This document shows, one piece after another, positions 1 through 64,000 of a DNA stretch of 64,000 bases. How positions within the stretch are numbered: position 1 is the first letter of the stretch; each line of letters opens with the position of its first letter. Origin of the DNA: an uncultured Gammaproteobacteria bacterium. GTDB lineage: Bacteria; Patescibacteriota; Microgenomatia; UBA8517. The stretch covers positions 733,865 to 797,864 of the forward strand of contig OZ246419.1 in the NCBI GenBank assembly GCA_965231135.1. The letters are read 5' to 3'. The notes under the pieces are model-generated. The model did not search any database, was not told the DNA's origin, and saw only the letters and a list, made by a program, of their open reading frames with translations. A program made the translations under genes and the position numbers.

Positions 1-73
1 CGGAAATATAAACATCGTAGATATTGCAATGGCTTTAAGCAATTATACGGCGCTAGTTGTCCCTGGAGATTAG
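1..73 (+). CDS. 3' end of an upstream gene (partial; ...ALSNYTALVVPGD*), product unknown
   Basis: Open frame from the window edge to TAG at 71-73; no recognisable motif. Confidence 0.3.
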   Translation, partial: GNINIVDIAMALSNYTALVVPGD

Positions 74-138
74 TTTCTTACTGATTTATAACTTAGTTAT
101 TAAATTTATTTGTATTTTATTTATAAAAAAATATTAAT

Positions 139-318
139 ATGCCAAAGTATTCTAAAGAGGCAGAACAAAAAGTGAAACTGGCAATAGATCAAATGAAGGC
201 GGGAAAGTTAAAATCTGGCCAAGGCAGAAAAACCGTAAAAAACAGAAAGCAGGCTATTGCAATTGGTCTTTCAGAAGCCCGTAAAGAAGGTGCAAAAGTT
301 CCCAAGAAAAAGAAATAA
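139..318 (+). CDS. Small basic conserved protein, 59 aa (MPKYSKEAEQKVKLAIDQMKAGKLKSGQGRKTVKNRKQAIAIGLSEARKEGAKVPKKKK); resembles the short KGG/DUF6496-like bacterial family
   Basis: ATG at 139, TAA at 316-318, 60 codons translated by hand. It is below the 60-aa cut-off of the ORF track. Lys-rich C-terminus typical of small nucleic-acid-associated proteins. Confidence 0.5.
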   Translation: MPKYSKEAEQKVKLAIDQMKAGKLKSGQGRKTVKNRKQAIAIGLSEARKEGAKVPKKKK

Positions 319-432
319 AGATTATTTTTTGAACAATAATTATTCGTTTATTAACAATAAAATTTTTGGTTAATTTGTTTACGAATTTTATCCGAACTAA
401 AAGGAATGTTATAAGCAAAGCTTGTAGCATTC

Positions 433-441
433 TGCTATAAT
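433..441 (+). promoter_or_regulatory. Extended -10 element (TGcTATAAT) upstream of rpsU
   Basis: tgctataat at 433-441; SD aaggagg at 480-486 sits 10 nt before the rpsU ATG at 497. Confidence 0.35.
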
Positions 442-496
442 ATTTTATGATTTTGTCCAAGTTAGAAATTGGCAAAGATAAGGAGGTGTTTTTTGA

Positions 497-694
497 ATGG
501 TTGTTGTTAAAAAACAAAAAGGTGAAAGCGACGACAGGCTTATTGCCCGTTTTCGTAAAAAAATTATTGACTCGGGAATTCTTATTGATTACCGAGAGCG
601 TGAGCGTTATAAGAAAAAATCTCAAAGACGTAAAGAGCAAAAATATCGTGTTAACTACATGAAAGAGCTCGAAAAGAAGAGAAACGCTGCCTAA
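497..694 (+). CDS. rpsU: 30S ribosomal protein S21
   Basis: 65 aa, highly basic; ...RFRKKIIDSGILIDYRERERYKKKSQRRKEQK... matches the S21 pattern; strong SD upstream. Confidence 0.85.
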   Translation: MVVVKKQKGESDDRLIARFRKKIIDSGILIDYRERERYKKKSQRRKEQKYRVNYMKELEKKRNAA

Positions 695-1661
695 TTAGTT
701 CCATCAGGATAATCTCGAAGATAACCAGTTTGTAAGGCATGTTGGTTTATTTCTGCTGCTTTATCAAGTATATCTTGCCAGCCATTGGGGTGAATTAAGC
801 GAAAACGCGGATCATTCTGGAGATCATACATCTGTGTGGATGACCATTCTTTATTAGATCCATACTGCCATCTTATTTCAGAAATTACTTTGCCGCCAAT
901 GCTCGCCATCTCCCGTACATATTCTTGCAGTAACGGATTGGAAGCATCTGTTCCTAGGACAGAAATACACAATTCTTTATATAAACTTCTAAAGAAGTCA
1001 GTGTTTAAATTGTCGTGAATTGGTAGTACAAAAACTTTATCCACTATTGGCGAAGAAGCTATTTCCCACATTCTTCCAGCTAATCCTGGTATTCTTGGTC
1101 TATCTAACCCTTTTCTTTTTTTACAATTGTATTGGGATCAAAACCAAAAATGATTTTATGGGTTTCGGGATAAAGTCTTGCGCAAGCGCTTAGGTGGCCA
1201 GCATGAGGAGGATCTATGGCGCCATGGACTAAACCAATTACTTCCCCTTTGGCATGCCAACTATTGGTTAAAGTGAGAATTTCTTCCCAGGTTGCATATT
1301 TTGTTTCAGGATGAGTTTCTAATGGTTCACCTGTTTTCATCCAATTATCAATATCTTGGGTACTGAATAATCCAGATTCGATTCCAAGATATTGGAGAGC
1401 CATACATTTTGCATAACTTCTAGTTGTCATAAAGGGATCTATTCCCAACATTTCTTCAATTGCATATTGTTGTAATGAGACAGAGAGTTCTTTTACGAAA
1501 CATTCTCGTAAGGCAGATAGAGAAGGTTCAAAAAGAAAATTTGCTGCTATTTTTTTATTTAGCGGATCGTCAAGCAAATCCATGACTATTCCTGACAGGT
1601 CATCAAAGCCCAAATCAGATCTGTAAGTATGACGAAGTACCCCGGCTTCTTTAAAAGGCAT
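691..1661 (-). pseudogene. Cytidylyltransferase-like (HxGH) nucleotidyltransferase with an unknown N-terminal domain, split into two ORFs (1104..1661 and 691..1071) by a frameshift at a T7/A7 homopolymer (1116-1122)
   Basis: ORF1 carries GLVHGAIDPPHAGH (a GxFDxxHxGH-type motif) then KIIFGFDPNT. ORF2 continues with SPIVDKVFVLP...ISVLGTDAS...GGKVISEIRWQ, matching the YVDEVIP / DVFVMGDD / ISTTxIR regions of GCT/TagD-type enzymes. Adding one A to the A7 run joins the frames with no intervening stop (...TIVKKRKGLDRPRIPGLAGRMWEIASSP...). Confidence 0.55.
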
Positions 1662-1669
1662 TTTAGAGA

Positions 1670-2287
1670 TTATACTATTTTTCTAGTAAATAGTTTGCGA
1701 TGATAATTAGTTAAGCCATATTTTGCAATCGCATCTCTATGTTCTTTAGTTCCGTAGCCTTTATTTTTATGCCAACAATAACTACTATATTTTTTATTTT
1801 GAGATAGTTTTGTCATCAGTTCATCACGATAAACTTTGGCAATAATTGAAGCTGCGGCAATTGAATACGATTTACTATCGCCTTTTATTATCGGAAGTTG
1901 TTTAGTGCGCCTTAATCCACGAATGTTTGGGATATAAAATGCATCTATTAATAGGTAGTCAACTTTTGTATGAGAATTTTTTAAAGCACGGCGAAAAGCC
2001 ATGTTAGTTGCTTTTACAATACCGTGTCTATTAATTTCAGCAACACTTGCCTTTCCTATACCATAATTTATGGCATTTCGTTTTATCCAATTATTGGCTA
2101 ATTCTCTATTTTTTGCAGACATTTTTTTACTATCATTAATTAAAATATTCATTTTTGTATTTTTATTGAAACTTACAAAAGCAGTTACAACCGGACCAGC
2201 TAGACTACCGCGACCAACTTCATCAAGGCCTGCAATAACATTAATTCCCTTTTTCCAAAGCTTATTTTCGTATGAGAAATCTGGCAT
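1670..2287 (-). CDS. rnhB: Ribonuclease HII
   Basis: GLDEVGRGSLAGPVV active-site motif; start taken at MPDFSYE (2287) inside the ORF 1670..2305. Confidence 0.85.
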   Translation of the reverse strand: MPDFSYENKLWKKGINVIAGLDEVGRGSLAGPVVTAFVSFNKNTKMNILINDSKKMSAKNRELANNWIKRNAINYGIGKASVAEINRHGIVKATNMAFRRALKNSHTKVDYLLIDAFYIPNIRGLRRTKQLPIIKGDSKSYSIAAASIIAKVYRDELMTKLSQNKKYSSYCWHKNKGYGTKEHRDAIAKYGLTNYHRKLFTRKIV

Positions 2288-2316
2288 TTTGAAAAATATT
2301 AGCACATTTGATATAA

Positions 2317-2508
2317 TTGCTTGTGATTAACCCAATTAAGTACTTGCTTGAAGTAAAAAGCGAATTAGGTTTAGTTACCTGGCCCAAAATAAGTGATGTT
2401 GTTAGATTAACTTTACTTGTTGTCTTAATATCAATTATTGTGGGATTATACTTAAGCGGACTTGATGCAGGATTTACAAAATTAATTGGATTAATATTAA
2501 GCAAATAA
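2317..2508 (+). CDS. secE: Preprotein translocase subunit SecE
   Basis: 63 aa, a single C-terminal TM helix preceded by VTWPK (SecE signature); it sits directly upstream of nusG as in the conserved cluster; TTG start. Confidence 0.75.
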   Translation: MLVINPIKYLLEVKSELGLVTWPKISDVVRLTLLVVLISIIVGLYLSGLDAGFTKLIGLILSK

Positions 2509-2549
2509 GAATTTGCTTGTGATGATTACATTATAAACAAATAAATTTT

Positions 2550-3170
2550 ATGGATAATACACAAAATACAAATGCAGGCGTTGATGAACGCGGCGTTGGT
2601 GCAAAGAAAATTCCTGGACATATTGTTATTGAACAAACAGATAACGAAAATGCCAAATGGTATGTGGTTCACACACAATCAGGACATGAAGCACGAGTCT
2701 CTGAGACTTTGAGACAAAGAGTTACAACTTTGGGATTAAACGGAAAAGTTTTTGAACTTCTTGTCCCAACTCAAGACAAAGTTGTTGTACGAGGCGGAAA
2801 AAAGGCAACTGTCAAAGAAAAAATTTTTCCTGGATATCTTCTTGTAAAAATGATTTTAGATGATGAAGTATGGCTTGCTATTCGTACAACTCCTGGAATT
2901 ACAGGATTCGTTGGAGTGGATAATAAACCAACACCAATTTCAGCTACAGAAGTTGCAAACATTCAAAAATTCGTCAGTAGTCCAGCTCCAAGATTTAAAA
3001 CAAAACTTGCAATTAGCGATGCTGTAAAAATTACAGATGGACCTTTTACAGGATTTTTGGGAACAGTTAATGAAGTTGATGAGGATAAAGGACGCGTCAA
3101 AGTTTTGGTTTCTATTTTTGGAAGAGAAACTCCAGTTGAACTAGATTTTCTTCAGGTTGTGAAAGTATAA
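2550..3170 (+). CDS. nusG: Transcription termination/antitermination factor NusG
   Basis: WYVVHTQSGHE... NGN domain and a C-terminal KOW (GPFTGFLGTVNEVDEDKGRVKVLVSIFGRETPVELDF). Confidence 0.9.
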   Translation: MDNTQNTNAGVDERGVGAKKIPGHIVIEQTDNENAKWYVVHTQSGHEARVSETLRQRVTTLGLNGKVFELLVPTQDKVVVRGGKKATVKEKIFPGYLLVKMILDDEVWLAIRTTPGITGFVGVDNKPTPISATEVANIQKFVSSPAPRFKTKLAISDAVKITDGPFTGFLGTVNEVDEDKGRVKVLVSIFGRETPVELDFLQVVKV

Positions 3171-3180
3171 AATATTAAAG

Positions 3181-3756
3181 CTAAGGCTTTTTAAAAACCA
3201 GTGCGTATTTTCCTGTTGTTGTTCCAGCCAGAGTAGCCTTAACAAAAGGATGTTTTTGAGATTCTTCTTTAAAAATATGTTTTATTTCTCCGTTTTCGTA
3301 TTCTTCACTTAATTCAAATCCTAATTTTTTGAATTCATCTATAACTTTTATTTTTGGTGATACGTCTGGTGTATAAGTTTCTACGATTATTACATTTCCT
3401 CCTGATTTTGCTTTCTCATAAAAACTTTTGCCTATTTCGTCTATCTGAGGATGGTCCGAAGCGCCAGCGAACCTTTTTTTAATATGTCCCATGACGTTTA
3501 CTGCTAAAATACTTGAGCATGAATTGTCCGGAGTAGGTATGTTTCTCGCATTACCTTGAACTCTAAGGATTCCAGAATATTCATTTAACCTCATTATTTC
3601 GAAATCTTCCGGGTTAATATTTTCCAATGCTTCGCGGCTTCTATCTACTAATACTCCGGGGCCTTTACCTCGCAGGTCCTGTCGCAATGTTCCAAGTAAC
3701 GGTGTGACTCCTGGTCCCATTTCTAGATTAATATCTAGATCTTTCTGGTCAGCCAT
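3181..3756 (-). CDS. Hypothetical protein (191 aa), sits between nusG and rplK on the opposite strand
   Basis: Intact ORF with native codon usage; no motif recognised. Confidence 0.5.
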   Translation of the reverse strand: MADQKDLDINLEMGPGVTPLLGTLRQDLRGKGPGVLVDRSREALENINPEDFEIMRLNEYSGILRVQGNARNIPTPDNSCSSILAVNVMGHIKKRFAGASDHPQIDEIGKSFYEKAKSGGNVIIVETYTPDVSPKIKVIDEFKKLGFELSEEYENGEIKHIFKEESQKHPFVKATLAGTTTGKYALVFKKP

Positions 3757-3810
3757 GAACTAATACTATATTCAAACTATTTTATTTGCAAGCTGAGATT
3801 TTTTATAAAA

Positions 3811-4074
3811 TTATTCTGTTTGTTTAAATTTTGGAACACTTTTCTTAAGTGCTTTCAAATAAGATACATAGTCTAAACAGACTCCTGCATTTCTTAAATT
3901 AAGATCTGTTTGAAGTCTGTCCCAAGCAGCTTTTGTCCATTCTCCGTCAGCTGATCCGTTTATGCATTGATTTTCAATATATTTTGCCATTATACATTCA
4001 CCAGTCATATCAAATGGGCATAAAATAATGTCTGGAAGATCAGGATTGGTACAAACTTCACTGTTTTCATTCAT
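3811..4074 (-). CDS. Hypothetical small Cys-rich protein (87 aa, 5 Cys)
   Basis: Intact ORF; cysteine pattern C8/C19/C27/C37/C66; no homology recognised. Confidence 0.4.
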   Translation of the reverse strand: MNENSEVCTNPDLPDIILCPFDMTGECIMAKYIENQCINGSADGEWTKAAWDRLQTDLNLRNAGVCLDYVSYLKALKKSVPKFKQTE

Positions 4075-4101
4075 ATGGTTGATATTATAGTCTTTTTCTA
4101 A

Positions 4102-4107
4102 TATAAT
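4102..4107 (+). promoter_or_regulatory. -10-like TATAAT upstream of rplK
   Basis: tataat at 4102-4107, about 45 nt before the rplK ATG (4152). Confidence 0.3.
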
Positions 4108-4151
4108 TGCTTACCACCTTAAAAAAGTGGGAGACGAAAGGTCTAATCAAA

Positions 4152-4580
4152 ATGGCAGGAAAGAAAATAAAGACAGTAGTTAAAATTAATCTTCAAGCTG
4201 GAGCAGCAACACCTGCACCACCAGTTGGAACAGCGCTTGGACAACACGGAGTCTCTATTATGGACTTTGTGAAGCAATACAACGATAAAACTGCTTCAAT
4301 GAAAGGAAATACAGTTCCTGCAGTTATTACAATTTATGAAGACCGCACTTTTGATTTTATTATCAAAATGGCACCAGTAAGCGATATGATTCGTAAAAAA
4401 CTTGGAATTGAAAAAGCATCACATAACCCAGGAAAAGAAATTGTTGCAACACTCACCAAACAACAGGCTGAAGAAATTGCAAAAGACAAACTAGTAGACT
4501 TAAATACTGATGATCTTGCAGCAGCAACAAAAATTGTTGCAGGCACTGCAAGAAGCATGGGAATTAAAACTGAACTTTAA
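4152..4580 (+). CDS. rplK: 50S ribosomal protein L11
   Basis: MAGKKIKTVVKINLQAGAATPAPPVGTALGQHGVSIMDFVKQYN... canonical L11; the true ATG is at 4152 inside the track ORF 4107..4580. Confidence 0.9.
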   Translation: MAGKKIKTVVKINLQAGAATPAPPVGTALGQHGVSIMDFVKQYNDKTASMKGNTVPAVITIYEDRTFDFIIKMAPVSDMIRKKLGIEKASHNPGKEIVATLTKQQAEEIAKDKLVDLNTDDLAAATKIVAGTARSMGIKTEL

Positions 4581-4606
4581 AACAAAAAATAACTAAATAA
4601 GAATTT

Positions 4607-5296
4607 ATGGCAAACAAACAAATAATGAAAAGCAAAGCTGAAAAAGCAAAAGAAATGGAAGCAGCTCAAGCTGCTCCAGAAGCTAAAAAGACAAAGCGCG
4701 AAATTGTTGCAAAGGTTCGCGGAAAAAATTATCAAGAAACTAAAGCTAAAATTGACCACAATAAAAATTACACTCTAGCTGAAGCTATAAAATTCTTTAA
4801 GGAAAACAAAGATGGAGCTAAATTTGACCAAACTCTTGAATTACATATGATTGTCAAAAAAATTGGCCTTAATGTGAATGCAAATCTCCCCCATTCTTCT
4901 GGAAAAGAGAAAAAGGTTGAAGTTGCAGATGATGCAACTCTTAAAAAACTTGATGCAGGAAAAGTCGATTTTGATGTGCTTCTTGCAACAGCTGACATGA
5001 TGCCAAAACTTGTTAAATATGCAAGAATTTTAGGGCCAAAAGGAATGATGCCAAATCCTAAAAACGGAACTTTAATAAAAAGTACAGCTGATGCAAAGAA
5101 TTTCTCAGGAAATTCAAAAACTATAAAGACTGAAAAAGAAGCACCTTTAATTCATACAAGCTTTGGAAAAGTATCACAAAATGAAAAAGAATTAGTAGAA
5201 AATGCTGATGTGATACTTGATGCGGTAAACCGCAAACAAATTGTCCGTGTATTCATGAAATCTACAATGAGCCCAAGCTTGAAAGTACAGATTTAA
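4607..5296 (+). CDS. rplA: 50S ribosomal protein L1
   Basis: 229 aa; ...YARILGPKGMMPNPKNGT... L1 signature. Confidence 0.9.
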   Translation: MANKQIMKSKAEKAKEMEAAQAAPEAKKTKREIVAKVRGKNYQETKAKIDHNKNYTLAEAIKFFKENKDGAKFDQTLELHMIVKKIGLNVNANLPHSSGKEKKVEVADDATLKKLDAGKVDFDVLLATADMMPKLVKYARILGPKGMMPNPKNGTLIKSTADAKNFSGNSKTIKTEKEAPLIHTSFGKVSQNEKELVENADVILDAVNRKQIVRVFMKSTMSPSLKVQI

Positions 5297-5297
5297 G

Positions 5298-6170
5298 ATG
5301 ACTCCAGAACCAAACTCACGAAGATTGGTTAATGATGAAGGCGAATTATTAAAAATAAATAATTTTCTAGCGCAAAATACTTCTGCAGAACAAAATCGAC
5401 TTAGTTTACAACATGAAAGTGAAGTAAAAAAAGATTTACTGCGACAAAAAATGTGGCATATTATTTATGGATTTCAAGAAATAGATAGAGGTTTAGATGA
5501 AAAAATAATGTATTTATTCAATGATTCTCTCTCAGCCGCAGCAATAGTTATTAATTTTCCATTTATAAATGTTGAAAACGGAAATATAAATATTAGATAT
5601 TTAGCCGCAACAACTCAGGGCTTTGGATATTTATCTTTCAGCTTTGATAAAGTAATTAAAAGTGCTCAAGATACAATATTTTCCATAGAAATTCCTTTAA
5701 ATTCTGCTTATTCTGACATAGATAAAATTTATGCTTTGGCTCCAACACCTAGCGAGAATAATAAATCTCTTGACATAGATAATCTTAGAATACTTAACGA
5801 TTATTTTGACAAAATAAATGGCAATTTAGGCGAAGGAAAACCTGGAACTCTTGATCAATTGACCGAAGATGAGATGGGGCTGGTTTTTAAAAATAGTTGG
5901 GAATTAAGAAATAGTAGATTGCCTATAAATTTTAGTCTTGCTCAAAAGTTTGATGTGGCAATTGATTTACAAACTGTCTTAGATAAATTGACCAAAGTAA
6001 AACAAGCACAAATAAATGAAGCTAATATATCTGTGGATGAAGCTACAAATAGACTTAATTTAGCCAATGACTCTCTTGAAATATTGGGTAGAAAAGAAGA
6101 ACTAGAGCCAAGAATATCTGAAGTTGAAACAGATAAACCTAAAAAGAAAAAGAGATTTGTTCTTTTTTAA
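5298..6170 (+). CDS. Hypothetical protein (290 aa) inserted between rplA and rplJ
   Basis: ATG at 5298 overlaps the rplA stop (TAAgATG); no SD; ends with a KKKK tail; no motif recognised. Confidence 0.55.
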   Translation: MTPEPNSRRLVNDEGELLKINNFLAQNTSAEQNRLSLQHESEVKKDLLRQKMWHIIYGFQEIDRGLDEKIMYLFNDSLSAAAIVINFPFINVENGNINIRYLAATTQGFGYLSFSFDKVIKSAQDTIFSIEIPLNSAYSDIDKIYALAPTPSENNKSLDIDNLRILNDYFDKINGNLGEGKPGTLDQLTEDEMGLVFKNSWELRNSRLPINFSLAQKFDVAIDLQTVLDKLTKVKQAQINEANISVDEATNRLNLANDSLEILGRKEELEPRISEVETDKPKKKKRFVLF

Positions 6171-6230
6171 AAATCTGATATACTATCAATTACCAAAGAC
6201 AACACGCAGTTGAATGGTTCAATTTAAGTC

Positions 6231-6758
6231 GTGTCGAGGTATATGTTAAAACAAGATAAATCAACATTAATAAACGAGCTATCCAAAGACTTCAAGGATG
6301 CTTCTTCTATTTCATTAGTTGATTTCACTGGCATGAATATTGTTGCCCAGCAGGATCTCAAGAAAAAACTTAAAGAGGCAAAAGCACGCATGATTGTTGC
6401 TAAAAATACTTTAATTAAACTTGCAGCAAAGGATGCAAAACTTCCAGAAGATATAATAACTGATGAAATTTTAAGCGGACAAACTGCAGTAGTTTTTGGA
6501 AAAGAAGATGCAGTTTCCCCTATTCAAGCAATTGGAAACTTTGCAAAAGATAATGAAGCTCTTAAATTTAAGGCTGGAATTTTAGATGGAGCTTTTCAGG
6601 ACAAAGCTGGAATGGAAGCAATTTCCAAACTTCCAGGCAAAGAAGCTCTTAAAGGACAAGTTGTTGGCAATATCGCAAGCCCAATGTATATGCTTATTTC
6701 TAATTTGCAAGCGAGTGTTCAGGAATTAATCGGAACACTAACAGCGAAGGTGGGGTGA
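6231..6758 (+). CDS. rplJ: 50S ribosomal protein L10 (probable true start at ATG 6243)
   Basis: ...SLVDFTGMNIVAQQDLKKKLKEAKARMIVAKNTLIKLA... L10 pattern. Confidence 0.85.
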   Translation: MSRYMLKQDKSTLINELSKDFKDASSISLVDFTGMNIVAQQDLKKKLKEAKARMIVAKNTLIKLAAKDAKLPEDIITDEILSGQTAVVFGKEDAVSPIQAIGNFAKDNEALKFKAGILDGAFQDKAGMEAISKLPGKEALKGQVVGNIASPMYMLISNLQASVQELIGTLTAKVG

Positions 6759-6763
6759 TTTAA

Positions 6764-7153
6764 ATGGCAGAAGAAAAAAACAAAGTAACAAAAATAGTTG
6801 ATGAAATTGCAGAACTTACAGTTTTGGAACTTTCAGAACTAAACAAAGCATTGCAGGAGAAACTTGGAGTTACTCCTATGGCAATGGCAGCCCCAGCAGC
6901 AGGAGCCGCATCAGCAGATGCAGAGACAAGCGCAGCAGGAGCAAGCCAAACAGTTGTTATGACAAATGCAGGAGCAAATAAAATAGCTGTCATCAAAGCA
7001 CTTCGAGAAATTAATCCAAACCTTGGATTACAAGAAGCAAAAGCAATGACTGACACAGTTCCAGCAGAAGTACTTAAAGACGCTAAAGCAGAAGATGCTA
7101 AAGGCGCAGCTGATAAATTAAAAGCAGCTGGAGCAACTGTAGAATTAAAATAA
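6764..7153 (+). CDS. rplL: 50S ribosomal protein L7/L12
   Basis: Ala-rich flexible hinge, C-terminal ...KIAVIKALREINPNLGLQEAKAMTD...GATVELK. Confidence 0.9.
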   Translation: MAEEKNKVTKIVDEIAELTVLELSELNKALQEKLGVTPMAMAAPAAGAASADAETSAAGASQTVVMTNAGANKIAVIKALREINPNLGLQEAKAMTDTVPAEVLKDAKAEDAKGAADKLKAAGATVELK

Positions 7154-7195
7154 GAATTTTAATTCTGCGCGCAGAAGACTGCGGTAGAACTTAGA

Positions 7196-7225
7196 AAATC
7201 CCTCAAGAAATTGAGGGATTTTTAA
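7196..7225. terminator. Rho-independent, probably bidirectional, terminator between rplL and the convergent GATase1 gene
   Basis: aaatccctcaa-gaaa-ttgagggattt perfect 11-bp stem, followed by TTTTT on the + strand and TTTTCT on the - strand. Confidence 0.6.
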
Positions 7226-7228
7226 TGG

Positions 7229-8128
7229 TTATTGAGCATTTTGCCATGCAAAACGAAGAAAGTTTGATAGAATTATTTTTGCTTCATCGTTGTATGTTTC
7301 CCCTAAAGCTTTAATATCATCTATTTTTTTATTTTTCTTTTCCAATCTTTGTCTAACATCGTCTTTGTCTAAATAATTCATCATTTGTTCCCTGCTTTTT
7401 TCTGGATGAAATTGGAATCCATAGATTTTTCCAAGTTTAAATCCTTGAACTCCTCTTTCGTTTTCAAGCAGAACTTCACCGCCTTCAGGTAATTTAGTGA
7501 TAGTCATTTCGTGATCTTGAGGCACAAGAAACTCTTCAGGCAAGCCTCTTAAGACAGGATCTTCTCTGCTTCCTGTATAGCGTTTTACATAACTCCAACC
7601 TATTTCCCAGAAATTACTACCCTTTTGTGTTTTTAAATCTTTAAGTTGACCACCTAAAGCTTCGACAATTCCTTCTGCACCGAAGCAAATTCCAAGCAAT
7701 GGAATACGAGCATCGCGGATAGCATATACAAATTGATAAAATTCCTTTCTCCAGTCTTTTATAAGAACTCCTTTCTTAATCTCTCTTGTTTGGGGATTTT
7801 CGTGATCGATGACGCTTGGGCGAGCGATTAACTGACTTCCTGTAATAATAACTGCCTGATAATTATTCAATCTTTCGAAAGGAAGTAATAAATTGGCTTT
7901 GGTAACTGATTTATCTTTATCATCAGGGTGTTTTATTAAATCAATAACTTTTAGAGAAGCATTTTCGAGTATTCGTTTTTTATATTCCGTGTAGGTTTCA
8001 CCATTTTGTCTAGGAGTATCAAATAATCCTCCCGCAATGCTCACATACGGAGTTTGATCAACATTAAAATTGACAATAAGTACATTTGCTGGCCTTACAA
8101 TTTCTTTATCTTCTAGTTTCTCTGGCAT
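7229..8128 (-). CDS. Class-I glutamine amidotransferase-like / peptidase C26 (gamma-glutamyl hydrolase-like) protein
   Basis: Catalytic-triad signatures LLGICFGAEG (nucleophile Cys) and GFQFHPE (His-x-Glu); last gene of the ATP-grasp operon. Confidence 0.7.
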   Translation of the reverse strand: MPEKLEDKEIVRPANVLIVNFNVDQTPYVSIAGGLFDTPRQNGETYTEYKKRILENASLKVIDLIKHPDDKDKSVTKANLLLPFERLNNYQAVIITGSQLIARPSVIDHENPQTREIKKGVLIKDWRKEFYQFVYAIRDARIPLLGICFGAEGIVEALGGQLKDLKTQKGSNFWEIGWSYVKRYTGSREDPVLRGLPEEFLVPQDHEMTITKLPEGGEVLLENERGVQGFKLGKIYGFQFHPEKSREQMMNYLDKDDVRQRLEKKNKKIDDIKALGETYNDEAKIILSNFLRFAWQNAQ

Positions 8129-8132
8129 ACTC

Positions 8133-9020
8133 CTATTTTATCAAAGAATTGAGATATTTTTCTAATTCTGGTAATTCAGGAGAGATACTGGGGTCAAGAG
8201 TTAATCCTGGTCCTCTATTTATTTCAAAAACATAAACTTTTCCTTTTTTATCAATACAAATATCGACTCCAGAAATGTTTAAATCGACAGATTTTGTTCC
8301 TTGTATAGAATAATTTATTAATTCTTTAGAAATATTATTTTTATCTATCCAACCAGCAGAAGATTCTTCATCGTTTACTGAAATTTTGTTTTCAATAATT
8401 TTTCTAGTAGATTCTTCATGAATTCCAACAACTTCATTTCCCATTACAACAATTCGATATTCCTTATCTATTTCAACTTTTTCCTGGAATAAAAATCCGT
8501 TACTTTCATCTTTTTTAAGAAGTTTTTCGAAGTCTGCAATTTCGTTAATTATAAAAAGTCCATTTCTTTTTTGGCTCCATAAATTTTTAGCATAAATTGG
8601 AAAAGCAAAAGATTTCATAATTTCATCTTTTGAATTAATTATTTCTTCTCTGGAAAAATAAAAAGTATTAGGAACTGGAATATTCCCATATGCAATTAGA
8701 AGAAGATTGTTTAGTTTATCTTTGGAGGCGCCTACTTTTTCAAATGTTTTATCGATAAAAGGAATATTATTTTTTAAACAAAAAGTGGCAATTGATCCTG
8801 CCAGTGGAATATAATTTCGGGTTTGACGAAAATAGACAAGATCAAATTCCAACAAGTTTAAATCTCCAACAAAACATTCGATTTTTGAATCTATTATCGA
8901 TATTGATATTTCTGATAATTTTTTTAAAATAAATTTGTTATTTGAATTTTTATTTAAGTAATCGGTAATTTGATTATGTCTTGAAGTTATTTTATTAACC
9001 AAAATCAATATTTTTTTCAT
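8133..9020 (-). CDS. ATP-grasp ligase, divergent RimK-like paralog
   Basis: FPIYAKN (ATP-binding Lys), FQEKVE, YRIVVMGNEVVG, ISGVDICIDKKGKVYVFEINRGPGL (E-x-N Mg site). It lacks the DFRxN..GG motif of its neighbours. Confidence 0.65.
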   Translation of the reverse strand: MKKILILVNKITSRHNQITDYLNKNSNNKFILKKLSEISISIIDSKIECFVGDLNLLEFDLVYFRQTRNYIPLAGSIATFCLKNNIPFIDKTFEKVGASKDKLNNLLLIAYGNIPVPNTFYFSREEIINSKDEIMKSFAFPIYAKNLWSQKRNGLFIINEIADFEKLLKKDESNGFLFQEKVEIDKEYRIVVMGNEVVGIHEESTRKIIENKISVNDEESSAGWIDKNNISKELINYSIQGTKSVDLNISGVDICIDKKGKVYVFEINRGPGLTLDPSISPELPELEKYLNSLIK

Positions 9021-9895
9021 AAACTGACAAAATATTTAATAATTTCTGAAGCGATATTTTTATTTGTATATTTTTCCAATCCTTTAAATTGCGGGCCTAC
9101 ATTTACTTCTAATAAATAAGGCTTACCGTCAATGCCTATCATAATATCAACTCCTGCAATTTCAATTCCTGTTATTTTTGCAGCTTTTTGGGCAATTTCT
9201 TTGATTTCTTTATTTTTTTCTAAATCAAATATTTCTCCAGTTGCCCCTTGGGAAATATTATTTCTGAAATCGCCTTCCGCAGACTTTCTTTTCATTGCAG
9301 CAACAGCTTTAAAACCAACTGTAAAAATTCTCACATCACCGTCATTTGGAATAAATTCACGAAGTAGATATGTCTTCATTGGATTTTTGATCATAATATC
9401 TTTTCCTTCCTGAAAATTATTTATTAAAAACACACCTTTTCCTTGATGCATCTCAGAAATTTTCATGATTGCAGGTAATTTAAAGTTTTTTAACATTAAT
9501 TCAAGATTTTCTTCCGAATAAATTGAATATGTTTTTGGAGAGCGAATTTTATTTTCAAACTGTTTTAAGTAAAACCAACTCTGGATCGGATAATAATTAA
9601 AATTTGGATTTGCAACAACACTGTTTACAATTTTTGTTTTGGTGTTTTTTAATAAAAACTGGCATGCAACGAACCACTCGAGGCGCATTTTCGACTCGAC
9701 TCCGGCACAAAGATAAATCAAATCAAAATCAGAAAGAGATTTGCCGTTTATTGTAGGATTAAAAACTTCACCGTTAGTTTCTATAATTAAATCTTTTGAA
9801 TGACATCCTGTTACTTGATGGCCTAATTTTTGTGCTTCTTCCTGAAATCTAGTTATTTGACTTCCTTTAATTAAACCTACAATTAGAATTTTCAT
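9017..9895 (-). CDS. RimK-like ATP-grasp (alpha-L-glutamate ligase family)
   Basis: PAIMKISEMHQGKGVFLI, DVRIFTVGFKAVAAMKRKSAEGDFRNNISQGATGE, GVDIMIGIDGKPYLLEVNVGP. Confidence 0.75.
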   Translation of the reverse strand: MKILIVGLIKGSQITRFQEEAQKLGHQVTGCHSKDLIIETNGEVFNPTINGKSLSDFDLIYLCAGVESKMRLEWFVACQFLLKNTKTKIVNSVVANPNFNYYPIQSWFYLKQFENKIRSPKTYSIYSEENLELMLKNFKLPAIMKISEMHQGKGVFLINNFQEGKDIMIKNPMKTYLLREFIPNDGDVRIFTVGFKAVAAMKRKSAEGDFRNNISQGATGEIFDLEKNKEIKEIAQKAAKITGIEIAGVDIMIGIDGKPYLLEVNVGPQFKGLEKYTNKNIASEIIKYFVSL

Positions 9896-9898
9896 AAG

Positions 9899-10768
9899 TT
9901 AGCGGGCGTTTTTAATTGCATAATTTAAATATATTTTGGTTATATTTTCTCCAGTTGCCTTTTCCATTCCAACCATCCCAGGAGTGTGATTGACCTCCAA
10001 AATATAGTTTTTATTGTCTTTATCTATTAATACATCAACTCCCGCTACTTCAAGGCCAATTGCATCCATTGCATCTTTTGCTAGTTTCTTTAATTCAGGA
10101 GTTAGAGGGAACAGCTCAACAGAGCCGCCCAAGGAAAAGTTTGCTCTAAAATCCCCTGCTCTTGGAATTCTTCTCATACAATACATTTTTTCTCCAATTA
10201 CTAAAATTCTTAAATCGTATTTATAGTCAATAAAACCTTGAACAAGAATATTTTTTGCAGGATAATTTTCGCGGTCAAATTTATTTATAAAATTTACAAA
10301 TTCGCTATTGTCTTTTACAAGCCACACCTTTCCACCTTTGCCAGCTCTTGAGGATTTCATAACAAGCGGAAAACCCAATTTATCACCCAATCTATATAAA
10401 TCTTTGTATTCGCGAGTACTGAATGTGTCTGGGACAGGAATTTTATGAAGTATTAATTTCAAAATATCATATGACTTATTCATTGAGTATTTTTGAGCAA
10501 AAAGATTATTGTCAAATATTTTTGCTCTTCTATAGCCAAGATAGTCTTTTAAAGATTCAAGAGATTTCATTGTAGAGAATAGCCCGCGAATAATTACAAG
10601 ATCTGAATCCGGAATTTCCGGACTAAAGGAAAATTCGTGACCTTTTTTAAAAAATTTGAAAGAACTAAAATCGATTAATTTAAATTCGTGACCAAGAGCA
10701 AGCGATTCTTCTTTGATCCTTCTTACTTCATCCAAACTTGCCGCTGATGTAATTAAAGTTATTTTCAT
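9899..10768 (-). CDS. RimK-like ATP-grasp (alpha-L-glutamate ligase family)
   Basis: FPLVMKSSRAGKGGKVWLV, DLRILVIGEKMYCMRRIPRAGDFRANFSLGGSVE, GVDVLIDKDNKNYILEVNHTPG. Confidence 0.75.
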   Translation of the reverse strand: MKITLITSAASLDEVRRIKEESLALGHEFKLIDFSSFKFFKKGHEFSFSPEIPDSDLVIIRGLFSTMKSLESLKDYLGYRRAKIFDNNLFAQKYSMNKSYDILKLILHKIPVPDTFSTREYKDLYRLGDKLGFPLVMKSSRAGKGGKVWLVKDNSEFVNFINKFDRENYPAKNILVQGFIDYKYDLRILVIGEKMYCMRRIPRAGDFRANFSLGGSVELFPLTPELKKLAKDAMDAIGLEVAGVDVLIDKDNKNYILEVNHTPGMVGMEKATGENITKIYLNYAIKNAR

Positions 10769-12057
10769 CTTTTTTCAATCCATGGTTTTACTAAAAAGCC
10801 CTGCAGATCTGTTCTACCAATTAAAACTTTAAAAGTCAATTTGCTGCGATCGGAAACCCCCATTGTTGTTTTTATTCTTTTTCCTGCCAATCTTAATGAT
10901 ACATTAATAACAGGCCAATTGTTTTCTCCTAAAGCACTTAATTTTCTTCGATAAAATAAGATTTTTTCTTTCTCTAAAAGTCCTAATTTTTTGGCAAATT
11001 CTCTGTCAATTGAACTACTCCATGCTCCAGTATCTACTTTCGCTAAAACTTTAATCCAGTGGCCATTTGCATCTCTTACTTTAATTTCCTCAGACGCCCC
11101 AATCGTTAAAATACCATCTTTTGCGGCAACGCGATCTGCAAACCTTTCAGCAAAAAGAGCTTTGGCTATATTTACACCATGCTTTTCGTCGCGAACATCC
11201 AAATCTTCTACTCTATCTAATCTTTTTTTGAGGCCTGCCATATTGGCTAACTGAATTTGAAGACCAGGCCGGGCGTTTAATTCCAAAACCATTGGGCCTT
11301 TTTCAGGATCAATAACCATATCAACTCCTGCAAAGCCTAATCCTGAAACAATTGCAGTTTTTACAGCTATTTCCAAAACTTTTGTCCAGTCGGGAATTTT
11401 TATTCCGTGAAGCTTGTGATTTGTTTCCGGTTTAAATTTTATTAATTCTCCATGCCAAATTGCTTTTGTAGTAATTCCTGTTGCTATATCAACTCCTACT
11501 CCAATTGCTCCTTGGTGAAGATTTGCATGACCCCCAGACTCTTTTGTGGGAAGACGGAGCATTGCCATTACAGGAATTTTATTAAAGACAATTACGCGAA
11601 TATCAGGAGTTCCGCGATATGAAAATCTTCTGAAACTTTTATTTCTTCCGACATATTCCTGAACAAAAGCAACATCAGGCTCGTTTTTTAAACTATATGC
11701 GCCCTCTAAAATATCAAGCGTATGAAGTTTTAAATCCGCATCTGTAATTTCTTCACGCTGAGTTGTAAGCCAAACGTCTGGCTTTATTCTTTTTTTAACA
11801 ACAATAATTCCCTCACCTCCAAAGCCGCGGCTGGGCTTTAATGCAAAACTATCTGGAAGAGTTTTCCAATCGAAATCAAAAACTTCCTTTGCATCACGAA
11901 ATTTTTTGTAAACATCCGGGGTCGGAATATCTGCTTTTTTAAGAGTCTTTGCCATTTGCAGTTTTGAGTCAGCAATTCTTCTCGCTTTTGGTGAATTAAG
12001 CGGAGTTAAATATAATTGAGAACGGGCATTTAGCCCTAAAATTGATGAGACTTTCAT
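10765..12057 (-). CDS. Fusion protein: alpha-L-glutamate-ligase-related ATP-grasp (TIGR02291-like) N-terminal domain plus a C-terminal retropepsin-like aspartic protease domain (the so-called ATP-dependent zinc protease family)
   Basis: N-terminus ILGLNARSQLYLTPLNSPKARRIADSKL... and GGHANLHQGAIG match the RimK-related E-ligase family; C-terminus WIKVLAKVDTGAWSSSID carries a DTGA aspartyl-protease motif (nt ~11023-11034). Confidence 0.7.
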   Translation of the reverse strand: MKVSSILGLNARSQLYLTPLNSPKARRIADSKLQMAKTLKKADIPTPDVYKKFRDAKEVFDFDWKTLPDSFALKPSRGFGGEGIIVVKKRIKPDVWLTTQREEITDADLKLHTLDILEGAYSLKNEPDVAFVQEYVGRNKSFRRFSYRGTPDIRVIVFNKIPVMAMLRLPTKESGGHANLHQGAIGVGVDIATGITTKAIWHGELIKFKPETNHKLHGIKIPDWTKVLEIAVKTAIVSGLGFAGVDMVIDPEKGPMVLELNARPGLQIQLANMAGLKKRLDRVEDLDVRDEKHGVNIAKALFAERFADRVAAKDGILTIGASEEIKVRDANGHWIKVLAKVDTGAWSSSIDREFAKKLGLLEKEKILFYRRKLSALGENNWPVINVSLRLAGKRIKTTMGVSDRSKLTFKVLIGRTDLQGFLVKPWIEKR

Positions 12058-12866
12058 TAGCTTCTGATTAATTTTCTAAATCTCCAGAATTCTATAAAAC
12101 GAAGACCGACATATTTTCCTAAAATAAAATCAAAAATTGCAACACCTACAAGAAGAATTTCCGGATTTAGAATTGCAAATCTTTCAAAAGGGGCAAAAGA
12201 TAAAATTAAAAAACTTACAAAAGCCAAAATCAAAGTTTCTGTAGTTAAATTGATAGCTGTTTTGACTGACTTTCCAAGCTGAACTCTTATAAAATCTTCT
12301 GCAAGCAAAATCAAAATAAAAAGAGGCAAAACGGAGATATTCTCAAAATCAATGCCTCCAAAAACTGGAGCTAAAAATAAAACAAGAAGCACACAAACAA
12401 CAACTCCCCATAGAATAAAAGACATACGAGGAAGATACTGAAGATGAATTTTTAATTTGCGAAGAGCAAAACGAACAATACTTGCGATACCAATTATTAA
12501 TAAAAATAAACCAATTCCAAAAAGAGGGCCAATAGTTACGAACACAACCGATAAAGCTGCTGGTAAGAAAATTCCAAAGGAACGAACTCCAAGAAGATGT
12601 CTAACACCAGCAATAAAAGCGGTGACAACAGTTAATAATAGAAGAAGAGAAACTGTTTTTGCCGAAACTCCGCTTACAACAGCGCCGTGAATTACATATT
12701 TAATTGGATTAAGCCAAACATTACCAAGCTGCTGACTTTTTAGAACGGAATCAAGATTAACATTTTGCGATTGAAAGGATTGAATTGCAGGAAAATCAAA
12801 AACAAAAAGGCCCAAAAGGAAACCAAGAAAAGTTGCTGCAACAAGAATTAGCAGGAAATTCTTCAT
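12057..12866 (-). CDS. Polytopic (about 7-9 TM) membrane protein, 7TM-transglutaminase-associated type without the transglutaminase domain
   Basis: 269 aa, almost entirely hydrophobic helices; an acidic LLAEDFIRV segment inside the membrane region; its start ATG at 12057 is shared with the stop of the downstream ligase gene. Confidence 0.55.
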   Translation of the reverse strand: MKNFLLILVAATFLGFLLGLFVFDFPAIQSFQSQNVNLDSVLKSQQLGNVWLNPIKYVIHGAVVSGVSAKTVSLLLLLTVVTAFIAGVRHLLGVRSFGIFLPAALSVVFVTIGPLFGIGLFLLIIGIASIVRFALRKLKIHLQYLPRMSFILWGVVVCVLLVLFLAPVFGGIDFENISVLPLFILILLAEDFIRVQLGKSVKTAINLTTETLILAFVSFLILSFAPFERFAILNPEILLVGVAIFDFILGKYVGLRFIEFWRFRKLIRS

Positions 12867-12878
12867 GCATATATTATA

Positions 12879-13094
12879 CTATTCTTTATTTGTCATTCCT
12901 AGCATCCAGAGGACTGCTTCTTTTTTATAGCGACGATCACCGCGAGAATTTATTCGGATTGGTGTTAATTTGCCGCGTTTTCCCCATCTTTTGATGGTTA
13001 AAACTGAAACTCTTAGTAGATCTGCAACTTCTCTTACTGTTAAAAGATCTGGAAGGTCTTCTAACTTGATTTTCTTCTTTGTAGTTTGATCCAT
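12879..13094 (-). CDS. Small HTH DNA-binding protein (excisionase / MerR-type HTH_17-like)
   Basis: LTVREVADLLRVSVLTIKRWGKRGKLTPIRINSRGDRRYKKEAV helix-turn-helix pattern; first gene of the ATP-grasp operon. Confidence 0.7.
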   Translation of the reverse strand: MDQTTKKKIKLEDLPDLLTVREVADLLRVSVLTIKRWGKRGKLTPIRINSRGDRRYKKEAVLWMLGMTNKE

Positions 13095-13112
13095 TTTTAT
13101 AGTATTCCCTGC

Positions 13113-13128
13113 CTAAGTATTATCTTAG
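13113..13128. promoter_or_regulatory. Inverted repeat ctaag-N6-cttag in the promoter region of the HTH gene (candidate operator)
   Basis: ctaagtattatcttag; a third ctaag half-site lies at 13144-13148. Confidence 0.3.
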
Positions 13129-13165
13129 TTAATCAGACTATAACTAAGGAGTGCAAGGACTGTCA

Positions 13166-13870
13166 ATGGGCAAATTTAATTGTTACAATCAATTTATGTT
13201 GCAATTTTTACAAAAACACAAGAAAGCAATTATTATTGTGGCTATTTTAATATTCACAACTATTTCTATTTGGTATTTGAACAGGCATCATGTGTTTAAT
13301 CGAAGAGAATTGCGAGAGTTGCAAAATAATATCAAATCTTATGGAAGCTTTTCTGCAGTGGCAATTATTGTTTTAGTTCTAATTAGTACACTTGTTCCTC
13401 CCCTTCCCATACCAGTACCGCTTGTGGAAATTGTTTGCGGACTGATTTTTGGTTTTATTCCCGGAATGATTATTAATTATTTGGCACAAATTATTTCTTC
13501 TTCAATTGCCTTTTATTTAGCGAGAATTTTAGGAAGAAAGTTTTTTAGAAAAATTTTGGATAACAAGATTTTCACGTCTTATAAAAAATATATTAACAAA
13601 AACGGCTCCGTGGCAGTTCTGACATTGCGGGCAACAATTGGTGCACCATTTAATATGGTGAGTTTTTTAGCTGGGCTCACTGAAATGAACTTCAAGAGTT
13701 TTCTAATTGCTACTCTACTCGGTTGCATCCCAGAAGTAATACTTTTTACTTTTATAGGAAATGCGTTACAAACATCTAGATTTAGAATCTCTTACGTATT
13801 TTTGTTTGTAATACTACTAGGAGGAGTTGGAATGCTTACAACTCTCTGGGTGTTAAGACGTAAAAAATAA
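13166..13870 (+). CDS. TVP38/TMEM64 (DedA/SNARE-associated) family membrane protein
   Basis: Multi-TM with ...AVLTLRATIGAPFNMVSFLAGLT... typical of DedA proteins; ATG at 13166 or 13196. Confidence 0.65.
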   Translation: MGKFNCYNQFMLQFLQKHKKAIIIVAILIFTTISIWYLNRHHVFNRRELRELQNNIKSYGSFSAVAIIVLVLISTLVPPLPIPVPLVEIVCGLIFGFIPGMIINYLAQIISSSIAFYLARILGRKFFRKILDNKIFTSYKKYINKNGSVAVLTLRATIGAPFNMVSFLAGLTEMNFKSFLIATLLGCIPEVILFTFIGNALQTSRFRISYVFLFVILLGGVGMLTTLWVLRRKK

Positions 13871-14112
13871 TTTTCCTTATATCTGGAATAAACTAAATAC
13901 ATCTGACGTATATTATATTTTTCTTTAAGCAAAGATAAATTTGCCTCTTGTATCAAGTTTTCCAGATACAGGAACTTTTTCGCGTTATGTCTTTATACCG
14001 GTAGAGCAGCCTTTCTTTTTCCCCTCATATAACAGTATGATTATATTTAATTTTGTTTGTCAAGGGTATAAATAATCTTATCTTAATCTTATCAAAAATG
14101 ACTTTTTTGTAT

Positions 14113-14141
14113 TTGACAGAGAAAAAAGTAAAGATAATAAT
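14113..14141 (+). promoter_or_regulatory. Sigma70-like promoter (TTGACA-17-AATAAT) placing the transcription start within a few nt of the Fic-like gene's ATG (leaderless)
   Basis: ttgaca at 14113-14118, 17-nt spacer, aataat at 14136-14141, ATG at 14148; no SD. Confidence 0.4.
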
Positions 14142-14147
14142 TAATTA

Positions 14148-14984
14148 ATGATATTGTCTTATGCAATAACTGACAATTTAAAAGGTTATTTAAAAACAAT
14201 TCATGATTTGCGCGTTAAAATACTTATTTATCCCCTGCCAGTAAACGATGAAATAATTCTTAGATGGAAAACCGCAGAAGCTCGAGGCGACAAAGAGATA
14301 TTTGATTATATAAAACAAAATTGGTATGTAACTGCAAAAAATATTGATATTGTCACCGTTAAAAAAGTATACGAACTTGTTTCCGAAAAAAGATTCGGTC
14401 CAACATCGGGCATGATAGAATTCACAGAAAAGAAGCTAAATGAATTTTTAAAGTATTTTGAAAGTTCAAACGATCATCCGGTTATTCAGGCAGCACTCAT
14501 ACAAGCTGAAATTATTAATCTTAACCCTTTTGGGGATGTCAGCGAGAAAGTGGCAAGAATGATGTCTTATTTCATGCTTTATAAATACGGTTATGACATA
14601 CGCGGTTTAGTTAATATAGAGGATTTTTACAATGCAGATCTAGTCACATACAGAAAATTTCTGAGAATGTCACAAAACAACAGGACTGCATTTTTGGAAT
14701 ATTTTGCATATGCTTTAATGAAATCTTTAGAGAAAAAATATGACGAAACTAAAAAGATGACCGATAACATTAATAGTTTTCATGACTTTTGGAGGCTAAG
14801 TGTAAGACAGCAGAAAATACTGGAACTTTTCGAAGAGCCAAATAAAAGATTGAGGAATAAAGAGATACAAAAAATCTTCAAAATCTCACAAGTTACGGCT
14901 TCGCGCGATATGGCAAGATTATATAAATTGGGACTTCTTTTGGCTCATGGAAAAGGAAGAGGTGTTTTTTATACGAAAGCTTAG
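14148..14984 (+). CDS. Fic-family protein with a degenerate Fic motif and a C-terminal winged-helix domain
   Basis: NPFGDVSEKVAR occupies the HPFx[DE]GNGRxxR position with H, G, N and G substituted; C-terminus ISQVTASRDMARLYKLGLLLAHGKGRGVFY is wHTH-like. Confidence 0.55.
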   Translation: MILSYAITDNLKGYLKTIHDLRVKILIYPLPVNDEIILRWKTAEARGDKEIFDYIKQNWYVTAKNIDIVTVKKVYELVSEKRFGPTSGMIEFTEKKLNEFLKYFESSNDHPVIQAALIQAEIINLNPFGDVSEKVARMMSYFMLYKYGYDIRGLVNIEDFYNADLVTYRKFLRMSQNNRTAFLEYFAYALMKSLEKKYDETKKMTDNINSFHDFWRLSVRQQKILELFEEPNKRLRNKEIQKIFKISQVTASRDMARLYKLGLLLAHGKGRGVFYTKA

Positions 14985-14988
14985 CAGT

Positions 14989-16227
14989 TTATGCAACGCG
15001 GTCTTTGAGTGCCTTATAATATTTAACTAAATATTCTTGGGCAAGATCCCAGTTGCCGACTTGTCTTTGGTTTTCAGCTAATACACGCAGATGTGCAGCT
15101 TTTTTGGCCTGAAATTCCGAAATGCGATATGTTTCTGCCAATAAATCAGTTTGTGCTTCTTCATCTGCTTTATTCTGCCAGGATTTTATTTCAAGAGATG
15201 CAACAATTGTTGGCTCAAAAGCTAATTTGACTTCATCTTTTATGAGTTTATAGAATTTTGCTAATTTAATTCCTGCCTTTTTCCAATCTTTTTGATCTCC
15301 TTCTGCAACTGCTCCGATCATGTAAATTGCTGCTTCTTTTGCAAGCTTAGTTGATAATCCAAATTGTTCTTTAATATGTTCATAAGCATATTCACTAAAC
15401 TTTTTTCCTTCTGGAATATTTTTTAATCTCCACCAATTGATTTCGAATTTGGCTGCAACTTCAGGACGAAATCTTAAATGATCTTCTTTATCGTTCCCCC
15501 CAAACCTTCTTCGACGCCTTGAATAATCTAAAATTGCATCGCGAAGTTTTTCTGGAGTAAAGTCTGGCAAATGATCTGCTTCCCAATAAGTTTCTGCATA
15601 TGCGGATTGCCACAAAAGCAAACCGCTTGTTCTTTGTTCTCCTGAAGTTCTAATTAATAGATCAACGTAAGGATAGGGCTGTCCTTTTGTATCTAAGTAT
15701 TTTTCAAATGTTTCTTTAGATATATCTTCAGGTTTGAGATTATCTTTAATCATATTTTGGGTTGCACGAATAATGTCATCATATCCTCCATGATCAAGAG
15801 CTATATTGCCAATAAAAGTTTTGTTATCTTTGGTTATTTCTTCCGCCTGCACTATTTTTTTAACTAAAGGCTTTGGTAAACGGTCTTTTCTTCCTAAATG
15901 AATTATTCTAACGTCTTCCTCCATTGCTTCTTTTAAATATTGGTCTATCAATCTTTCATAAAGCTTCATTAAATAAGCAATTTCTTTTGGAGTGCGATCC
16001 CAATTTTCTGTTGAAAAACCCCAAATAGTAAAAGTGTGAACTCCCAGCTGGCGCGAAGCTCGAGCAAGCTTTAAAACAGTATCAAAACCTTTTTTATGAC
16101 CTTCAAGAGTGTACAATCCCCGAGCGCGAGCCCAGCGACGATTGCCGTCTGGAACAATGGCAATGTGGTTTGGAACTAAAGTTCCTTTTGGGAGATTGAT
16201 TCTTGAATCAGCCATCTTCTTGGGCAT
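14989..16227 (-). CDS. uppS: Undecaprenyl-diphosphate synthase (cis-isoprenyl transferase) with a roughly 190-aa C-terminal extension
   Basis: HIAIVPDGNRRWA and DLLIRTSGEQRTSGLLLWQSAY signatures; start taken at MPKKMADSR (16227) to avoid overlapping the divergent NUDIX gene. Confidence 0.85.
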   Translation of the reverse strand: MPKKMADSRINLPKGTLVPNHIAIVPDGNRRWARARGLYTLEGHKKGFDTVLKLARASRQLGVHTFTIWGFSTENWDRTPKEIAYLMKLYERLIDQYLKEAMEEDVRIIHLGRKDRLPKPLVKKIVQAEEITKDNKTFIGNIALDHGGYDDIIRATQNMIKDNLKPEDISKETFEKYLDTKGQPYPYVDLLIRTSGEQRTSGLLLWQSAYAETYWEADHLPDFTPEKLRDAILDYSRRRRRFGGNDKEDHLRFRPEVAAKFEINWWRLKNIPEGKKFSEYAYEHIKEQFGLSTKLAKEAAIYMIGAVAEGDQKDWKKAGIKLAKFYKLIKDEVKLAFEPTIVASLEIKSWQNKADEEAQTDLLAETYRISEFQAKKAAHLRVLAENQRQVGNWDLAQEYLVKYYKALKDRVA

Positions 16228-16269
16228 GGAAATAATTATATCACAGCATGTCCATGTTATAATTTTAAA

Positions 16270-16710
16270 ATGCAACTTTTAGCTGGTGTTGCCATATTTA
16301 AAAATAATAAGGTTTTACTCTTAAAAAACGTAGGCGGCGGCGATCAAAATGATAAATGGGGTCCACCAGCTGGACACGGTGAAGCAAACGAAACAACAGA
16401 AGAAACAGCTATTCGTGAAGCTAAAGAAGAAACAAATCTAGATGTGGAACTTTTAGGAATTATACAAGTTGGATATTTTAACTATCATGCAAAAGATTAT
16501 TTATATGTTTTTTATTTAGCTAAAGCCAAAGATTTATCCAAAATAAATCTACAGAAAGAAGAGGTATCTGAATACATTTGGGCAAGTAAACAAGATTTAT
16601 TGAAAAATAAATATGAGTTTAGAAAAGAGTTTTTAAAAGAACCAATTTTACTTTCATTCGAACAAAAACCTTCGAAAAACAATTTATTTAAAATATATAC
16701 TGTAAAATAG
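16270..16710 (+). CDS. NUDIX hydrolase
   Basis: Nudix box GPPAGHGEANETTEETAIREAKEETNL (GX5EX7REUXEEXGU). Confidence 0.8.
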   Translation: MQLLAGVAIFKNNKVLLLKNVGGGDQNDKWGPPAGHGEANETTEETAIREAKEETNLDVELLGIIQVGYFNYHAKDYLYVFYLAKAKDLSKINLQKEEVSEYIWASKQDLLKNKYEFRKEFLKEPILLSFEQKPSKNNLFKIYTVK

Positions 16711-16712
16711 TT

Positions 16713-17333
16713 ATGAACTTCATTTTTGATTTTGATGGGACAATTTGTGATTCGCTAGATATTACAATTGGCATATTAAACGCATACGCAAAAAAGTTAA
16801 ATAGGCCACAAATAACTAAAGAAAATTTTAGAACAAAAGGTATCGAAGCATTAATTAATGAATACCATTTTAATAAGTTGCAGGTATTACTTTATGTTTT
16901 AAAAGGTAGACAGGAATTATCAAAACACATAAATGAAATGAAAAGTTATGAAGGCTTGCCTGAGGTTTTGAAGAAGCTGTCTGAAAAAAATAATCTTGGA
17001 ATAGTTAGTTCAAATTCATCAAAAAACATTGAAAGATTCTTAAAAAATAATAATTTGGCCTCATATTTTAAATTTATTTACTCTTCCACTTCCCTGTTTG
17101 ATAAATCCAAAAAAATTAAATCTGCAATGCAAAAATATGATTTAAAGGCTAGTGAAACTGTTTATATAGGAGATGAAATTCGAGATATTAAAGCTGCGCA
17201 TGATATAAATTTAAATTGTATTTCAGTTTCCTGGGGTTTTGAGAGTAAGAAATTGCTTCGCGAATACGCTCCAAACTTCTTGATTAGCTATCCGAAAGAA
17301 TTACTTTCAACGGAAAAACAATTACTGCATTAA
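16713..17333 (+). CDS. HAD-superfamily hydrolase
   Basis: N-terminal FIFDFDGTICDS (DxD motif I) and C-terminal GDEIRDIKAAHDINL (motif IV). Confidence 0.75.
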   Translation: MNFIFDFDGTICDSLDITIGILNAYAKKLNRPQITKENFRTKGIEALINEYHFNKLQVLLYVLKGRQELSKHINEMKSYEGLPEVLKKLSEKNNLGIVSSNSSKNIERFLKNNNLASYFKFIYSSTSLFDKSKKIKSAMQKYDLKASETVYIGDEIRDIKAAHDINLNCISVSWGFESKKLLREYAPNFLISYPKELLSTEKQLLH

Positions 17334-18024
17334 AAATTCTTCCTGCGCGCTTCGGCTCCTGGATCAATCTCCATAACCATTCGAGGCTAAATTTAGTAAA
17401 AAAATCTGGCACTTGCCTGACTTGTCCGCTAAAATAATCGAGACTTCCGCCTATTGCCATAAAACATTTTGCATTAATTTCATTTCTATATTTATTGATC
17501 AAGTACTCTTGTTTTGGAGCACCTAAGGCAACAAACAATATATCTGGTTTAAATAAATTTATGTTTTTTAATATATCAAAAGGTAAATTAATATTACCTT
17601 TTGTAACAGAAATATTACTTTCCCCTTTTGCTTTTATGTTTGGAAATTCTTTTTTAATTTTATTTAAACTTTTAGTATTCACATCTTTTGTTGATCCCAA
17701 CAAGTAAATTTTTAGTTTTTTATCATTTCCTAATTTGAAAAGATCAAGCATAAATTCTCTACCTTTTATAATCTCCAGCTTTGGGTCTGCAATTTTTAAA
17801 CCATTTCCATCAGGAAGATTGAAATCAGACTTGTTCAAAATTTCTTTGAGCTTTAAATCGTTGCAAGCTTCCAAGATTATTTCCGGGTTAGGAGTAAAAA
17901 TGGTGAATTTGGATTTAGATTTTAATTTTAATGATATTTCTTCCAGCAATTCGTTTTTTTGATTGCTATTCACCTTTATTCCTAATATTTTGGTAAATTT
18001 ACTATAAGTTTTAGTGTTTTTCAT
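17284..18024 (-). CDS. WecB/TagA/CpsF-family glycosyltransferase
   Basis: C-terminal LEWLWRLIQEPKRAGRIFN signature; a TGTTATAAT extended -10 (plus 18033-18041) sits about 10 nt upstream of its ATG. Confidence 0.75.
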   Translation of the reverse strand: MKNTKTYSKFTKILGIKVNSNQKNELLEEISLKLKSKSKFTIFTPNPEIILEACNDLKLKEILNKSDFNLPDGNGLKIADPKLEIIKGREFMLDLFKLGNDKKLKIYLLGSTKDVNTKSLNKIKKEFPNIKAKGESNISVTKGNINLPFDILKNINLFKPDILFVALGAPKQEYLINKYRNEINAKCFMAIGGSLDYFSGQVRQVPDFFTKFSLEWLWRLIQEPKRAGRIFNAVIVFPLKVILSDS

Positions 18025-18122
18025 AGTGATGTTGTAATTATAACATTTTGTGTATAAATATTGCTCGTAATTTACGTTCGCTTTTTACTATTTATGCACA
18101 AACTATAAACAAAATCTTGATA

Positions 18123-19133
18123 TTATCTTTTAGTTACTATATTCCTTCTCCAAAGCTCTATATTCTCCAAAACAATCCCAGTTCCCTTAACAACACAGAA
18201 TAATGCATCTTCTGCAACATGCGCTGGAACCCCAGTTTCCTGGGTAAGGAGCTTATCGAAGTTGCGAAGAAGCGCAGTTCCCCCGCTCATAACAATACCT
18301 TTATCAATAATATCAGCTGCAAGCTCAGGAGGAGTGTCTTCCAATACTCCTTTTACAGCTCCAATGATTTGGTTTAGTGCAGGCTGAATTGCTTCTGTGA
18401 TATCTACTGAAGTCACTACAACACTTCGAGGAAGACCAAAAACTAAATCTCGGCCGGAGATTTCCATTCGTTCTTCTTTCACAAGAGGAGTTGCAGAACC
18501 TATTTTAATTTTTATATCTTCTGCTGTTTGGTCTCCAACAATTAAATTATATTTTTTCTTGAGAAAAGATTGAATTGCTTCATCAATTTTATTTCCAGCA
18601 ACTCGGACTGATTTGTGAATCACAGTTCCACCTAATGCAATAACAGCAGCCTCTGCAGCTCCTCCTCCCATATCAAGTATCATGTGGCCTGACGGAGCTG
18701 AAACGGGAATGCCTGCACCGATAGCTGCAGCTAACGGTTCATCAATTAAATATGCATGCCCTGCTCCTGCGCCCATTGCAGCATCAAGCGCCGCGCGGCG
18801 CTCGACTTGGGTACAGCCTGCTGGAACGCAAAGCATAACATCCGGCTTAAAAAGTAAAACACGACCAGCAGTTTTATTTATAAAAAATTCCAGCATTGAT
18901 TTGGTTAAACTATAATCTGCAATAACACCTGCTGCCATAGGGCGGACTGCGGTTAAGTTTTCAGGAGTGCGACCGAGCATTTTTTTTGCTTCAATACCAA
19001 CTGCAACAACTTTATTAGAATCAGTAGTTACTGCAACAACCGTTGGTTCGTTTGTGATTATTCCCGCTTCAGGAGTCCAAACTAAAGTATTTGCAGTTCC
19101 TAAATCGATTGCTATTCTCTTTCGTAAAGCCAT
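18123..19133 (-). CDS. mreB: Rod-shape determining protein MreB
   Basis: IAIDLGTANTLV, HMILDMGGGAAEAAVIALGG, VMSGGTALLRNFDKLLTQETGVPAHVAEDAL; start at MALRK (19133). Confidence 0.9.
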   Translation of the reverse strand: MALRKRIAIDLGTANTLVWTPEAGIITNEPTVVAVTTDSNKVVAVGIEAKKMLGRTPENLTAVRPMAAGVIADYSLTKSMLEFFINKTAGRVLLFKPDVMLCVPAGCTQVERRAALDAAMGAGAGHAYLIDEPLAAAIGAGIPVSAPSGHMILDMGGGAAEAAVIALGGTVIHKSVRVAGNKIDEAIQSFLKKKYNLIVGDQTAEDIKIKIGSATPLVKEERMEISGRDLVFGLPRSVVVTSVDITEAIQPALNQIIGAVKGVLEDTPPELAADIIDKGIVMSGGTALLRNFDKLLTQETGVPAHVAEDALFCVVKGTGIVLENIELWRRNIVTKR

Positions 19134-19155
19134 TGAAACATTATATAATACTCTT

Positions 19156-20298
19156 ATGACTAAGATTCGTATACTCATACTTCTTTTGACGATTTTTGTT
19201 GTTGGATTTGCCGGATATGCACTTATTCTTTACGCAAACGGTTATAGATTAAATAAAGATAATAAATTAGTTGCAAACGGTTTATTGGTTGCTAATTCTG
19301 ATCCAAACGGAGCTCAGATTTTAATTGACGGAAAACTAAATTCTGCAACCAATGCCACGATTACACTTTCTCCTGGAAGTTATAGCGTCGATATTAAAAA
19401 GGAAGGTTATCTTGACTGGAATAAACAAATTCAGATCCAAAACGGAATTGTGACTGAAGTTGATGCTTCTTTATTCCCTCAGGCGGTTTCTCTTAATCCA
19501 ATTACGTTTGCAGGAGCAATTAATCCTGTAATTTCTCCTGACTATTCGAAGATTGTTTATGGAGACGCAACTGGAATTTGGGTTGTAGAAACAATTAATT
19601 TGCCGCTTGGATTTAATAGTGCACCAACAGAAATCACAGATTTAGTACCTGATGCAAATACAACATGGTCCTGGTCTCCTGATTCAAGACAGATCTTAGT
19701 GAAGACAAAGACATCAAATTACTTACTAAACATATCAAGTACAACTACTGTTAGCCAATTAGTTGATCTAACTGCCACACTAGCGAAGACAAAAGCTGAA
19801 TGGCAGACAACACAGGATAAACAATTGCAATCTTTAATTTCAAAACTTCCAGATGGACTTCAAGGAATTTTTACAAATGATACAAGTAATGTTTTATTCT
19901 CGCCCGACCAGACAAAAGTTTTATATACGGCAACAAGTAGCGCAATAATTCCTGACGGATTAGTTCCTCCGCTTCCAGGAAGCTCAACCCAAAAACAAAC
20001 CAGAAGTTTAGTTAAAAATCATATTTATGTCTATGATTTGAAAGAAGATCGTAATTTTGAAATAACTGATGTGACAGGGCCTATATATTGGTTTGCGTCC
20101 AGCCGCAATTTAATAATCCCAGAGAAAGATAAACTCGTGATTGAAGATTATGACAATACAAATAAACAAACCGTTTATGGAGGAAGTTATGTGTATCCAA
20201 ATGCATTCCCGACTCCAAACACTAACAGAGTTTTTATATTAACTAATTTGGGAGCAACAAACGGAACTCCTAATCTTTATTCGCTTAACTTGAGGTGA
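19156..20298 (+). CDS. Membrane-anchored PEGA-domain / TolB-like beta-propeller protein
   Basis: N-terminal TM helix; PEGA-like LLVANSDPNGAQILIDGKL...TLSPGSYSVDIKKEGY; repeated SPDxSKIVY / WSPDSRQILV / FSPDQTKVLY blades; start at MTKIRIL (19156) rather than the track start, which would overlap mreB. Confidence 0.6.
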   Translation: MTKIRILILLLTIFVVGFAGYALILYANGYRLNKDNKLVANGLLVANSDPNGAQILIDGKLNSATNATITLSPGSYSVDIKKEGYLDWNKQIQIQNGIVTEVDASLFPQAVSLNPITFAGAINPVISPDYSKIVYGDATGIWVVETINLPLGFNSAPTEITDLVPDANTTWSWSPDSRQILVKTKTSNYLLNISSTTTVSQLVDLTATLAKTKAEWQTTQDKQLQSLISKLPDGLQGIFTNDTSNVLFSPDQTKVLYTATSSAIIPDGLVPPLPGSSTQKQTRSLVKNHIYVYDLKEDRNFEITDVTGPIYWFASSRNLIIPEKDKLVIEDYDNTNKQTVYGGSYVYPNAFPTPNTNRVFILTNLGATNGTPNLYSLNLR

Positions 20299-20302
20299 AA
20301 AT

Positions 20303-20310
20303 TGTATAAT
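20303..20310 (+). promoter_or_regulatory. -10 box (tgTATAAT) for tRNA-Arg
   Basis: ttgtataat ends 8 nt before the tRNA 5' end. Confidence 0.4.
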
Positions 20311-20318
20311 ACTTCCAA

Positions 20319-20390
20319 GTCCTCGTAGTTCAATGGATAGAATAGAGGTTTCCTAAACCTTTGATCCAAGTTCGATTCTCGGCGAGGACA
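20319..20390 (+). tRNA. tRNA-Arg (anticodon CCU)
   Basis: Folded by hand: 7-bp acceptor gtcctcg/cgaggac, D-loop aatggata, anticodon stem gaggt/acctt with loop ttCCTaa, T-loop ttcgatt; CCA not encoded. Confidence 0.8.
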
Positions 20391-20395
20391 CTCAT

Positions 20396-21499
20396 ATGTC
20401 TAAACCAAAATATTTTAAAACTTTAACTGGGGAAAGGATTCCCCTACCTGTATTTTTTCCTGATGCAACGCGCGCAGTTCTTAAAACTTTAGACAGCGTT
20501 GATATCGAACAAACTAAAACAAAAGGTATATTAGTGAATACATATCATTTGTATAAAGATCTTGGAAAATCGGTAATTAAAGAACACAAAGGAATAAGAG
20601 GCTTTATGAATTTCCACGGCGCAGTGATTTCTGACTCAGGAGGATTTCAAGTGATGAGCCTTGCAAAAACACTGGGAGGGAAAATTACAGACAGTGGCGT
20701 GACTTTTAAGCCTGCAGGAGAACCTAAAGTAACACTTACCCCTGAGGATTCAATTGAATTTCAATTAGCTTTAAAAACAGATATGGTCGTGGTCCTGGAT
20801 GACTTCACGCTACCTACTGCAACGCACAAAGAAGCAGAAGAGACTGTTGAAAGAACTTTATACTGGGCAAAAAGATGTAGAGCTCATTTTGATAAGTTAA
20901 CAAAAAACATGAAACAGAAGCCATATTTGCTTGGAGTTGTTCAGGGTGGATTTTACCAAGATCTTCGTAAATATTGCACCCAAGAACTTGTAAAAATTGG
21001 ATTTGATGGGCTTGGATATGGAGGCTGGCCGATTACAGAGACTGGAGAATTTGATTATGAAACTCCAAAAACTATTGCAGAAAATGCACCTGACAATTAT
21101 TTTTTGTATGGACTTGGAGTTGGCAAACCACACGAAATAGTTAATTTATATAAAATGGGATTTAATATTTTTGACTGTGTACTCCCTACTCGAGATGCCA
21201 GACATAAAAGACTTTATGTTTATAACAGTGAAAAGCTTAGCAATATCGATGTGATTCTGCCAGACTTTTATTCATATTTTGTGCCTGATAAAGAGAAATA
21301 TTATCATGACACAAGAGCCGTTAGCACTGCCTGCGATTGTTTGCTATGTACTAATTACTCTCGAGCTTACCTTGCTCATTTATTTCGAAATAACGAAATG
21401 ACTGCAGGGAGACTAGCGACAATTCATAATTTGAGGTTTTATTCTATTTTGATGGAAAAATTGGTTGATTTAAGAGAAGATAGTGATCCCAGTTTTTAA
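20396..21499 (+). CDS. tgt: Queuine tRNA-ribosyltransferase
   Basis: VISDSGGFQV catalytic motif and zinc site CDCLLCTNYSRAYLAHL. Confidence 0.9.
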   Translation: MSKPKYFKTLTGERIPLPVFFPDATRAVLKTLDSVDIEQTKTKGILVNTYHLYKDLGKSVIKEHKGIRGFMNFHGAVISDSGGFQVMSLAKTLGGKITDSGVTFKPAGEPKVTLTPEDSIEFQLALKTDMVVVLDDFTLPTATHKEAEETVERTLYWAKRCRAHFDKLTKNMKQKPYLLGVVQGGFYQDLRKYCTQELVKIGFDGLGYGGWPITETGEFDYETPKTIAENAPDNYFLYGLGVGKPHEIVNLYKMGFNIFDCVLPTRDARHKRLYVYNSEKLSNIDVILPDFYSYFVPDKEKYYHDTRAVSTACDCLLCTNYSRAYLAHLFRNNEMTAGRLATIHNLRFYSILMEKLVDLREDSDPSF

Positions 21500-21605
21500 T
21501 ATAAATATTCCCTGGAATTTCTAAATCACGATAGAATTTTACAATTGATCAGACTCTTCAACAAGCTTATCAAATTTTGAAAATAATTCTTCGATAAATC
21601 GCATA

Positions 21606-22286
21606 TTAGCCTTCAAGAATGCAAACCAATTCACCTTTCACCCTACCCAATTCTTTTTGTTCTTTTTCGAGCTCAAGCTTGGCGTTTAGTAAACTTGTTC
21701 TTAAAGTCCTCTCGTGCATTTTAGTTAATTCCTGACCTATAAATATTCTTTTGTCTTCTCCAAATTCAGTTATAAGTAAATTTAATGTTTTTGAAATGCG
21801 AAATGGAGATTCAAAGAAAACAACCGGGCAATCTAGCGATTTTATTTTTTCTATAGTTTTATGAGCTTTTTTCTTGGGCCAGAAGCCAATAAACATAAAA
21901 GTGCTTATATTAAAACCTGAAATTGATAAAGCTGAGGTTAAACTTGAAGCTCCTGGAATAGATATAGTCTTAATATTGAATTGATTTAGAAAATTAATTA
22001 GTTCATTTCCAGGATCTGAAATACCCGGCGTACCTGCATCTGTAACAAGAGCTAAATTTTTACCTTCCTGAAGAAGTTTAAAAATTTCATGCATTTTTGC
22101 AGGATTACTTTGCTGGTGATAACTCAAAGTATTATTTTGTATATCAAAATGATCTAAAAGCTTTTGAGTAACACGGGTATCTTCACAAAGAATTAAGTCA
22201 ACTTCTTTGAGCGTTTTAATTGCACGGAAAGTAATGTCTTCAAGATTTCCTATTGGCGTTGCAACCAGATACAAATTTCCTAACAT
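21606..22286 (-). CDS. rsmI: 16S rRNA (cytidine1402-2'-O)-methyltransferase RsmI
   Basis: LYLVATPIGNLEDITFRAIKTLKEVDLILCEDTR N-terminal signature of the tetrapyrrole-methylase-fold RsmI. Confidence 0.85.
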   Translation of the reverse strand: MLGNLYLVATPIGNLEDITFRAIKTLKEVDLILCEDTRVTQKLLDHFDIQNNTLSYHQQSNPAKMHEIFKLLQEGKNLALVTDAGTPGISDPGNELINFLNQFNIKTISIPGASSLTSALSISGFNISTFMFIGFWPKKKAHKTIEKIKSLDCPVVFFESPFRISKTLNLLITEFGEDKRIFIGQELTKMHERTLRTSLLNAKLELEKEQKELGRVKGELVCILEG

Positions 22287-22451
22287 GAGAATATTATACT
22301 ATATATATTACTATGAGATGTGGATTTGTGTACACAGATTTTGTGGATAATTATGTGTGCAACTAATACTATGAGTCTTAATATGGAAAGTTTTTTGTTT
22401 TAAAGCAGATTTAGTATCTTGATTTAGCTTAAATTATATTAATATAATTGA

Positions 22452-22868
22452 TTGCCCGGTAATAAACGTAGAGATATGTACTCAACACATTATAAAGGTA
22501 TTCTTGGTGAATTAGCTTTTACTTATCACCTAATTGAAAAGGGTTTTACTGTTCTTAATCCTATTAACCATAATTCAAGTTACGATTTAGTAATTGAAAA
22601 AAATGGAAAGTTTATCAGAATACAAGTAAAATACAGAGTTCCAGTAAAGGGAGTCTTGAGAGTAGAGTTATATAGACCTAAAAAGCCTAATTTTCAATAT
22701 TTCAATCGTGAAGTTGATGCCATGGGTTTGTATAATCCATTATCTAATAAGTTTTATTTGATACCATTACATATAATTAAGACAACAAGAGAGTTTTGGA
22801 TTAGAGTTGATAAGCCGAAAGGTAAAAAAACTAAATCTATGCATTTTGCAGAGGAGTTTGAAATTTAA
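22452..22868 (+). CDS. PD-(D/E)xK nuclease-fold protein (Hjc/restriction-endonuclease-like)
   Basis: SYDLVIEKNGKFIRIQVKY gives a D...E-x-K arrangement typical of the fold; possible true start at MYSTHYK (22476); the stop abuts tRNA-Pro. Confidence 0.5.
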   Translation: MPGNKRRDMYSTHYKGILGELAFTYHLIEKGFTVLNPINHNSSYDLVIEKNGKFIRIQVKYRVPVKGVLRVELYRPKKPNFQYFNREVDAMGLYNPLSNKFYLIPLHIIKTTREFWIRVDKPKGKKTKSMHFAEEFEI

Positions 22869-22940
22869 CGGGGTGTGGCTCAATGGTAGAGCGCTCGCTT
22901 CGGGTGCGAGAGGTTCCCAGTTCAAATCTGGGCACCCCGA
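22869..22940 (+). tRNA. tRNA-Pro (anticodon CGG)
   Basis: Acceptor cggggtg/caccccg, D-arm gctc-aatggta-gagc, anticodon stem ctcgc/gcgag with loop ttCGGgt, T-arm cccag-ttcaaat-ctggg. Confidence 0.8.
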
Positions 22941-22952
22941 CTGATGATGAAA

Positions 22953-23462
22953 TTATTTCTTCTTTGCTTGAGTGAAGACTTCGTGGACTGTTGGATAATC
23001 AAAAATTTCTGACTTTGAAAACCAATGAGCAATTTCTTTTTTAGCTTCTTCTGGATCGCCCGAGGCATGAATTAAATTGTATACGTCAGAATTCTTTTTA
23101 TCTGCATAAGCGAAACTCATATGAGCATAATCGCCTCTTATAGTTCCTGGGTTTGCCGACTTTGGTTCTGTTGCTCCTACCATTTTACGAACTTGTGAAA
23201 CTGCTTCTACTCCTTCAAGTACCATGGCAATCACTGGACCTTGTTGCATCATTTCCAAAGCAACTTTAAAAGTTTGTTCGCCACGCCTTGTGATCATTTT
23301 TCCTATTTCTTCATAATGAGTATGATAATGTTCTTCTGAAGGGAAAACCATTTTAGCTGCTACAATTTTCAGTCCTACTTTTTCGAATCTACTTAAAATT
23401 TCTCCAACAACTCCACGTTGAACTGCATGAGGCTTAAAAATAATTAACGTTTGCTCTATCAT
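22953..23462 (-). CDS. ndk: Nucleoside diphosphate kinase
   Basis: EQTLIIFKPHAVQRGVVGEILSRFEKVGLKIVAAKM...; catalytic-His region NLIHASGDPEEA. Confidence 0.9.
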   Translation of the reverse strand: MIEQTLIIFKPHAVQRGVVGEILSRFEKVGLKIVAAKMVFPSEEHYHTHYEEIGKMITRRGEQTFKVALEMMQQGPVIAMVLEGVEAVSQVRKMVGATEPKSANPGTIRGDYAHMSFAYADKKNSDVYNLIHASGDPEEAKKEIAHWFSKSEIFDYPTVHEVFTQAKKK

Positions 23463-24733
23463 ACAAGTATTTTTTTGAACTTATCTTGACCATTATATGG
23501 CCCAATTATGCTTAAATTCAAGTTCTGTTTTAAGAAAATTTGCTTTGCAACATCATAAACCTGATCTATGGTTACTTTATCTAGACTTTCAAAGATTTCT
23601 TCTGGAGTCTGAGGAGATTCGATTAATAATTCTTTTTCGCCAAAGAATTGATTAACTGCACTTGTATCTTCAAGACTTAAAGCAATATGGCCTTTGAGGT
23701 ATTCTTTCGCTTTTTGAAACTCTGAAACTTCAATTAACTTAACTTTATCTTTTATTGCATAGTGCTCTTCTAAAATGATTTTAATGGCTTCCTCTGCATT
23801 TTTTGGATCCACACCGACATAAGTTGAGAAATAACCAGTATCAATTAAATGATCTGCGCTTGTATGAACAGAATAAGCTAGTCCTCTTTTTTCTCTTACT
23901 TCAATAAATAATCTGGAAGACATTCCTTTACCTAAAATAGTTGCCAAAATATTTTCAGCAAAACGGGTTTGATCTCCTAATTTGAAACCTCGGAAGCCCA
24001 AAATTAAATGAGCCTGCTCGATTTTTTTATATTTTAATTTAACCCAGGGCTCATTTTGTTTCGCAACAAATTTTGGAAAATTTTCTTTTGGTTCGTTTTC
24101 TGGAAGATTAATAAAATATTTATTTACTAAATCTATCGCTTCTTTTTCTGTTACTCCGCCTGCAACTGTAATAAGTAGGTTTTCAGGAAAGTAATATTTC
24201 TTTCTAAACTCAATAAAATCATTTCTTGTAATATTTTTAATCGCTTTTTCAGTACCTACTATGTTTCTCCCAAGAGGGTTTCCTTGAAAAATAAGTTCTT
24301 CAAATACATCACCAATATCTGAAGTGGGAGTGTCTTCGTACATTGCTTTCTCTTCTAAAATTACTCCTTTTTCTTTTTCAAGTTCATCTTTGTCTATCAA
24401 AGGATTTAAAATCATATCAGATAAAACGTCAAATGCTTTTTCCAGATGATTTTTAGAAGATTTAATGTAGAAATTAGTCCATTCTTTTGTAGTTCCTGCG
24501 TTAAATTCCCCGCCAAAAGAATCTACAAACGAAGATAAATCTTTTGTAGTCGGATACTTTTTGCTACCTTTAAATACAATGTGTTCTGTAAAATGAGAAA
24601 TTCCTGCAACTTGCTCTTCTTCATACCTGCTACCGACATTTGCCCAGACAGTAACAGTAACTGATTCTGCTCCAGACATAGGAATAGTTAGAACACGAAG
24701 GCCTGATGGTAAAGTTGTTTTATTAAAATTCAT
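23459..24733 (-). CDS. M16 (pitrilysin/insulinase) family zinc peptidase
   Basis: HxxEH motif GISHFTEHIVFKGS; 4-nt overlap with ndk. Confidence 0.8.
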   Translation of the reverse strand: MNFNKTTLPSGLRVLTIPMSGAESVTVTVWANVGSRYEEEQVAGISHFTEHIVFKGSKKYPTTKDLSSFVDSFGGEFNAGTTKEWTNFYIKSSKNHLEKAFDVLSDMILNPLIDKDELEKEKGVILEEKAMYEDTPTSDIGDVFEELIFQGNPLGRNIVGTEKAIKNITRNDFIEFRKKYYFPENLLITVAGGVTEKEAIDLVNKYFINLPENEPKENFPKFVAKQNEPWVKLKYKKIEQAHLILGFRGFKLGDQTRFAENILATILGKGMSSRLFIEVREKRGLAYSVHTSADHLIDTGYFSTYVGVDPKNAEEAIKIILEEHYAIKDKVKLIEVSEFQKAKEYLKGHIALSLEDTSAVNQFFGEKELLIESPQTPEEIFESLDKVTIDQVYDVAKQIFLKQNLNLSIIGPYNGQDKFKKILV

Positions 24734-24736
24734 GAT

Positions 24737-26440
24737 TTACATTTTACCTGGTGCTTCAATTCCAAGCAAATTTAATCCATTTTTTAAAATTTGTCCCACT
24801 GAGAAAGTTAATGCAAGCTTAAATTCTTCGTTTTCTGATCCAATTATTTGTACTTTGTTATAATATGTATTAAATAAAGATGCAACATTATATAAATACT
24901 CACATAAAATATTTGGGGAATAAGAAGTGGCTGCTAATTCAATTATTTCTGGGAATCTTGATAATAATCTTTCAATTAGGTTTTCTTCTTCATTCATAAT
25001 TACATCACTAAGTTTAGGTTTCTTGTTTGATTTATTTAAAATACTTTGAGCTCTTGCATATGTGTATTGAATATATGGGCCAGAGTTGCCTTCAAAGCTG
25101 AGAGATTCGTTAAAATCGAATGCAATATCTTGCATTCTGCCAACTTTTAAAATACTGTATTTTATTGCACCGAGAGCAATTTCTTCTGCTAAATTATTAT
25201 TTATAGAATGCATTTTTATTATTTTTTCTTTAGCTTCATCAATAAGATCGTCAATATAAACAACATTTCCTTTTCTCGAGCTCATTTTTCCTTGGCCTTT
25301 AATACTCATGAATCCAAACGCAATATGTGTAAACATATCAAGTTTACCAATTCCCAATTGTTCACAAACTGCAAATAATTGTTTTAAGGCAAGAGATTGC
25401 TCAGGACCAATTACCCAAAATAAATGATTTGGATGAAAGGTTTCTATTTTAAGTTTGGTTAGGGCAAGATCTTGAGTAATATACAAAGCAGTTCCATCTG
25501 ATTTAATTACGACTGTGTCTGGTAAGTTATATTTTTTAAGGTCTGTAACTATTGCTCCACCTTTTCCATTTTTGAAAATTCCCTTTTTTAAACCATCTTC
25601 GACTATTTCTTTACCTTTTTTATAATGTTCATGCTCGTGCCAAACCTTGTCATGAATATTTCCTAATCTTTTGAGAGTTAATTGTTGACCTCGATATGAA
25701 TATTCCAAAACTTTTTTCCAAAGTTCCCATGTGATTTTGTCGTCTTTCTCCCAATTAATAACGATTTGTCTTATTTTCTTTTCATTTTCTTCATTCTCAA
25801 AATCAATTGAAGCTCTTGCGTATAGTTCATCAACAAACCTGTCGGGGCGAATATTTGAATCACTTGGCTCACTCCATTCGTCTTGATGCTCGTACCAATA
25901 GTTTATATCAGTAATTTCTTTTTTATTTTTATTTGCAAATTTAAGATAACCCCACATAAGCTTAGCAATTGCAATTCCTCTATTATTATCAATATCGTCT
26001 CTAATTACTCTTACTCCAGTTGTCTGCCAAATATTAGCGATAGCCATACCGAGAATATTGTTTCTAAGATGTCCTAAATGCATAGCTTTGTTCGGATTTG
26101 GAGATGTATGCTCAATAAGCCAAGTTTTACCTTTGTTTTTTTCACTATTTCCATACTTACCTTTTTGCTCAATAATTTGAGATAAATTGTTAGTAAGTAC
26201 TTTAGTGTTCAAGTGAAAATTTATAAATCCTGGGCCTGCAATTTCTATTTTTGAGACAATTTTTTTTAAATCGTTATCGTCGTTTAATTTAGAAATCAAT
26301 TCTTTTGCGTTTAATTTATTTTGAATAGCGATATTAGTTGTGTAATCTCCAAATTCAGTTTTTGATGAAAATTCTACATGAGGGTTCTTGATCCCAGAAG
26401 CTTTTTCTAGTGATTTTTGGATTTCTTGTTTAATGTTCAT
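24737..26440 (-). CDS. argS: Arginine--tRNA ligase
   Basis: HIGH-type HLGHLRNNILG and KMSK-type KMSSRKG motifs; 567 aa. Confidence 0.9.
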   Translation of the reverse strand: MNIKQEIQKSLEKASGIKNPHVEFSSKTEFGDYTTNIAIQNKLNAKELISKLNDDNDLKKIVSKIEIAGPGFINFHLNTKVLTNNLSQIIEQKGKYGNSEKNKGKTWLIEHTSPNPNKAMHLGHLRNNILGMAIANIWQTTGVRVIRDDIDNNRGIAIAKLMWGYLKFANKNKKEITDINYWYEHQDEWSEPSDSNIRPDRFVDELYARASIDFENEENEKKIRQIVINWEKDDKITWELWKKVLEYSYRGQQLTLKRLGNIHDKVWHEHEHYKKGKEIVEDGLKKGIFKNGKGGAIVTDLKKYNLPDTVVIKSDGTALYITQDLALTKLKIETFHPNHLFWVIGPEQSLALKQLFAVCEQLGIGKLDMFTHIAFGFMSIKGQGKMSSRKGNVVYIDDLIDEAKEKIIKMHSINNNLAEEIALGAIKYSILKVGRMQDIAFDFNESLSFEGNSGPYIQYTYARAQSILNKSNKKPKLSDVIMNEEENLIERLLSRFPEIIELAATSYSPNILCEYLYNVASLFNTYYNKVQIIGSENEEFKLALTFSVGQILKNGLNLLGIEAPGKM

Positions 26441-26458
26441 TAATAAATTATATCATGA

Positions 26459-27334
26459 CTATAAGCCTAATATTGAAATAAAGTAACTTAAAAGAGGTAT
26501 CACAGGTAATAAAATTAATTTCCCTAAAACAGGCGAAATGAAGCTTATTAACCCTCCAGCCAGGCCTAAAATTAAAATTGGAGAAATTGTCCAAACCAGG
26601 AGTAGAGATAGAATTGCTCCCAAGAAATTAAAATTGCCAAAAAGAAAAAAGATTATTGGAAAAATTCCCAGATTTGTACTAAGGGCTATTGATAGATCCT
26701 CCTTTAAGATTTCTGGAATAAATTTTAATGAATTTTTTATTTTTGAGTTGAACAAAACGATTGAGAATGTGGCTGTAAAAGATAAAATGAAGCCCAAGTC
26801 TAGTATTAAAAAGGGCCAAATAATTAGCATTAACAGAAACACAATTAAACTAATTTTAAGAGTATTTGTCACACGCCCAAAAATTAAACCGATGAATGCA
26901 ATTGTAGTAATTAAACCTGATTTAATCGATGATGTCTGAGAGCCAGTAATAAATATATAAATCCATATAATAAGAATTATTAATATTGCAGATTTTTGCC
27001 TTTTAATTTTATTTATAAAAATAGTCATTAAGAATCCTGCAAGAATTGTTATTTTTATTCCAGATGTTTCTGTTAAGAAAGTTATTCCTAAATTTTTAAT
27101 TTTGTTTCCCAAAAAATAAGTTAAATTATTTTTTGTACCCAAAACAATACTTGACAAAATTTCTCCTTTATCCCCTGGTATTGATGTATCAAAAAAATTT
27201 TCTAAAGATTTACTAATAAAATTTTCGTTAATGTCTTGAACAGGCTTTTGCAAATTAGTTGTCAGGAGACGAAAAAGAAGAAGACAGATCAACAAAAACC
27301 ACAAGGAATATTTCATTTTAAAATTAATAAACAA
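26459..27334 (-). CDS. comEC: ComEC/Rec2-family competence membrane protein (short, channel domain only)
   Basis: Polytopic; competence-domain-like LGTKNNLTYFLGNKIKNLGITFLTETSGIKITILAGFL; downstream of comEA. Confidence 0.65.
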   Translation of the reverse strand: MFINFKMKYSLWFLLICLLLFRLLTTNLQKPVQDINENFISKSLENFFDTSIPGDKGEILSSIVLGTKNNLTYFLGNKIKNLGITFLTETSGIKITILAGFLMTIFINKIKRQKSAILIILIIWIYIFITGSQTSSIKSGLITTIAFIGLIFGRVTNTLKISLIVFLLMLIIWPFLILDLGFILSFTATFSIVLFNSKIKNSLKFIPEILKEDLSIALSTNLGIFPIIFFLFGNFNFLGAILSLLLVWTISPILILGLAGGLISFISPVLGKLILLPVIPLLSYFISILGL

Positions 27335-27992
27335 TCAGTCGGTCTTTTATTTTGTTATATTCGCTTTGTTTTAAAACACTTTTGGAAAGCAACTCTTCAA
27401 CAGCCGAGTACGGTCTGTTATCAATTATTTTTTGACCGTATACTTGGCCTATTCCTTCTAAACTTTCCAGTTCTCCAAGACTTGCAGTGTTAATATTTAT
27501 TTGCCCACTTTCTGATTGTGCGACACTTGAATTTTGTTCATTTGAGCTAGCAATGTCATTGTTTGATTGCTGAAGAGAAGGTATATAGATCTTTTGGCCG
27601 TCTGTTAATTTTGCCGCCTTATTAATATTTTTATCAACCCAGTTTTTATCAGCATTGTCAGTAATTCCTCCGGCTTTTTGTAATGCATCTTCTACTCTAC
27701 TGCCAAAATCCAACTCATAAACTCCAGGGTTTACAACCTCACCTGAGACATCAATTTCTATTTTTAATGAAGCGCTACTTTCTGGACTATTTTCAACTGT
27801 AGAATTTCCTAGCACTTCTTGACTCTGATTGCTTGTAGAATGATTATTGCCTCTCAATATTAAACCTAGAATAACAAGGATTATGCCTAAGCTTAAGAAA
27901 ATGATCTGAAGTTTATATGGAGACGACAAAATTAATAATTTTGCCTGCGACAAAAATGACTTTGTAGTCTTTTCCACTGATCCATTTTTCAA
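27324..27992 (-). CDS. comEA: Competence protein ComEA (TM anchor + SLBB + helix-hairpin-helix)
   Basis: C-terminal HhH ININTASLGELESLEGIGQVYGQKIIDNRPY; TTG start at 27992 overlaps the leuS 3' end by about 80 nt, and alternative GTG/TTG starts exist at 27977 and 27953. Confidence 0.75.
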   Translation of the reverse strand: MKNGSVEKTTKSFLSQAKLLILSSPYKLQIIFLSLGIILVILGLILRGNNHSTSNQSQEVLGNSTVENSPESSASLKIEIDVSGEVVNPGVYELDFGSRVEDALQKAGGITDNADKNWVDKNINKAAKLTDGQKIYIPSLQQSNNDIASSNEQNSSVAQSESGQININTASLGELESLEGIGQVYGQKIIDNRPYSAVEELLSKSVLKQSEYNKIKDRLIVY

Positions 27993-30522
27993 CTTTTTCG
28001 TCTTTTAATGCAAGAGCTGTTATTTTTTTCTTATCTTTTCCTTCGCTTGTTTCAACTTGAACCTGGGATCTGAATTTACCATTTACTTGAACAATTATTG
28101 TTAACTGATCTACTTTAATATATTTTGAATTATATTTAGGCCAATTTGAATTATGAACCGAATATTTTTCTTGCAATACTTCATTCCATAATTCTTCTGT
28201 AACGTGCGGTGCAAAAGGAGCAAGAAGCTGACATAAGGCAATTAACGATTCTTTGCTAGTTCCGTTGTCATATAAATAGTTAACAAATTCCATGATTGTT
28301 GCAATCGCTGTATTGTAATGAAATATTTCTATATCTTTTGTAACCTTTTGAATGGTTTGGTGTAATTTTGACTGTAATTTCTTTTCATCTTTTGGTTTTT
28401 TGTTTTCGAAATATAAATTCCAAACTCTTCTAATAAACTTTTGCATTCCCTCTATGCCTGTATCTCTAAAGTCTGGTGAGCCGTCCATTGGACCAATAAA
28501 TACCACATACATTCTTAATGTGTCTGCACCAAATTTTTTGATGTATTCATCAGGATTGACAACGTTCCCTCGAGATTTACTCATCTTTGCACCATCTTTA
28601 ATCATCAACCCGTGCGCAAAGAAGTTTGGAAAAGGTTCTTCAAAATTTAAATAATCAAGATCATGAAGAACCATTGTCACAAATCTTGCATACATAAGAT
28701 GTAGCACTGCATGCTCCGCTCCGCCAAAGTATTGGTTAACAGGAAGCCATTTCTTAGTAATTTCCTTATCAAAAGGAACTTTATCAAAGTTTGTTGAAGG
28801 ATATCGTAAAAAATACCATGAACTATCTAAAAATGTATCAGCTACGTCTGTTTCTCTTTTAGCATTGCTTCCACAATGCGGGCATTTTACTTCATAAAAC
28901 TCTGGATGGTTTGCCAAAGGTCCACGGCCGTTTCCTTCAGGTTTGTAATCTTCTATTACTGGAAGTTTAACTGGTAAGTTTTCTTCAGGCCACCACCCTT
29001 GCCAGTCCCAATCTGATTGATTTTGATGTAAAAGATTATTGTTTGTTTTTAAATAACCATCGCCTTTTTTGGCACATTCTTCACAGAAAATCATTGGTAA
29101 CGGGCATCCCCAATATCGCTGTCGGCCAATTCCCCAATCACGAAGATGATAAGTAAAAACTCTTTTACCCCAACCTTTTTCTTCAAAATAATTTTTAGTT
29201 TTTTCCATTGCTTTGGTAAATTCAATACCGTTTAAAAAGTCTGAATTGATCATTTTTCCTGCTTCTTCTCCTGCATGAAGTTGTTCTACTTCTTTAATTT
29301 CCCCTGCTTCTCCATTTTTACCTTCAACTACCCGAGTGATTGGTAGTCCAAATTTTTTGGCGAACTCAAAATCTCTTTTATCGTGACCTGGACAGCCTTG
29401 AACAGCTCCAGTCCCGAAGTCCATCAGAACAAAATCTGTTACCCAAACAGGAATTTGTTTTTTAGTTAAATGATTTTCAACATACAAACCAGTAAAAACG
29501 CCAGTTTTATCCTTGCCTTCAGCTTCTCTTTGTTGTTTTGTTTTACTTAGAGATCTTTTGATATACTTTTTTACATCTTCTTTGTTGCTTTCGGGAATAA
29601 TCTCTAATAAATTATCCCGTGCATATTCCGGGGCTACGACTAAGAATGTAGCTCCAAAATTAATAGGAGTTGTTGTAAAAACTGTTATTTTTTCATTATG
29701 ATTTATTATTTTGAAATCTATTTCAATACCTTCTTTTTTCCCGATCCATTCCCGTTGAGCTACGATAACACGTTCTGACCAGTTTATTTTAGGTAGGTTT
29801 TCTAATAATCTTTCTGCATAATCGGTAATCCTAAAAAACCAAACTTCTAATTCTTTTTTCTCAACAACTGTGCCGCAGCGTTCGCAAACCATTAATCCCT
29901 CTGTGTTTGCAACTGGATTACCTTTTGCATCAATTGGATCTTTACCTGCTTGCTTTGGCGTCATAACCTGCTCGTCGGATAAAACTGTTTTATCTTTTGG
30001 ACAAAAATTTACTAATGCTTTTTTTCTATACGCCAAACCTGCTTTAAATAATTCTTTAAAAACCCACTCGGTCCAGTGATAATAATTAACATCTGAGGTT
30101 GTTACAGTATGCGTCCAATCATAACCATGGCCAAAACTTTTAAATTGTTCCTCAAAGTGCTTAATTGATCTATTTAGCATTACTTGCGGAGACTCACCTA
30201 TTTTAAGCGCATAATTTTCTGAATGAATTCCAAATGAATCGTAACCCATTGGCTGCAATACATTTTTTCCATTCATTCTTTGGAATCTTCCATAAATGTC
30301 GCTTCCAGTTGAGCTCATTGCATGACCTGCGTGAAGCCCTTCTGCTGAAGGGTAAGGAAACATAAACAAATTGTAAAAAGGATTTTGCGCTTTTTGAATG
30401 TCCGGAGAATAAATTTTACTTTCTTCCCATCTATTTTGCCATTTTGCTTCGATATTTTTATGATCGTATTTAATCTTACTTGTCATTTGATTTATTGTAT
30501 TTGAATTAGCTTTAAGTGTCAA
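27913..30522 (-). CDS. leuS: Leucine--tRNA ligase
   Basis: 869 aa; PYPSAEGLHAGHAMSSTGSDIYGRFQRM (HIGH region), KMSKSRGN, editing (CP1) domain present. Confidence 0.92.
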   Translation of the reverse strand: MTLKANSNTINQMTSKIKYDHKNIEAKWQNRWEESKIYSPDIQKAQNPFYNLFMFPYPSAEGLHAGHAMSSTGSDIYGRFQRMNGKNVLQPMGYDSFGIHSENYALKIGESPQVMLNRSIKHFEEQFKSFGHGYDWTHTVTTSDVNYYHWTEWVFKELFKAGLAYRKKALVNFCPKDKTVLSDEQVMTPKQAGKDPIDAKGNPVANTEGLMVCERCGTVVEKKELEVWFFRITDYAERLLENLPKINWSERVIVAQREWIGKKEGIEIDFKIINHNEKITVFTTTPINFGATFLVVAPEYARDNLLEIIPESNKEDVKKYIKRSLSKTKQQREAEGKDKTGVFTGLYVENHLTKKQIPVWVTDFVLMDFGTGAVQGCPGHDKRDFEFAKKFGLPITRVVEGKNGEAGEIKEVEQLHAGEEAGKMINSDFLNGIEFTKAMEKTKNYFEEKGWGKRVFTYHLRDWGIGRQRYWGCPLPMIFCEECAKKGDGYLKTNNNLLHQNQSDWDWQGWWPEENLPVKLPVIEDYKPEGNGRGPLANHPEFYEVKCPHCGSNAKRETDVADTFLDSSWYFLRYPSTNFDKVPFDKEITKKWLPVNQYFGGAEHAVLHLMYARFVTMVLHDLDYLNFEEPFPNFFAHGLMIKDGAKMSKSRGNVVNPDEYIKKFGADTLRMYVVFIGPMDGSPDFRDTGIEGMQKFIRRVWNLYFENKKPKDEKKLQSKLHQTIQKVTKDIEIFHYNTAIATIMEFVNYLYDNGTSKESLIALCQLLAPFAPHVTEELWNEVLQEKYSVHNSNWPKYNSKYIKVDQLTIIVQVNGKFRSQVQVETSEGKDKKKITALALKDEKVEKWISGKDYKVIFVAGKIINFVVSI

Positions 30523-30813
30523 TTTGTTGAGATAAATTATTACAGTATATATAGTAGCAGCCTTGTATTTAGTTTGCTAATTAATTAAATGTCCAACTTT
30601 TGTAGCTAAACTGTATATTTCCTATAATATTTACTTGTTGCAAGCGTTAATTATATATTCTCCGCTATTTTCCGTATTATTATTAAATATATATCAAATA
30701 AAATACGAATATTGTTCTTTATCTATAAAACTAAAAGTATTTAATTTTTATGTTTTATATTGTAATTAGATTTGATTTTAACTGCGTTTATTAAACTACA
30801 GGTTTTGTGAAAT

Positions 30814-31055
30814 TTATTTAATACCTAAATAAATCCAAACTCTATTCTCTCTGACCTTAATAAGAGCATTTGTGTCAACAACTATCTGCTGTTCATAACC
30901 TCTTTGCCTAAAAATAATTTGTTTTTCAATAATAGATATAAAATTAGAATGATCGTCTAAGATATCAAAAATACCACTTTTATTGTAGGAAGTTATATTG
31001 TCAACTTCTCCCTGAAAGACTATTTTATCTCTGTTTTTAACTAATAAACTTAGCA

Positions 31056-31056
<1 letters not shown>
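30814..31056 (-). CDS. atpC: F-type ATP synthase epsilon subunit (N-terminal beta-sandwich only, 80 aa)
   Basis: Position directly after atpD with shared boundary at 31056; LLVKNRDKIVFQGEVDNITSYNKSGIFDIL resembles the epsilon N-domain. Confidence 0.65.
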
Positions 31057-32438
<1,382 letters not shown>

Positions 32439-33314
32439 TTAAATAAATCTCCTTTGAGAAACCACTGTCGATAAATATTCTAATTGTTTTTTATTTGTTC
32501 TTGCATGAGCAAGTTTCAAATTTTGTGTTTTTGCTATCTCAAGATTTTTTCTAACCTTTTCTCCTGCCTGATCCATAGCAAGCATACGTGAGGCAAATTT
32601 GGCCAGCTGAGATTCTGTAATTGTCTGTTCAAAAATTGAAGAGAACATTTCTTTTTCGAAAAACATTAAAATTTCTTCCAGACTTGGTTCGAATAAATAT
32701 TTTATTTTCCTTCCCTTCTCGTCTTTATTTACTGGAGTTTCTGCAGATATAACTACTTCTTCTGGATCTTGATTGATTATGCTTTTAAACTTTCCATAAA
32801 AAATATGGATCTCTTCGTATTCGACCAAGTGACGAACAAGATCTCCCATCTTTTCTCTATCAAATCCGAAATCAGGAAGATCAAAATATGAATAAGATTT
32901 ATCCGGGAAAGATTGACGAAACATTTCTAAACCAAGAGTACCCACAATTGTAGCTTCGTAATCTCTTTCTCTAACTTCCTGAATAAATTTATTAAAAACT
33001 TTTCGAGTTAAATCGCCATAAAAGCCTGTATTTGCAGAAATAAATACTGCTACAGTTTTACCGTTATGACTTATTAACTTTAGTTTTTGACCGTTTTTGA
33101 TACCTTTTTTCTTTAATAATTTTTGAAATTCATCAGTGTATGATGCTTGTAATTCTTTAAATATTTGCTGCATATCTTCCAAGAATTCTCTAGAAGAAAG
33201 AACTGAACCTCTTGTAGCTTTCATGCGGCTTGAGGAGATTTGTGCATAAGCATCTGCTAATACACCTAATATTTCAAGATCAGTAACTTGTTTAGTAGTA
33301 TTTTTCTTGTCCAT
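32439..33314 (-). CDS. atpG: F-type ATP synthase gamma subunit
   Basis: Position between atpA and atpD; coiled-coil termini; ...QITESQLAKFASRMLAMDQAGEKV... matches gamma. Confidence 0.8.
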   Translation of the reverse strand: MDKKNTTKQVTDLEILGVLADAYAQISSSRMKATRGSVLSSREFLEDMQQIFKELQASYTDEFQKLLKKKGIKNGQKLKLISHNGKTVAVFISANTGFYGDLTRKVFNKFIQEVRERDYEATIVGTLGLEMFRQSFPDKSYSYFDLPDFGFDREKMGDLVRHLVEYEEIHIFYGKFKSIINQDPEEVVISAETPVNKDEKGRKIKYLFEPSLEEILMFFEKEMFSSIFEQTITESQLAKFASRMLAMDQAGEKVRKNLEIAKTQNLKLAHARTNKKQLEYLSTVVSQRRFI

Positions 33315-34737
33315 AATTTCCTTCTCTAAGCTTGTTCAGGAAGTCTGAATAAGCGGATGTTGATTTGATTAAAGAATCGATCTTATTTTTGAAATTTGCG
33401 TCTTTTTCATAATCGCTTACCATAGTTTTGATTTTTTCTTTCATTTGGAGAGGAGCCTGGTTTCTCCAAGAACCTGTCCAAAGCATTGCAATACATAAAA
33501 TACTTATATTTATAGGCATCACATCAACTGGCTGATTAAAAAATTCAAGAATCCTATCCCCCAACTTAAGCTTTTGCAAAACGTCTTCTGATAATTCTGC
33601 TCCAAAATGTACGAAGTCTCTTAATTTTTCAAGACTAACAAGAAATGAACTTAAATCACGGGTAATATCGCGAAGTAATGGAGTTTGGGCCTGTCCTCCT
33701 ACACGGGTAACTGATAAAAACGGATTAATTGGCGGGCGGCGTCCTAAGTTTGCCAACTCTGAGTCAAAGAAAATATGACCGTCTGTGATAGACATAAGAT
33801 TAGTTTGAATATATCCAGATAAATCTCCCAGGATTGATTCTGCTACAGGAAAACATGTAATTGAACCTGTTTTAAAATTTCCAGCACGTTCTAATAACTT
33901 TGAATGAAGATAAAAAATGTCTCCTGGATAAGAATTGCGGCCTGGAAAACGGCCTGCAAGAAGCGAGATCTGACGATAATATTTTGCGTGAGTTGTGAGA
34001 TCATCAAGAATAACGACTACATCTTTGCCCTGATCTCGGAAATGTTCTGCAATGGTCATAGCTGTATAAGGAGTCAAATAAATTAACCCTGGAGCATCTG
34101 AAGAAGCTGAGGCAACAATGATTGTATTTTGTAGCACCCCTTTTTTCTTAAGCGTGTTTAAAATTTCTTTTATTTCAACAATTCTTTTTCCGACCGAAGC
34201 GTAAATACAAATATTTTCTTTCTGAGTTTGATTGACAATTGTCTTAATAAAAAATTGAGTTTTTCCAGTTTTGCGATCTCCGATCACTAACTCTCTTTGG
34301 CCTTTACCGATTGGGATAACAAGATCAACAAGCGAGACTCCAGTTTCAAGAGATTCTTTTATTGGAGTTCTTGAAAGTAAATTTGGAGGTGTTGTATCGA
34401 TTTCTCTTATTGTTCCTGCAGGGCAGTTTTGATTATCTAAACAATGCCCGAGAGGATCCACTGTTTTTCCTAAAATTGCATTTGAAATATCAATTGATAA
34501 AGATTTATTTGTGCGAGCAACTTTTTGCCCAACTTTAATTGGAACATGGGACAAAACAAGAACTTCCGAATGTTCATTTGAGATAGAAATTGTCTGGCCT
34601 GTCTCTCCATTATCAAAAACAACAACTTCGTTTGGCTTTAAAGAAGGAAGGCCGCTTACGTAGACTATTGAATGCAACACTTCTTTTACTTCTCCGATTT
34701 CACCTGTTTCATTTAGATAATCTTGGTATTTTGGCAT
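33292..34737 (-). CDS. atpA: F-type ATP synthase alpha subunit
   Basis: Walker A GDRKTGKTQ; ILDDLTTHAKYYRQISLLAGRFPGRNSYPGDIFYLHSKLLERA. Confidence 0.92.
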   Translation of the reverse strand: MPKYQDYLNETGEIGEVKEVLHSIVYVSGLPSLKPNEVVVFDNGETGQTISISNEHSEVLVLSHVPIKVGQKVARTNKSLSIDISNAILGKTVDPLGHCLDNQNCPAGTIREIDTTPPNLLSRTPIKESLETGVSLVDLVIPIGKGQRELVIGDRKTGKTQFFIKTIVNQTQKENICIYASVGKRIVEIKEILNTLKKKGVLQNTIIVASASSDAPGLIYLTPYTAMTIAEHFRDQGKDVVVILDDLTTHAKYYRQISLLAGRFPGRNSYPGDIFYLHSKLLERAGNFKTGSITCFPVAESILGDLSGYIQTNLMSITDGHIFFDSELANLGRRPPINPFLSVTRVGGQAQTPLLRDITRDLSSFLVSLEKLRDFVHFGAELSEDVLQKLKLGDRILEFFNQPVDVMPINISILCIAMLWTGSWRNQAPLQMKEKIKTMVSDYEKDANFKNKIDSLIKSTSAYSDFLNKLREGNYGQEKYY

Positions 34738-34738
34738 A

Positions 34739-35188
34739 TTAGAAAGAGTTTAAAGTTTCGTTTATTAATTTATTTATGGAGCCATCAAAAAATTTTCCTT
34801 TATAGGAAAAGGTTGCTCCAGCGATAATTTTGGGATCCACTTTTATATCTAAAGCAATCTTATGATCTGTATTTTTTTGTAGCCAATTAGTTATTTTTTC
34901 AATTAAAATTTCTGACGGTTCTTTTGGAATTGTTATTTCTAAAAATTCAATTTTTTCAAGAAATTCTTTTATTTTTTTTATCACTTCTTCTTTGTTTTGA
35001 CCTTCTGTTAATTTTGAAATTGTATCTGCAAATGTTTTTTTGATTTTATTTTTAAGAACAAAATCAAAATTTTCTTTTTCTTCATAAATCGACTTCTCGA
35101 GAAGATCTAAATCGTTTTCAATATTTAAAACGTCATCACGAGTTGATACAAAATTAATAATTTCAGAATAAATTTGATCGTTTTGCAT
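34739..35188 (-). CDS. atpH: F-type ATP synthase delta (OSCP) subunit
   Basis: Position between atpF and atpA; 149 aa, helical, C-terminal IIAGATFSYKGKFFDGSINKL resembles the delta C-terminus. Confidence 0.6.
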   Translation of the reverse strand: MQNDQIYSEIINFVSTRDDVLNIENDLDLLEKSIYEEKENFDFVLKNKIKKTFADTISKLTEGQNKEEVIKKIKEFLEKIEFLEITIPKEPSEILIEKITNWLQKNTDHKIALDIKVDPKIIAGATFSYKGKFFDGSINKLINETLNSF

Positions 35189-35684
35189 TTTCTAAAGCCT
35201 TTAAAATAAGTTCGTCTTGTTTATTGTCATCAATAGAGCTTGAAACTATATCTGTAAATTTGCTTTTTAAGAGATCGTTTGCAGTTTTTCTAATTCTTTG
35301 AAATTCACTTGCTTTATATTTTTCAATTTCGTCTTTTGCGATATCGTATTCTGCAGAAACAGCTTTATCTTCTCCCCTTTTTTCTTCTATTAGATCTTCG
35401 ACGGTTTTCCTTTTTATTGAGTTTGCAATATTTTTAGCATTCTTTTCTATAAGTTCTACTGCTTCTAAACTTGCTTTTTGAATTGCATCGTCTAATTTCT
35501 CACTTGTAATACGGCTTGTATCAAGGTTTATTTTTCGTTTTATTTCATTTTTTTCAATATTTAATTTAAGATTTGTGTACTTATCAAGCGTTTTTTTATA
35601 TAGGAAAACTAGATACAAAACACAACCTAAAAGGACTGCAGTTATTAACATAAAAACTATAAATATAATTGACAAAATACTCAT
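35163..35684 (-). CDS. atpF: F-type ATP synthase B subunit
   Basis: A single N-terminal TM helix followed by a long charged coiled coil; operon position. Confidence 0.7.
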   Translation of the reverse strand: MSILSIIFIVFMLITAVLLGCVLYLVFLYKKTLDKYTNLKLNIEKNEIKRKINLDTSRITSEKLDDAIQKASLEAVELIEKNAKNIANSIKRKTVEDLIEEKRGEDKAVSAEYDIAKDEIEKYKASEFQRIRKTANDLLKSKFTDIVSSSIDDNKQDELILKALENAKRSNLF

Positions 35685-35688
35685 ATTT

Positions 35689-37386
35689 TCAGCTTAATAG
35701 ATTTTTGCCTGTCATGACAGGTGGAATTTCTAAACCTAATAATTTTAAAATTGTTGGAGATATATCAGCAAGGATTCCTTTTGGAATTTGTTTATTAGAT
35801 CTAAATAAATTTTTACTTACAGCGATGAAAGGCACTGGATTTGTGGTGTGATCTGTGCTCATTTTCCCTTTGTCTGACGTAAAAAAGAAACTGCTTGAGT
35901 CATATCTAAGTTTTTGTTCAGCATTTCCATGATCTGCTGTAATCAATAACGTACCATTACAAACCATAACACTTTCGGCGATTTCTTTAAGGCATGCATC
36001 GACTGCTTTAATGGCTTTAATAGTTGCTTGTATATTTCCAGTATGCCCAACCATATCAGCATTTGCTATGTTCATAACAATAAATTTATACATGTCTTTG
36101 TTTAAAACTTTTTTAAATTCTTCGGTTAAAGAATAAACTGACATTTCCGGCTTTTTGTCATATGTTGGTACATGGGGAGAAGGAACAATTGCGACGTCTT
36201 CTCCTTCCTGCTTCTCTTCCCGAAGGCCGTCAAAGTAATAAGTTACAAAACGCTCTTTTTCGCTTTCTGCCATATGCATTTGTTCAATATTATTTTTTGA
36301 AAGAATAACAGACAAACAATCAGAAACTATTTCAGGCGGAAAGCCGATGTCATTTACTGGGATATTTTTTTGATATTGTGTCATTGTTACAAAATAAAGG
36401 TTTGATAATACCCCTCCTCTTGCAAATGGCTCTTTATCTAAAACAACTTCTTTATCTCCTTCGTGTTTATGTTCGTAATCAACAGCGTAAGGGTCAAATT
36501 CCCATGTTAAATTTGATTTTGTAAAATCTTTTATAACAAAAGACATCGTAAGCTGTCTTGGTCTATCAATTCTAAAATTAAAGAAGACCGCAGCGTCGTT
36601 ATTTTCAACCAAACCGTTTTTGTTAATAATTGTTGGTACGATAAATTCATCAGTAATACCTGCAGCGTAGCTAGCCTTTAAGGCTTCGCTTGCTGAAGTT
36701 GCTGTTGGACCGATTGCTTTTACCATTGCCTCATAAGTTTTTTTAGTACGATCCCACCTTTTATCGCGGTCCATTGCATAATATCTTCCAGATATTGTTG
36801 CGATTTGGGCAGATTTTGTCTTATTAAGATAATCTTCGAGTTTTGTAACGACATTAATTCCCTCCTGTGGAGGTGCATCACGACCATCTGTGAATAAGTG
36901 AATATAAATAGGTCTTGTGTTATTTGTTTTTTGGAAAAATTCTAGTAGTGCATATAAATGATCTATAGATGAATGAACTTTTCCTGTACTTACAAGCCCC
37001 ATGATATGAATTTTGGAATTATTTTTTTGTGCGTGGAATCCGGCATGATAAAAAGCTCTGTTCTCAAAAAAAGAACCATCCTGAATTGCTTTATTTATTT
37101 TTGGAAGATCTTGTAAGATTACACGCCCAGCTCCGATATTTAAATGACCTACTTCAGTATTTCCCACTTCATTTGCCGGTAAACCAACAGATTCTCCTGA
37201 TGCTAAAAGTTCTGAATGCGGGTAGTTTGCAAGTAGATTGTTATAGTTATCTGGATTTGCAAGAGTAATTGCATTTCCATCTGATGCCGGAGCTATTCCC
37301 CATCCGTCAAGTATGACTAGAACAACCGGATTTGTTTTTCCGGCATTTACTTTTACTTTTGGTTTTGAAAAAAGACTAAAAAACAT
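35689..37386 (-). CDS. gpmI: 2,3-bisphosphoglycerate-independent phosphoglycerate mutase
   Basis: N-terminus VVLVILDGWGIAP; ...NADMVGHTGN...; 565 aa, typical iPGM size. Confidence 0.88.
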   Translation of the reverse strand: MFFSLFSKPKVKVNAGKTNPVVLVILDGWGIAPASDGNAITLANPDNYNNLLANYPHSELLASGESVGLPANEVGNTEVGHLNIGAGRVILQDLPKINKAIQDGSFFENRAFYHAGFHAQKNNSKIHIMGLVSTGKVHSSIDHLYALLEFFQKTNNTRPIYIHLFTDGRDAPPQEGINVVTKLEDYLNKTKSAQIATISGRYYAMDRDKRWDRTKKTYEAMVKAIGPTATSASEALKASYAAGITDEFIVPTIINKNGLVENNDAAVFFNFRIDRPRQLTMSFVIKDFTKSNLTWEFDPYAVDYEHKHEGDKEVVLDKEPFARGGVLSNLYFVTMTQYQKNIPVNDIGFPPEIVSDCLSVILSKNNIEQMHMAESEKERFVTYYFDGLREEKQEGEDVAIVPSPHVPTYDKKPEMSVYSLTEEFKKVLNKDMYKFIVMNIANADMVGHTGNIQATIKAIKAVDACLKEIAESVMVCNGTLLITADHGNAEQKLRYDSSSFFFTSDKGKMSTDHTTNPVPFIAVSKNLFRSNKQIPKGILADISPTILKLLGLEIPPVMTGKNLLS

Positions 37387-37389
37387 TTA

Positions 37390-38160
37390 TTAAATAATTA
37401 AAACTAGATAAGCTGCAACTAGGCCTACAAGAACAATCGCAATCATGACTGCGACGTTTATAATAACGCTTGCCTGAATACGGATTCCTGCCAAAGGATT
37501 TCTTCCGATTGCTTCAACTCCCGTTTTTGCAATACGGCCAAAGTAGACAAATCCTATGACAAATGATGAAATAACAAGAATTGAGGCGAGAATGTAACGA
37601 AGGGCAGAAATAGGACTTATACCCAAACCTGCAAGGCCGTTTTGTAAAAGAGAAACTAAATTTGTTCTTGCATTTAAATTTAAATCTGTTCGCGGATGGA
37701 TATTTAAACTTGCTTGAATGGTTCCAATCGCATTTTTGTCAGTAGAATTGTAATCCTGAAGAGCTGTTCCAATCACAAAACCAGGATTAATTGATAACTC
37801 TGCCACTCCCGGAATTTTAGAGCTTGTTAAGAAATCTCCCTTTTTAATTTCTCCATTTATAGAAGAAACTCGAAGAGGAACTTCACCTCTTGAAACTACT
37901 GTTTGAGAATTAGTTAAGTCTACTATTTGTACATCTGCTGAAGGATTGGAGTCTACAACCCCATACATAGAAGAGTCGTATTCATTTTGACAGAGAATAT
38001 AGCCTGATGATCCCGAACAAATTATGTCTCCGTCTTGGATATTATTACCACTAACAGAAATTGAAGAACCCACATCTGTAAAAGATTGTGTCTGAGCAAA
38101 AACATTATTTGTACTTAAAATTCCTAATATAAATATTACTAATAAAATTTTTTTGGGCAT
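37390..38160 (-). CDS. Secreted/membrane protein: signal peptide, about 170-aa Cys-containing extracellular domain, C-terminal two-helix hairpin resembling an F0 c-subunit fold
   Basis: Signal peptide MPKKILLVIFILGILSTNNVFA. Hairpin ...FGRIAKTGVEAIGRNPLAGIRIQASVIINVAVMIAIVLVGLV resembles c-subunit helix1-ARQPE loop-helix2 but has no helix-2 carboxylate. The extracellular domain is homologous to the C-terminal domain of the neighbouring giant protein. Confidence 0.55.
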   Translation of the reverse strand: MPKKILLVIFILGILSTNNVFAQTQSFTDVGSSISVSGNNIQDGDIICSGSSGYILCQNEYDSSMYGVVDSNPSADVQIVDLTNSQTVVSRGEVPLRVSSINGEIKKGDFLTSSKIPGVAELSINPGFVIGTALQDYNSTDKNAIGTIQASLNIHPRTDLNLNARTNLVSLLQNGLAGLGISPISALRYILASILVISSFVIGFVYFGRIAKTGVEAIGRNPLAGIRIQASVIINVAVMIAIVLVGLVAAYLVLII

Positions 38161-38323
38161 GGCGTATTAAGTAATACTACTTATTACCAAAACACTGGTC
38201 AATACCCTATCGAAAAAAATAAGTTGCTTATTGACAAGCTACTTTAATAAATGTCTTAATGTATATACAAAATCTTGGACAATGTCTAAATTTTTGAAGC
38301 TAATATAAAAATATTTAAATACT

Positions 38324-41300
38324 ATGAGTAAACTGCCCCGAAATAAATATATCTCCATTAATGAAGCTGCAATAAAACTTGGAGTATCTACTAAAACCTT
38401 AAGAAGATGGGAAGTTGCTGGAAAACTTATTGCAGTAAGAACTAATGGCGGCCACAGAAGATATGAAATTTCAAAACTTACAGAGTTAAAGATAAATGGT
38501 TTTAAGACGCCAAGAAAAGAATATATAAAGAAAATTGTTGTTAATCAAACTGTTAGTGATACCCCGAAAATAATTAAGATAGATAATATAGTAGAACCTC
38601 TTAAAATAAACCCTAATATCATCACTGAAGCATTACCTACTCCAATAGATATATATAATGCCCCAACGCTTGCACCTCAGCAAAAAAATATTCTAAAAAT
38701 AGTTGGTTTTTCTTTTTTTGGTTTTATTTTGATTGCAGGAGTATTTAAAATTTCTCCCGCAGTAATCTCCGCAACGAACTTATTCAAAGCTAATGCGGAT
38801 AATATTGCGGTAAATTACTTTCCAGGTATGCCTGGTGCTGTTAAAAGTTTTTTAAGCTCCAGGAATAATAATTTTGCGGATAATAAAGATGTGGCCTCAA
38901 AATTTGGACAAAATGTCCAAGTTTTGGCAGCAGAGACAAAAGCTAATGTCCCGGTTTTTAATGTAAACATTGAGTCTTCTTTTAAACAAGTTGCGGATTT
39001 TGTAAAGGGTTTAACATCAACCGATGTTTCAACTGGAACGCTGGAAGCATCAGACAATGCAACTTTTGCAAAAAATGTTGATATATCAGGCGATTTGACT
39101 TCATCAAGTGCAACATTTAATTTATTACCAAAAAACGTAACATCTCTTAATATCGGACTTACCTCAACTACAACAAGTATTTCAGCAACAACCGGTACTA
39201 CTACTATTAATAATGATTTAAATGTTAAAGGTGCCACCGCTCTTTCTGGTGCTCTTAATGTCGGTGGTAAGATTACAGGAAGCGGAGATTTAGCAATTTC
39301 GGGAGCAAGCGTATTGTCTGGAGCTTTAAATGTTTCTGGAGTGACGACACTTGCATCAGACCTCTCAGCGGCAGGAAACGCAACATTTGGCAATATTACT
39401 AAAGTTAATGGAGTGACTTATTCATTTCCTACAACTCAAGGAGCAGGCGGATCTACGTTAACTAATGACGGTTCGGGAAATCTCAGTTGGGTTAGCGGAA
39501 GTGGCAGTGGAACAATCGGTTTTTGGACAAGAACTGGAACAATATTAACACCAGCTACTGAAGGAGACACAATAGCAACTACCGGACAAATTGGAGCAGG
39601 AACAACAACACCAAGCTACCAGCTTGATATACAAAACCCAATTTCAGCCAACAACGGTATTCTTGCCAACTTTGCTTTATCAAATTCAAATACCGGAGCT
39701 GGAATCATTACAAACGGTATAAACGTATCTGCAACCGGGTCTATTCCAGCGAGCGGAACTAATACGAATAACCTTATTAATCTTTCAGCAATAACTGCTG
39801 GAAGTAATACTTTTAATGGAATAAATTTTGGTTCAGGTTTATCAAACTATATAAATAGTACAAATTTCATTGTCACTGCCGCTGGAGCAGAGACCCTTAA
39901 TTCTTCTTTGGTTGCAGTTGGAGTAAATGCCCAAAGCGGACTTCTTCAAGGCACAGGTGGACTAACTTTAACTGGGACAACAAATATAAATAGTACAGGA
40001 GTTGCAAATACTACTGTTGGTAATACAAGTGGAACGCTTGCTTTATCTTCTAACGCTTTTAACCTTGATACTTCAGGAAATATAACAGGAGTTCCAAGCT
40101 TAGATACAATCAACGTTTCATCTACTGCCTTAACATTTGCAGGAGCTGGAACAATTGATTCAGGAACAGCAAACGCTCTCAATCTTGGGACGGGAAATAA
40201 CGCAAAAACCATAAACATTGGAACAGGAAATGCTGGCAATATTATTAATATAGGAACAAATGATACAACCGCTGATGCAATTAATATTGCAAGCGCAAAA
40301 GACACCACTACACTTGCAGGCAACATTAGTCTTACTAATTTATCACTTGGCACTGGAAGTGCTTTGTGTTTAGATGGATCAAACAATTTAGTAACATGTA
40401 CTACTGGAACAGGCGGTATTTCTGGAAGCGGTGCAAGCGGACAAATTGCATATTATAACGGGGCAAGTAGCATTACAGGGAATAATAGTTTTTTCTGGAA
40501 TACGGCAACCACACAGCTCGGAATCGGAACAAATTCAACAACAGCTGGAGTTACTATTGCTGAAAATAGCGGTGACTTAATTGATGCTGGAACAACATCA
40601 AGCACTAAATTTACTCTTGATAATTCTGGAAACATTTTAGTTTCTCCTTCAACAAGATATGATACATTAACTTCCGGAACTCTTGGCGTCGGAACAACAA
40701 ACGCCACAACAGTAAACGTAGGAAACCTGAGCTCAACTACAAATTTAATTGGGGCAACAAATATTAATACAACAGGAAGCGGAAATACAACGATCGGCAA
40801 CGGAAGCGGAACTGTGGCTTTAAATCTGGGATCTGATGCAACTGGAGATATTTATTACAGAAATTCCGGTGGAACCTTAAGTAGACTAGGGATTGGATCG
40901 TCAGGACAAACATTAACAGTTTCAGCTGGAATCCCAAGCTGGGTTGGAGGCTCTGGAGGGACTGGAAGCTCGGGTTTTTGGAGTAGGACATCAGGGGGTG
41001 TTTTATCACCTGCAACAGCAACAGATACATTCAATCTAGCTCCTAATACAACAAACGGAACTGGAGTGAACGCTGGATTTAATTTGCAAGCAAACTCATT
41101 AACAAGTGGAAACGCTGTTGACATATCAAGCAGCTCAATAACAAGCGGTAATTTATTATCACTTTCTTCTACTTCAACGGCTTTTACATCTGGAGCAATT
41201 GCAAACCTCAGCTGGTCACCAAGTGCTTCAACAACTGCAACTGGAGATTTATTAAAACTTAATGTTGGTTCTAATGGAATTTTAGGTAATATTCTTGATG

Positions 41301-44300
41301 TACAAAATAATGGTTCAACTATATTTGGAGTGAGCCAAACTCAAATAATAGCTGCTCTTCCAACACAGTTCACTGCAGCTGGAGATGTTGGATTTGCATA
41401 CGATGTTAATTTTACAAATCCGGTTGCAAGTAATATCAAGTCCAGTTCTAATCTTAATATTGCTGCTGGCGAAACATTTAATTCATCAGATCTGACTTTG
41501 ACAACATATAATGCCGGAAATATTTTACTAAATACAGGTACAAGCTCGACAGGAAACGGGAAAGTTGGAATTGGGCCGTCAGTTACCCCCACTTCCTTAC
41601 TTACAGTAAACAATGCAAATGAATTATCAAACATAGGACAATCATTAGCTTTATTTAATCAGACTGAAAATCAAGATATTATGACCGCCAGCAATTCAGG
41701 GACAACAAGATGGACACTTGGATATCAAGGAAATATAACGGGAACTGCGGTAAATACCAGCGGCAACAGCTATAGTTACACGAATACAGCACTTAATACA
41801 ACAAGCGCAAATCTTCAGGCACTGGCATTTACAAATGCTGCATCAAGCGGAAGCATAACAGTAAGCGGAGAAAATATAACTGCAACAGGAACTGCAACTT
41901 CTGGAACAAACACTAACAATCTAGTAAATTTAAGTGTTGCAGCTGCGGCAAGTAATAACACATTTAATGGTATTAATTTTGGAAGCAATTTAACTAACTA
42001 TATAAATGGAACAAATTGGGTGGTAACAGCAGCAGGAAATGAAACGATAGCAGGAATAAATGTCACAGGACTTACAGCAAACTCAGCTGTATATACTGAT
42101 GGAAGCAAGAATTTAACAACATCAGCCCCAAGCTCTGGAGCTCTTGGATATTGGACTAGAACAGGAACTACACTCTCACCTACTACAAGCGGTGATGCTG
42201 TGACAACTTCTGGAAATATTTCTACAACTGGGTCAGGAACTATAACTAGCGCGTCAGATCTGGCGGTTAACGGATCAAATTTCACAAGTAGTTCAAGCTC
42301 GTTTAACCTACTGAATTCAACCCCAACAACTATTAATTTTGGGGGAAATGCTACAACTGCACTTAATATCGGCAATGGAAATAGTGCCTACACTGCAATA
42401 AACTTTGGAAGTGGAACCGGAGGCAATACAATTGGTATTGGAAATGGAGCTAACACAGGAGCGCAAACGATTAATATCGCTGCTGGAGCAGCAGGGGCAA
42501 ATTCAACAGTAAATATTTTATCAGGAATTGCAACTTCCGGGACACAGACACTTAATCTTGGAACAGGAGCTTCTGCAAAAACAGTAAACATCGGTAATTC
42601 AACAGGCGCGACAGCACTGAATTTCACAAGCGGTACAGGAGCTCAAACATTTGCATCAAGTGTTGTAACTGGCACGACAACCTCTGGAGCATTTGCATTC
42701 AATGCAAACTCTTTGACAACTGGCGATGGACTTTATCTTAATTCGTCTAGCATAACAACAGGCAATCTGCTAAATATCACATCTACCTCCACTGCTTTCA
42801 CTTCAGGTAATTTGGCAAGCATTTATTGGAACCCAGGATCTTCTACTACTGCAACTGGAGATTTATTAAAACTTAATGTTGGTTCTAATGGAATTTTAGG
42901 TAATATTCTTGATGTACAAAATAATGGTTCAACTATATTTGGAGTAAGCCAAACTCAAATTTCAAATAATTTACCAGTTTCATTTAATGCTCCTGGAGAT
43001 ATTGTTGATGCATATGACTTTTCATTTACGAATCCAGTTTCAAGCAACATAAAATCTTCTGCTCCGCTTACTATTGCAGCTGGCGAAATATTTAATTCTT
43101 CTAATTTGACTTTAACTACATATAATCTTGGAAATATATTATTAAATAGTGGAACAAGTACGGGTGGAAACGGACTTGTTGGAATTGGCCCTTCAGTATC
43201 TCCTACTTCACTTTTAACAGTTGATAATACCAATGAATTGTCGACAATCGGCCAATCTCTTGTACTTCTTAATCAAACAGAAAGCCAAGATATTTTAACA
43301 GCAAGCAATTCAGGAACAACAAGATTTAAGATAAATTCTGCTGGAAACACATTTACAACTCTAAGAAGTACAGGAACTGCAGCACTTTGTCATACTACAA
43401 ACGGAGCAGGATTTGATGAAATAACAGATTGTTCTGGAACTCCAGCTGCAGATTATGCTGAGTTTTATCCAACAGACGGAAGCGTTGATTATGGCGATAT
43501 CGTTGCTCCAAGCAGCCAAACCGTAACAACTAAAGTAAGCGACGGTCAAGGAGGAATAATTACCGGACAAACACAGCAAACTTCAGTTTTAACAAAGTCT
43601 AGTTTAGCTTATCAAGGAAATGTGATCGGAATAGTATCGAATAACTATAATGACTTTACATCAACCGGATACAATATAGTTGATCCTTCAAATAATCCAA
43701 AGCCAGTTGCTCTTAATGGACGTGTTCCCGTAAAAATTGCAACAGATTCTCCTGAGATTGCTCCAGGAGATTATCTTACAACTAGCGATCAACCTGGACG
43801 CGCAACTAAAGCTACACAAGCCGGAAGAGTTATTGGTATGGCACTTGAAAACTGGAGCTCTTCAAGCGGCAAAGATACAGTATTGGTTTTTGTAAATAAT
43901 ACCTGGTACGATCCTAACGCTGATGCAATCGCTGCAACAGGAAGCGCACAACTAAACAACATTGCATTAATGCTTCAAGATAGCTTTACAGCAAGCGATA
44001 GCGGAATTATTGCAAACTTACACGAGCTTGATACTGCAAAATTGAATGTACTTGGAGATACGACTTTGGGAGATACAGTTGTAAACGGCAAGCTTAATGT
44101 TGGCGGATTGACATTTGATGATACTAATCAATCAATAAATGCAATAGGCGTTTTGAAAATTCAAGACTTAGCTTTGGGAAATGTTGAATTTATGAACGGA
44201 CTGATAACTTTTGATACAAACGGAAATGCAAAGTTCCAATCTGTTACTGCTAATAAATATAATGTTGCTGGAACATCGGCTGGAACAGGCACAATTACAG

Positions 44301-44494
44301 CTGGAGCAACAAATGTTATTATTAATACTAATGCTGTTAACAACAGCTCTTTAATCTTTGTAACCGCAAGCACAGCAACAAGCAAGGTTTTAGCGGTAAC
44401 AACAAAGGTTCAAGGAACAAGTTTTACAGTTTCGATTCCGACAGCAGACATCAATAATATTAATTTCAATTGGTGGATTGTTGACAAACAATAA
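38324..44494 (+). CDS. Giant (2056 aa) membrane-anchored repetitive Ser/Thr/Gly/Asn-rich protein with an N-terminal cytoplasmic HTH (excisionase/MerR-type) domain, one TM helix, and a long beta-helix-like repeat region
   Basis: HTH YISINEAAIKLGVSTKTLRRWEVAGKLIAVRTNGGHRRYEI (nt ~38345-38500); TM ILKIVGFSFFGFILIAGVF (nt ~38690-38747); internal duplicated modules; a non-repetitive Cys-containing C-terminal domain (~43.3-44.5 kb). Confidence 0.75.
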   Translation: MSKLPRNKYISINEAAIKLGVSTKTLRRWEVAGKLIAVRTNGGHRRYEISKLTELKINGFKTPRKEYIKKIVVNQTVSDTPKIIKIDNIVEPLKINPNIITEALPTPIDIYNAPTLAPQQKNILKIVGFSFFGFILIAGVFKISPAVISATNLFKANADNIAVNYFPGMPGAVKSFLSSRNNNFADNKDVASKFGQNVQVLAAETKANVPVFNVNIESSFKQVADFVKGLTSTDVSTGTLEASDNATFAKNVDISGDLTSSSATFNLLPKNVTSLNIGLTSTTTSISATTGTTTINNDLNVKGATALSGALNVGGKITGSGDLAISGASVLSGALNVSGVTTLASDLSAAGNATFGNITKVNGVTYSFPTTQGAGGSTLTNDGSGNLSWVSGSGSGTIGFWTRTGTILTPATEGDTIATTGQIGAGTTTPSYQLDIQNPISANNGILANFALSNSNTGAGIITNGINVSATGSIPASGTNTNNLINLSAITAGSNTFNGINFGSGLSNYINSTNFIVTAAGAETLNSSLVAVGVNAQSGLLQGTGGLTLTGTTNINSTGVANTTVGNTSGTLALSSNAFNLDTSGNITGVPSLDTINVSSTALTFAGAGTIDSGTANALNLGTGNNAKTINIGTGNAGNIINIGTNDTTADAINIASAKDTTTLAGNISLTNLSLGTGSALCLDGSNNLVTCTTGTGGISGSGASGQIAYYNGASSITGNNSFFWNTATTQLGIGTNSTTAGVTIAENSGDLIDAGTTSSTKFTLDNSGNILVSPSTRYDTLTSGTLGVGTTNATTVNVGNLSSTTNLIGATNINTTGSGNTTIGNGSGTVALNLGSDATGDIYYRNSGGTLSRLGIGSSGQTLTVSAGIPSWVGGSGGTGSSGFWSRTSGGVLSPATATDTFNLAPNTTNGTGVNAGFNLQANSLTSGNAVDISSSSITSGNLLSLSSTSTAFTSGAIANLSWSPSASTTATGDLLKLNVGSNGILGNILDVQNNGSTIFGVSQTQIIAALPTQFTAAGDVGFAYDVNFTNPVASNIKSSSNLNIAAGETFNSSDLTLTTYNAGNILLNTGTSSTGNGKVGIGPSVTPTSLLTVNNANELSNIGQSLALFNQTENQDIMTASNSGTTRWTLGYQGNITGTAVNTSGNSYSYTNTALNTTSANLQALAFTNAASSGSITVSGENITATGTATSGTNTNNLVNLSVAAAASNNTFNGINFGSNLTNYINGTNWVVTAAGNETIAGINVTGLTANSAVYTDGSKNLTTSAPSSGALGYWTRTGTTLSPTTSGDAVTTSGNISTTGSGTITSASDLAVNGSNFTSSSSSFNLLNSTPTTINFGGNATTALNIGNGNSAYTAINFGSGTGGNTIGIGNGANTGAQTINIAAGAAGANSTVNILSGIATSGTQTLNLGTGASAKTVNIGNSTGATALNFTSGTGAQTFASSVVTGTTTSGAFAFNANSLTTGDGLYLNSSSITTGNLLNITSTSTAFTSGNLASIYWNPGSSTTATGDLLKLNVGSNGILGNILDVQNNGSTIFGVSQTQISNNLPVSFNAPGDIVDAYDFSFTNPVSSNIKSSAPLTIAAGEIFNSSNLTLTTYNLGNILLNSGTSTGGNGLVGIGPSVSPTSLLTVDNTNELSTIGQSLVLLNQTESQDILTASNSGTTRFKINSAGNTFTTLRSTGTAALCHTTNGAGFDEITDCSGTPAADYAEFYPTDGSVDYGDIVAPSSQTVTTKVSDGQGGIITGQTQQTSVLTKSSLAYQGNVIGIVSNNYNDFTSTGYNIVDPSNNPKPVALNGRVPVKIATDSPEIAPGDYLTTSDQPGRATKATQAGRVIGMALENWSSSSGKDTVLVFVNNTWYDPNADAIAATGSAQLNNIALMLQDSFTASDSGIIANLHELDTAKLNVLGDTTLGDTVVNGKLNVGGLTFDDTNQSINAIGVLKIQDLALGNVEFMNGLITFDTNGNAKFQSVTANKYNVAGTSAGTGTITAGATNVIINTNAVNNSSLIFVTASTATSKVLAVTTKVQGTSFTVSIPTADINNINFNWWIVDKQ
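41235..41346 (+). repeat. 112-nt direct repeat (copy 1) inside the giant gene, part of a roughly 1.6-kb diverged internal duplication
   Basis: Identical to 42849-42960 except one mismatch (gtgagcc vs gtaagcc); encodes GDLLKLNVGSNGILGNILDVQNNGSTIFGVSQTQI. Confidence 0.85.
42849..42960 (+). repeat. 112-nt direct repeat (copy 2)
   Basis: See copy 1; the flanking protein sequence is about 70% identical over roughly 500 aa. Confidence 0.85.
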
Positions 44495-47400
44495 TGAAAA
44501 AACTTTTCAAAAGAAAACCAAAATTATTTTACGGACTTATACTATTTATAGTAGTTATATCTTTAGTTGGAATAAAACTTTGGGCGGGTAAACCAGTACA
44601 AGGAGCATGGTTTGATACCAAGTGGGCTTTTCGACAACGCTTCCCTATTTCCAATACCTCCGGTGCAACACAAACAAATTTTCAGACGCAAATAACATTA
44701 GACACTTCAACATTAATAAGTGCAGGGAAAATGCTTTCGACTTGTAACGATTTGCGAATTACAAATGCAACTGGAAAACAACTTCCTTTTTGGATAGAGC
44801 CAACTACATGCAATACAGCTTCAACTTTAATCTGGATAAATGTTGATTCGATTCCAACAACAGGAGCTGATGTTTATTTATATTATGGAAATCCATCTGC
44901 AAGCCCTGCAGGGTATACAACTAACCAAGTTTTTATTACAGATATGAATCAAGCTGTTGCGGGTTGGCCTTTGGATGATACAACCACTACCCAAAGTTAT
45001 GCGAGAGCAGTGAATGGTGCGACTAGTACAGGAAGAAATTTAGTTTTAAACGGAACTTTTGATAGCAGCTCAAGTTGGAACTTTAATGGGACAGGTTGGA
45101 CTATTTCTGGTGGGATGGGAGTGGCTACAAACGCACAAACTACTGACCTTACTTATCAAAATGTTCCTTTGGTAGCTGGAAGAAGTTATCAAATCACTTA
45201 TACCATTTCTGGTTATACCTCAGGAAGTGTCAGGGTTCTCGCAGGAAATGGTGGCTTTGGAACGATGCGCTCAGCAAATGGAACATACACTGAAAATATT
45301 ATTGCAGCCGGAGCTTTATATGTGGGATTCCAAATTCCAGTGAATGGAACAACCCTAAATATTGATAACGTTTCAGTTACTGAAGTAAACATTCCCTCTT
45401 CTACTGCAACACCAACACAATTACTTACTGATGGAAATATGGAAGCAAGTGGGACGGGGGCGTGGACAGCAGGCGGAAGCGCAACACTTTCGAAACAAAC
45501 AGGGACTTCCCATGGAGGAACACAAATTTTAAGAATCACTGCAACCGGTGGTACAAATCCTAATGCTTCTCAGAATATTCTTTCTAACAATACTGTTTAC
45601 AGGGTTTATGGATATGCAAGAAGTGATGGGAATATTGCACCTAAAGTTTATTTGGGAAGTAATCTTATGTGGACTGGAACAACATCGGCAACCTGGCAAC
45701 CGTTTGACTTTGTAGGTTTAACTTCTACGGGTAATAGTACTTTTTATCTGCTTCAATCAAGCAGTATAAATGGCCAATATGTAGAATTTGACGACGTAAC
45801 AGTTTCCCTTGATACAGGCATAAGAAGTGATTCTATTTTATCTACACTTGATGGAGATATGGAACAGTCTGGGACTTCTTACTGGAGCACATTAAATGGC
45901 GCTACGATCTCGAAAGATGCCAGCAGTCCACATGGCGGAACTCAATCTTTAAAGATAGTCAGCTCTGGCGCCTCAAGCCAGAATGTATACCAGACTTACC
46001 TATCTAGCGTTGCAGGAAAAACTTATCGAATTACTGGGTACGCAAGAGGAGATGGAACTGCTGTTCCTCAAATTCTTTTACCAAACGGAGCTGCTTTGTG
46101 GACCGGAACAAATTCAAGTTCTTGGCAATCATTTGATGCAACGTATGTATATGTAGCTGCTTCTCCATACGGATCTCCAATTTTAAGGCCTCAAAATACT
46201 GCTCCTAACGGCGATTATGTTGAATTTGATGATATTATCATTAACGAAGTCGATCCTCTAGTTGGAATCCCTACAAACGGAGTAACTCTTGGAGCTAGTG
46301 CAAACGGCCATCTCACTAATGCATATTCTTTTGATGGCACAAATGATAATGTGAATATTTATTCAGGAAGCTTAAATTCTGTCTTTAATCCTTCTGAAGG
46401 AACAATTGTGGCATGGGCAAAAGTAAGTGGAGCTGGAGTGTGGACAGATGGAACTCAGAGAGTGATTGTGAGAATTGGCCGTGTGGATGGAAATAATAAT
46501 TTAACTATTTCCAAAAGCGCGTCATCTAATACACTTACGGCTTCTTATGTTGCTGGAGGGTCAAATTTAACTGCTAATACAACTACTTCAACAAGCGGAT
46601 GGTTTATGGTTACACTAAGCTGGTCTAAGAGCAGTGACCAGGTTAAACTTTATTTAAACGGCACGCAATCAGGATCGACTTTGACAGGAGTTGGTACATG
46701 GAGCGGAAATTTTCAAAGCGTTAACTCAGTTATTGGAGATGCAAGTACAACACCCGGTTTTCCATGGAGCGGGCTCATTAATGATGTACGAATTTATAAT
46801 TACGCATTAACACCGGCCCAGATTGCCGCACAATACAACGCATCTTATGACACACAAAACTACACAACTGCAAACGATACAGGACACGAATTGGTGCGAG
46901 AGTACAATACAAACATTACAGTTGGAGCGGCTGCAACAGAAGAAGTTGGGCAAGCTTCAATATTAAACTGGCATTTGGACGAAGGAAATGGAACAACTGC
47001 AAACGATGCAAGCACAAATGCAAATAACGGAACTTTAGCTGGCACTACTCCACCATCCTGGCAAACTGAAAATAATTGTGTAATTGGTAAATGTTTGCTT
47101 TTTGACGGACAGAGCTCAAAAATAACTGGAACAAAGGCAGCTAATAATTTGCAAACTGTAGCTTTCTGGATTTATCCAACTGATATAACAAGCCGCGGGA
47201 TTATGAACTTAGACGGCGGAACTCACAAAATATCTTTGAGTTCGTCTGGAATTGTAACTGCTACAGGCTGGTCTTCTCCAACATATTATGTAAATGGTAT
47301 TGCAACAACAAATCCTGTTTTATCCTTAAATCAATGGCAGTATGTGGAAATTACAACAGCAACACCTTTCTCTACTTCAAGCTCTTTTACAGTCGGGACT

Positions 47401-50400
47401 GACGGGAGCACTTTTACACAAGGATATTTGGATGAAATAAAATTTTATAATTATGCAAGAAGTGCTGCACAGGCACTTGCGAATTACAATTCTGTCGGAA
47501 ATTTGATTGGAGCTGCAAGACAATACGGACCAAACGGATTAATTGCAAACTGGGGGCTACAAGATACAACTTCTACACAAAGTTATGCAAGTGTAAGCAA
47601 TGCAGGACAAAGTACTGGACGTAATATAGCTGTTGACGGAGACATGGAAGCCTCAGATACAAGTGCGTGGACAAATGCAGGTTCTGGAGCAGCTTTTACC
47701 AAAGATACAACTAATCCTCATGCTGGATCTAGAGATTTGAGAATTACTTGGGTGTCAGGATCTAATCCTTTGGCACAGTTAGTTAGCAATCCAATAGTAA
47801 TTGGCAGATCATATCGAGTTCGCGGATGGTTTAAATCAGACGGTTCTCATACTTCTGGAGTCTATGACAACTCCACTCCTTTAGCTGTTTCAACTACTGG
47901 AGGTTCCTGGGAATCTTTTGATATTACTTATGTTGCCACTACCACAGGTTTACGTTTTCGTGTCAACACTAGCTCTGCTGGATATGCCGATTTTGATGAT
48001 ATTACAGTTCAGGAAGTTAATATTCCTTCTTCTGCAACAACACCAGCTCAACTACTTACTGATGGAAATATGGAAACTTCTGGAACTGCTGCATGGACAG
48101 CAGGTTTTTCAGCAACTTTATCAAAACAAACAAACAACCCTCATAGTGGTGCTCTAGTATTAAGAGTAGCTTCAAATGGCTCGCTTCAAGGGTATGCGGG
48201 TCAGAATATTCTTACGGTAGGAAATGTCTATCGTATTTATGGTTATGCAAGAAGTGATGGAACCGCTATTCCCAAAATTGCAGGAAACTCTGTAACATAT
48301 TGGGGCTCTGGAACAAATTCAACAACCTGGCAACCTTTTGATGTTGTGTTAGTAGCTAGTAGTGGATCCTTATTGGCTCTCCAAAATCAGACCACAAGTG
48401 GCTATGTTGAGTTTGATGATGTGACAGTTTCACTTGATACTGGAATAAGATCTGATTCTATTTTGTCTACTCTTGATGGAGATATGGAACAAAGTGGAAC
48501 GAGCTACTGGACAGCTGCAAACGCTGCTACGCTTTCAAAAGATTCATCTGCTTCTCATGGTGGAACTCAAGCTTTAGAAATCTTATGTACTGGCACAGGA
48601 AATCCTGCTGCGAGGCAAACGCCACTTTTAACTGGCAAAACCTACAGGTTGACTGGCTGGGCAAAAGGCGATGGTACAGTTGGCCCATCAGTCGTTGTTG
48701 CTTCAGGTGCAATTTGGACTGGAACAGCTTCGACTTCGTGGCAATTTTTTGATGTAAGTTGGATTGCAACTTCTAATTTAATCAGTCTTGTCGCTGCTAC
48801 TTCTAGCAGTGGTAAATTTGTGGAATTTGACGATCTTACATTAACTGAAATTTCACCTCTTTCTGGAATAAATACAAACGGAGTAACTGTAGGAGCTGCT
48901 GCAAACGGACATTTAACTAATGCATATAGTTTTGATGGGACAAATGATTTTGTAAATATTTATTCAGGAAGTTTGAATAGCGCCTTTAATTCAAGTGAGG
49001 GCACACTTATTGCGTGGGCTAAAGTGAATGGAAGTGGAGTTTGGACAGATGGCTCAGTTAGGAGAATTGTTAGTTTGTCAGTTGACGGCAGCAATCTCAT
49101 TTCATTGGCAAAATCAAATGCAAATAACACGCTTATTATGCAATATTATGCTGGTGGTACAGCTTCTTATGTCTCTAACGGTTCTGACCCAAGTGGTTGG
49201 TTTCAAATTGCTATTACCTGGAGTAAGTCAACCGATCAAGCAAAAGGTTACCTTAACGGCACCCAACAAGGGGCGACGATGACAAATTTGGGTACATGGG
49301 CAGGAAACCTTACTTCTAGCAGAGTCACTATTGGAGCCGACACGACTTCAGGTTCCAATCCATGGTCTGGCCTCATCAACGACGTCCGTCTTTATAACCG
49401 CGCTTTATCCCCTGCTGAAATTTCACAGCTTTATAACTATGCTCCAGGGCCTGTTGCTTACTGGAAGATGGATGAAGGCACTGGAACAAATGTCAATGAT
49501 TCATCAGGAAATGGGAATACTGGAACATGGAATGGAACTTTAGGGAGTCAATGGGCTAGTGGAAAATATGGAAAAGGAGGAAACTTTAATGGGACTGATA
49601 ATTATGTTTCTGTCTCAAGTTCAAATACTTTGGGTCCCACTGCAATTACTATGGCAGCTTGGGTAAAATTACCGTCGGGTTTTGCTTCAAATGGTGATGT
49701 AATAAACAGAGGAGATAATAGTGGTTACAGAATGCAAATCACGGCGGGAAAAACAGTTGCTTTTGATGATCGTGGAGCTACCAATCAGGTTAATCCATCC
49801 ACGACCTTAACTACTGGAGTTTGGAATCATATAGAAATGGTTGGTGATTCTTCTGGCCTAAAAGTTTATTTAAATGGGGTATTGATTGGAAGCAATTCTA
49901 CAGCCTATGGAGGAACAAATACAGGAAATCTCTTAATAGGTAGCCGTTTTACCAGTTCTGGATATTTGCCAGCAGTTATTGATGATGTGAAAATTTATAA
50001 TTATGCAAGAACTCCTCAACAAATTTTAGATGATATGAATGGCGGACAAAACGCAAACAATTTGTCTGCGCAAGGAAATAGTTTGCCCAAACCTTTGGAC
50101 TATTGGAAATTTAATGAAGGTTATGGAACAACAGCAAACAACTCTGGAGTTAACTCAACGGAAACTGGAACATTAAATAGCGCAACATGGTTGCTTAATA
50201 ATAATTGCAAAGCTAATAATTGTGTAAATATATCTGCAAGTACTAATAATGTTTCTTTTGGAGATGTTAGTTATATTGATTCTCTAACTGGTTTTTCAAC
50301 TGACTTTTGGGTAAATCCGCAGGTTTTGGGTACTTCTAAGATGATACTTTCAAAAGCGAACACTAGTTCGCAGCGAGTTTTCGCAATCGAGACAGATCCC

Positions 50401-52242
50401 TCTACTAATAGTGAAATAAGAGTATTTGTTTCATCAAGTGCTTCTGATACAAGTAATTTCTGCAAAACAACTGGACTTGGACTAACTACTGGAACTTGGC
50501 AGCATTTAGCAATTGTTTATGATGGCACTGGACCTACTATTACTGTATATAAAAACGGAAATCCTATTACCTGTACTGTAACCGGCACTATTCCCTCTTC
50601 TTTAGTTTCAGGAACTACAAGCAATTTGAAACTTGGGCAGGGAGATGATTCAACGCCAACTGCACTTCTTGCATATTATGATGATCTTAAAATTTATAAT
50701 ACTGCCCTATCACAATCGCAAATATTATTAGATCAAAACGGCGGACAAGCTGAAGACTTTGGAACAAGAAGCGCGCCTGAAGCAAATCAATTAACAGATA
50801 CTGCTGGAAACCCACCAGTTGCTTACTGGAATTTTGATGAAGGAACTGGATCCACCGTCAATGATTCCAGCGGAAATTCTAACACAGGCACTTGGCAAGG
50901 AACACTAGGAAATCAGTGGGCAACAGGCAAATATGGTAAAGGAGGAAATTTTAATGGAAGCGATAATTATGTAAGCACTAACACTTCTACAAGTACCACT
51001 ACTATGCCAAATTTTACAAGTGAGGCTTGGTTTAAAACAGGAACTGCTTCTGGACACGATATAATTTCACTTGGTGGAACTCAAACAGGGACAGACAATA
51101 GTCATTCGAGAGATTTATACATGGGTGCTGACGGAAAAATTTATTTTGGAATTGCAGACGGTGGATCAAATATTTATACAGTAAATTCACTCTCAACTCT
51201 TAATGATGGCAAGTGGCATTTTGCAGTTGGAACTTATACGAGCTCTACTAAGGCAATAGCTCTTTATATTGACGGAGTATCGCAAGGAACCACAAATGAC
51301 ACAGGTGAATCAAGTTTTTCAGGCTGGTGGCGTATTGGAAGTTATAGGTTAACAGCTTGGACGCAAGCTTCGGATGGTTATTTCACAGGTCAAATTGACG
51401 ACGTCAAAATCTACAATTACGCCCGAACTCAAGCTCAAATTGCATATGATTATAACCGTGGGGCGCCAGTTGGATGGTGGAAATTTGATGAATGCCAGGG
51501 AACTACAGCTAATGATTCATCCGGGAACAGAAACACAGGAACAATAACAATTGGAGGAAGCGGAACTCAAACTTCTGCAGGAACCTGCAACACAAGCGGA
51601 ACTGCCTGGGGAAACGGTGTCGTCGGAAAGTTTGATTCTTCCCTTAATTTTGATGGAACTGACGATTATGTCAACACTAATTCTACCTTTAGTTCAATTT
51701 TCCAAAACAGTTACAGTATTTCCTTCTGGATGAAGCCAAGTAATGGACATCCTGCAGGCATTCAAAGCATGTTTGGGAATGCTGAAAGTGTAAGTTGTGG
51801 AGGAAACCCATGTATTGTCAAATCGTTCTTAAACGGTGATGGAACAATTGAATTTCAGTTTCAACCGGGGGGAGCTACTACTGCTGATGCAAAGACAAAT
51901 AATGCTATTTTTGCAAGTGGACAAGGAAACTGGACACATGTAACAATTGTTGCCAATTCTACAATCAATGGTATTGGAGGAATTTTGATTTATATTAATG
52001 GACAACTTGCAACATTAAATGCAACAAATAACGGAAGTACTGCTAGTGTTACTTTTTCTGGTTATACTGCTATTAATAAACTATTCCTTGGAGCCCGTGA
52101 TAGTGGAACTGCTAGCCAACTTTTTAGTGGCCAAATTGATGATGTCAGAATTTATAACTATGCCCTATCACTTACACAGGTGCAAAAACTTTATAATGAC
52201 GGATTTAGCACTTTTTACGGACCTAGCACAGGTACTCCATAA
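44494..52242 (+). CDS. Giant (2582 aa) N-terminally anchored surface protein: DUF2341 domain, multiple CBM4/9-like carbohydrate-binding modules and multiple LamG/concanavalin-A-like lectin domains
   Basis: ATG overlaps the upstream stop (TAATG); TM LFYGLILFIVVISLVGIKLW; DUF2341 signature WAFRQRFPI...DLRITNATGKQLPFWIE...VYLYYGN; repeated LamG units ending ...GLINDVRIYNYAL(T/S)PAQI...; CBM-like units QLLTDGNMEASGTGAWTA...YVEFDDVTVS. Confidence 0.8.
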   Translation: MKKLFKRKPKLFYGLILFIVVISLVGIKLWAGKPVQGAWFDTKWAFRQRFPISNTSGATQTNFQTQITLDTSTLISAGKMLSTCNDLRITNATGKQLPFWIEPTTCNTASTLIWINVDSIPTTGADVYLYYGNPSASPAGYTTNQVFITDMNQAVAGWPLDDTTTTQSYARAVNGATSTGRNLVLNGTFDSSSSWNFNGTGWTISGGMGVATNAQTTDLTYQNVPLVAGRSYQITYTISGYTSGSVRVLAGNGGFGTMRSANGTYTENIIAAGALYVGFQIPVNGTTLNIDNVSVTEVNIPSSTATPTQLLTDGNMEASGTGAWTAGGSATLSKQTGTSHGGTQILRITATGGTNPNASQNILSNNTVYRVYGYARSDGNIAPKVYLGSNLMWTGTTSATWQPFDFVGLTSTGNSTFYLLQSSSINGQYVEFDDVTVSLDTGIRSDSILSTLDGDMEQSGTSYWSTLNGATISKDASSPHGGTQSLKIVSSGASSQNVYQTYLSSVAGKTYRITGYARGDGTAVPQILLPNGAALWTGTNSSSWQSFDATYVYVAASPYGSPILRPQNTAPNGDYVEFDDIIINEVDPLVGIPTNGVTLGASANGHLTNAYSFDGTNDNVNIYSGSLNSVFNPSEGTIVAWAKVSGAGVWTDGTQRVIVRIGRVDGNNNLTISKSASSNTLTASYVAGGSNLTANTTTSTSGWFMVTLSWSKSSDQVKLYLNGTQSGSTLTGVGTWSGNFQSVNSVIGDASTTPGFPWSGLINDVRIYNYALTPAQIAAQYNASYDTQNYTTANDTGHELVREYNTNITVGAAATEEVGQASILNWHLDEGNGTTANDASTNANNGTLAGTTPPSWQTENNCVIGKCLLFDGQSSKITGTKAANNLQTVAFWIYPTDITSRGIMNLDGGTHKISLSSSGIVTATGWSSPTYYVNGIATTNPVLSLNQWQYVEITTATPFSTSSSFTVGTDGSTFTQGYLDEIKFYNYARSAAQALANYNSVGNLIGAARQYGPNGLIANWGLQDTTSTQSYASVSNAGQSTGRNIAVDGDMEASDTSAWTNAGSGAAFTKDTTNPHAGSRDLRITWVSGSNPLAQLVSNPIVIGRSYRVRGWFKSDGSHTSGVYDNSTPLAVSTTGGSWESFDITYVATTTGLRFRVNTSSAGYADFDDITVQEVNIPSSATTPAQLLTDGNMETSGTAAWTAGFSATLSKQTNNPHSGALVLRVASNGSLQGYAGQNILTVGNVYRIYGYARSDGTAIPKIAGNSVTYWGSGTNSTTWQPFDVVLVASSGSLLALQNQTTSGYVEFDDVTVSLDTGIRSDSILSTLDGDMEQSGTSYWTAANAATLSKDSSASHGGTQALEILCTGTGNPAARQTPLLTGKTYRLTGWAKGDGTVGPSVVVASGAIWTGTASTSWQFFDVSWIATSNLISLVAATSSSGKFVEFDDLTLTEISPLSGINTNGVTVGAAANGHLTNAYSFDGTNDFVNIYSGSLNSAFNSSEGTLIAWAKVNGSGVWTDGSVRRIVSLSVDGSNLISLAKSNANNTLIMQYYAGGTASYVSNGSDPSGWFQIAITWSKSTDQAKGYLNGTQQGATMTNLGTWAGNLTSSRVTIGADTTSGSNPWSGLINDVRLYNRALSPAEISQLYNYAPGPVAYWKMDEGTGTNVNDSSGNGNTGTWNGTLGSQWASGKYGKGGNFNGTDNYVSVSSSNTLGPTAITMAAWVKLPSGFASNGDVINRGDNSGYRMQITAGKTVAFDDRGATNQVNPSTTLTTGVWNHIEMVGDSSGLKVYLNGVLIGSNSTAYGGTNTGNLLIGSRFTSSGYLPAVIDDVKIYNYARTPQQILDDMNGGQNANNLSAQGNSLPKPLDYWKFNEGYGTTANNSGVNSTETGTLNSATWLLNNNCKANNCVNISASTNNVSFGDVSYIDSLTGFSTDFWVNPQVLGTSKMILSKANTSSQRVFAIETDPSTNSEIRVFVSSSASDTSNFCKTTGLGLTTGTWQHLAIVYDGTGPTITVYKNGNPITCTVTGTIPSSLVSGTTSNLKLGQGDDSTPTALLAYYDDLKIYNTALSQSQILLDQNGGQAEDFGTRSAPEANQLTDTAGNPPVAYWNFDEGTGSTVNDSSGNSNTGTWQGTLGNQWATGKYGKGGNFNGSDNYVSTNTSTSTTTMPNFTSEAWFKTGTASGHDIISLGGTQTGTDNSHSRDLYMGADGKIYFGIADGGSNIYTVNSLSTLNDGKWHFAVGTYTSSTKAIALYIDGVSQGTTNDTGESSFSGWWRIGSYRLTAWTQASDGYFTGQIDDVKIYNYARTQAQIAYDYNRGAPVGWWKFDECQGTTANDSSGNRNTGTITIGGSGTQTSAGTCNTSGTAWGNGVVGKFDSSLNFDGTDDYVNTNSTFSSIFQNSYSISFWMKPSNGHPAGIQSMFGNAESVSCGGNPCIVKSFLNGDGTIEFQFQPGGATTADAKTNNAIFASGQGNWTHVTIVANSTINGIGGILIYINGQLATLNATNNGSTASVTFSGYTAINKLFLGARDSGTASQLFSGQIDDVRIYNYALSLTQVQKLYNDGFSTFYGPSTGTP

Positions 52243-52267
52243 GAGATAGAATGAATATATTTAATAA

Positions 52268-55200
52268 ATGAAAAAAGGGCTGAAAATTTTACGACTCAAA
52301 TTTTCAAAATATTACAGACAAAGACCTAAACTTTTTTTTGGGACGATTTTACTTGTCACTATTTTACTTTTGGTGGGGATTAAACTTTGGGCGGGAGGCC
52401 TGGTAAAAGGTGCCTGGTTTGATAACAACTGGGCTTACAGACAAAGAGTTGATATAACTGTTTCTTCAAATTCAAGCGATGTAAAGAATCTTGAAACTTT
52501 GATGACAATTAACACATCAAGCCTAGTTTCTGCCGGCAAATTGCAAAGTTCGTGTCAAGATTTACGGTTTACAAACATACATGGCGATTCTTTACATTAT
52601 TATATTGATTCAGGGTGCAATACTTCTACCACAAAAGTTTGGGTGATGGTTGATCTTGTTCCTAAAAATACCACTACTTATTCGCTTTATATGTATTATG
52701 GAAATCCGACAGCAACTGCGGGATCAAGTTCGACTTTTTTTGATAATGTTGTTCATTTGATGGGCTATTGGACTATGAACGAATCCAGCTGGAACGGAAC
52801 TGCTGGAGAGGTAAAAGATTCCAGTGTTACGGGAGGAAACGGCGGTGGGCTCTGTACAGGAACAGGATGCTCAATACCTTCTACAACCACTGGAGAATAT
52901 GGTAATGCCGCAAGCTTTGCAACAAGCGGCACAACAAATGAGCAATATGCTCTTATTCCTGATAATAATTTTATAAATATTACTGGCGATTTTACAATTG
53001 AGATGTGGATTAATCCTGCAAGCTCTAGCCAGAATGCAAATAACGACATTCTTCGTAAAGAATCTACGAATAACGGATTTGGTATTGAGGCCACTGGAAG
53101 TAATTTAACTTATGTCGCTGGATGGAAAAATGGAGCAACTAATAATTGTTATACCACTAACACTTTTAGCTTAAGTGCGAGTACATGGCAACATCTTGTG
53201 ATTACAAAAAGCGGAACAACAAGAACTGTTTATATAAATGGGGCAATTCAGGGAGGTGCAACCTGTACTGGAACAAACGCAACAATTTCTTCAAGCAATG
53301 GAGCTGCGCTTAATATTGGAGGCTGGTCTTTACAAACCACACGAGGATTTAACGGAAAAATTGATGATGTTAAACTTTATAATACAGCAAGAAGCGCAGC
53401 TCAAATATCGGCTGATTATACAAATACAAGCTGCGGGGGCTTAGCGTGCGCCATTGCCAGTTCAACTGTGCCGGTTACAACTCCGACTACTTCGTTTGCC
53501 TCAGAAGAAGTCACTCCTGGAGCAATTCTAACTTATAAGTTTGATGAAAATATGGGAACGACAGCAAACGATTCAACAGCAAATGCAAATAACGGGACAC
53601 TTGGCGGGACAACTCCCCCATCCTGGCAAACTTCAGATCAGTGTGTTAGTAACACTTGTTTATTCTTTGATGGCCAAAGCTCAATTGTGACGGGTAGTAA
53701 AGTCGCTACCGGAATCAAATCTATCTCTTTTTGGATCAGGCCAAGTAATATCGGCAAACAAGGGATTCTTAATCTAGATGGCGGGACACATAAGGTTTCC
53801 ACTAATGAGTCTGGAGTAATCAGCGCCACTGGTTTTAGTTCACCGACTTACTATATTAACGGCACGGTTACTACCACTCCAACTCTGACTTTAGGACAAT
53901 GGAACTATGTCACGATTACCACTGGCACCAGTTTTAATTCAACTTCCAGTTTTACGCTGGGAACTGATGGAGTCACTTTTGCAGGCGGGTATGTAGACGA
54001 AGTGCAATTTTATAATTATGTGCGAACTGCAGCTCAAGTGCAATCTGGATATAATCTGGGGGCTTCGGCGATTAAGCTAAATCCAACTGTTCCTTTGAAC
54101 AGTTTAGTTGCTTCTTGGCCGCTGGATGACACCACCAGCACCCAAAGTTATGCCAGAGCGGTGACGCCAGGAGCTGGTACAGGAAGAAATATCGTTCTAA
54201 ATGGAGGATTTGATAGTACTTCTAATTGGTTACTAGGCACAGGCTGGACTATTGCAAATGGAGTTGCGCATCAAGATGGTACAGGAAGTGCTGCCTCACC
54301 TATGTATGAAGTTCCAAGTTTGGTAGCTGGTAAAGCATATAAGATTACTTATACAATTTCAAATTATGGAGGCACAGGATCTATCAACTCACAAGTTGGT
54401 TCAGGCGCCGCCAGCTCTCCTCATTCAGGTAATGGTACATATACTGATACTTTAATTGCTCCAACTAATCCTTATCTAGGGATAAATGTTTGGACATCAG
54501 GATTTGTTGGCGACATTGATAATGTTTCAGTTCAAGAGATTAACATTCCTGCCTCTACTGCCACCCCTACCCAACTCCTGACTGATGGAAATATGGAAGC
54601 AAGTGGCACGGGGGCGTGGACTGCAAACAATGCTGCCACATTAAGCAAACAAACAACAAATCCTCACAGCGGAAGTCAATTGTTAAGAGTTGCAAGAAGC
54701 ACAACTAACCTTGCTTATGCCTCTCAAACAATACTTACAACAGGGCAGGTCTACAGAATCTATGGGTATATGAGAAGCGATGGGACAGCTACACCTCAAA
54801 TTGCTCAAAGCGGTAGCAATATTGTTGTTGGGACTGCGTCAACAACTTGGCAGCCGTTTGATGCTGTTTTTGTAGCCACGGGTAATTTCATACAATTAAT
54901 TAATCAAGCGTCCTCAGGTACACCTTATGTTGAATTTGATGACGTGACTGTTTCTCTTGATACAGGAGTAAGATCTGACTCTATTCTTTCAACTCTTGAT
55001 GGAGATATGGAACAGAGTGGAACGAGTTACTGGACAGTTGGAAACGCAGCTACACTGTCCAAGGATTCTTCTGCACCTCACGGAGGAACGAATGCTTTGA
55101 AAGTTGCAAATAGCGGATCTTCTAGTCCTGAAGCTATTGAACTTGTGTTGGTCGCAGGAAAAACATACCACTTAACCGGCTGGGCAAAAGGAGATGGTAC

Positions 55201-58200
55201 TGCAATACCAAGAGTATTAGATGGAACAGCTACTGCAAGATTTACTGGTACAACTTCCACATCATGGCAGCAGATTGATACAACATTTATTAATTCTACC
55301 GGTGCAAGTATGTATTTAACGGCTACTGGAGGAACAACTGGAAATTATGCAGAATTTGATGATATTACAGTTCAGGAAATTTCCCCCCTTTCTGGTCTCA
55401 ACACCAATGGTGTGACTGTGGGGGCAGCTGCAAATGGCCACCTCACCAATGCATATTCTTTTGATGGCACAAATGATAATGTGAATATTTATTCAGGGAG
55501 TTTGAATTCAATCTTTAACAATGATCAAGGAACTTTAGTTGCTTGGGCGAAGTTTACTGGTACATGGTCTGAAGCTGCTGAACGCTATGTTGCTATCATG
55601 CAGACAAATGGTTCAAATGCAGTCGGCATTGAAAAAAGTGGATCTAATACTCTAACTGCTAAGTATGTTGCGAATGGAACCACAAAATCTGTTAATATTT
55701 CTACCTCTACAACTAATTGGTTCCAGGTTGTAATAACATGGGACAAAACAAGTGATCAAGTCAAAATCTACTTTAATGGTAGTCAGTACGGTTCTACTCA
55801 AACAGGATTGGGGACGTGGACTGGAAATTTGACATCAGTTGGTGCAGTCATAGGCTCCGTAAACACTTCTGGTACTTTCCCTTGGTCTGGGATGATTAAT
55901 GATGTCCGCCTTTATAACCGTGCTTTGTCGCCCACAGAAATTTCTCAACTTTACAGCTATGCTCCTGGGCCTGTTGCGTATTGGAAACTTGATGAGGGCA
56001 CCGGTAGTACCGCTTTTGACGTGTCCGGTAACTCCAATACCGGCACTTTGACTGGTTCTCCAACGTGGACCACTGGTAAAGTTGGTAAAGCGTTAAATTT
56101 TAATGGCAGTAGCCAATACATTGTCGGACCCGCGAGCCCCAGTGTGGAAATGACCAGTGGCGTGACTGTTGGCGCTTGGGTGAATCCCAGTGTAGTTGAT
56201 AGTGCCTACCACACTATTGCTGGGAGATGGAAAGTGGGAGGCGATCAACACTATATTTTGCAACTTAATTCAGATAACAAATTCGGTTTCTTTTTTGATA
56301 CCGATGGCGGCGACGCTTCCACTGGACAATTTTTTGTAGAGTCGACGACCACACCGAGTGCCAACACTTGGTATTACGTCGAGGGGGTTTTCGATCCCTC
56401 AACCACCAGTCTAAAAATGTATGTGAATGGGAATCTGGAAGCCACCACCACTGATGCCAGTCTAACTACCGGCGCTGCCGGATCGATAGAATTAACTGCT
56501 GGTTCAAAAAAGAATTCCGGAGGGACTTATATAGAATTCTGGCCGGGGAAGCTGGATGACATCAAAGTCTATAACTACGCCAGAAATCAAACTCAAATTT
56601 TGGATGATATGAGTGGAGGTCAAAGCGCAGGTCCTATTTCTCAAAGTACCGTTCTACCTCAGCCGGTTGGTTACTGGAAATTTAACGAAGGCTATGGAAC
56701 CACCGCCAATAACTCAGGTTTGGGTGGCTCAGCTTTAAACGGAACACTTACGAATATGGCCTCGCCGGCTACTAGTACCTCGGGTTGGCAAACGCCTCAG
56801 TCCGGAAATTGTAAGATTAATGGCTGTCTGGCGTTTGACGGCAGTAATGATTTGGTTAATATTACCGATAATAGTGATACTCTGGGAACCAGCGCAAGTG
56901 ACTTCTCAACCTCTGCCTGGTTTAAAACAACCGATAATAAAAGTTTTAACGGTATCATTTCAAAAGGATTTAACAGCCACTGGCAATATGCAATGTATTT
57001 AGCTGCAGGACTTCCCAAATGTCAGCTTTTTCAGAATGGTTCTGGATCTACCTATTTATCGTTTACTGGGACCAGAACTCTTAATGACGGGGTATTTCAT
57101 CACATAACCTGTACTTTTTCTGCTTCTACTACTACGCTTACTTTATATGTAGATGGCAACAAAATTGGTTCTTCTAATACCACGTCGGGCAGCAGAGATA
57201 CATCTACTGGATCTAAAGTTGTTCTTGGAGCTTTTGCTGATAACAGCAGCGATAATTTTGACGGACTTATTGACGAAGTCAAAGTCTATAATACTGCTCT
57301 TACCCAGCAGCAAGTTCAGGCTGACATGAACGCCAGTTCGGTTGTAAATAACGGAACAACCGCTGCAAACGAAGCGTCTCTTCTTATGGGCGGCGCTGGG
57401 AACCCTCCTGTTGGATACTGGAATTTTGAAGAAGGCACCGGTACCACTGCTCACGACGCAAGCGGAAACGCGAATAACGGGACTTTGACTAACGGTCCAA
57501 CTTGGACTGTCGGCAAGATAGGCAAAGCAGTTAAGTTTGATGGGAGCAATGATTATATTGATGTAGGAAGCGGATCTTCTTTGGGCCCCAGCACTGTAAC
57601 GATTTCTGCCTGGATTGATCCTTCCAGCAGCTGGTCAGATTACGGAAACATTCTTTCAAATAATGACAATAGCGGTTTTAGAGTGCGAGTAAATAATGAC
57701 TTAACACTCACCTTTTTGGACCGAGGACCAACTAATAATGTATCAACAACTGCTACTATTCCTTTAAATACTTGGACTTATGTAACTTTTGTTGGAGATT
57801 CAGCCGGTTTAAAGATCTATATCAATGGAACTTTAAGTGCGAGTAATGCCGTTGCTTTTAATAAGGGAACAACTGGCGACACTGTTATTGGGGCGCGATC
57901 CACAATAAGTTCGCTAGAAATTTTCAAGGGGGTAATTGATGAAGTCAAGGTATATAACTATGCTAGAACTCAAGCTCAGATTGCATATGACTATAACCGG
58001 GGGGCACCAGTTGGCTGGTGGAAAATGGACGAATGCCAGGGAACAACACTAAATGATTCAAGCGGAAACGGAAATGCCCTAACGCTTAGTGTTGGTGGCA
58101 GTGGGACCCAGACTGCTATTGGGACATGCAACACTTCTGGGACTGCCTGGGGAAATGGCGCAACGGGGAAATTTAATTCATCGCTTAACTTTGACGGAAA

Positions 58201-58741
58201 TGACGACTATGCTGATAAAGCTTCTCCTTCCAGTGGTGTCTTATTGGGAGCTTTAAGTTCATATTCTATCTCAGCCTGGTTTAGGACCACTTCTACTACC
58301 AATGATTTGGTGCTTTACTCTGAAACCAATTCCTCAACTAATACGCCCGCAGTACTGATTATGGTTAATCGCAACACTATTGGGGGGGTTGGGACATATA
58401 AACGAGATGATTCAGGGAACACAGATGATTTTACCGGCGGACGAAATTTGGGTGCAAATGATGGAAATTGGCATAATTTGATTGGTGAACGAAATGGCAA
58501 CACCTTGTATGTTTATTTTGATGGCAAATTAATTAATACCACTTCAGGCTCGGCCGGGACGGCTACCACGAACAGAATCACTATTGGCGCCCAAGGCAGA
58601 ACGTCAGGGTTAATTAATTACTTCCCAGGGCAAATTGATGAGGTAAAAGTTTATAATTATGCCCTTTCGAGTTCGCAGGTGCAAGAAGTTTACAATCAAG
58701 GAGCGGCTTTGCGGTTTGGACCGACTTCTGGAAATCCGTAA
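52268..58741 (+). CDS. Giant (2157 aa) paralog of the preceding gene (TM, DUF2341, CBM-like and LamG-like modules)
   Basis: Same architecture; WAYRQRVDITV...DLRFTNIHGDSLHYYID...LYMYYGN; shares near-identical nt tracts with 44494..52242 (e.g. 46318-46367 = 55448-55497). Confidence 0.8.
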   Translation: MKKGLKILRLKFSKYYRQRPKLFFGTILLVTILLLVGIKLWAGGLVKGAWFDNNWAYRQRVDITVSSNSSDVKNLETLMTINTSSLVSAGKLQSSCQDLRFTNIHGDSLHYYIDSGCNTSTTKVWVMVDLVPKNTTTYSLYMYYGNPTATAGSSSTFFDNVVHLMGYWTMNESSWNGTAGEVKDSSVTGGNGGGLCTGTGCSIPSTTTGEYGNAASFATSGTTNEQYALIPDNNFINITGDFTIEMWINPASSSQNANNDILRKESTNNGFGIEATGSNLTYVAGWKNGATNNCYTTNTFSLSASTWQHLVITKSGTTRTVYINGAIQGGATCTGTNATISSSNGAALNIGGWSLQTTRGFNGKIDDVKLYNTARSAAQISADYTNTSCGGLACAIASSTVPVTTPTTSFASEEVTPGAILTYKFDENMGTTANDSTANANNGTLGGTTPPSWQTSDQCVSNTCLFFDGQSSIVTGSKVATGIKSISFWIRPSNIGKQGILNLDGGTHKVSTNESGVISATGFSSPTYYINGTVTTTPTLTLGQWNYVTITTGTSFNSTSSFTLGTDGVTFAGGYVDEVQFYNYVRTAAQVQSGYNLGASAIKLNPTVPLNSLVASWPLDDTTSTQSYARAVTPGAGTGRNIVLNGGFDSTSNWLLGTGWTIANGVAHQDGTGSAASPMYEVPSLVAGKAYKITYTISNYGGTGSINSQVGSGAASSPHSGNGTYTDTLIAPTNPYLGINVWTSGFVGDIDNVSVQEINIPASTATPTQLLTDGNMEASGTGAWTANNAATLSKQTTNPHSGSQLLRVARSTTNLAYASQTILTTGQVYRIYGYMRSDGTATPQIAQSGSNIVVGTASTTWQPFDAVFVATGNFIQLINQASSGTPYVEFDDVTVSLDTGVRSDSILSTLDGDMEQSGTSYWTVGNAATLSKDSSAPHGGTNALKVANSGSSSPEAIELVLVAGKTYHLTGWAKGDGTAIPRVLDGTATARFTGTTSTSWQQIDTTFINSTGASMYLTATGGTTGNYAEFDDITVQEISPLSGLNTNGVTVGAAANGHLTNAYSFDGTNDNVNIYSGSLNSIFNNDQGTLVAWAKFTGTWSEAAERYVAIMQTNGSNAVGIEKSGSNTLTAKYVANGTTKSVNISTSTTNWFQVVITWDKTSDQVKIYFNGSQYGSTQTGLGTWTGNLTSVGAVIGSVNTSGTFPWSGMINDVRLYNRALSPTEISQLYSYAPGPVAYWKLDEGTGSTAFDVSGNSNTGTLTGSPTWTTGKVGKALNFNGSSQYIVGPASPSVEMTSGVTVGAWVNPSVVDSAYHTIAGRWKVGGDQHYILQLNSDNKFGFFFDTDGGDASTGQFFVESTTTPSANTWYYVEGVFDPSTTSLKMYVNGNLEATTTDASLTTGAAGSIELTAGSKKNSGGTYIEFWPGKLDDIKVYNYARNQTQILDDMSGGQSAGPISQSTVLPQPVGYWKFNEGYGTTANNSGLGGSALNGTLTNMASPATSTSGWQTPQSGNCKINGCLAFDGSNDLVNITDNSDTLGTSASDFSTSAWFKTTDNKSFNGIISKGFNSHWQYAMYLAAGLPKCQLFQNGSGSTYLSFTGTRTLNDGVFHHITCTFSASTTTLTLYVDGNKIGSSNTTSGSRDTSTGSKVVLGAFADNSSDNFDGLIDEVKVYNTALTQQQVQADMNASSVVNNGTTAANEASLLMGGAGNPPVGYWNFEEGTGTTAHDASGNANNGTLTNGPTWTVGKIGKAVKFDGSNDYIDVGSGSSLGPSTVTISAWIDPSSSWSDYGNILSNNDNSGFRVRVNNDLTLTFLDRGPTNNVSTTATIPLNTWTYVTFVGDSAGLKIYINGTLSASNAVAFNKGTTGDTVIGARSTISSLEIFKGVIDEVKVYNYARTQAQIAYDYNRGAPVGWWKMDECQGTTLNDSSGNGNALTLSVGGSGTQTAIGTCNTSGTAWGNGATGKFNSSLNFDGNDDYADKASPSSGVLLGALSSYSISAWFRTTSTTNDLVLYSETNSSTNTPAVLIMVNRNTIGGVGTYKRDDSGNTDDFTGGRNLGANDGNWHNLIGERNGNTLYVYFDGKLINTTSGSAGTATTNRITIGAQGRTSGLINYFPGQIDEVKVYNYALSSSQVQEVYNQGAALRFGPTSGNP

Positions 58742-58783
58742 TTGGGTTGACATAGCTTCCTAAGAAAGGAATAATAAACATAC

Positions 58784-60829
58784 ATGCAAAGGCAGTTAGA
58801 AAATATTCGTGAATATTTGATTTTAGGAATTGTATTTTTGTTTCCTTTTACTTTTGCAGGGACCTTTATTGATTCATTTACAATTCCAAAATTAATTGTT
58901 TTGGGAACGTTAATTTGTCTTTCTTTAATTGTGGTTGCGATTCAGATTTACCTCACAGGAAAATTTAAAATTGGAATTGGAAAGTTTGATTTACCAATAT
59001 TTTTAATCGCATTTTCCTATCTTATTTCGGCAATTCTTGTTACGCCAAATAAAATGGAAGCGTTTTTTTTGCCAGGGAATGCAAGTATAGTTATCGGCTT
59101 TGCCATATTTTATTTTCTTCTTAATACAATTGCGGACAAAAATAAAATCAAACTAACTCTTTTTGCAAGCGTGACATGTTTTGCAATTCTTATTTTTGCA
59201 AGCTTTTTGGGAGTTTTTGATAAGATTTCAAATTTGCCTTCCTTTATGAAACTTGCTTCGTTTAATCCTGCAGGAGATTATCTAACAGGAGCAATATTAC
59301 TTCTTTCTGTAGTTCCTTTTGCAATTAACTATGTAGTAAAAGAAAATATTCTTACCAAAAAGACAGTCTTTGCATTCGGGCTTGTTTTTGTATTAGTTGC
59401 CGCAGGAATTTCTTTATTTACACTTGTTTCATCAGATAAAAAGATTGCACCAACACTGCCTTCATTTGCAACAAGCTGGGCAACTGCTGTTGGAACAATT
59501 GGAGAAAATCCAGTTTTGGGAATTGGGCCTGGAAATTATATTACTGCTTTTAACAGGTTTAGACCGGTTACATACAACGCGACAGACCTTTGGCAATTAA
59601 GGTTTTCTACAGCAAGAGATTTTTATTTGACAGTTCTTACTGAAACCGGACTTTTGGGAATGTTTGCTGTCTTTTTGTTAATTTTTTATCTAATTAAACA
59701 AATAAATCGCAATTTAACAATTTATAAAGAAAGCAGGAGCGTTGTAGTTGACATGGTTTCAACAGGTACACTTCTTGGACTGCTTATTATATTTTTTATT
59801 TTTCCAACAACTCCTGTTTCGTTATTTTTAATTTTTGTTTTCTTTTCTTTAATTTCTCAAGCGAAAGTACAAGAAGTAGGTTTCTTTGAGGGAAGTACTT
59901 CGGCAACAGGAAGAGTTTTGGCAAGCCTTGCAATTATTGCATGTGTTTTTTATTTTGGAATAAAAGCAAAACCAGTAATTCAAGCTGAAGCTATATTTAA
60001 AAATGCAAATGATGCACTTTCTGCAAATGACGGAAAAACAACTTATACAGATTTACAAAGTGCAATTAATTTAAATCCGATGGTTGACAGATATCATGCT
60101 TCATATGCGCAGGTAAATTTGGCAATCGCAAGAAGTATTGCAACAAGTGTTGCCGACCCAAAAAGCCTTACACAGGATCAACAAAATACAATTTTACAAC
60201 TCATTCAGCAGGCAATTCGCGAAGGACAAAATACGGTTACATTAAACAGCACAAGATCACAAAACTGGCAAATACTTGCAAACATTTATCAACTTATTAT
60301 TCCTTATGCACAACAAGCTGACCAATTTGCATTACAATCTTATTCACAGGCGATTACTCTTGACCCGATTGATCCAAACTTAAGAATTGCTCTTGGAGGA
60401 CTTTACTATAGCTTGGGCCAATATGACAGCGCAATTGGTTCTTTTCAATTTGCAGTTTACGCAAAACCAGATCTTGCTAATGCATATTACAATTTAGCGA
60501 GCGGTTATGCTGCTAAAAGCGATTTTACAAATGCTGTTGCTGCTATGAATCAAGTGATTCTCCTTGTTCCAAAAAATTCAAATGATTACAAAACAGCACA
60601 AGAGACTTTGACTGATTATCAAAATAAACAAAAAACGACTGCAACAACAAATAATGGTAATTCATCGTTAACAACTCCACAAAAAGAAACACCGGCAATT
60701 AACCCACAAATCACTCTTCCTGAAGAAGCATCGCCTCCAGCTGCACCAAAGATACCAAGCGCGACAGCAACACCTGTAGCAACAAATGAAGGCGGACAAA
60801 CTGAAGCTTCACCAACTCCCCTTCCGTAA
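58784..60829 (+). CDS. Polytopic membrane protein with C-terminal TPR repeats and a Pro/Thr-rich tail; tentatively O-antigen-ligase (Wzy_C)-like
   Basis: About 12 predicted TM helices in the first ~400 aa; TPR-like ...LGQYDSAIGSFQFAVYAKPDLANAYYNLASGYAAKSDFTNAVAAMNQVI...; the Wzy_C assignment comes from architecture only. Confidence 0.5.
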   Translation: MQRQLENIREYLILGIVFLFPFTFAGTFIDSFTIPKLIVLGTLICLSLIVVAIQIYLTGKFKIGIGKFDLPIFLIAFSYLISAILVTPNKMEAFFLPGNASIVIGFAIFYFLLNTIADKNKIKLTLFASVTCFAILIFASFLGVFDKISNLPSFMKLASFNPAGDYLTGAILLLSVVPFAINYVVKENILTKKTVFAFGLVFVLVAAGISLFTLVSSDKKIAPTLPSFATSWATAVGTIGENPVLGIGPGNYITAFNRFRPVTYNATDLWQLRFSTARDFYLTVLTETGLLGMFAVFLLIFYLIKQINRNLTIYKESRSVVVDMVSTGTLLGLLIIFFIFPTTPVSLFLIFVFFSLISQAKVQEVGFFEGSTSATGRVLASLAIIACVFYFGIKAKPVIQAEAIFKNANDALSANDGKTTYTDLQSAINLNPMVDRYHASYAQVNLAIARSIATSVADPKSLTQDQQNTILQLIQQAIREGQNTVTLNSTRSQNWQILANIYQLIIPYAQQADQFALQSYSQAITLDPIDPNLRIALGGLYYSLGQYDSAIGSFQFAVYAKPDLANAYYNLASGYAAKSDFTNAVAAMNQVILLVPKNSNDYKTAQETLTDYQNKQKTTATTNNGNSSLTTPQKETPAINPQITLPEEASPPAAPKIPSATATPVATNEGGQTEASPTPLP

Positions 60830-60853
60830 GCAAAGCTTGTCACTTTGATAAAG

Positions 60854-60924
60854 TGGACCTGAGCGGAATTGAACCGCTATTTCTGCAATGCGAATGCAGT
60901 GTTCTGCCGTTTAACTACAGGCCC
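60854..60924 (-). tRNA. tRNA-Ala (anticodon CGC)
   Basis: Reverse complement folds as a tRNA: acceptor gggcctg/caggtcc with the G3:U70 Ala identity pair, anticodon stem ctgca/tgcag with loop ttCGCat, T-arm agcgg-ttcaatt-ccgct. Confidence 0.75.
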
Positions 60925-60955
60925 AATAAACATTCGTATTATATCAATAATATAT

Positions 60956-62035
60956 TTACTGAAGGAAATTAAGAGGATTCAAATGAACTCCTGCCTGATG
61001 AACTTCGAAATGTAAATGAGGACCCGTGGAATTGCCTGTACTTCCCATTCTTCCGATAACGTCACCACGGTGGACTGTTTGACCTAAAGTTACATAGAAA
61101 GCACTCATATGAGCATATAAAGTCTGATAACCATTACCATGATCAATCATAATCATATTTCCATAACCTGTATTATCCCAGCCTTCGCGAATAATTGTGC
61201 CACTATCTGCAGCAAGGATATTTGGCTCGGCGGGATTGGCGATATCAACTCCGGGATGATACCAGTAAAATCCTTGCGTAATTACTCCTTGAGTCGGCCA
61301 GACAAATTGCCCTGAGGCAACAACAGTACCAGCATTTGGTGTGACCTGAACTGGAACTGCAACAACACTTCCAGAAGATGAAGGCATTGCTCCATTTGGA
61401 ACGTAAACAATTTGACCAATAGCTAATGAAAAGGTTTCATCATCTGCAAAAGTATTAAAGGGAAATTCTACAATAGCTTCAGCTGAAGGAAGTCCATATT
61501 TTTTTGCAATAGATTGAACAGTATCACCTTTTACAACAGTATGGGCAATACCTGTAACTGGAAGAATTTGTAATGTGTCACCTATTTTAATATCATCTGC
61601 TGAAGTTAATTTATTTTGCCAAATGATTGTGTTACCTGAGATGCCAAATTTATCTGCAATAGAACTTATCGTGTCACCGTCTTGAACTGTATAGCTAATT
61701 ATACCTTCGCGAGCTGAGGATATATTAGTTGATGTGACGCTTGTATCTGTTGAAGCTGATAAAACTTCAGGAGGGTTTGTAATGCTCCAGGGATTAACTG
61801 ATCGGCCTGGAAACTCTTTAGCGACGTATGGGCCTATTAAAATACCAAGAACTGCAAGAATTGTCATCCCAATATGAATTAATCTTTTGGAATTTTTACC
61901 TCTTTGCCTATAAAGTTTACCGACAAACTTATCTTCTGTTTTTTGTGCTGAAAGATAAACAGAAATTGATTTGGATTTGGTAAATTTGAAAAGCTCTATA
62001 AGAAATATACGAAATTCTTTTGCAAACTCTTGCAT
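60956..62035 (-). CDS. LysM-domain M23-family peptidoglycan endopeptidase
   Basis: Two LysM repeats (YTVQDGDTISSIADKFGIS..., HTVVKGDTVQSIAKKYGLP...) and an M23 core HxxxD...HLHFEVH (GRMGSTGNSTGPHLHFEVH). Confidence 0.8.
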   Translation of the reverse strand: MQEFAKEFRIFLIELFKFTKSKSISVYLSAQKTEDKFVGKLYRQRGKNSKRLIHIGMTILAVLGILIGPYVAKEFPGRSVNPWSITNPPEVLSASTDTSVTSTNISSAREGIISYTVQDGDTISSIADKFGISGNTIIWQNKLTSADDIKIGDTLQILPVTGIAHTVVKGDTVQSIAKKYGLPSAEAIVEFPFNTFADDETFSLAIGQIVYVPNGAMPSSSGSVVAVPVQVTPNAGTVVASGQFVWPTQGVITQGFYWYHPGVDIANPAEPNILAADSGTIIREGWDNTGYGNMIMIDHGNGYQTLYAHMSAFYVTLGQTVHRGDVIGRMGSTGNSTGPHLHFEVHQAGVHLNPLNFLQ

Positions 62036-62052
62036 ATTGAAAGCTAATTATA

Positions 62053-63252
62053 TCACGCAGTCTGAAGGCTATCTAAGAAGTCCTGGTTTGTTTTTGCTTT
62101 GCTTACTTTTTCTAAAATAGTTTCTGTTCTTTCGTCTTCTGGAATCATATCAAGCATTCTTCTTAAAGTGTGGACTTTGGTAAGATTTTCTTTACCATAC
62201 AACAATTCTTCCTGCCTTGTTCCTGAAGTTGTTATGTCAATTGCTGGAAAAATTCTTTTTTCTGCAAGTTTTCTTACTAAATGTAATTCCATATTTCCAG
62301 TACCTTTAAACTCTTCATAAATAAGATCGTCCATACGACTTCCAGTTTCAATTAAACAAGTACCAATGATTGTGAGAGATCCGCCTTTTTCAAGTTTTCT
62401 TGCTGCTCCAAAAAACTTTTTAGCCGGGAAAATAGCTTGAGGATTAAAACCTCCAGACAATGTTCCTCCTGAACTTGGCAATGCCAAATTGTAAGCTCTT
62501 GCAAGTCTTGTGATTGAATCAAGAACTATTACTACATCAACGCCTGTTTCAACTAATCTTTTTGCACGGTCTAATGCAAGCTCTGCAATTCTTGTTTGGT
62601 TTCTTGCTGGATCGTCAAAATTGCTTCCTACTACTTCTCCTTTGCCTTTGGTAACGTCAGCCATTTGGCGAGTAATATCTGTAACTTCTTCTGGACGCTC
62701 ACCAATTAAAACTGCCATTAAATGGACTTTTGGATAATTTTTGGCAATGCCTGCAATAATATCTTTTAGTAACCAGGTTTTGCCTGCTTTTGGAGGAGAA
62801 ACTATTAAGCTTCTTTGCCCAAAGCCAATTGGAGCAACCAAATCAACCAATCTTGTTGTTAAAGTTTCCTGGTCTGTTGCTAATTCAATTTGCTTTTCTG
62901 GATATATAGCTGTTAATTCTTCAAACTCAGGCCTATTTTTAATGGATTCGACGGGCTCACCATTGACTGCGTCAACTTTTAATAATCCCCAGTATCTTTC
63001 ATTTTCTTTTGGACGTCTTGCAAGTCCTTCTATCAAGTCTCCATTTCGGAGATTAAATCTTCTTATTTGAGATGAGGAAATATAAATATCATTGTTTGAA
63101 GGAGCAATTTTTGGACGTAATAATCCAGATCCTTCATTTGCAATATCAAGGATTCCTGAAACTTTTTCTGTTGGAAGATCGGAGTCTGGAATGACGCGAT
63201 CATCTACAACAAGTTTATCTATAGGTGTATCTGTATCTGGCATATTATTCAA
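62053..63252 (-). CDS. rho: Transcription termination factor Rho
   Basis: RNA-binding CSD-like region (RFNLRNGDLIEG), Walker A GQRSLIVSPPKAGKT, Q/R loops. Confidence 0.9.
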   Translation of the reverse strand: MNNMPDTDTPIDKLVVDDRVIPDSDLPTEKVSGILDIANEGSGLLRPKIAPSNNDIYISSSQIRRFNLRNGDLIEGLARRPKENERYWGLLKVDAVNGEPVESIKNRPEFEELTAIYPEKQIELATDQETLTTRLVDLVAPIGFGQRSLIVSPPKAGKTWLLKDIIAGIAKNYPKVHLMAVLIGERPEEVTDITRQMADVTKGKGEVVGSNFDDPARNQTRIAELALDRAKRLVETGVDVVIVLDSITRLARAYNLALPSSGGTLSGGFNPQAIFPAKKFFGAARKLEKGGSLTIIGTCLIETGSRMDDLIYEEFKGTGNMELHLVRKLAEKRIFPAIDITTSGTRQEELLYGKENLTKVHTLRRMLDMIPEDERTETILEKVSKAKTNQDFLDSLQTA

Positions 63253-63298
63253 TTAACATTTAGGAGGGCAAATCGTAAGATAAATATATTTTATCAAA

Positions 63299-64000
63299 TT
63301 AAACTGGCTTTGCAAGTACTAAGAGCCTATTCCATGATGTTCCTGGCGGATAACAAGTTTGTAATATCAAAGTTTCACTGCCGTCATTGTAACTTAAATA
63401 AGAAGTGTCATTTGGCCCAATGATTTTGGTTTCACTTACTTTATAAACATATCTTTGGTCTGCAAAGTAAACAATTATTTGATCGCCTGTCTGCATTTTA
63501 TCAAGCAAATAAAAAACTGCATTGTATTTTGCTACGTTTAAAGGAGAATTGGTTGAATGGGCAAAAAGAAAAATTGTTTTTCCCTGGCCCGGAAAATAGG
63601 TTCCTTTTGCCTGAGCAACACCTTCCTGTAAAGCTTCGTCGTATTCTTTTTGATTCCCTGCATCGACATTTGCAATAATATTTGCATGAGCATTAATTTT
63701 TGGAATAACGATTGAAAAATAAGAACTTACTCCAAAGTTTTGGGCCTCCTGTTGAATTGCGCTTGTATTTTGGGCATTTATTAAATCAACTTGAGAAGGA
63801 TGAATTGATAAGTCGTAACCTAATTCGTTTTTGACTAATGGGCCAAAGGTAAAAATAGCAGCAATAATTATAAAACCAATTAATCCTGCTCCAAAACCTC
63901 GAGCAAAAGTGTAAGCAATTTTGGTAGCGCGACTTGCATGTAAATTTGCAGATCCGTGAGGACCTGACTTTTCTGAATTATAAATATGATAAATAATTCC
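63299..64000 (-). CDS. Sortase (transpeptidase), 5' end beyond the window
   Basis: The track lists only the last 69 aa (from a TTG). Hand translation shows the frame stays open to the window edge: TM LIGFIIAAIFTFGPLV, then IVIPKINAHANI..., His region GKTIFLFAHS, catalytic TLILQTCYPPG and a downstream Arg (SWNRLLV). Confidence 0.7.
   Translation of the reverse strand, partial: GIIYHIYNSEKSGPHGSANLHASRATKIAYTFARGFGAGLIGFIIIAAIFTFGPLVKNELGYDLSIHPSQVDLINAQNTSAIQQEAQNFGVSSYFSIVIPKINAHANIIANVDAGNQKEYDEALQEGVAQAKGTYFPGQGKTIFLFAHSTNSPLNVAKYNAVFYLLDKMQTGDQIIVYFADQRYVYKVSETKIIGPNDTSYLSYNDGSETLILQTCYPPGTSWNRLLVLAKPV

Follow-up and report, generated by a model that had tools for sequence, protein, structure and literature searches.

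Within a stretch of 64,000 nucleotides of a Patescibacteria chromosome (hereafter the window), two giant genes, A and B, lie in tandem on the same strand. They raise the question of what such large proteins do, and whether the two genes are still exchanging modules. The first-pass annotation had described them as tandem paralogs undergoing ongoing recombination or gene conversion, that is, as a variable lectin-like surface repertoire. The two ORFs agree exactly with that description in both coordinates and sizes. They are indeed paralogs with common building blocks, namely a DUF2341 head, CBM-type jelly rolls and LamG arrays, and all the motifs it quoted were found in place. The features of the locus are collected in the table.

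Table. Features of the locus (window coordinates; U and W are the upstream and downstream neighbours of A and B)
Feature	Position (nt)	Strand	Remarks
Gene U	38324-44494	+	2056 aa; MerR/excisionase-type HTH aa 9-56, TM about aa 119-145
Gene A	44494-52242	+	ORF, 2582 aa
Gene A Sec signal peptide (predicted)	44494-44604	+	aa 1-37; inferred signal peptidase I site VQG|AWFD
Gene A DUF2341 domain	44605-44952	+	beta-sandwich; Cys84 and Cys106 invariant
Gene A cassette 1	44953-46848	+	Ca aa 154-299, Cb 300-440, Cc 441-586, La 587-785
Cb/Cc junction block SLDTGIRSDSILSTLDGDMEQSGTSYW	45805-45885, 48430-48510, 54953-55033	+	peptide identical or nearly so in all three copies
50-nt tract, copy 1	46318-46367	+	gene A cassette 1, start of LamG module La; encodes NAYSFDGTNDNVNIYSG
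Gene A cassette 2, Cx-Cb-Cc-La	47494-49437	+	aa 1001-1648; duplicate of cassette 1 inside gene A
Gene A C-terminal LamG array, Lc-Ld-Le-Lf	49438-52239	+	family tail ...FYGPSTGTP at end
Gene B	52268-58741	+	ORF, 2157 aa
Gene B cassette, Ca-Cb-Cc-La	54062-55957	+	aa 599-1230
50-nt tract, copy 2	55448-55497	+	gene B La
Gene W	58784-60829	+	681 aa; polytopic membrane protein, TPR repeats

The architecture of both proteins was resolved with module HMMs. Gene A reads signal peptide - DUF2341 - (Ca-Cb-Cc-La) - Lb - (Cx-Cb-Cc-La) - Lc-Ld-Le-Lf, a total of 6 CBM-like and 7 LamG modules, and gene B reads signal peptide - DUF2341 - Lz-Lb - (Ca-Cb-Cc-La) - Lc-Ld-Le-Lf, with 3 CBM-like and 7 LamG modules. 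Gene B is colinear with aa 596-2582 of gene A at 43% identity. The two cassettes of gene A, which a repeat search detected as repeat families spaced ~2.6 kb apart, are 55% identical in amino acids and 59% in nucleotides; the gene B cassette shares 57% of its amino acids with cassette 1 and 55% with cassette 2. The first DUF2341 motif is WAFRQR in gene A and WAYRQR in gene B, and DLR(I/F)TN and (V/L)Y(L/M)YYGN occur in both proteins. An NCBI entry identical to the gene A product is named 'DUF2341 domain-containing protein [Patescibacteria group bacterium]'.

Pfam confirmed the DUF2341 and LamG modules. DUF2341 scored 54 bits in gene A and 44 bits in gene B (gathering score 23.4), and 60 bits when the gene A segment was scanned alone; its AF2 model (pLDDT 90) had no significant match among PDB folds (best E = 7e-3). 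Laminin_G_3 scored 389 bits in gene A, where the best stretch is aa 1699-1844, and 457 bits in gene B. The CBM-like assignment stood in part. CBM_4_9 scores lie only around the threshold, at 18-32 bits per module, and the gathering score of 25.9 was reached by three of the nine modules (Cb 26.7 and Cc 20.3 bits in cassette 1 of gene A; 26.0, 18.1 and 22.0 bits in cassette 2; Cb 22.2 and Cc 31.9 bits in gene B). The first module of the triple, Ca, gave no match to this profile when isolated. The AF2 model of Ca from cassette 1 (pLDDT 83 overall, 90-98 in the core blocks) matched CBM29, CBM4, CBM16, CBM22, CBM70 and the Vip3/Cry CBM-like domains in Foldseek, with E about 5e-5, and judged by this model the Pfam-silent module is of a CBM-type fold.

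The N-terminal hydrophobic segment, previously taken for a TM anchor, looks instead like a cleavable Sec signal peptide. In gene A a basic n-region is followed by a hydrophobic stretch of ~20 aa, and in gene B the predicted signal peptide covers aa 1-48, with the site VKG|AWFD. Among 48 family members, Ala occupies the -1 position in 45 and a small or aliphatic residue the -3 position in about 45, and the -1 position immediately precedes the conserved start of DUF2341, [AGS]W[FYW][DN]. It is this pattern of a small residue at -3 and Ala at -1 before the DUF2341 start that argues for cleavage. Both proteins are predicted to be extracellular. Their cysteines are found mainly in close pairs, as in secreted proteins, and a search of both for surface anchoring returned no LPXTG motif and no C-terminal TM segment.

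A and B are ordinary members of a widespread family of exported giants in Patescibacteria of the Microgenomates type. At E < 1e-20 we found 87 homologs, most of them laid out as N-Ca-Cb-Cc-La-(LamG)n-Ld-Le-Lf, and more than 60 proteins of 1700-2600 aa in Microgenomates-type genomes have the module layout of A and B. The hosts include Shapiro-, Roizman-, Davies-, Levy-, Woese- and Moranii-bacteria and WWE3, and the C-terminal tail ...RFGPxTGxP is conserved across the family. Tandem arrays are common, with at least two giant ORFs at 48 of 74 loci.

The neighbourhood is also conserved. The stop codon of gene U overlaps the start of gene A (TAATG), a gap of 25 nt separates A from B, and a terminator-like site was found in neither of the intergenic gaps examined in the cluster. 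A sigma-70-like site matching at 11 of 12 positions lies at 58747-58775. Gene U has a MerR HTH (Pfam, 39 bits) and an S/T/N/G-rich ectodomain of ~1900 aa with an internal duplication of ~750 nt; nearly all of its 47 homologs have the HTH, and a few carry a C-terminal Peptidase_S74. In 23 of 47 related loci a same-strand U-like gene precedes the giants, with the HTH confirmed at two (L017 and L030). Gene W matches TPR_11 (36 bits) and is a weak candidate for an O-antigen-ligase (Wzy_C)-like protein, at 16.6 bits against a gathering score of 31.7. Its homologs adjoin the downstream side of the LamG giant at six loci (L057, L035, L007, L049, L011 and L099). U and W probably act together with A and B.

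Taking these observations together, we consider it reasonably probable that A and B are tandem paralogs, long diverged, within a family of exported giants, likely serving as multivalent, non-catalytic, glycan-binding surface fibres for attachment. A Sec signal peptide would direct each protein out of the cell and would probably be removed immediately ahead of the conserved AWFD. What remains would be a string of beta-sandwich domains, 14 in A or 12 in B, in which one DUF2341 is followed by one cassette or two, each made of three CBM4/9-type jelly rolls and a LamG, and then by the C-terminal array of Laminin_G_3 LamG modules and the conserved tail. At the cell surface such a fibre may tether the ultrasmall cell to polysaccharide or to another cell's envelope, that of a partner or host, and it would be made from a tightly packed conserved cluster running from the membrane-tethered MerR-HTH giant through A and B to the O-antigen-ligase-like/TPR protein. 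Export, cleavage, surface location, host attachment and cooperation with U and W are inferred, as is glycan binding, for which the fold class is the sole basis; LamG and CBM-like folds can bind proteins too. The family would have diversified by duplication, loss and shuffling of whole modules, with occasional short conversion patches between neighbouring paralogs; in this genome, conversion would comprise a single 50-nt patch and, in Cb-Cc, a homogenisation of old date.

Whether A and B are still converting each other depends on the sequences they share. Three peptide blocks had been noted. SLDTG(I/V)RSDSILSTLDGDMEQSGTSYW occurs in three copies (nt 45805, 48430 and 54953), and copies of the surrounding Cb/Cc junction block use the same codon at only 23-32 of 51-54 identical residues. 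Only this genome has the RSDSILSTLDGDMEQSGTSYW part of the block, with its length difference of 2 residues; relatives have R.GEL.QDG.MEASGT in its place. The other two blocks, RTQAQIAYDYNRGAPVGWWK(F/M)DECQGTT (nt 51424 and 57965) and GPVAYWK(M/L)DEGTG (nt 49447 and 55967), are family-wide, and because homologs in other genomes conserve both, we regard them as inter-domain junctions under purifying selection and not as conversion tracts. Identical peptide blocks contain many synonymous differences, and the blocks common to A and B are mostly due to conservation of the protein, not to gene conversion that is still going on.

The 50-nt perfect match in diverged sequence proved exact in its coordinates. 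The bases next to it differ at both ends, its flanks are ~65% identical, and orthologous blocks in other genomes match it at 38-39 of 50 nt. A run of this length was reached in 0 of 2000 simulations under each of two codon-aware null models (p<0.0005), and its analytic probability is 3e-6 with independent codon draws and ~1e-4 with codon identity at the observed level. All remaining exact runs between the paralogs are of 26 nt or fewer, and those of 23 nt, the maximum in the aligned comparisons, fall short of significance (p = 0.06-0.23). At 19 of the 48 multi-giant loci (18 of 47 related loci plus this window), neighbouring giant ORFs share exact tracts of 30-288 nt, and patches of this kind are thus a family trait.

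Codon identity of A versus B at identical residues is 0.43-0.44, and codon usage alone predicts 0.40-0.42; synonymous sites between them are therefore saturated. The Cb and Cc modules cluster within the genome in NJ trees built from short, highly diverged alignments (bootstrap 91% and 70%), La reaches only 31%, and the cassette as a whole is not monophyletic. Informative sites along the cassette are mosaic, with a chi-square p of 2e-12 for all sites, a result that unequal constraint between copies can inflate, and of 0.056 for synonymous sites only. It is likely that the second and third CBM modules were homogenised in the past; the lineage-specific RSDSILSTLDGDMEQSGTSYW in all three copies, together with the clustering of Cb and Cc, indicates an old event and not a current one. 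On these data the gene-conversion reading for A and B is weakly supported. The claim of ongoing conversion keeps one significant tract in its favour, and against it stand saturated synonymous sites and the family-wide nature of two of the three blocks. The collections searched held no strain-level relative.

That A and B keep swapping modules to give a switching lectin repertoire, comparable to antigenic variation, we hold to be quite unlikely. The significant tract, the lineage-specific junction block in all cassette copies and the mosaic sites would fit such exchange, as would the longer exact tracts, up to 288 nt, linking tandem paralogs of related loci and the differing module numbers of homologs, and similar exchange has been suggested for other giant proteins of Patescibacteria (PMC11809585). 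Opposed to it are the saturation of synonymous sites, the conserved blocks, and the fact that the significant tract is single, short and sharp-edged. RecA-type exchange normally requires a much higher identity than the 54-60% seen overall between A and B in nucleotides. In Neisseria pilE/pilS and Borrelia vlsE, one expressed gene is accompanied by silent partial cassettes with high nucleotide identity between copies, and conserved DNA flanks guide frequent RecA-dependent exchange. A and B resemble these systems in being neighbouring surface-protein paralogs with at least one identical DNA patch; unlike them, both are complete and apparently expressed, with no silent cassettes, and both their nucleotide identity and their synonymous sites are those of diverged genes. 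A repeat search found no DGR-type template/variable repeat pair, and none of the scanned ORFs proved to be a reverse transcriptase.

Of the other explanations, the one with most in its favour, though still rather unlikely, is that A and B form the cell's own envelope structure, an S-layer-like coat or a wall matrix binding its own wall glycans, and are not host adhesins. Among PDB sequences gene B is matched best by an 'S-layer domain-containing protein' (4qvs, E = 1e-5), but this match is weak and confined to one LamG module. The three giant genes make up 2.5% of an 810,692-bp contig, the longest recorded for gene A, and this share fits an abundant structural product; the Wzy_C likeness of the neighbour also suggests a link to surface polysaccharide. 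The Pfam scan, however, detected no SLH or other wall-binding domain, and the high divergence and module turnover among relatives better fit an interaction surface under diversifying pressure. Secreted enzymes that degrade or process polysaccharide for feeding, concanavalin-like glucanases with CBMs, are a very improbable alternative. In its favour, there are glucanases in the concanavalin-like superfamily, modules of CBM4/9/16/22/29 type are usually found alongside glycoside hydrolases, and one of the PDB sequence matches is to an accessory domain from an extracellular arabinanase (5hon). Yet the Pfam scan of both proteins (E <= 0.01) contained no glycoside-hydrolase or other catalytic domain, a search for the GH16-type E-x-D-x-x-E motif was negative, and the ConA-like matches are all of lectin type (Laminin_G_3, Pentaxin, Sialidase N-terminal lectin domain and Toxin_R_bind_N). 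Least credible of all is that the repeats and the tandem pair are products of faulty assembly, or that the region belongs to a prophage or mobile element, even though the sequence comes from a metagenome-assembled genome and LamG/concanavalin genes may occur on CPR phages (PMC11310336). The repeat copies are 60-84% identical, with at most 50 exact bases, and are thus too diverged for assembly collapse; the artefact that the first-pass annotation itself had named as a refutation fails, the maximum being 84% over 173 nt. The exact gene A product is recorded on two contigs, one of them the 810,692-bp contig, and the same architecture and tandem layout recur in dozens of independent assemblies. 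The flanks hold core genes (F-ATPase operon, iPGM, LeuRS, Rho, tRNAs and ribosomal proteins), and GC is only slightly raised in the region (about 0.40 against about 0.33).

The attachment fibre that we favour, and the attachment role suggested at the outset, agree with proposals in the literature for CPR concanavalin/LamG proteins (PMC11310336, PMC12911398, PMC11809585). The CPR/DPANN proteins given such a role (PMC11310336, PMC12911398) share with A and B the LamG/ConA-like lectin domains, a predicted surface location and an origin in episymbionts, although as a broad category only. The account there does not include the DUF2341 - three CBM - LamG cassette - LamG array - tail architecture, nor does it describe tandem arrays or the neighbouring MerR-HTH giant and Wzy_C/TPR protein. 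Giant proteins of Patescibacteria often carry DUF2341, and homologous recombination has been suggested to reshuffle their domains (PMC11809585). Those of Patescibacterium danicum come from the same phylum, are likewise very large, predicted extracellular and equipped with DUF2341, and have a proposed role in adhesion or host interaction, as we propose for A and B. They exceed 4000 aa, combine FhaB-type domains with DUF2341 and have no full-length homologs (PMC11809585), whereas in A and B a single DUF2341 at the N-terminus precedes the CBM-like and LamG modules, and this layout recurs in more than 60 homologs of 1700-2600 aa. In Methanococcus type IV pilus loci, archaeal DUF2341 proteins, which are also large, secreted and inferred to be adhesins, have been proposed as PilY-like tip adhesins (PMC4858521). 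They are encoded amid pilins and ATPases, while the scanned ORFs of the window include no type IV pilus gene and the Pfam scan detected no PilY1-type domain. A further parallel is Giant1-5 of Apilactobacillus kunkeei (PMC12863079), which differ in having beta-solenoid and alpha-helical repeats instead of CBM/LamG modules, in phylum and lifestyle, and in the availability of population data. Like A and B, they are consecutive genes for giant extracellular proteins that take up a few percent of a small genome, and their paralogs are deeply diverged; there, short recombination events were found, with no sign of recent conversion between paralogs of the same cluster (PMC12863079).

The two adjacent giant paralogs, designated A and B, are each built from an N-terminal DUF2341 part (N), CBM-like modules (Ca, Cb, Cc and Cx) and LamG modules (La to Lf, and Lz). 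Whole-protein blastp self-comparison told little, since it fused the modules into long alignments; module-level alignments were used instead. Both proteins were cut at conserved module ends and the pieces scanned with Pfam, and the layouts were obtained with module HMMs built from the window's own sequence. In these layouts (see the table), the unit Ca (or Cx)-Cb-Cc-La is referred to as a cassette, and its three CBM-like modules as a triple; A carries two cassettes (cassette 1 and cassette 2) and B one. All the motifs quoted in the first-pass annotation were found within a few bases of where it had placed them, and the DUF2341 and LamG content that it had claimed is borne out by Pfam scores above gathering in both proteins. 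DUF2341 (PF10102; gathering score 23.4) scored 54.1 bits in A (aa 84-147) and 44.4 bits in B (aa 96-158), and Laminin_G_3/LamG (PF13385, Concanavalin-like clan; gathering score 27.6) scored 389 and 457 bits, respectively. Six stretches in each protein pass Laminin_G_3 on their own, and the module HMMs count seven LamG modules in each.

Features of the giant-gene region and its flanks, by position in the window
Feature	Position	Strand	Size or content
L1 gene	4607-5296		
ORF without Pfam match	5298-6170	+	290 aa
L10 gene	6231-6758		
Six-gene ATP-grasp cluster	7229-12866	-	
ComEC-type and ComEA-like genes	26459-27992	-	
U (gene upstream of A)	38324-44494	+	2056 aa
Internal duplication in U	41050-41800 and 42664-43414		~750 nt
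Exact tract in the U duplication	from 41234 and from 42848		98 nt
A	44494-52242	+	2582 aa; N-[Ca-Cb-Cc-La]-Lb-[Cx-Cb-Cc-La]-Lc-Ld-Le-Lf
B	52268-58741	+	2157 aa; N-Lz-Lb-[Ca-Cb-Cc-La]-Lc-Ld-Le-Lf
Perfect match between A and B	46318-46367 and 55448-55497		50 nt
C-terminal tail motif of A	52213-52239		
C-terminal tail motif of B	58712-58738		
Sigma-70-like site	58747-58775		
W (gene downstream of B)	58784-60829	+	681 aa

The earlier description of the remaining modules as CBM-like stands at the level of fold, while their CBM_4_9 (PF02018) scores straddle the gathering score of 25.9. Matches of 26.7, 20.3, 26.0, 18.1, 22.0, 22.2 and 31.9 bits cover all three modules of A's second triple and modules two and three of both other triples; the first module (Ca) of A's cassette 1 and of B's cassette gave no CBM_4_9 match. 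An AlphaFold2 model of this Pfam-silent Ca has core blocks with pLDDT 90-98 and in Foldseek resembles CBM29, CBM4, CBM16, CBM22 and CBM70 (E = 5e-5 to 2e-4, TM 0.44-0.55), as well as the CBM-like domains of Vip3/Cry toxins (E ~5e-5). Since the model has a CBM-type fold, the term is valid at fold level for all nine modules. The model of the DUF2341 domain (pLDDT 90) is a compact beta-sandwich containing two invariant cysteines. Its fold search against the PDB returned nothing significant (best E = 7e-3, the beta-sandwich of an alpha-mannosidase), and thus the fold gives no functional lead. A PDB sequence search with B returned weak single-module matches only.

Both N-termini consist of a basic stretch and about 20 hydrophobic residues, which the first-pass annotation had taken for a TM anchor, and then of a short polar segment. 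Within the family, the last residue of this segment (-1) is Ala in 45/48 members and the residue at -3 is small or aliphatic in about 45/48; directly after the segment comes [AGS]W[FYW][DN], the conserved start of DUF2341. A (-3,-1) pattern of this kind is that of signal peptidase I, which makes cleavage and release likelier than N-terminal anchoring. The N-terminus of A and B is thus more likely to be a cleaved signal peptide than an anchor, with predicted cleavage between VQG and AWFD in A and between VKG and AWFD in B. A prepilin-type motif is missing from both N-termini. At the other end, about half of the family (within P0002-P0063 of the homologs described below) carries the tail ...(R/F)(F/Y)GPx(T/S)GxP-COOH, and the others end right after RFG; the tail region contains no TM segment and no LPXTG or other known sorting signal.

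A search with the protein of A returned 87 homologs at E < 1e-20, of which more than 60 are 1700-2600 aa long and share the grammar N-Ca-Cb-Cc-La-(LamG)n-Ld-Le-Lf. The double-cassette layout of A recurs in P0002, P0003 and P0005, aligned over 99-100% of A at 44-47% identity. With their colinear full-length homologs, same module order, signal/AWFD N-terminal end and RFGPxTGxP C-terminal end, A and B are members of a large and unnamed patescibacterial family of DUF2341-CBM-LamG giants. Genome and metagenome scans found relatives in Shapiro-, Roizman-, Davies-, Levy- and Moranii-bacteria and WWE3, and in many groundwater, sediment and peat metagenomes. Arrangement in tandem arrays is usual: 48/74 loci have at least two giant ORFs on one strand. 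A profile of the DUF2341 N-terminal domain retrieved 9487 cluster representatives at E <= 1e-10, and the domain is often multi-copy in proteins of 4000-7800 aa. Proteins of another family, ~1500 aa long and with fn3, Pur_ac_phosph_N and SH3 domains, contain the Ca-Cb-Cc-La cassette as well, at ~50% identity, indicating that cassettes move between protein architectures; these carriers are P0038, P0043-P0055, P0058, P0065 and P0066. No relative above ~47% protein identity was present in the protein, genome or metagenome collections searched, and the genome and metagenome scans yielded no strain-level relative, the best matches being 26-43% identical. The product of A is identical to the NCBI protein 'DUF2341 domain-containing protein [Patescibacteria group bacterium]', on an 810,692-bp contig, and that of U to a 'MerR family DNA-binding transcriptional regulator' of the same organism; exact look-up gave no record for the product of B.

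The identical peptide blocks that recur within and between A and B had been read as a sign of ongoing gene conversion. We measured saturation as codon identity at identical, degenerate residues in comparison with the expectation from codon usage. Both comparisons of A with B gave 0.43-0.44 against an expected 0.40-0.42, and their synonymous sites are saturated. Cassette 1 showed a slight excess with both other cassettes (0.51 against 0.41 with cassette 2, and 0.50 against 0.40 with B's cassette). Overall nucleotide identity is 54-60%. The three SLDTG blocks use the same codon at just 23-32 of 51-54 identical residues, the RTQAQ block at 33/63 and the GPVAYWK block at 13/33. P0002-P0005 also have the RTQAQIAYDYNRGAPVGWWK and GPVAYWK blocks in conserved form; these are domain junctions under purifying selection rather than traces of conversion. 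The RSDSILSTLDGDMEQSGTSYW part of the SLDTG block is genome-specific, with a two-residue length difference, and is present in all three copies, where relatives carry R.GEL.QDG.MEASGT. As a general caution for sequence-only reading, identical peptide blocks in modular paralogs usually represent conserved domain junctions, and conversion calls should rest on synonymous sites.

What does stand as a conversion signal is the 50-nt perfect match between A and B, which was confirmed and is not extendable. In the alignment of cassette 1 with B, 0/2000 simulations under two null models reached such a run; in all other aligned comparisons the longest exact run was at most 23 nt and not significant. The analytic probability of the 16 identical codons in the block is 3e-6, or ~1e-4 with inflated codon identity. 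In other genomes the corresponding peptide block agrees with the 50-mer at only 38-39/50 nt. There is no DNA-level constraint across genomes, and therefore the identity arose within this genome. Exact repeats of at least 24 nt number four in the whole window, every one inside the giant genes.

In NJ trees the window's three Cb copies are monophyletic with 91% bootstrap support and the Cc copies with 70%, whereas monophyly of the La copies reaches just 31% and the whole cassette is not monophyletic. The two cassettes of P0003, P0004 or P0005 never group together in any segment's tree (<=1/200 bootstrap replicates), and those of P0002 group for Cc alone, with 27% support; first cassettes tend toward first cassettes and second toward second. 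Identity matrices gave 55-60% for Cc within this genome against 41-51% across genomes, and no such excess for La. The class of informative sites, that is, which two of the three copies agree, shifts along the cassette (chi-square p = 2e-12, all sites), and the same test on codons with all three residues identical gave p = 0.056. This genome thus appears to record one conversion patch and an old homogenisation of the Cb-Cc segment within an ancient, highly diverged A/B pair. The proposed gene conversion holds to that extent; no sign of an ongoing exchange was found.

In 19/48 multi-giant loci (18/47 related loci and this window), different giant ORFs share exact tracts of 30-288 nt, and to judge from these, conversion in short patches between neighbouring paralogs is a trait of the family. 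Many of the tracts in the related loci, which come from other assemblies, sit at 5' ends. Examples are found in L032 at 4607/9803 (288 nt), L034 at 9851/19811 (197 nt) and L067 at 10139/15695 (107 nt); in these three and in L044, L050, L066 and L012 the tracts cluster at the upstream region, signal peptide and DUF2341 start. This placement suggests preferential homogenisation, or shared regulation, of gene heads. A and B are without this 5'-end pattern, their N-terminal regions being 58% identical in nucleotides.

U, A, B and W form a tightly packed run of four ORFs on the forward strand. The start codon of A overlaps the stop codon of U (TAATG), and the A-B and B-W gaps are 25 and 42 nt, respectively. 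A promoter and terminator scan found no terminator-like site in either gap and a strong sigma-70-like site, matched at 11/12 positions, immediately 5' of W. As the scan returned 45 promoter-like and 13 terminator-like sites against 47.7 and 13.9 in shuffled sequence, its use is limited to these gaps and to that single site. A and B together take up 1.76% of the 810,692-bp contig, and with U 2.52%.

In the protein encoded by U, a MerR/excisionase-type HTH (aa 9-56) is followed by a single TM helix (~aa 119-145) and then by ~1900 aa of S/T/N/G-rich ectodomain, in which Pfam matches nothing. Its C-terminus has a faint K1-lyase_C-like match, and a PDB sequence search with the C-terminal third gave matches at chance level. 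Sliding nucleotide comparison revealed an internal duplication, 51-87% identical, which holds the longest exact repeat of the window. The 47 homologs of U are 1200-3500 aa long and nearly all carry the HTH; a few end in Peptidase_S74, a tail-fibre chaperone. A U-like gene lies upstream of a DUF2341-LamG gene on the same strand in 23/47 related loci and elsewhere on that strand in about ten more, and the HTH is present in those of L017 and L030, where the N-terminus is complete. One possibility is that U is a transcription factor tethered to the membrane and equipped with a fibre-like sensor. TPR repeats and a weak, sub-threshold match to Wzy_C (O-antigen ligase) characterise W, a polytopic membrane protein; against PDB sequences, the TPR repeats were matched and nothing else. 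Homologs of W lie directly downstream of a LamG giant in at least six related loci, and W might act on the S/T-rich giants as a PglL/PilO-like O-oligosaccharyltransferase.

The synteny of U and W in related loci makes A and B part of a conserved cluster of the form U - LamG giant(s) - W. Speculatively, and with the expectation that it will rather fail than hold, we propose that this cluster is a conserved three-component surface module of Microgenomates-type Patescibacteria. It may comprise (i) a giant in which a single TM helix joins an N-terminal MerR/excisionase HTH to a fibre-like ectodomain of 1200-3400 aa, (ii) between one and four secreted DUF2341-CBM-LamG giants, and (iii) a polytopic membrane protein of the Wzy_C-like/TPR kind. 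Surface events, for example host contact, would be coupled directly to transcription by the HTH giant, which would perhaps also act as a docking stalk for the lectin giants, and the Wzy_C-like protein would be a PglL/PilO-type O-oligosaccharyltransferase/ligase modifying S/T-rich proteins. We found no description in the literature of a three-component module with a membrane-tethered HTH giant.

Beyond the directly established domain set, CBM and LamG folds, lack of catalytic signatures, operon packing, synteny and evolutionary pattern, we favour a model of attachment. A and B would be exported by Sec and cut before AWFD, each would form a beads-on-a-string fibre of 12-14 beta-sandwich domains, and the fibre would bind glycans of a partner cell multivalently, in cooperation with U (as stalk and/or sensor) and W (in glycan transfer). 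The model agrees with published views: concanavalin/LamG proteins are commonly seen as helping CPR cells to attach (PMC11310336, PMC12911398), and DUF2341 is frequent in giant Patescibacteria proteins that possibly evolve by domain reshuffling (PMC11809585). The same proteins might instead serve the cell's own envelope, in an S-layer-like role, which we hold to be unlikely. An enzymatic function is far less likely still: A and B contain no catalytic domain by Pfam and no GH16-type motif, and that reading was rejected on the missing motif. Membership in the TafC fimbrial family (NCBIfam NF052521) was also rejected, as A and B reach 120 and 179 bits against a curated cut-off of 410, with matches confined to model positions 149-364, apparently the LamG-like part of TafC itself. 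A PilY1-like adhesin at the tip of a type IV pilus was rejected for want of the PilY1 C-terminal propeller domain (Pfam) and of a pilus locus, the 64-kb window containing no pilin, PilB/C/M-Q or prepilin peptidase gene.

Active, conversion-driven variation of A and B, the lectin repertoire of the first-pass annotation, is improbable in our view; the 50-nt patch speaks for it and the saturated synonymous sites against it. A cassette system of the pilE/pilS type was rejected, as there are no silent truncated donors, nucleotide identity is low and the exact tract is a single one; no partial copies lie elsewhere in the window, and A and B are both complete ORFs with start codons and signal peptides. 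A diversity-generating retroelement target was rejected because the window has no TR/VR repeat pair, and no reverse transcriptase was found among the 47 ORFs scanned with Pfam. In genome organisation the closest analogy is the Giant1-5 cluster of Apilactobacillus kunkeei, likewise a set of tandem giant paralogs, between which no recent conversion was seen (PMC12863079). That the region is an artefact or a prophage is the least credible of these readings. The giant genes have a GC of ~0.40 against ~0.33 in the flanks. Prophage origin was rejected since housekeeping genes flank the region, namely the F-ATPase operon, iPGM, LeuRS, ArgRS, Rho and an M23 peptidase, together with MreB, NusG, ribosomal proteins L11, L1 and L10, and tRNAs; no phage gene was found among the ORFs scanned in the window.

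Patescibacteria account for a very large, mostly uncultured share of bacterial diversity; their means of recognising host cells and holding on to them are largely unknown. The locus brings no new principle; it is a clean, complete example of a recurrent family, with a fixed module grammar, a probable signal-peptide cleavage site, conserved termini and a conserved three-gene neighbourhood, and as such offers a well-defined target for expression, glycan-array and imaging studies. If the linkage to U is functional, it would point to a direct surface-to-DNA signalling route in organisms with very few regulators.

Three further observations concern the flanks. The 290-aa ORF between the L1 and L10 genes interrupts an L11-L1-L10 operon that is conserved apart from it. 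The six-gene cluster encodes a GATase/Peptidase_C26 protein, three RimK-like ATP-grasp ligases, a sugar-transfer-associated ATP-grasp protein and a 7TM_transglut membrane protein, which suggests synthesis of a peptide or poly-amino-acid modification. Adjoining LeuRS are genes for a ComEC-type 'Competence' domain protein (291 aa, short for ComEC) and a ComEA-like SLBB/HHH protein; DNA-uptake machinery of the ComEC/ComEA type is typical of CPR genomes.

Follow-up and report, generated by a model that had tools for sequence, protein, structure and literature searches.

The gene at 58784..60829 (+ strand) of the 64-kb stretch of DNA analysed here (the window), which comes from an uncultured, ultra-small Patescibacteria bacterium, encodes a membrane protein of 681 amino acids that is a member of a large uncharacterised Patescibacteria family, in which a WaaL-fold membrane domain and a helical-repeat (TPR) domain are combined in a fixed architecture. 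The linkage of this gene to genes for giant Ser/Thr-rich proteins is conserved in other genomes and is no local accident. Our tentative reading, which we consider quite possible, if still short of probable, is that the protein transfers O-glycan to these giants in the manner of the protein glycan transferases WsfB and PglL. The family comprised 435 representative clusters at E<=1e-30, and the protein itself was identical to the database entry 'hypothetical protein VG895_00695 [Patescibacteria group bacterium]'; a literature search returned no paper connecting the family with CPR taxa.

The open reading frame, taken from the list of ORFs and their translations, begins with an ATG, which is the right start codon, as the N-terminus is kept across homologs. 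Eleven hydrophobic segments were found, all of them inside aa 10-391, and the AlphaFold2 model of the protein had a mean pLDDT of 86.5 and a pTM of 0.83. The membrane domain (aa 1-399; 58784..59980, + strand) has about 11 TM helices and the WaaL-type polytopic fold of the Wzy_C superfamily; its predicted topology places the N-terminus inside, a large loop (aa ~207-279) outside, and has the last TM helix exit outward. Within it lies the Wzy_C core (aa 181-296; 59324..59671, + strand), which corresponds to positions 29-148 of the Pfam profile PF04932. The TPR domain that comes after it (aa ~400-621; 59981..60646, + strand) consists of about five helical hairpins, with ten helices at aa 417-621 of the model; several TPR families of Pfam scored above their cutoffs at aa ~490-600, and the structural matches were MamA, OGT and consensus TPR proteins. 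The domain is predicted to be extracytoplasmic, its outward orientation following from the count of TM segments, and it is a candidate module for binding an acceptor or a partner. The protein ends in a tail rich in Pro, Thr, Ala and Ser (aa 622-681; 60647..60826, + strand), which is a low-confidence region of the model (pLDDT <50 at aa 623-635 and 658-681) in which L629, P632, L645, P651 and P652 are nevertheless invariant across the family. The description of a 681-aa polytopic protein with C-terminal TPRs, given in a first-pass annotation of this DNA, was thus borne out.

The same annotation had tentatively assigned the protein to Wzy_C, and this assignment is good at the level of the family and the fold, although the query taken alone did not reach the threshold. 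Scanned singly against Pfam Wzy_C (PF04932), it matched at aa 181-296 with E 0.0069 and 16.6 bits, below the cutoff of 31.7, whereas 36 of the 46 aligned homologs matched at E<=0.01 (best 1.4e-8), and the curated cutoff was exceeded by two of ten family proteins scanned singly (P0079 with 33.7 bits and P0266 with 42.8 bits). NCBIfam gave a weak match to IctB, a protein of the Wzy/WaaL group (PMC4594306). A PDB search with the full-length sequence profile returned TPR proteins only and one with the membrane-domain profile returned nothing relevant, so that a link to a solved structure is absent at the sequence level. When a 21-sequence family profile was compared with the single E. coli WaaL sequence by hhalign the result was not significant; a profile of 241 family members and one of 26 WaaL members were colinear over 321 columns, a weak alignment (E 0.005, probability 6.7%) that served only as a cross-check of the register at the His position discussed below.

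The Wzy_C core carries a characteristic loop motif, P243-x2-G246-x-G248-P-G-N251-Y252 ... R260-P261 ... N265 ... W270 ... R273 ... A277-R278-D279 ... T286-E287-x-G289-x2-G292, and the conservation of its columns was taken from sets of 46 and 241 homologs. G246, G248 and G289 were invariant (241/241), N265 was kept in 240 and W270 in 239 of the 241 members, R or K occupied the R260 position in 234/241 and the R273 position in 229/241, and E287 was present in 217/241. This conservation argues for a retained ligand-binding or active site. The first-pass annotation had pointed to a periplasmic-loop Arg/His as the residues to look for. Basic residues are indeed conserved at the two loop positions just named, but WaaL R215 and R288 stood opposite gaps when the profiles were aligned, weakly, by hhalign, and the His was not found. 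This catalytic His is conserved in WaaL and PglL (PMC3643930), its equivalents being H349 in PglL of N. meningitidis, H324 in PglS and H338 in E. coli WaaL, and it is essential in PglS, where H324A is inactive (PMC12800693). In the query, R278 (nt 59615-59617) aligned with E. coli WaaL H338, and Pfam profile coordinates, motif register and profile-profile alignment agreed on this. The position was variable among the 241 members (R in 94, S in 66, T in 22, N in 22, Q in 11 and H in 8), and no conserved His was present anywhere in aa 1-400 of the same set. Nor did the protein match PglL_A (PF15864) in Pfam, even at E<=1; this is the motif that sets PglL apart from WaaL (PMC3643930).

Upstream on the same strand lie three enormous proteins rich in Ser, Thr, Asn and Gly, and here strand, gap and composition agree with the first-pass description. 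All three are candidate clients or partners of the WaaL-fold protein: giant 1 (2056 aa; 38324..44494, + strand), giant 2 (2582 aa; 44494..52242, + strand) and giant 3 (2157 aa; 52268..58741, + strand), which is directly upstream and whose end is separated from the start of the gene at 58784 by a gap of 42 nt. Ser and Thr together make up 24-26% of the giants (24.1% of giant 2 and 24.3% of giant 3) compared with 11.9% of the other proteins of the window; Gly accounts for about 12% and Asn for 8-12%. Giant 1 begins with a MerR/BldC-type HTH (Pfam MerR E 6e-10; NCBIfam HTH_BldC), behind which come a single TM segment (aa 122-140) and ~1900 aa of ectodomain rich in G, T, S and N. Giants 2 and 3 each have an N-terminal signal anchor, a DUF2341 and six Laminin_G_3 (ConA-like lectin) domains (Pfam E 1.5e-117 and 2.2e-138, respectively, each in six stretches). 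The giants are thus exported or membrane-anchored proteins. A Ser/Thr richness of this kind is equally to be expected of beta-rich fibre and lectin domains that carry no glycosylation. The giants were also considered as sortase substrates, since a sortase gene is nearby, and this idea was dropped because no LPXTG signals were present at their C-termini.

Examination of 54 loci from other genomes revealed a giant-family ORF upstream on the same strand at 43 of them, at position -1 in 29. Homologs of giant 1 lay upstream of the gene at many loci, and LamG-type giants occupied position -1 in several other genomes. This linkage persisted among orthologs that were only 24-62% identical, while other neighbours changed; at the remaining 11 loci no adjacent giant was present, and the gene there followed LeuRS and an integrase-like ORF. 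Adjacency to the gene of the glycoprotein substrate is a trait of dedicated O-oligosaccharyltransferases (O-OTases) of the PglL/TfpO/TfpW type, and the present gene shares such a position, with the giants as putative substrates. Other frequent neighbours of the orthologs were an M23/LysM peptidase, Rho and sortase. The commonest family downstream was an IS200/RAYT-like transposase (recognised by sequence motifs and a Y1_Tnp annotation), which is uninformative, and the second commonest was a small TM protein. A pilin gene was neither next to the gene in the window nor a recurring neighbour of the orthologs. Likewise, no Wzx flippase, Wzz co-polymerase, initiating transferase or repeat-unit glycosyltransferase cluster was found in the 64 kb or conserved near the orthologs. 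Sugar-nucleotide or GT2 genes lay within 10 kb at only about 4-5 of the 54 loci, and the idea of a conserved glycan-assembly cluster beside the orthologs was rejected, as the examples were sporadic.

Two genes further away in the window, uppS (14989..16227; Prenyltransf E 2e-66) and a WecG/TagA glycosyltransferase gene (17284..18024; E 3e-40), had been proposed as suppliers of lipid-linked glycan. Both are real genes and lie where the first-pass annotation had put them, but they are of housekeeping type, stand among housekeeping genes at a distance of over 40 kb from the gene of interest, and were set aside as specific support. A DedA/VTT protein is also encoded in the window.

The 42-nt gap contains a sigma-70-like promoter match, TTGACA-17-AATAAT (58747..58775, + strand), a consensus match that was the best (11/12) in a scan of 18 kb. 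Its end is separated from the ATG by 8 nt, so that the leader would be very short or absent. At orthologous genes a TTGAC box was found within 80 nt upstream at 37 of 52 loci, compared with 9.5% of background windows, mostly at 37-50 nt from the start codon. Judged by these consensus matches, transcription of the gene appears to start from a promoter of its own, and with such a site in the gap and TTGAC boxes at most orthologs, co-transcription with the giants is not implied.

The architecture has precedents among known systems. In published descriptions, WsfB and PglL carry a TPR at the C-terminal end of a Wzy_C protein; for WsaB the TPR protein is a separate one, whose gene lies upstream (PMC2943079). 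WsfB, the predicted S-layer protein O-oligosaccharyltransferase of Paenibacillus alvei, thus resembles the present protein, by its description, in joining a Wzy_C membrane domain to a C-terminal TPR, and the likeness would extend to monocistronic transcription, a host without an outer membrane and a large surface protein as acceptor (PMC2943079). However, wsfB sits in the S-layer glycan (slg) biosynthesis locus, whereas no glycan genes adjoin the gene in the 64-kb window. In Pseudomonas aeruginosa, the pilin arabinosyl O-transferase TfpW, whose gene comes directly after pilA, likewise has a polytopic N-terminal transferase domain and a large C-terminal TPR domain, periplasmic in TfpW (bioRxiv 10.1101/2020.04.19.049825); its gene is immediately downstream of that of its substrate, as the present gene is downstream of the giants, its candidate substrates. 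The Gram-negative protein O-OTases PglL, PglS and PilO (TfpO) belong to the Wzy_C superfamily, as the family does, and like it carry an additional extracytoplasmic domain at the C-terminus; PglS combines 13 TM helices with a periplasmic C-terminal domain (PMC12800693), and pglL adjoins a pilin substrate gene in 21 of 31 cases (PMC3643930). Unlike them, the present protein matches no PglL_A and does not keep their His, and the substrates proposed for it are not pilins but giants of a lectin- or fibre-like kind. With the O-antigen ligase WaaL (Cupriavidus metallidurans, PDB 7TPJ/7TPG, and E. coli) it shares a Wzy_C core with a GxGxG ... ExGxxG framework, but identity is only 9-10%, the His338 equivalent is the variable R278, R215 and R288 could not be aligned, and to its ~11 TM segments the query adds one more TM helix at the C-terminal end and a TPR outside the membrane, both of which WaaL lacks. 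In addition, the host is not known to have LPS, the acceptor of WaaL.

If the protein is a transferase of this kind, the extra TM helix at the end of the WaaL-fold domain would place the TPR domain and the Pro/Thr-rich tail outside the cell. On the outer side of the membrane, the membrane domain would bind a glycan linked to undecaprenyl pyrophosphate (Und-PP), in a donor site formed by the loop residues G246, G248, N251, Y252, R260, N265, W270, R273 and E287, and the TPR domain would hold the protein acceptor. Glycan would then be transferred, by a catalysis that does without the canonical His, to hydroxyl side chains of the giants encoded upstream, either while these are being exported by Sec or afterwards, a function resembling that of PglL and of the Gram-positive WsfB. 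The first-pass annotation had likewise proposed an O-oligosaccharyltransferase for the giants, and the proposal survives in part. We counted in its favour the family match, the retained motif, the predicted outward TPR, the architectural precedents of WsfB, PglL and TfpW, the conserved giant linkage (43/54), the precedent for adjacency to the substrate gene, and the Ser/Thr-rich, accessible clients. Against a canonical PglL-type enzyme we counted the variable His position, the missing PglL_A, the unaligned R215 and R288, the promoter-like site of the gene itself, the lack of adjacent glycan-assembly genes, the 11 of 54 loci without a giant, the weak WaaL alignment and the alternative cause of Ser/Thr richness.

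Polymerases, ligases and O-OTases all fall under Pfam Wzy_C, and it is conceivable, if rather unlikely, that the protein polymerises glycan as Wzy does or ligates it, as WaaL does, to an acceptor that is not a protein. In the first case it would build a polymer from repeat units linked to Und-PP, and in the second it would join glycan to a glycolipid of the membrane or a polymer of the cell wall in a monoderm-like cell; its TPR would scaffold envelope machinery and not bind the giants. The family lacks the catalytic His of the WaaL/PglL type and conserves basic loop residues, a pattern known from Arg-dependent Wzy polymerases. The weak NCBIfam match is to IctB (PMC4594306), the spread over 435 clusters fits a core envelope function, and the frequent M23/LysM peptidase, Rho and sortase neighbours and the presence of uppS, tagA and a DedA/VTT protein in the window point the same way. 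However, such a role would leave the same-strand linkage to giants unexplained, none of the Wzx, Wzz, initiating transferase and glycosyltransferase genes sought is adjacent or conserved near the orthologs, and in the literature retrieved a TPR fused to Wzy_C is described for protein O-OTases (PMC2943079).

It also seems unlikely that the protein is an O-oligosaccharyltransferase of general specificity, which would serve many proteins, such as type IV pilins and others of the surface, and whose place after the giants reflects a shared organisation of surface genes and not a dedicated pair. The gene's own promoter-like element, conserved across orthologs, and the loci without an adjacent giant would suit such an enzyme. 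In Neisseria, PglL acts as a general OTase and its gene does not adjoin pilE (PMC3643930); CPR bacteria have abundant pilins (PMC6744442), some of which are predicted to carry O-glycans (PMC12206443). On the other hand, no pilin gene accompanies the orthologs, the linkage to giants is much stronger than that with any other family, and the problem of the catalytic His is the same as for transfer to the giants. The loss of that His and the variability of its position, together with the conserved linkage and the classical role of TPR domains as protein-protein scaffolds, would fit a non-catalytic WaaL-fold pseudo-enzyme that, by means of its TPR, docks the giants at the membrane or helps in their assembly; we regard this as very unlikely, since the (near-)invariant G246, G248, N265, W270 and G289 and the highly conserved R260, R273 and E287 in 241 sequences are typical of a retained and not of a decayed site. 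Transfer of O-glycan to the giants remains the reading that we prefer.

Patescibacteria (CPR), which are largely uncultured, presumably live attached to the cells of a host. The giant proteins of their surface are leading candidates for making this contact, and a lineage-wide WaaL-fold and TPR protein genetically tied to such giants offers a testable route into the glycosylation or assembly of CPR surface proteins. On a bolder and quite unlikely view, the family would be a histidine-independent WaaL-fold branch dedicated to giant surface adhesins. The giants would be captured by the external TPR and joined by the enzyme to a wall polymer or a lipid-linked glycan, whether as heavy O-glycosylation or as a covalent anchor with a sortase- or LCP-like purpose, as a lineage-specific way of building the host-contact surface in ultra-small episymbionts. 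The family lacks the His of WaaL, PglL and PglS yet keeps its loop strongly conserved. Should it prove active, it would broaden the range of mechanisms in this class of enzymes and could offer new O-linking transferases for glycoengineering, and if inactive, it would represent a transferase fold reused as a scaffold.

Translation of the ORF list gave an ATG start and 681 aa for the Wzy/TPR gene (58784-60829, +), and this start codon is supported by the alignment of the N-terminus with the conserved N-termini of homologous proteins. Upstream lie three very large ORFs, giant 1 (38324-44494, +; 2056 aa), giant 2 (44494-52242, +; 2582 aa) and giant 3 (52268-58741, +; 2157 aa), the last ending 42 nt before the gene. 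Ser and Thr together make up 24-26% of the giants compared with 11.9% of the other proteins in the window, with Gly at ~12% and Asn at 8-12%. Both coordinates and composition thus agree with the first-pass annotation, which had placed the gene directly after three Ser/Thr-rich giants on the same strand.

At its N-terminus giant 1 carries a MerR/BldC-type HTH, followed by one TM segment and a ~1900-aa ectodomain. It resembles a giant surface fibre bearing a DNA-binding domain tethered to the membrane, and may be a contact-sensing regulator. The HTH (aa 9-56; MerR/BldC/excisionase-type) is cytoplasmic, the TM segment spans aa 122-140 and the ectodomain is rich in G, T, S and N; this architecture recurs in homologs from other genomes. 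Giants 2 and 3 each carry an N-terminal signal anchor, a DUF2341 domain and six Laminin_G_3 domains. Their LamG regions (44494-58741, +) match the NCBIfam model 'TafC family fimbrial protein' (E values of 1e-34 and 1e-52), with scores so far below the model cutoff that the likeness holds at domain level only. A sortase (63299-64000, -), an M23 peptidase with LysM (60956-62035, -) and Rho (62053-63252, -) are encoded downstream on the opposite strand, and the three recur in the vicinity of orthologs. No LPXTG-type C-terminal signal is present in the giants, which are therefore unlikely to be sortase substrates.

Adjacency to the giants does not imply co-transcription. The 42-nt gap contains a sigma-70-like promoter match (TTGACA-17-AATAAT, +; 11/12, a consensus match only) that ends 8 nt before the ATG and is the best of the 18-kb region, and 37 of 52 ortholog loci have a TTGAC box in the 80 nt before the gene (against 9.5% of background windows), usually at a distance of 37-50 nt from the start codon. 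Together these suggest that the gene probably has its own promoter with a very short leader. The unit ends at a tRNA-Ala gene (anticodon CGC; 60853-60924, -), 24 nt past the stop codon. The wsfB gene is likewise monocistronic (PMC2943079).

On its own the protein matched Wzy_C below the Pfam cutoff (E 0.0069; 16.6 bits against 31.7), with a further weak match to IctB, a family of the Wzy/WaaL group, while 36 of 46 homologs matched Wzy_C and two members of the family passed the curated cutoff (P0079, 33.7 bits; P0266, 42.8 bits). PglL_A (PF15864) was not detected in the protein by Pfam search, and sequence profiles found no solved structure. The AlphaFold2 model was confident (pLDDT 86.5, pTM 0.83). 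The tentative Wzy_C call therefore stands at family level, these matches and the model arguing against an unrelated polytopic family; the WaaL-like fold assignment is solid, and fold, family and architecture can be regarded as established. An exhaustive search with the membrane-domain profile matched 7,241 representative clusters at E<=1e-3, of which 435 reached E<=1e-30, and full-length members of the best 150 clusters fell in the same length class. Homologs (620-700 aa; Patescibacteria, Microgenomates and Woesebacteria) share a single architecture and are labelled no more precisely than 'tetratricopeptide repeat protein' or 'O-antigen ligase/TPR'; an identical protein in a Patescibacteria-group MAG (810-kb contig) is a 'hypothetical protein', and none of the papers searched describes the family in CPR bacteria. 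Many ortholog loci (L007, L009, L011, L019 and others) are labelled 'uncultured Gammaproteobacteria bacterium', probably wrongly, since both the genes on their contigs and the protein similarities clearly point to Woesebacteria/Patescibacteria.

From eleven hydrophobic segments and the distribution of K/R, the N-terminus is predicted to lie inside, with a large outside loop (aa ~207-279) and a last TM helix (aa ~374-396) that would exit outward into the TPR domain, which comprises ten helices (aa ~400-621). The outward loops were modelled confidently in the full-length protein and less so in a membrane-only model, which fits loops packing on the TPR domain, but could also be caused by the shallower alignment. 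A Pro/Thr/Ala-rich tail follows, with L629, P632, L645, P651 and P652 invariant. This tail (aa 622-681; 60647-60826, +) also contains Ser and has a consensus of roughly LTPPQ...ELPEEAxPPAAP. PglL substrates have low-complexity acceptor regions of Ala, Pro and Ser, which the tail resembles. It may serve as a self-acceptor, as a peptide bound by the TPR domain or as a linker across the wall.

Neighbours were clustered over 54 loci, three of them taken from contig look-ups and 51 from scanning one genome per species. In 43 loci a giant-family ORF precedes the gene on its own strand, and in 29 it is the immediate neighbour (position -1), although the loci are phylogenetically related and the counts are not independent events. 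Linked giants had a median S+T of 20.8% against 12.7% for other neighbours, and the latter were much rarer (M23 at 14 loci, Rho at ~13-15, LeuRS at 12). At a 62%-identical ortholog the order MerR-giant, LamG-giant, Wzy/TPR, M23, Rho is preserved, whereas two orthologs (41-46% identity) are preceded instead by LeuRS and an integrase-like ORF. Across the loci, giant linkage is kept while the remaining neighbourhood is reshuffled. Recurrent downstream genes encode a small TM protein of no known function and an IS200/RAYT-like transposase. The latter, called from sequence motifs and Y1_Tnp annotation (~233 aa, 'YCLMPNHFHLL' motif), follows the gene on its strand at +1 to +3 in 17 of the 54 loci (L007-L057) and is absent from the window.

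Glycan genes occur near the orthologs only sporadically. In the window, uppS (Prenyltransf, 2e-66) and the WecG/TagA transferase (3e-40) were recovered where the first-pass annotation, which saw in them a supply of lipid-linked glycans, had put them. A six-gene cluster (7229-12866, -) encodes a GATase/peptidase C26-like protein, three RimK-like ATP-grasp proteins, a 'sugar-transfer associated' ATP-grasp protein with an aspartyl-protease-like region at its C-terminus, and a membrane protein of the 7TM_transglut type. The cluster is apparently a peptide-ligase/7TM system with no relation to the Wzy/TPR gene. The window also holds tRNA-Arg (CCT; 20319-20391) and tRNA-Pro (CGG; 22869-22941) genes, and a PEGA-domain ORF (18967-20298, +) that overlaps mreB (18123-19178, -) by ~210 nt, its true start probably being further downstream than in the mechanical ORF.

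Conserved functional residues R215, R288 and H338 of E. coli WaaL correspond to R224, R298 and H349 of N. meningitidis PglL (PMC3643930), and PglS H324A is inactive (PMC12800693). Three routes placed R278 at the H338 position: Pfam coordinates (WaaL 205-354 on profile 6-146, the Wzy/TPR protein 181-296 on 29-148, both residues at about position 130), motif register (A-R-D-F-Y-L...T-E-T-G-L-L-G against L-H-N-E...K-G-L-M-G in WaaL), and a weak profile-profile alignment of the 241-member family with 26 enterobacterial WaaL sequences (colinear over 321 columns; E 0.005, probability 6.7%), in which R215 and R288 fell in gaps. The R278 column is variable (R in 94 members, S in 66, T and N in 22 each, Q in 11, H in 8), and no conserved His occurs anywhere in aa 1-400 of the 241 members, so the periplasmic-loop His expected of such an enzyme was not borne out. 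The loop is nonetheless very highly conserved. All 241 members keep G246, G248 and G289; N265 is kept in 240, W270 in 239, N251 in 228 and E287 in 217, with R/K at R260 in 234 and at R273 in 229. By sequence, the site looks retained yet non-canonical.

WaaL is the closest known protein in structure; in architecture and cell type it is WsfB of Paenibacillus alvei, a predicted S-layer O-OTase with Wzy_C and C-terminal TPR. A C-terminal TPR is described for PglL too, and for WsaB the TPR sits in a separate companion protein (PMC2943079). TfpW, although unlike in fold, shares the logic of a transferase with a periplasmic TPR whose gene directly follows that of its substrate (bioRxiv 10.1101/2020.04.19.049825), and 21 of 31 pglL genes adjoin pilin substrate genes (PMC3643930). 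The Wzy/TPR protein differs from these systems in its ~11 TM segments and extra exit helix, and in the lack of a conserved catalytic His, a PglL_A motif and a glycan locus.

The conserved synteny and architectural analogy point to an O-glycan transferase acting on the adjacent giants, a reading that the non-canonical site weakens. Less probable would be a Wzy/WaaL-type enzyme whose acceptor is not a protein; a general O-OTase seems unlikely, and a non-catalytic dock more unlikely still. Of these readings, a protein O-glycan transferase serving the neighbouring giants has the best support, though it is a tentative one, and its putative clients would be giant lectin- or fibre-like proteins unlike those of the known systems.
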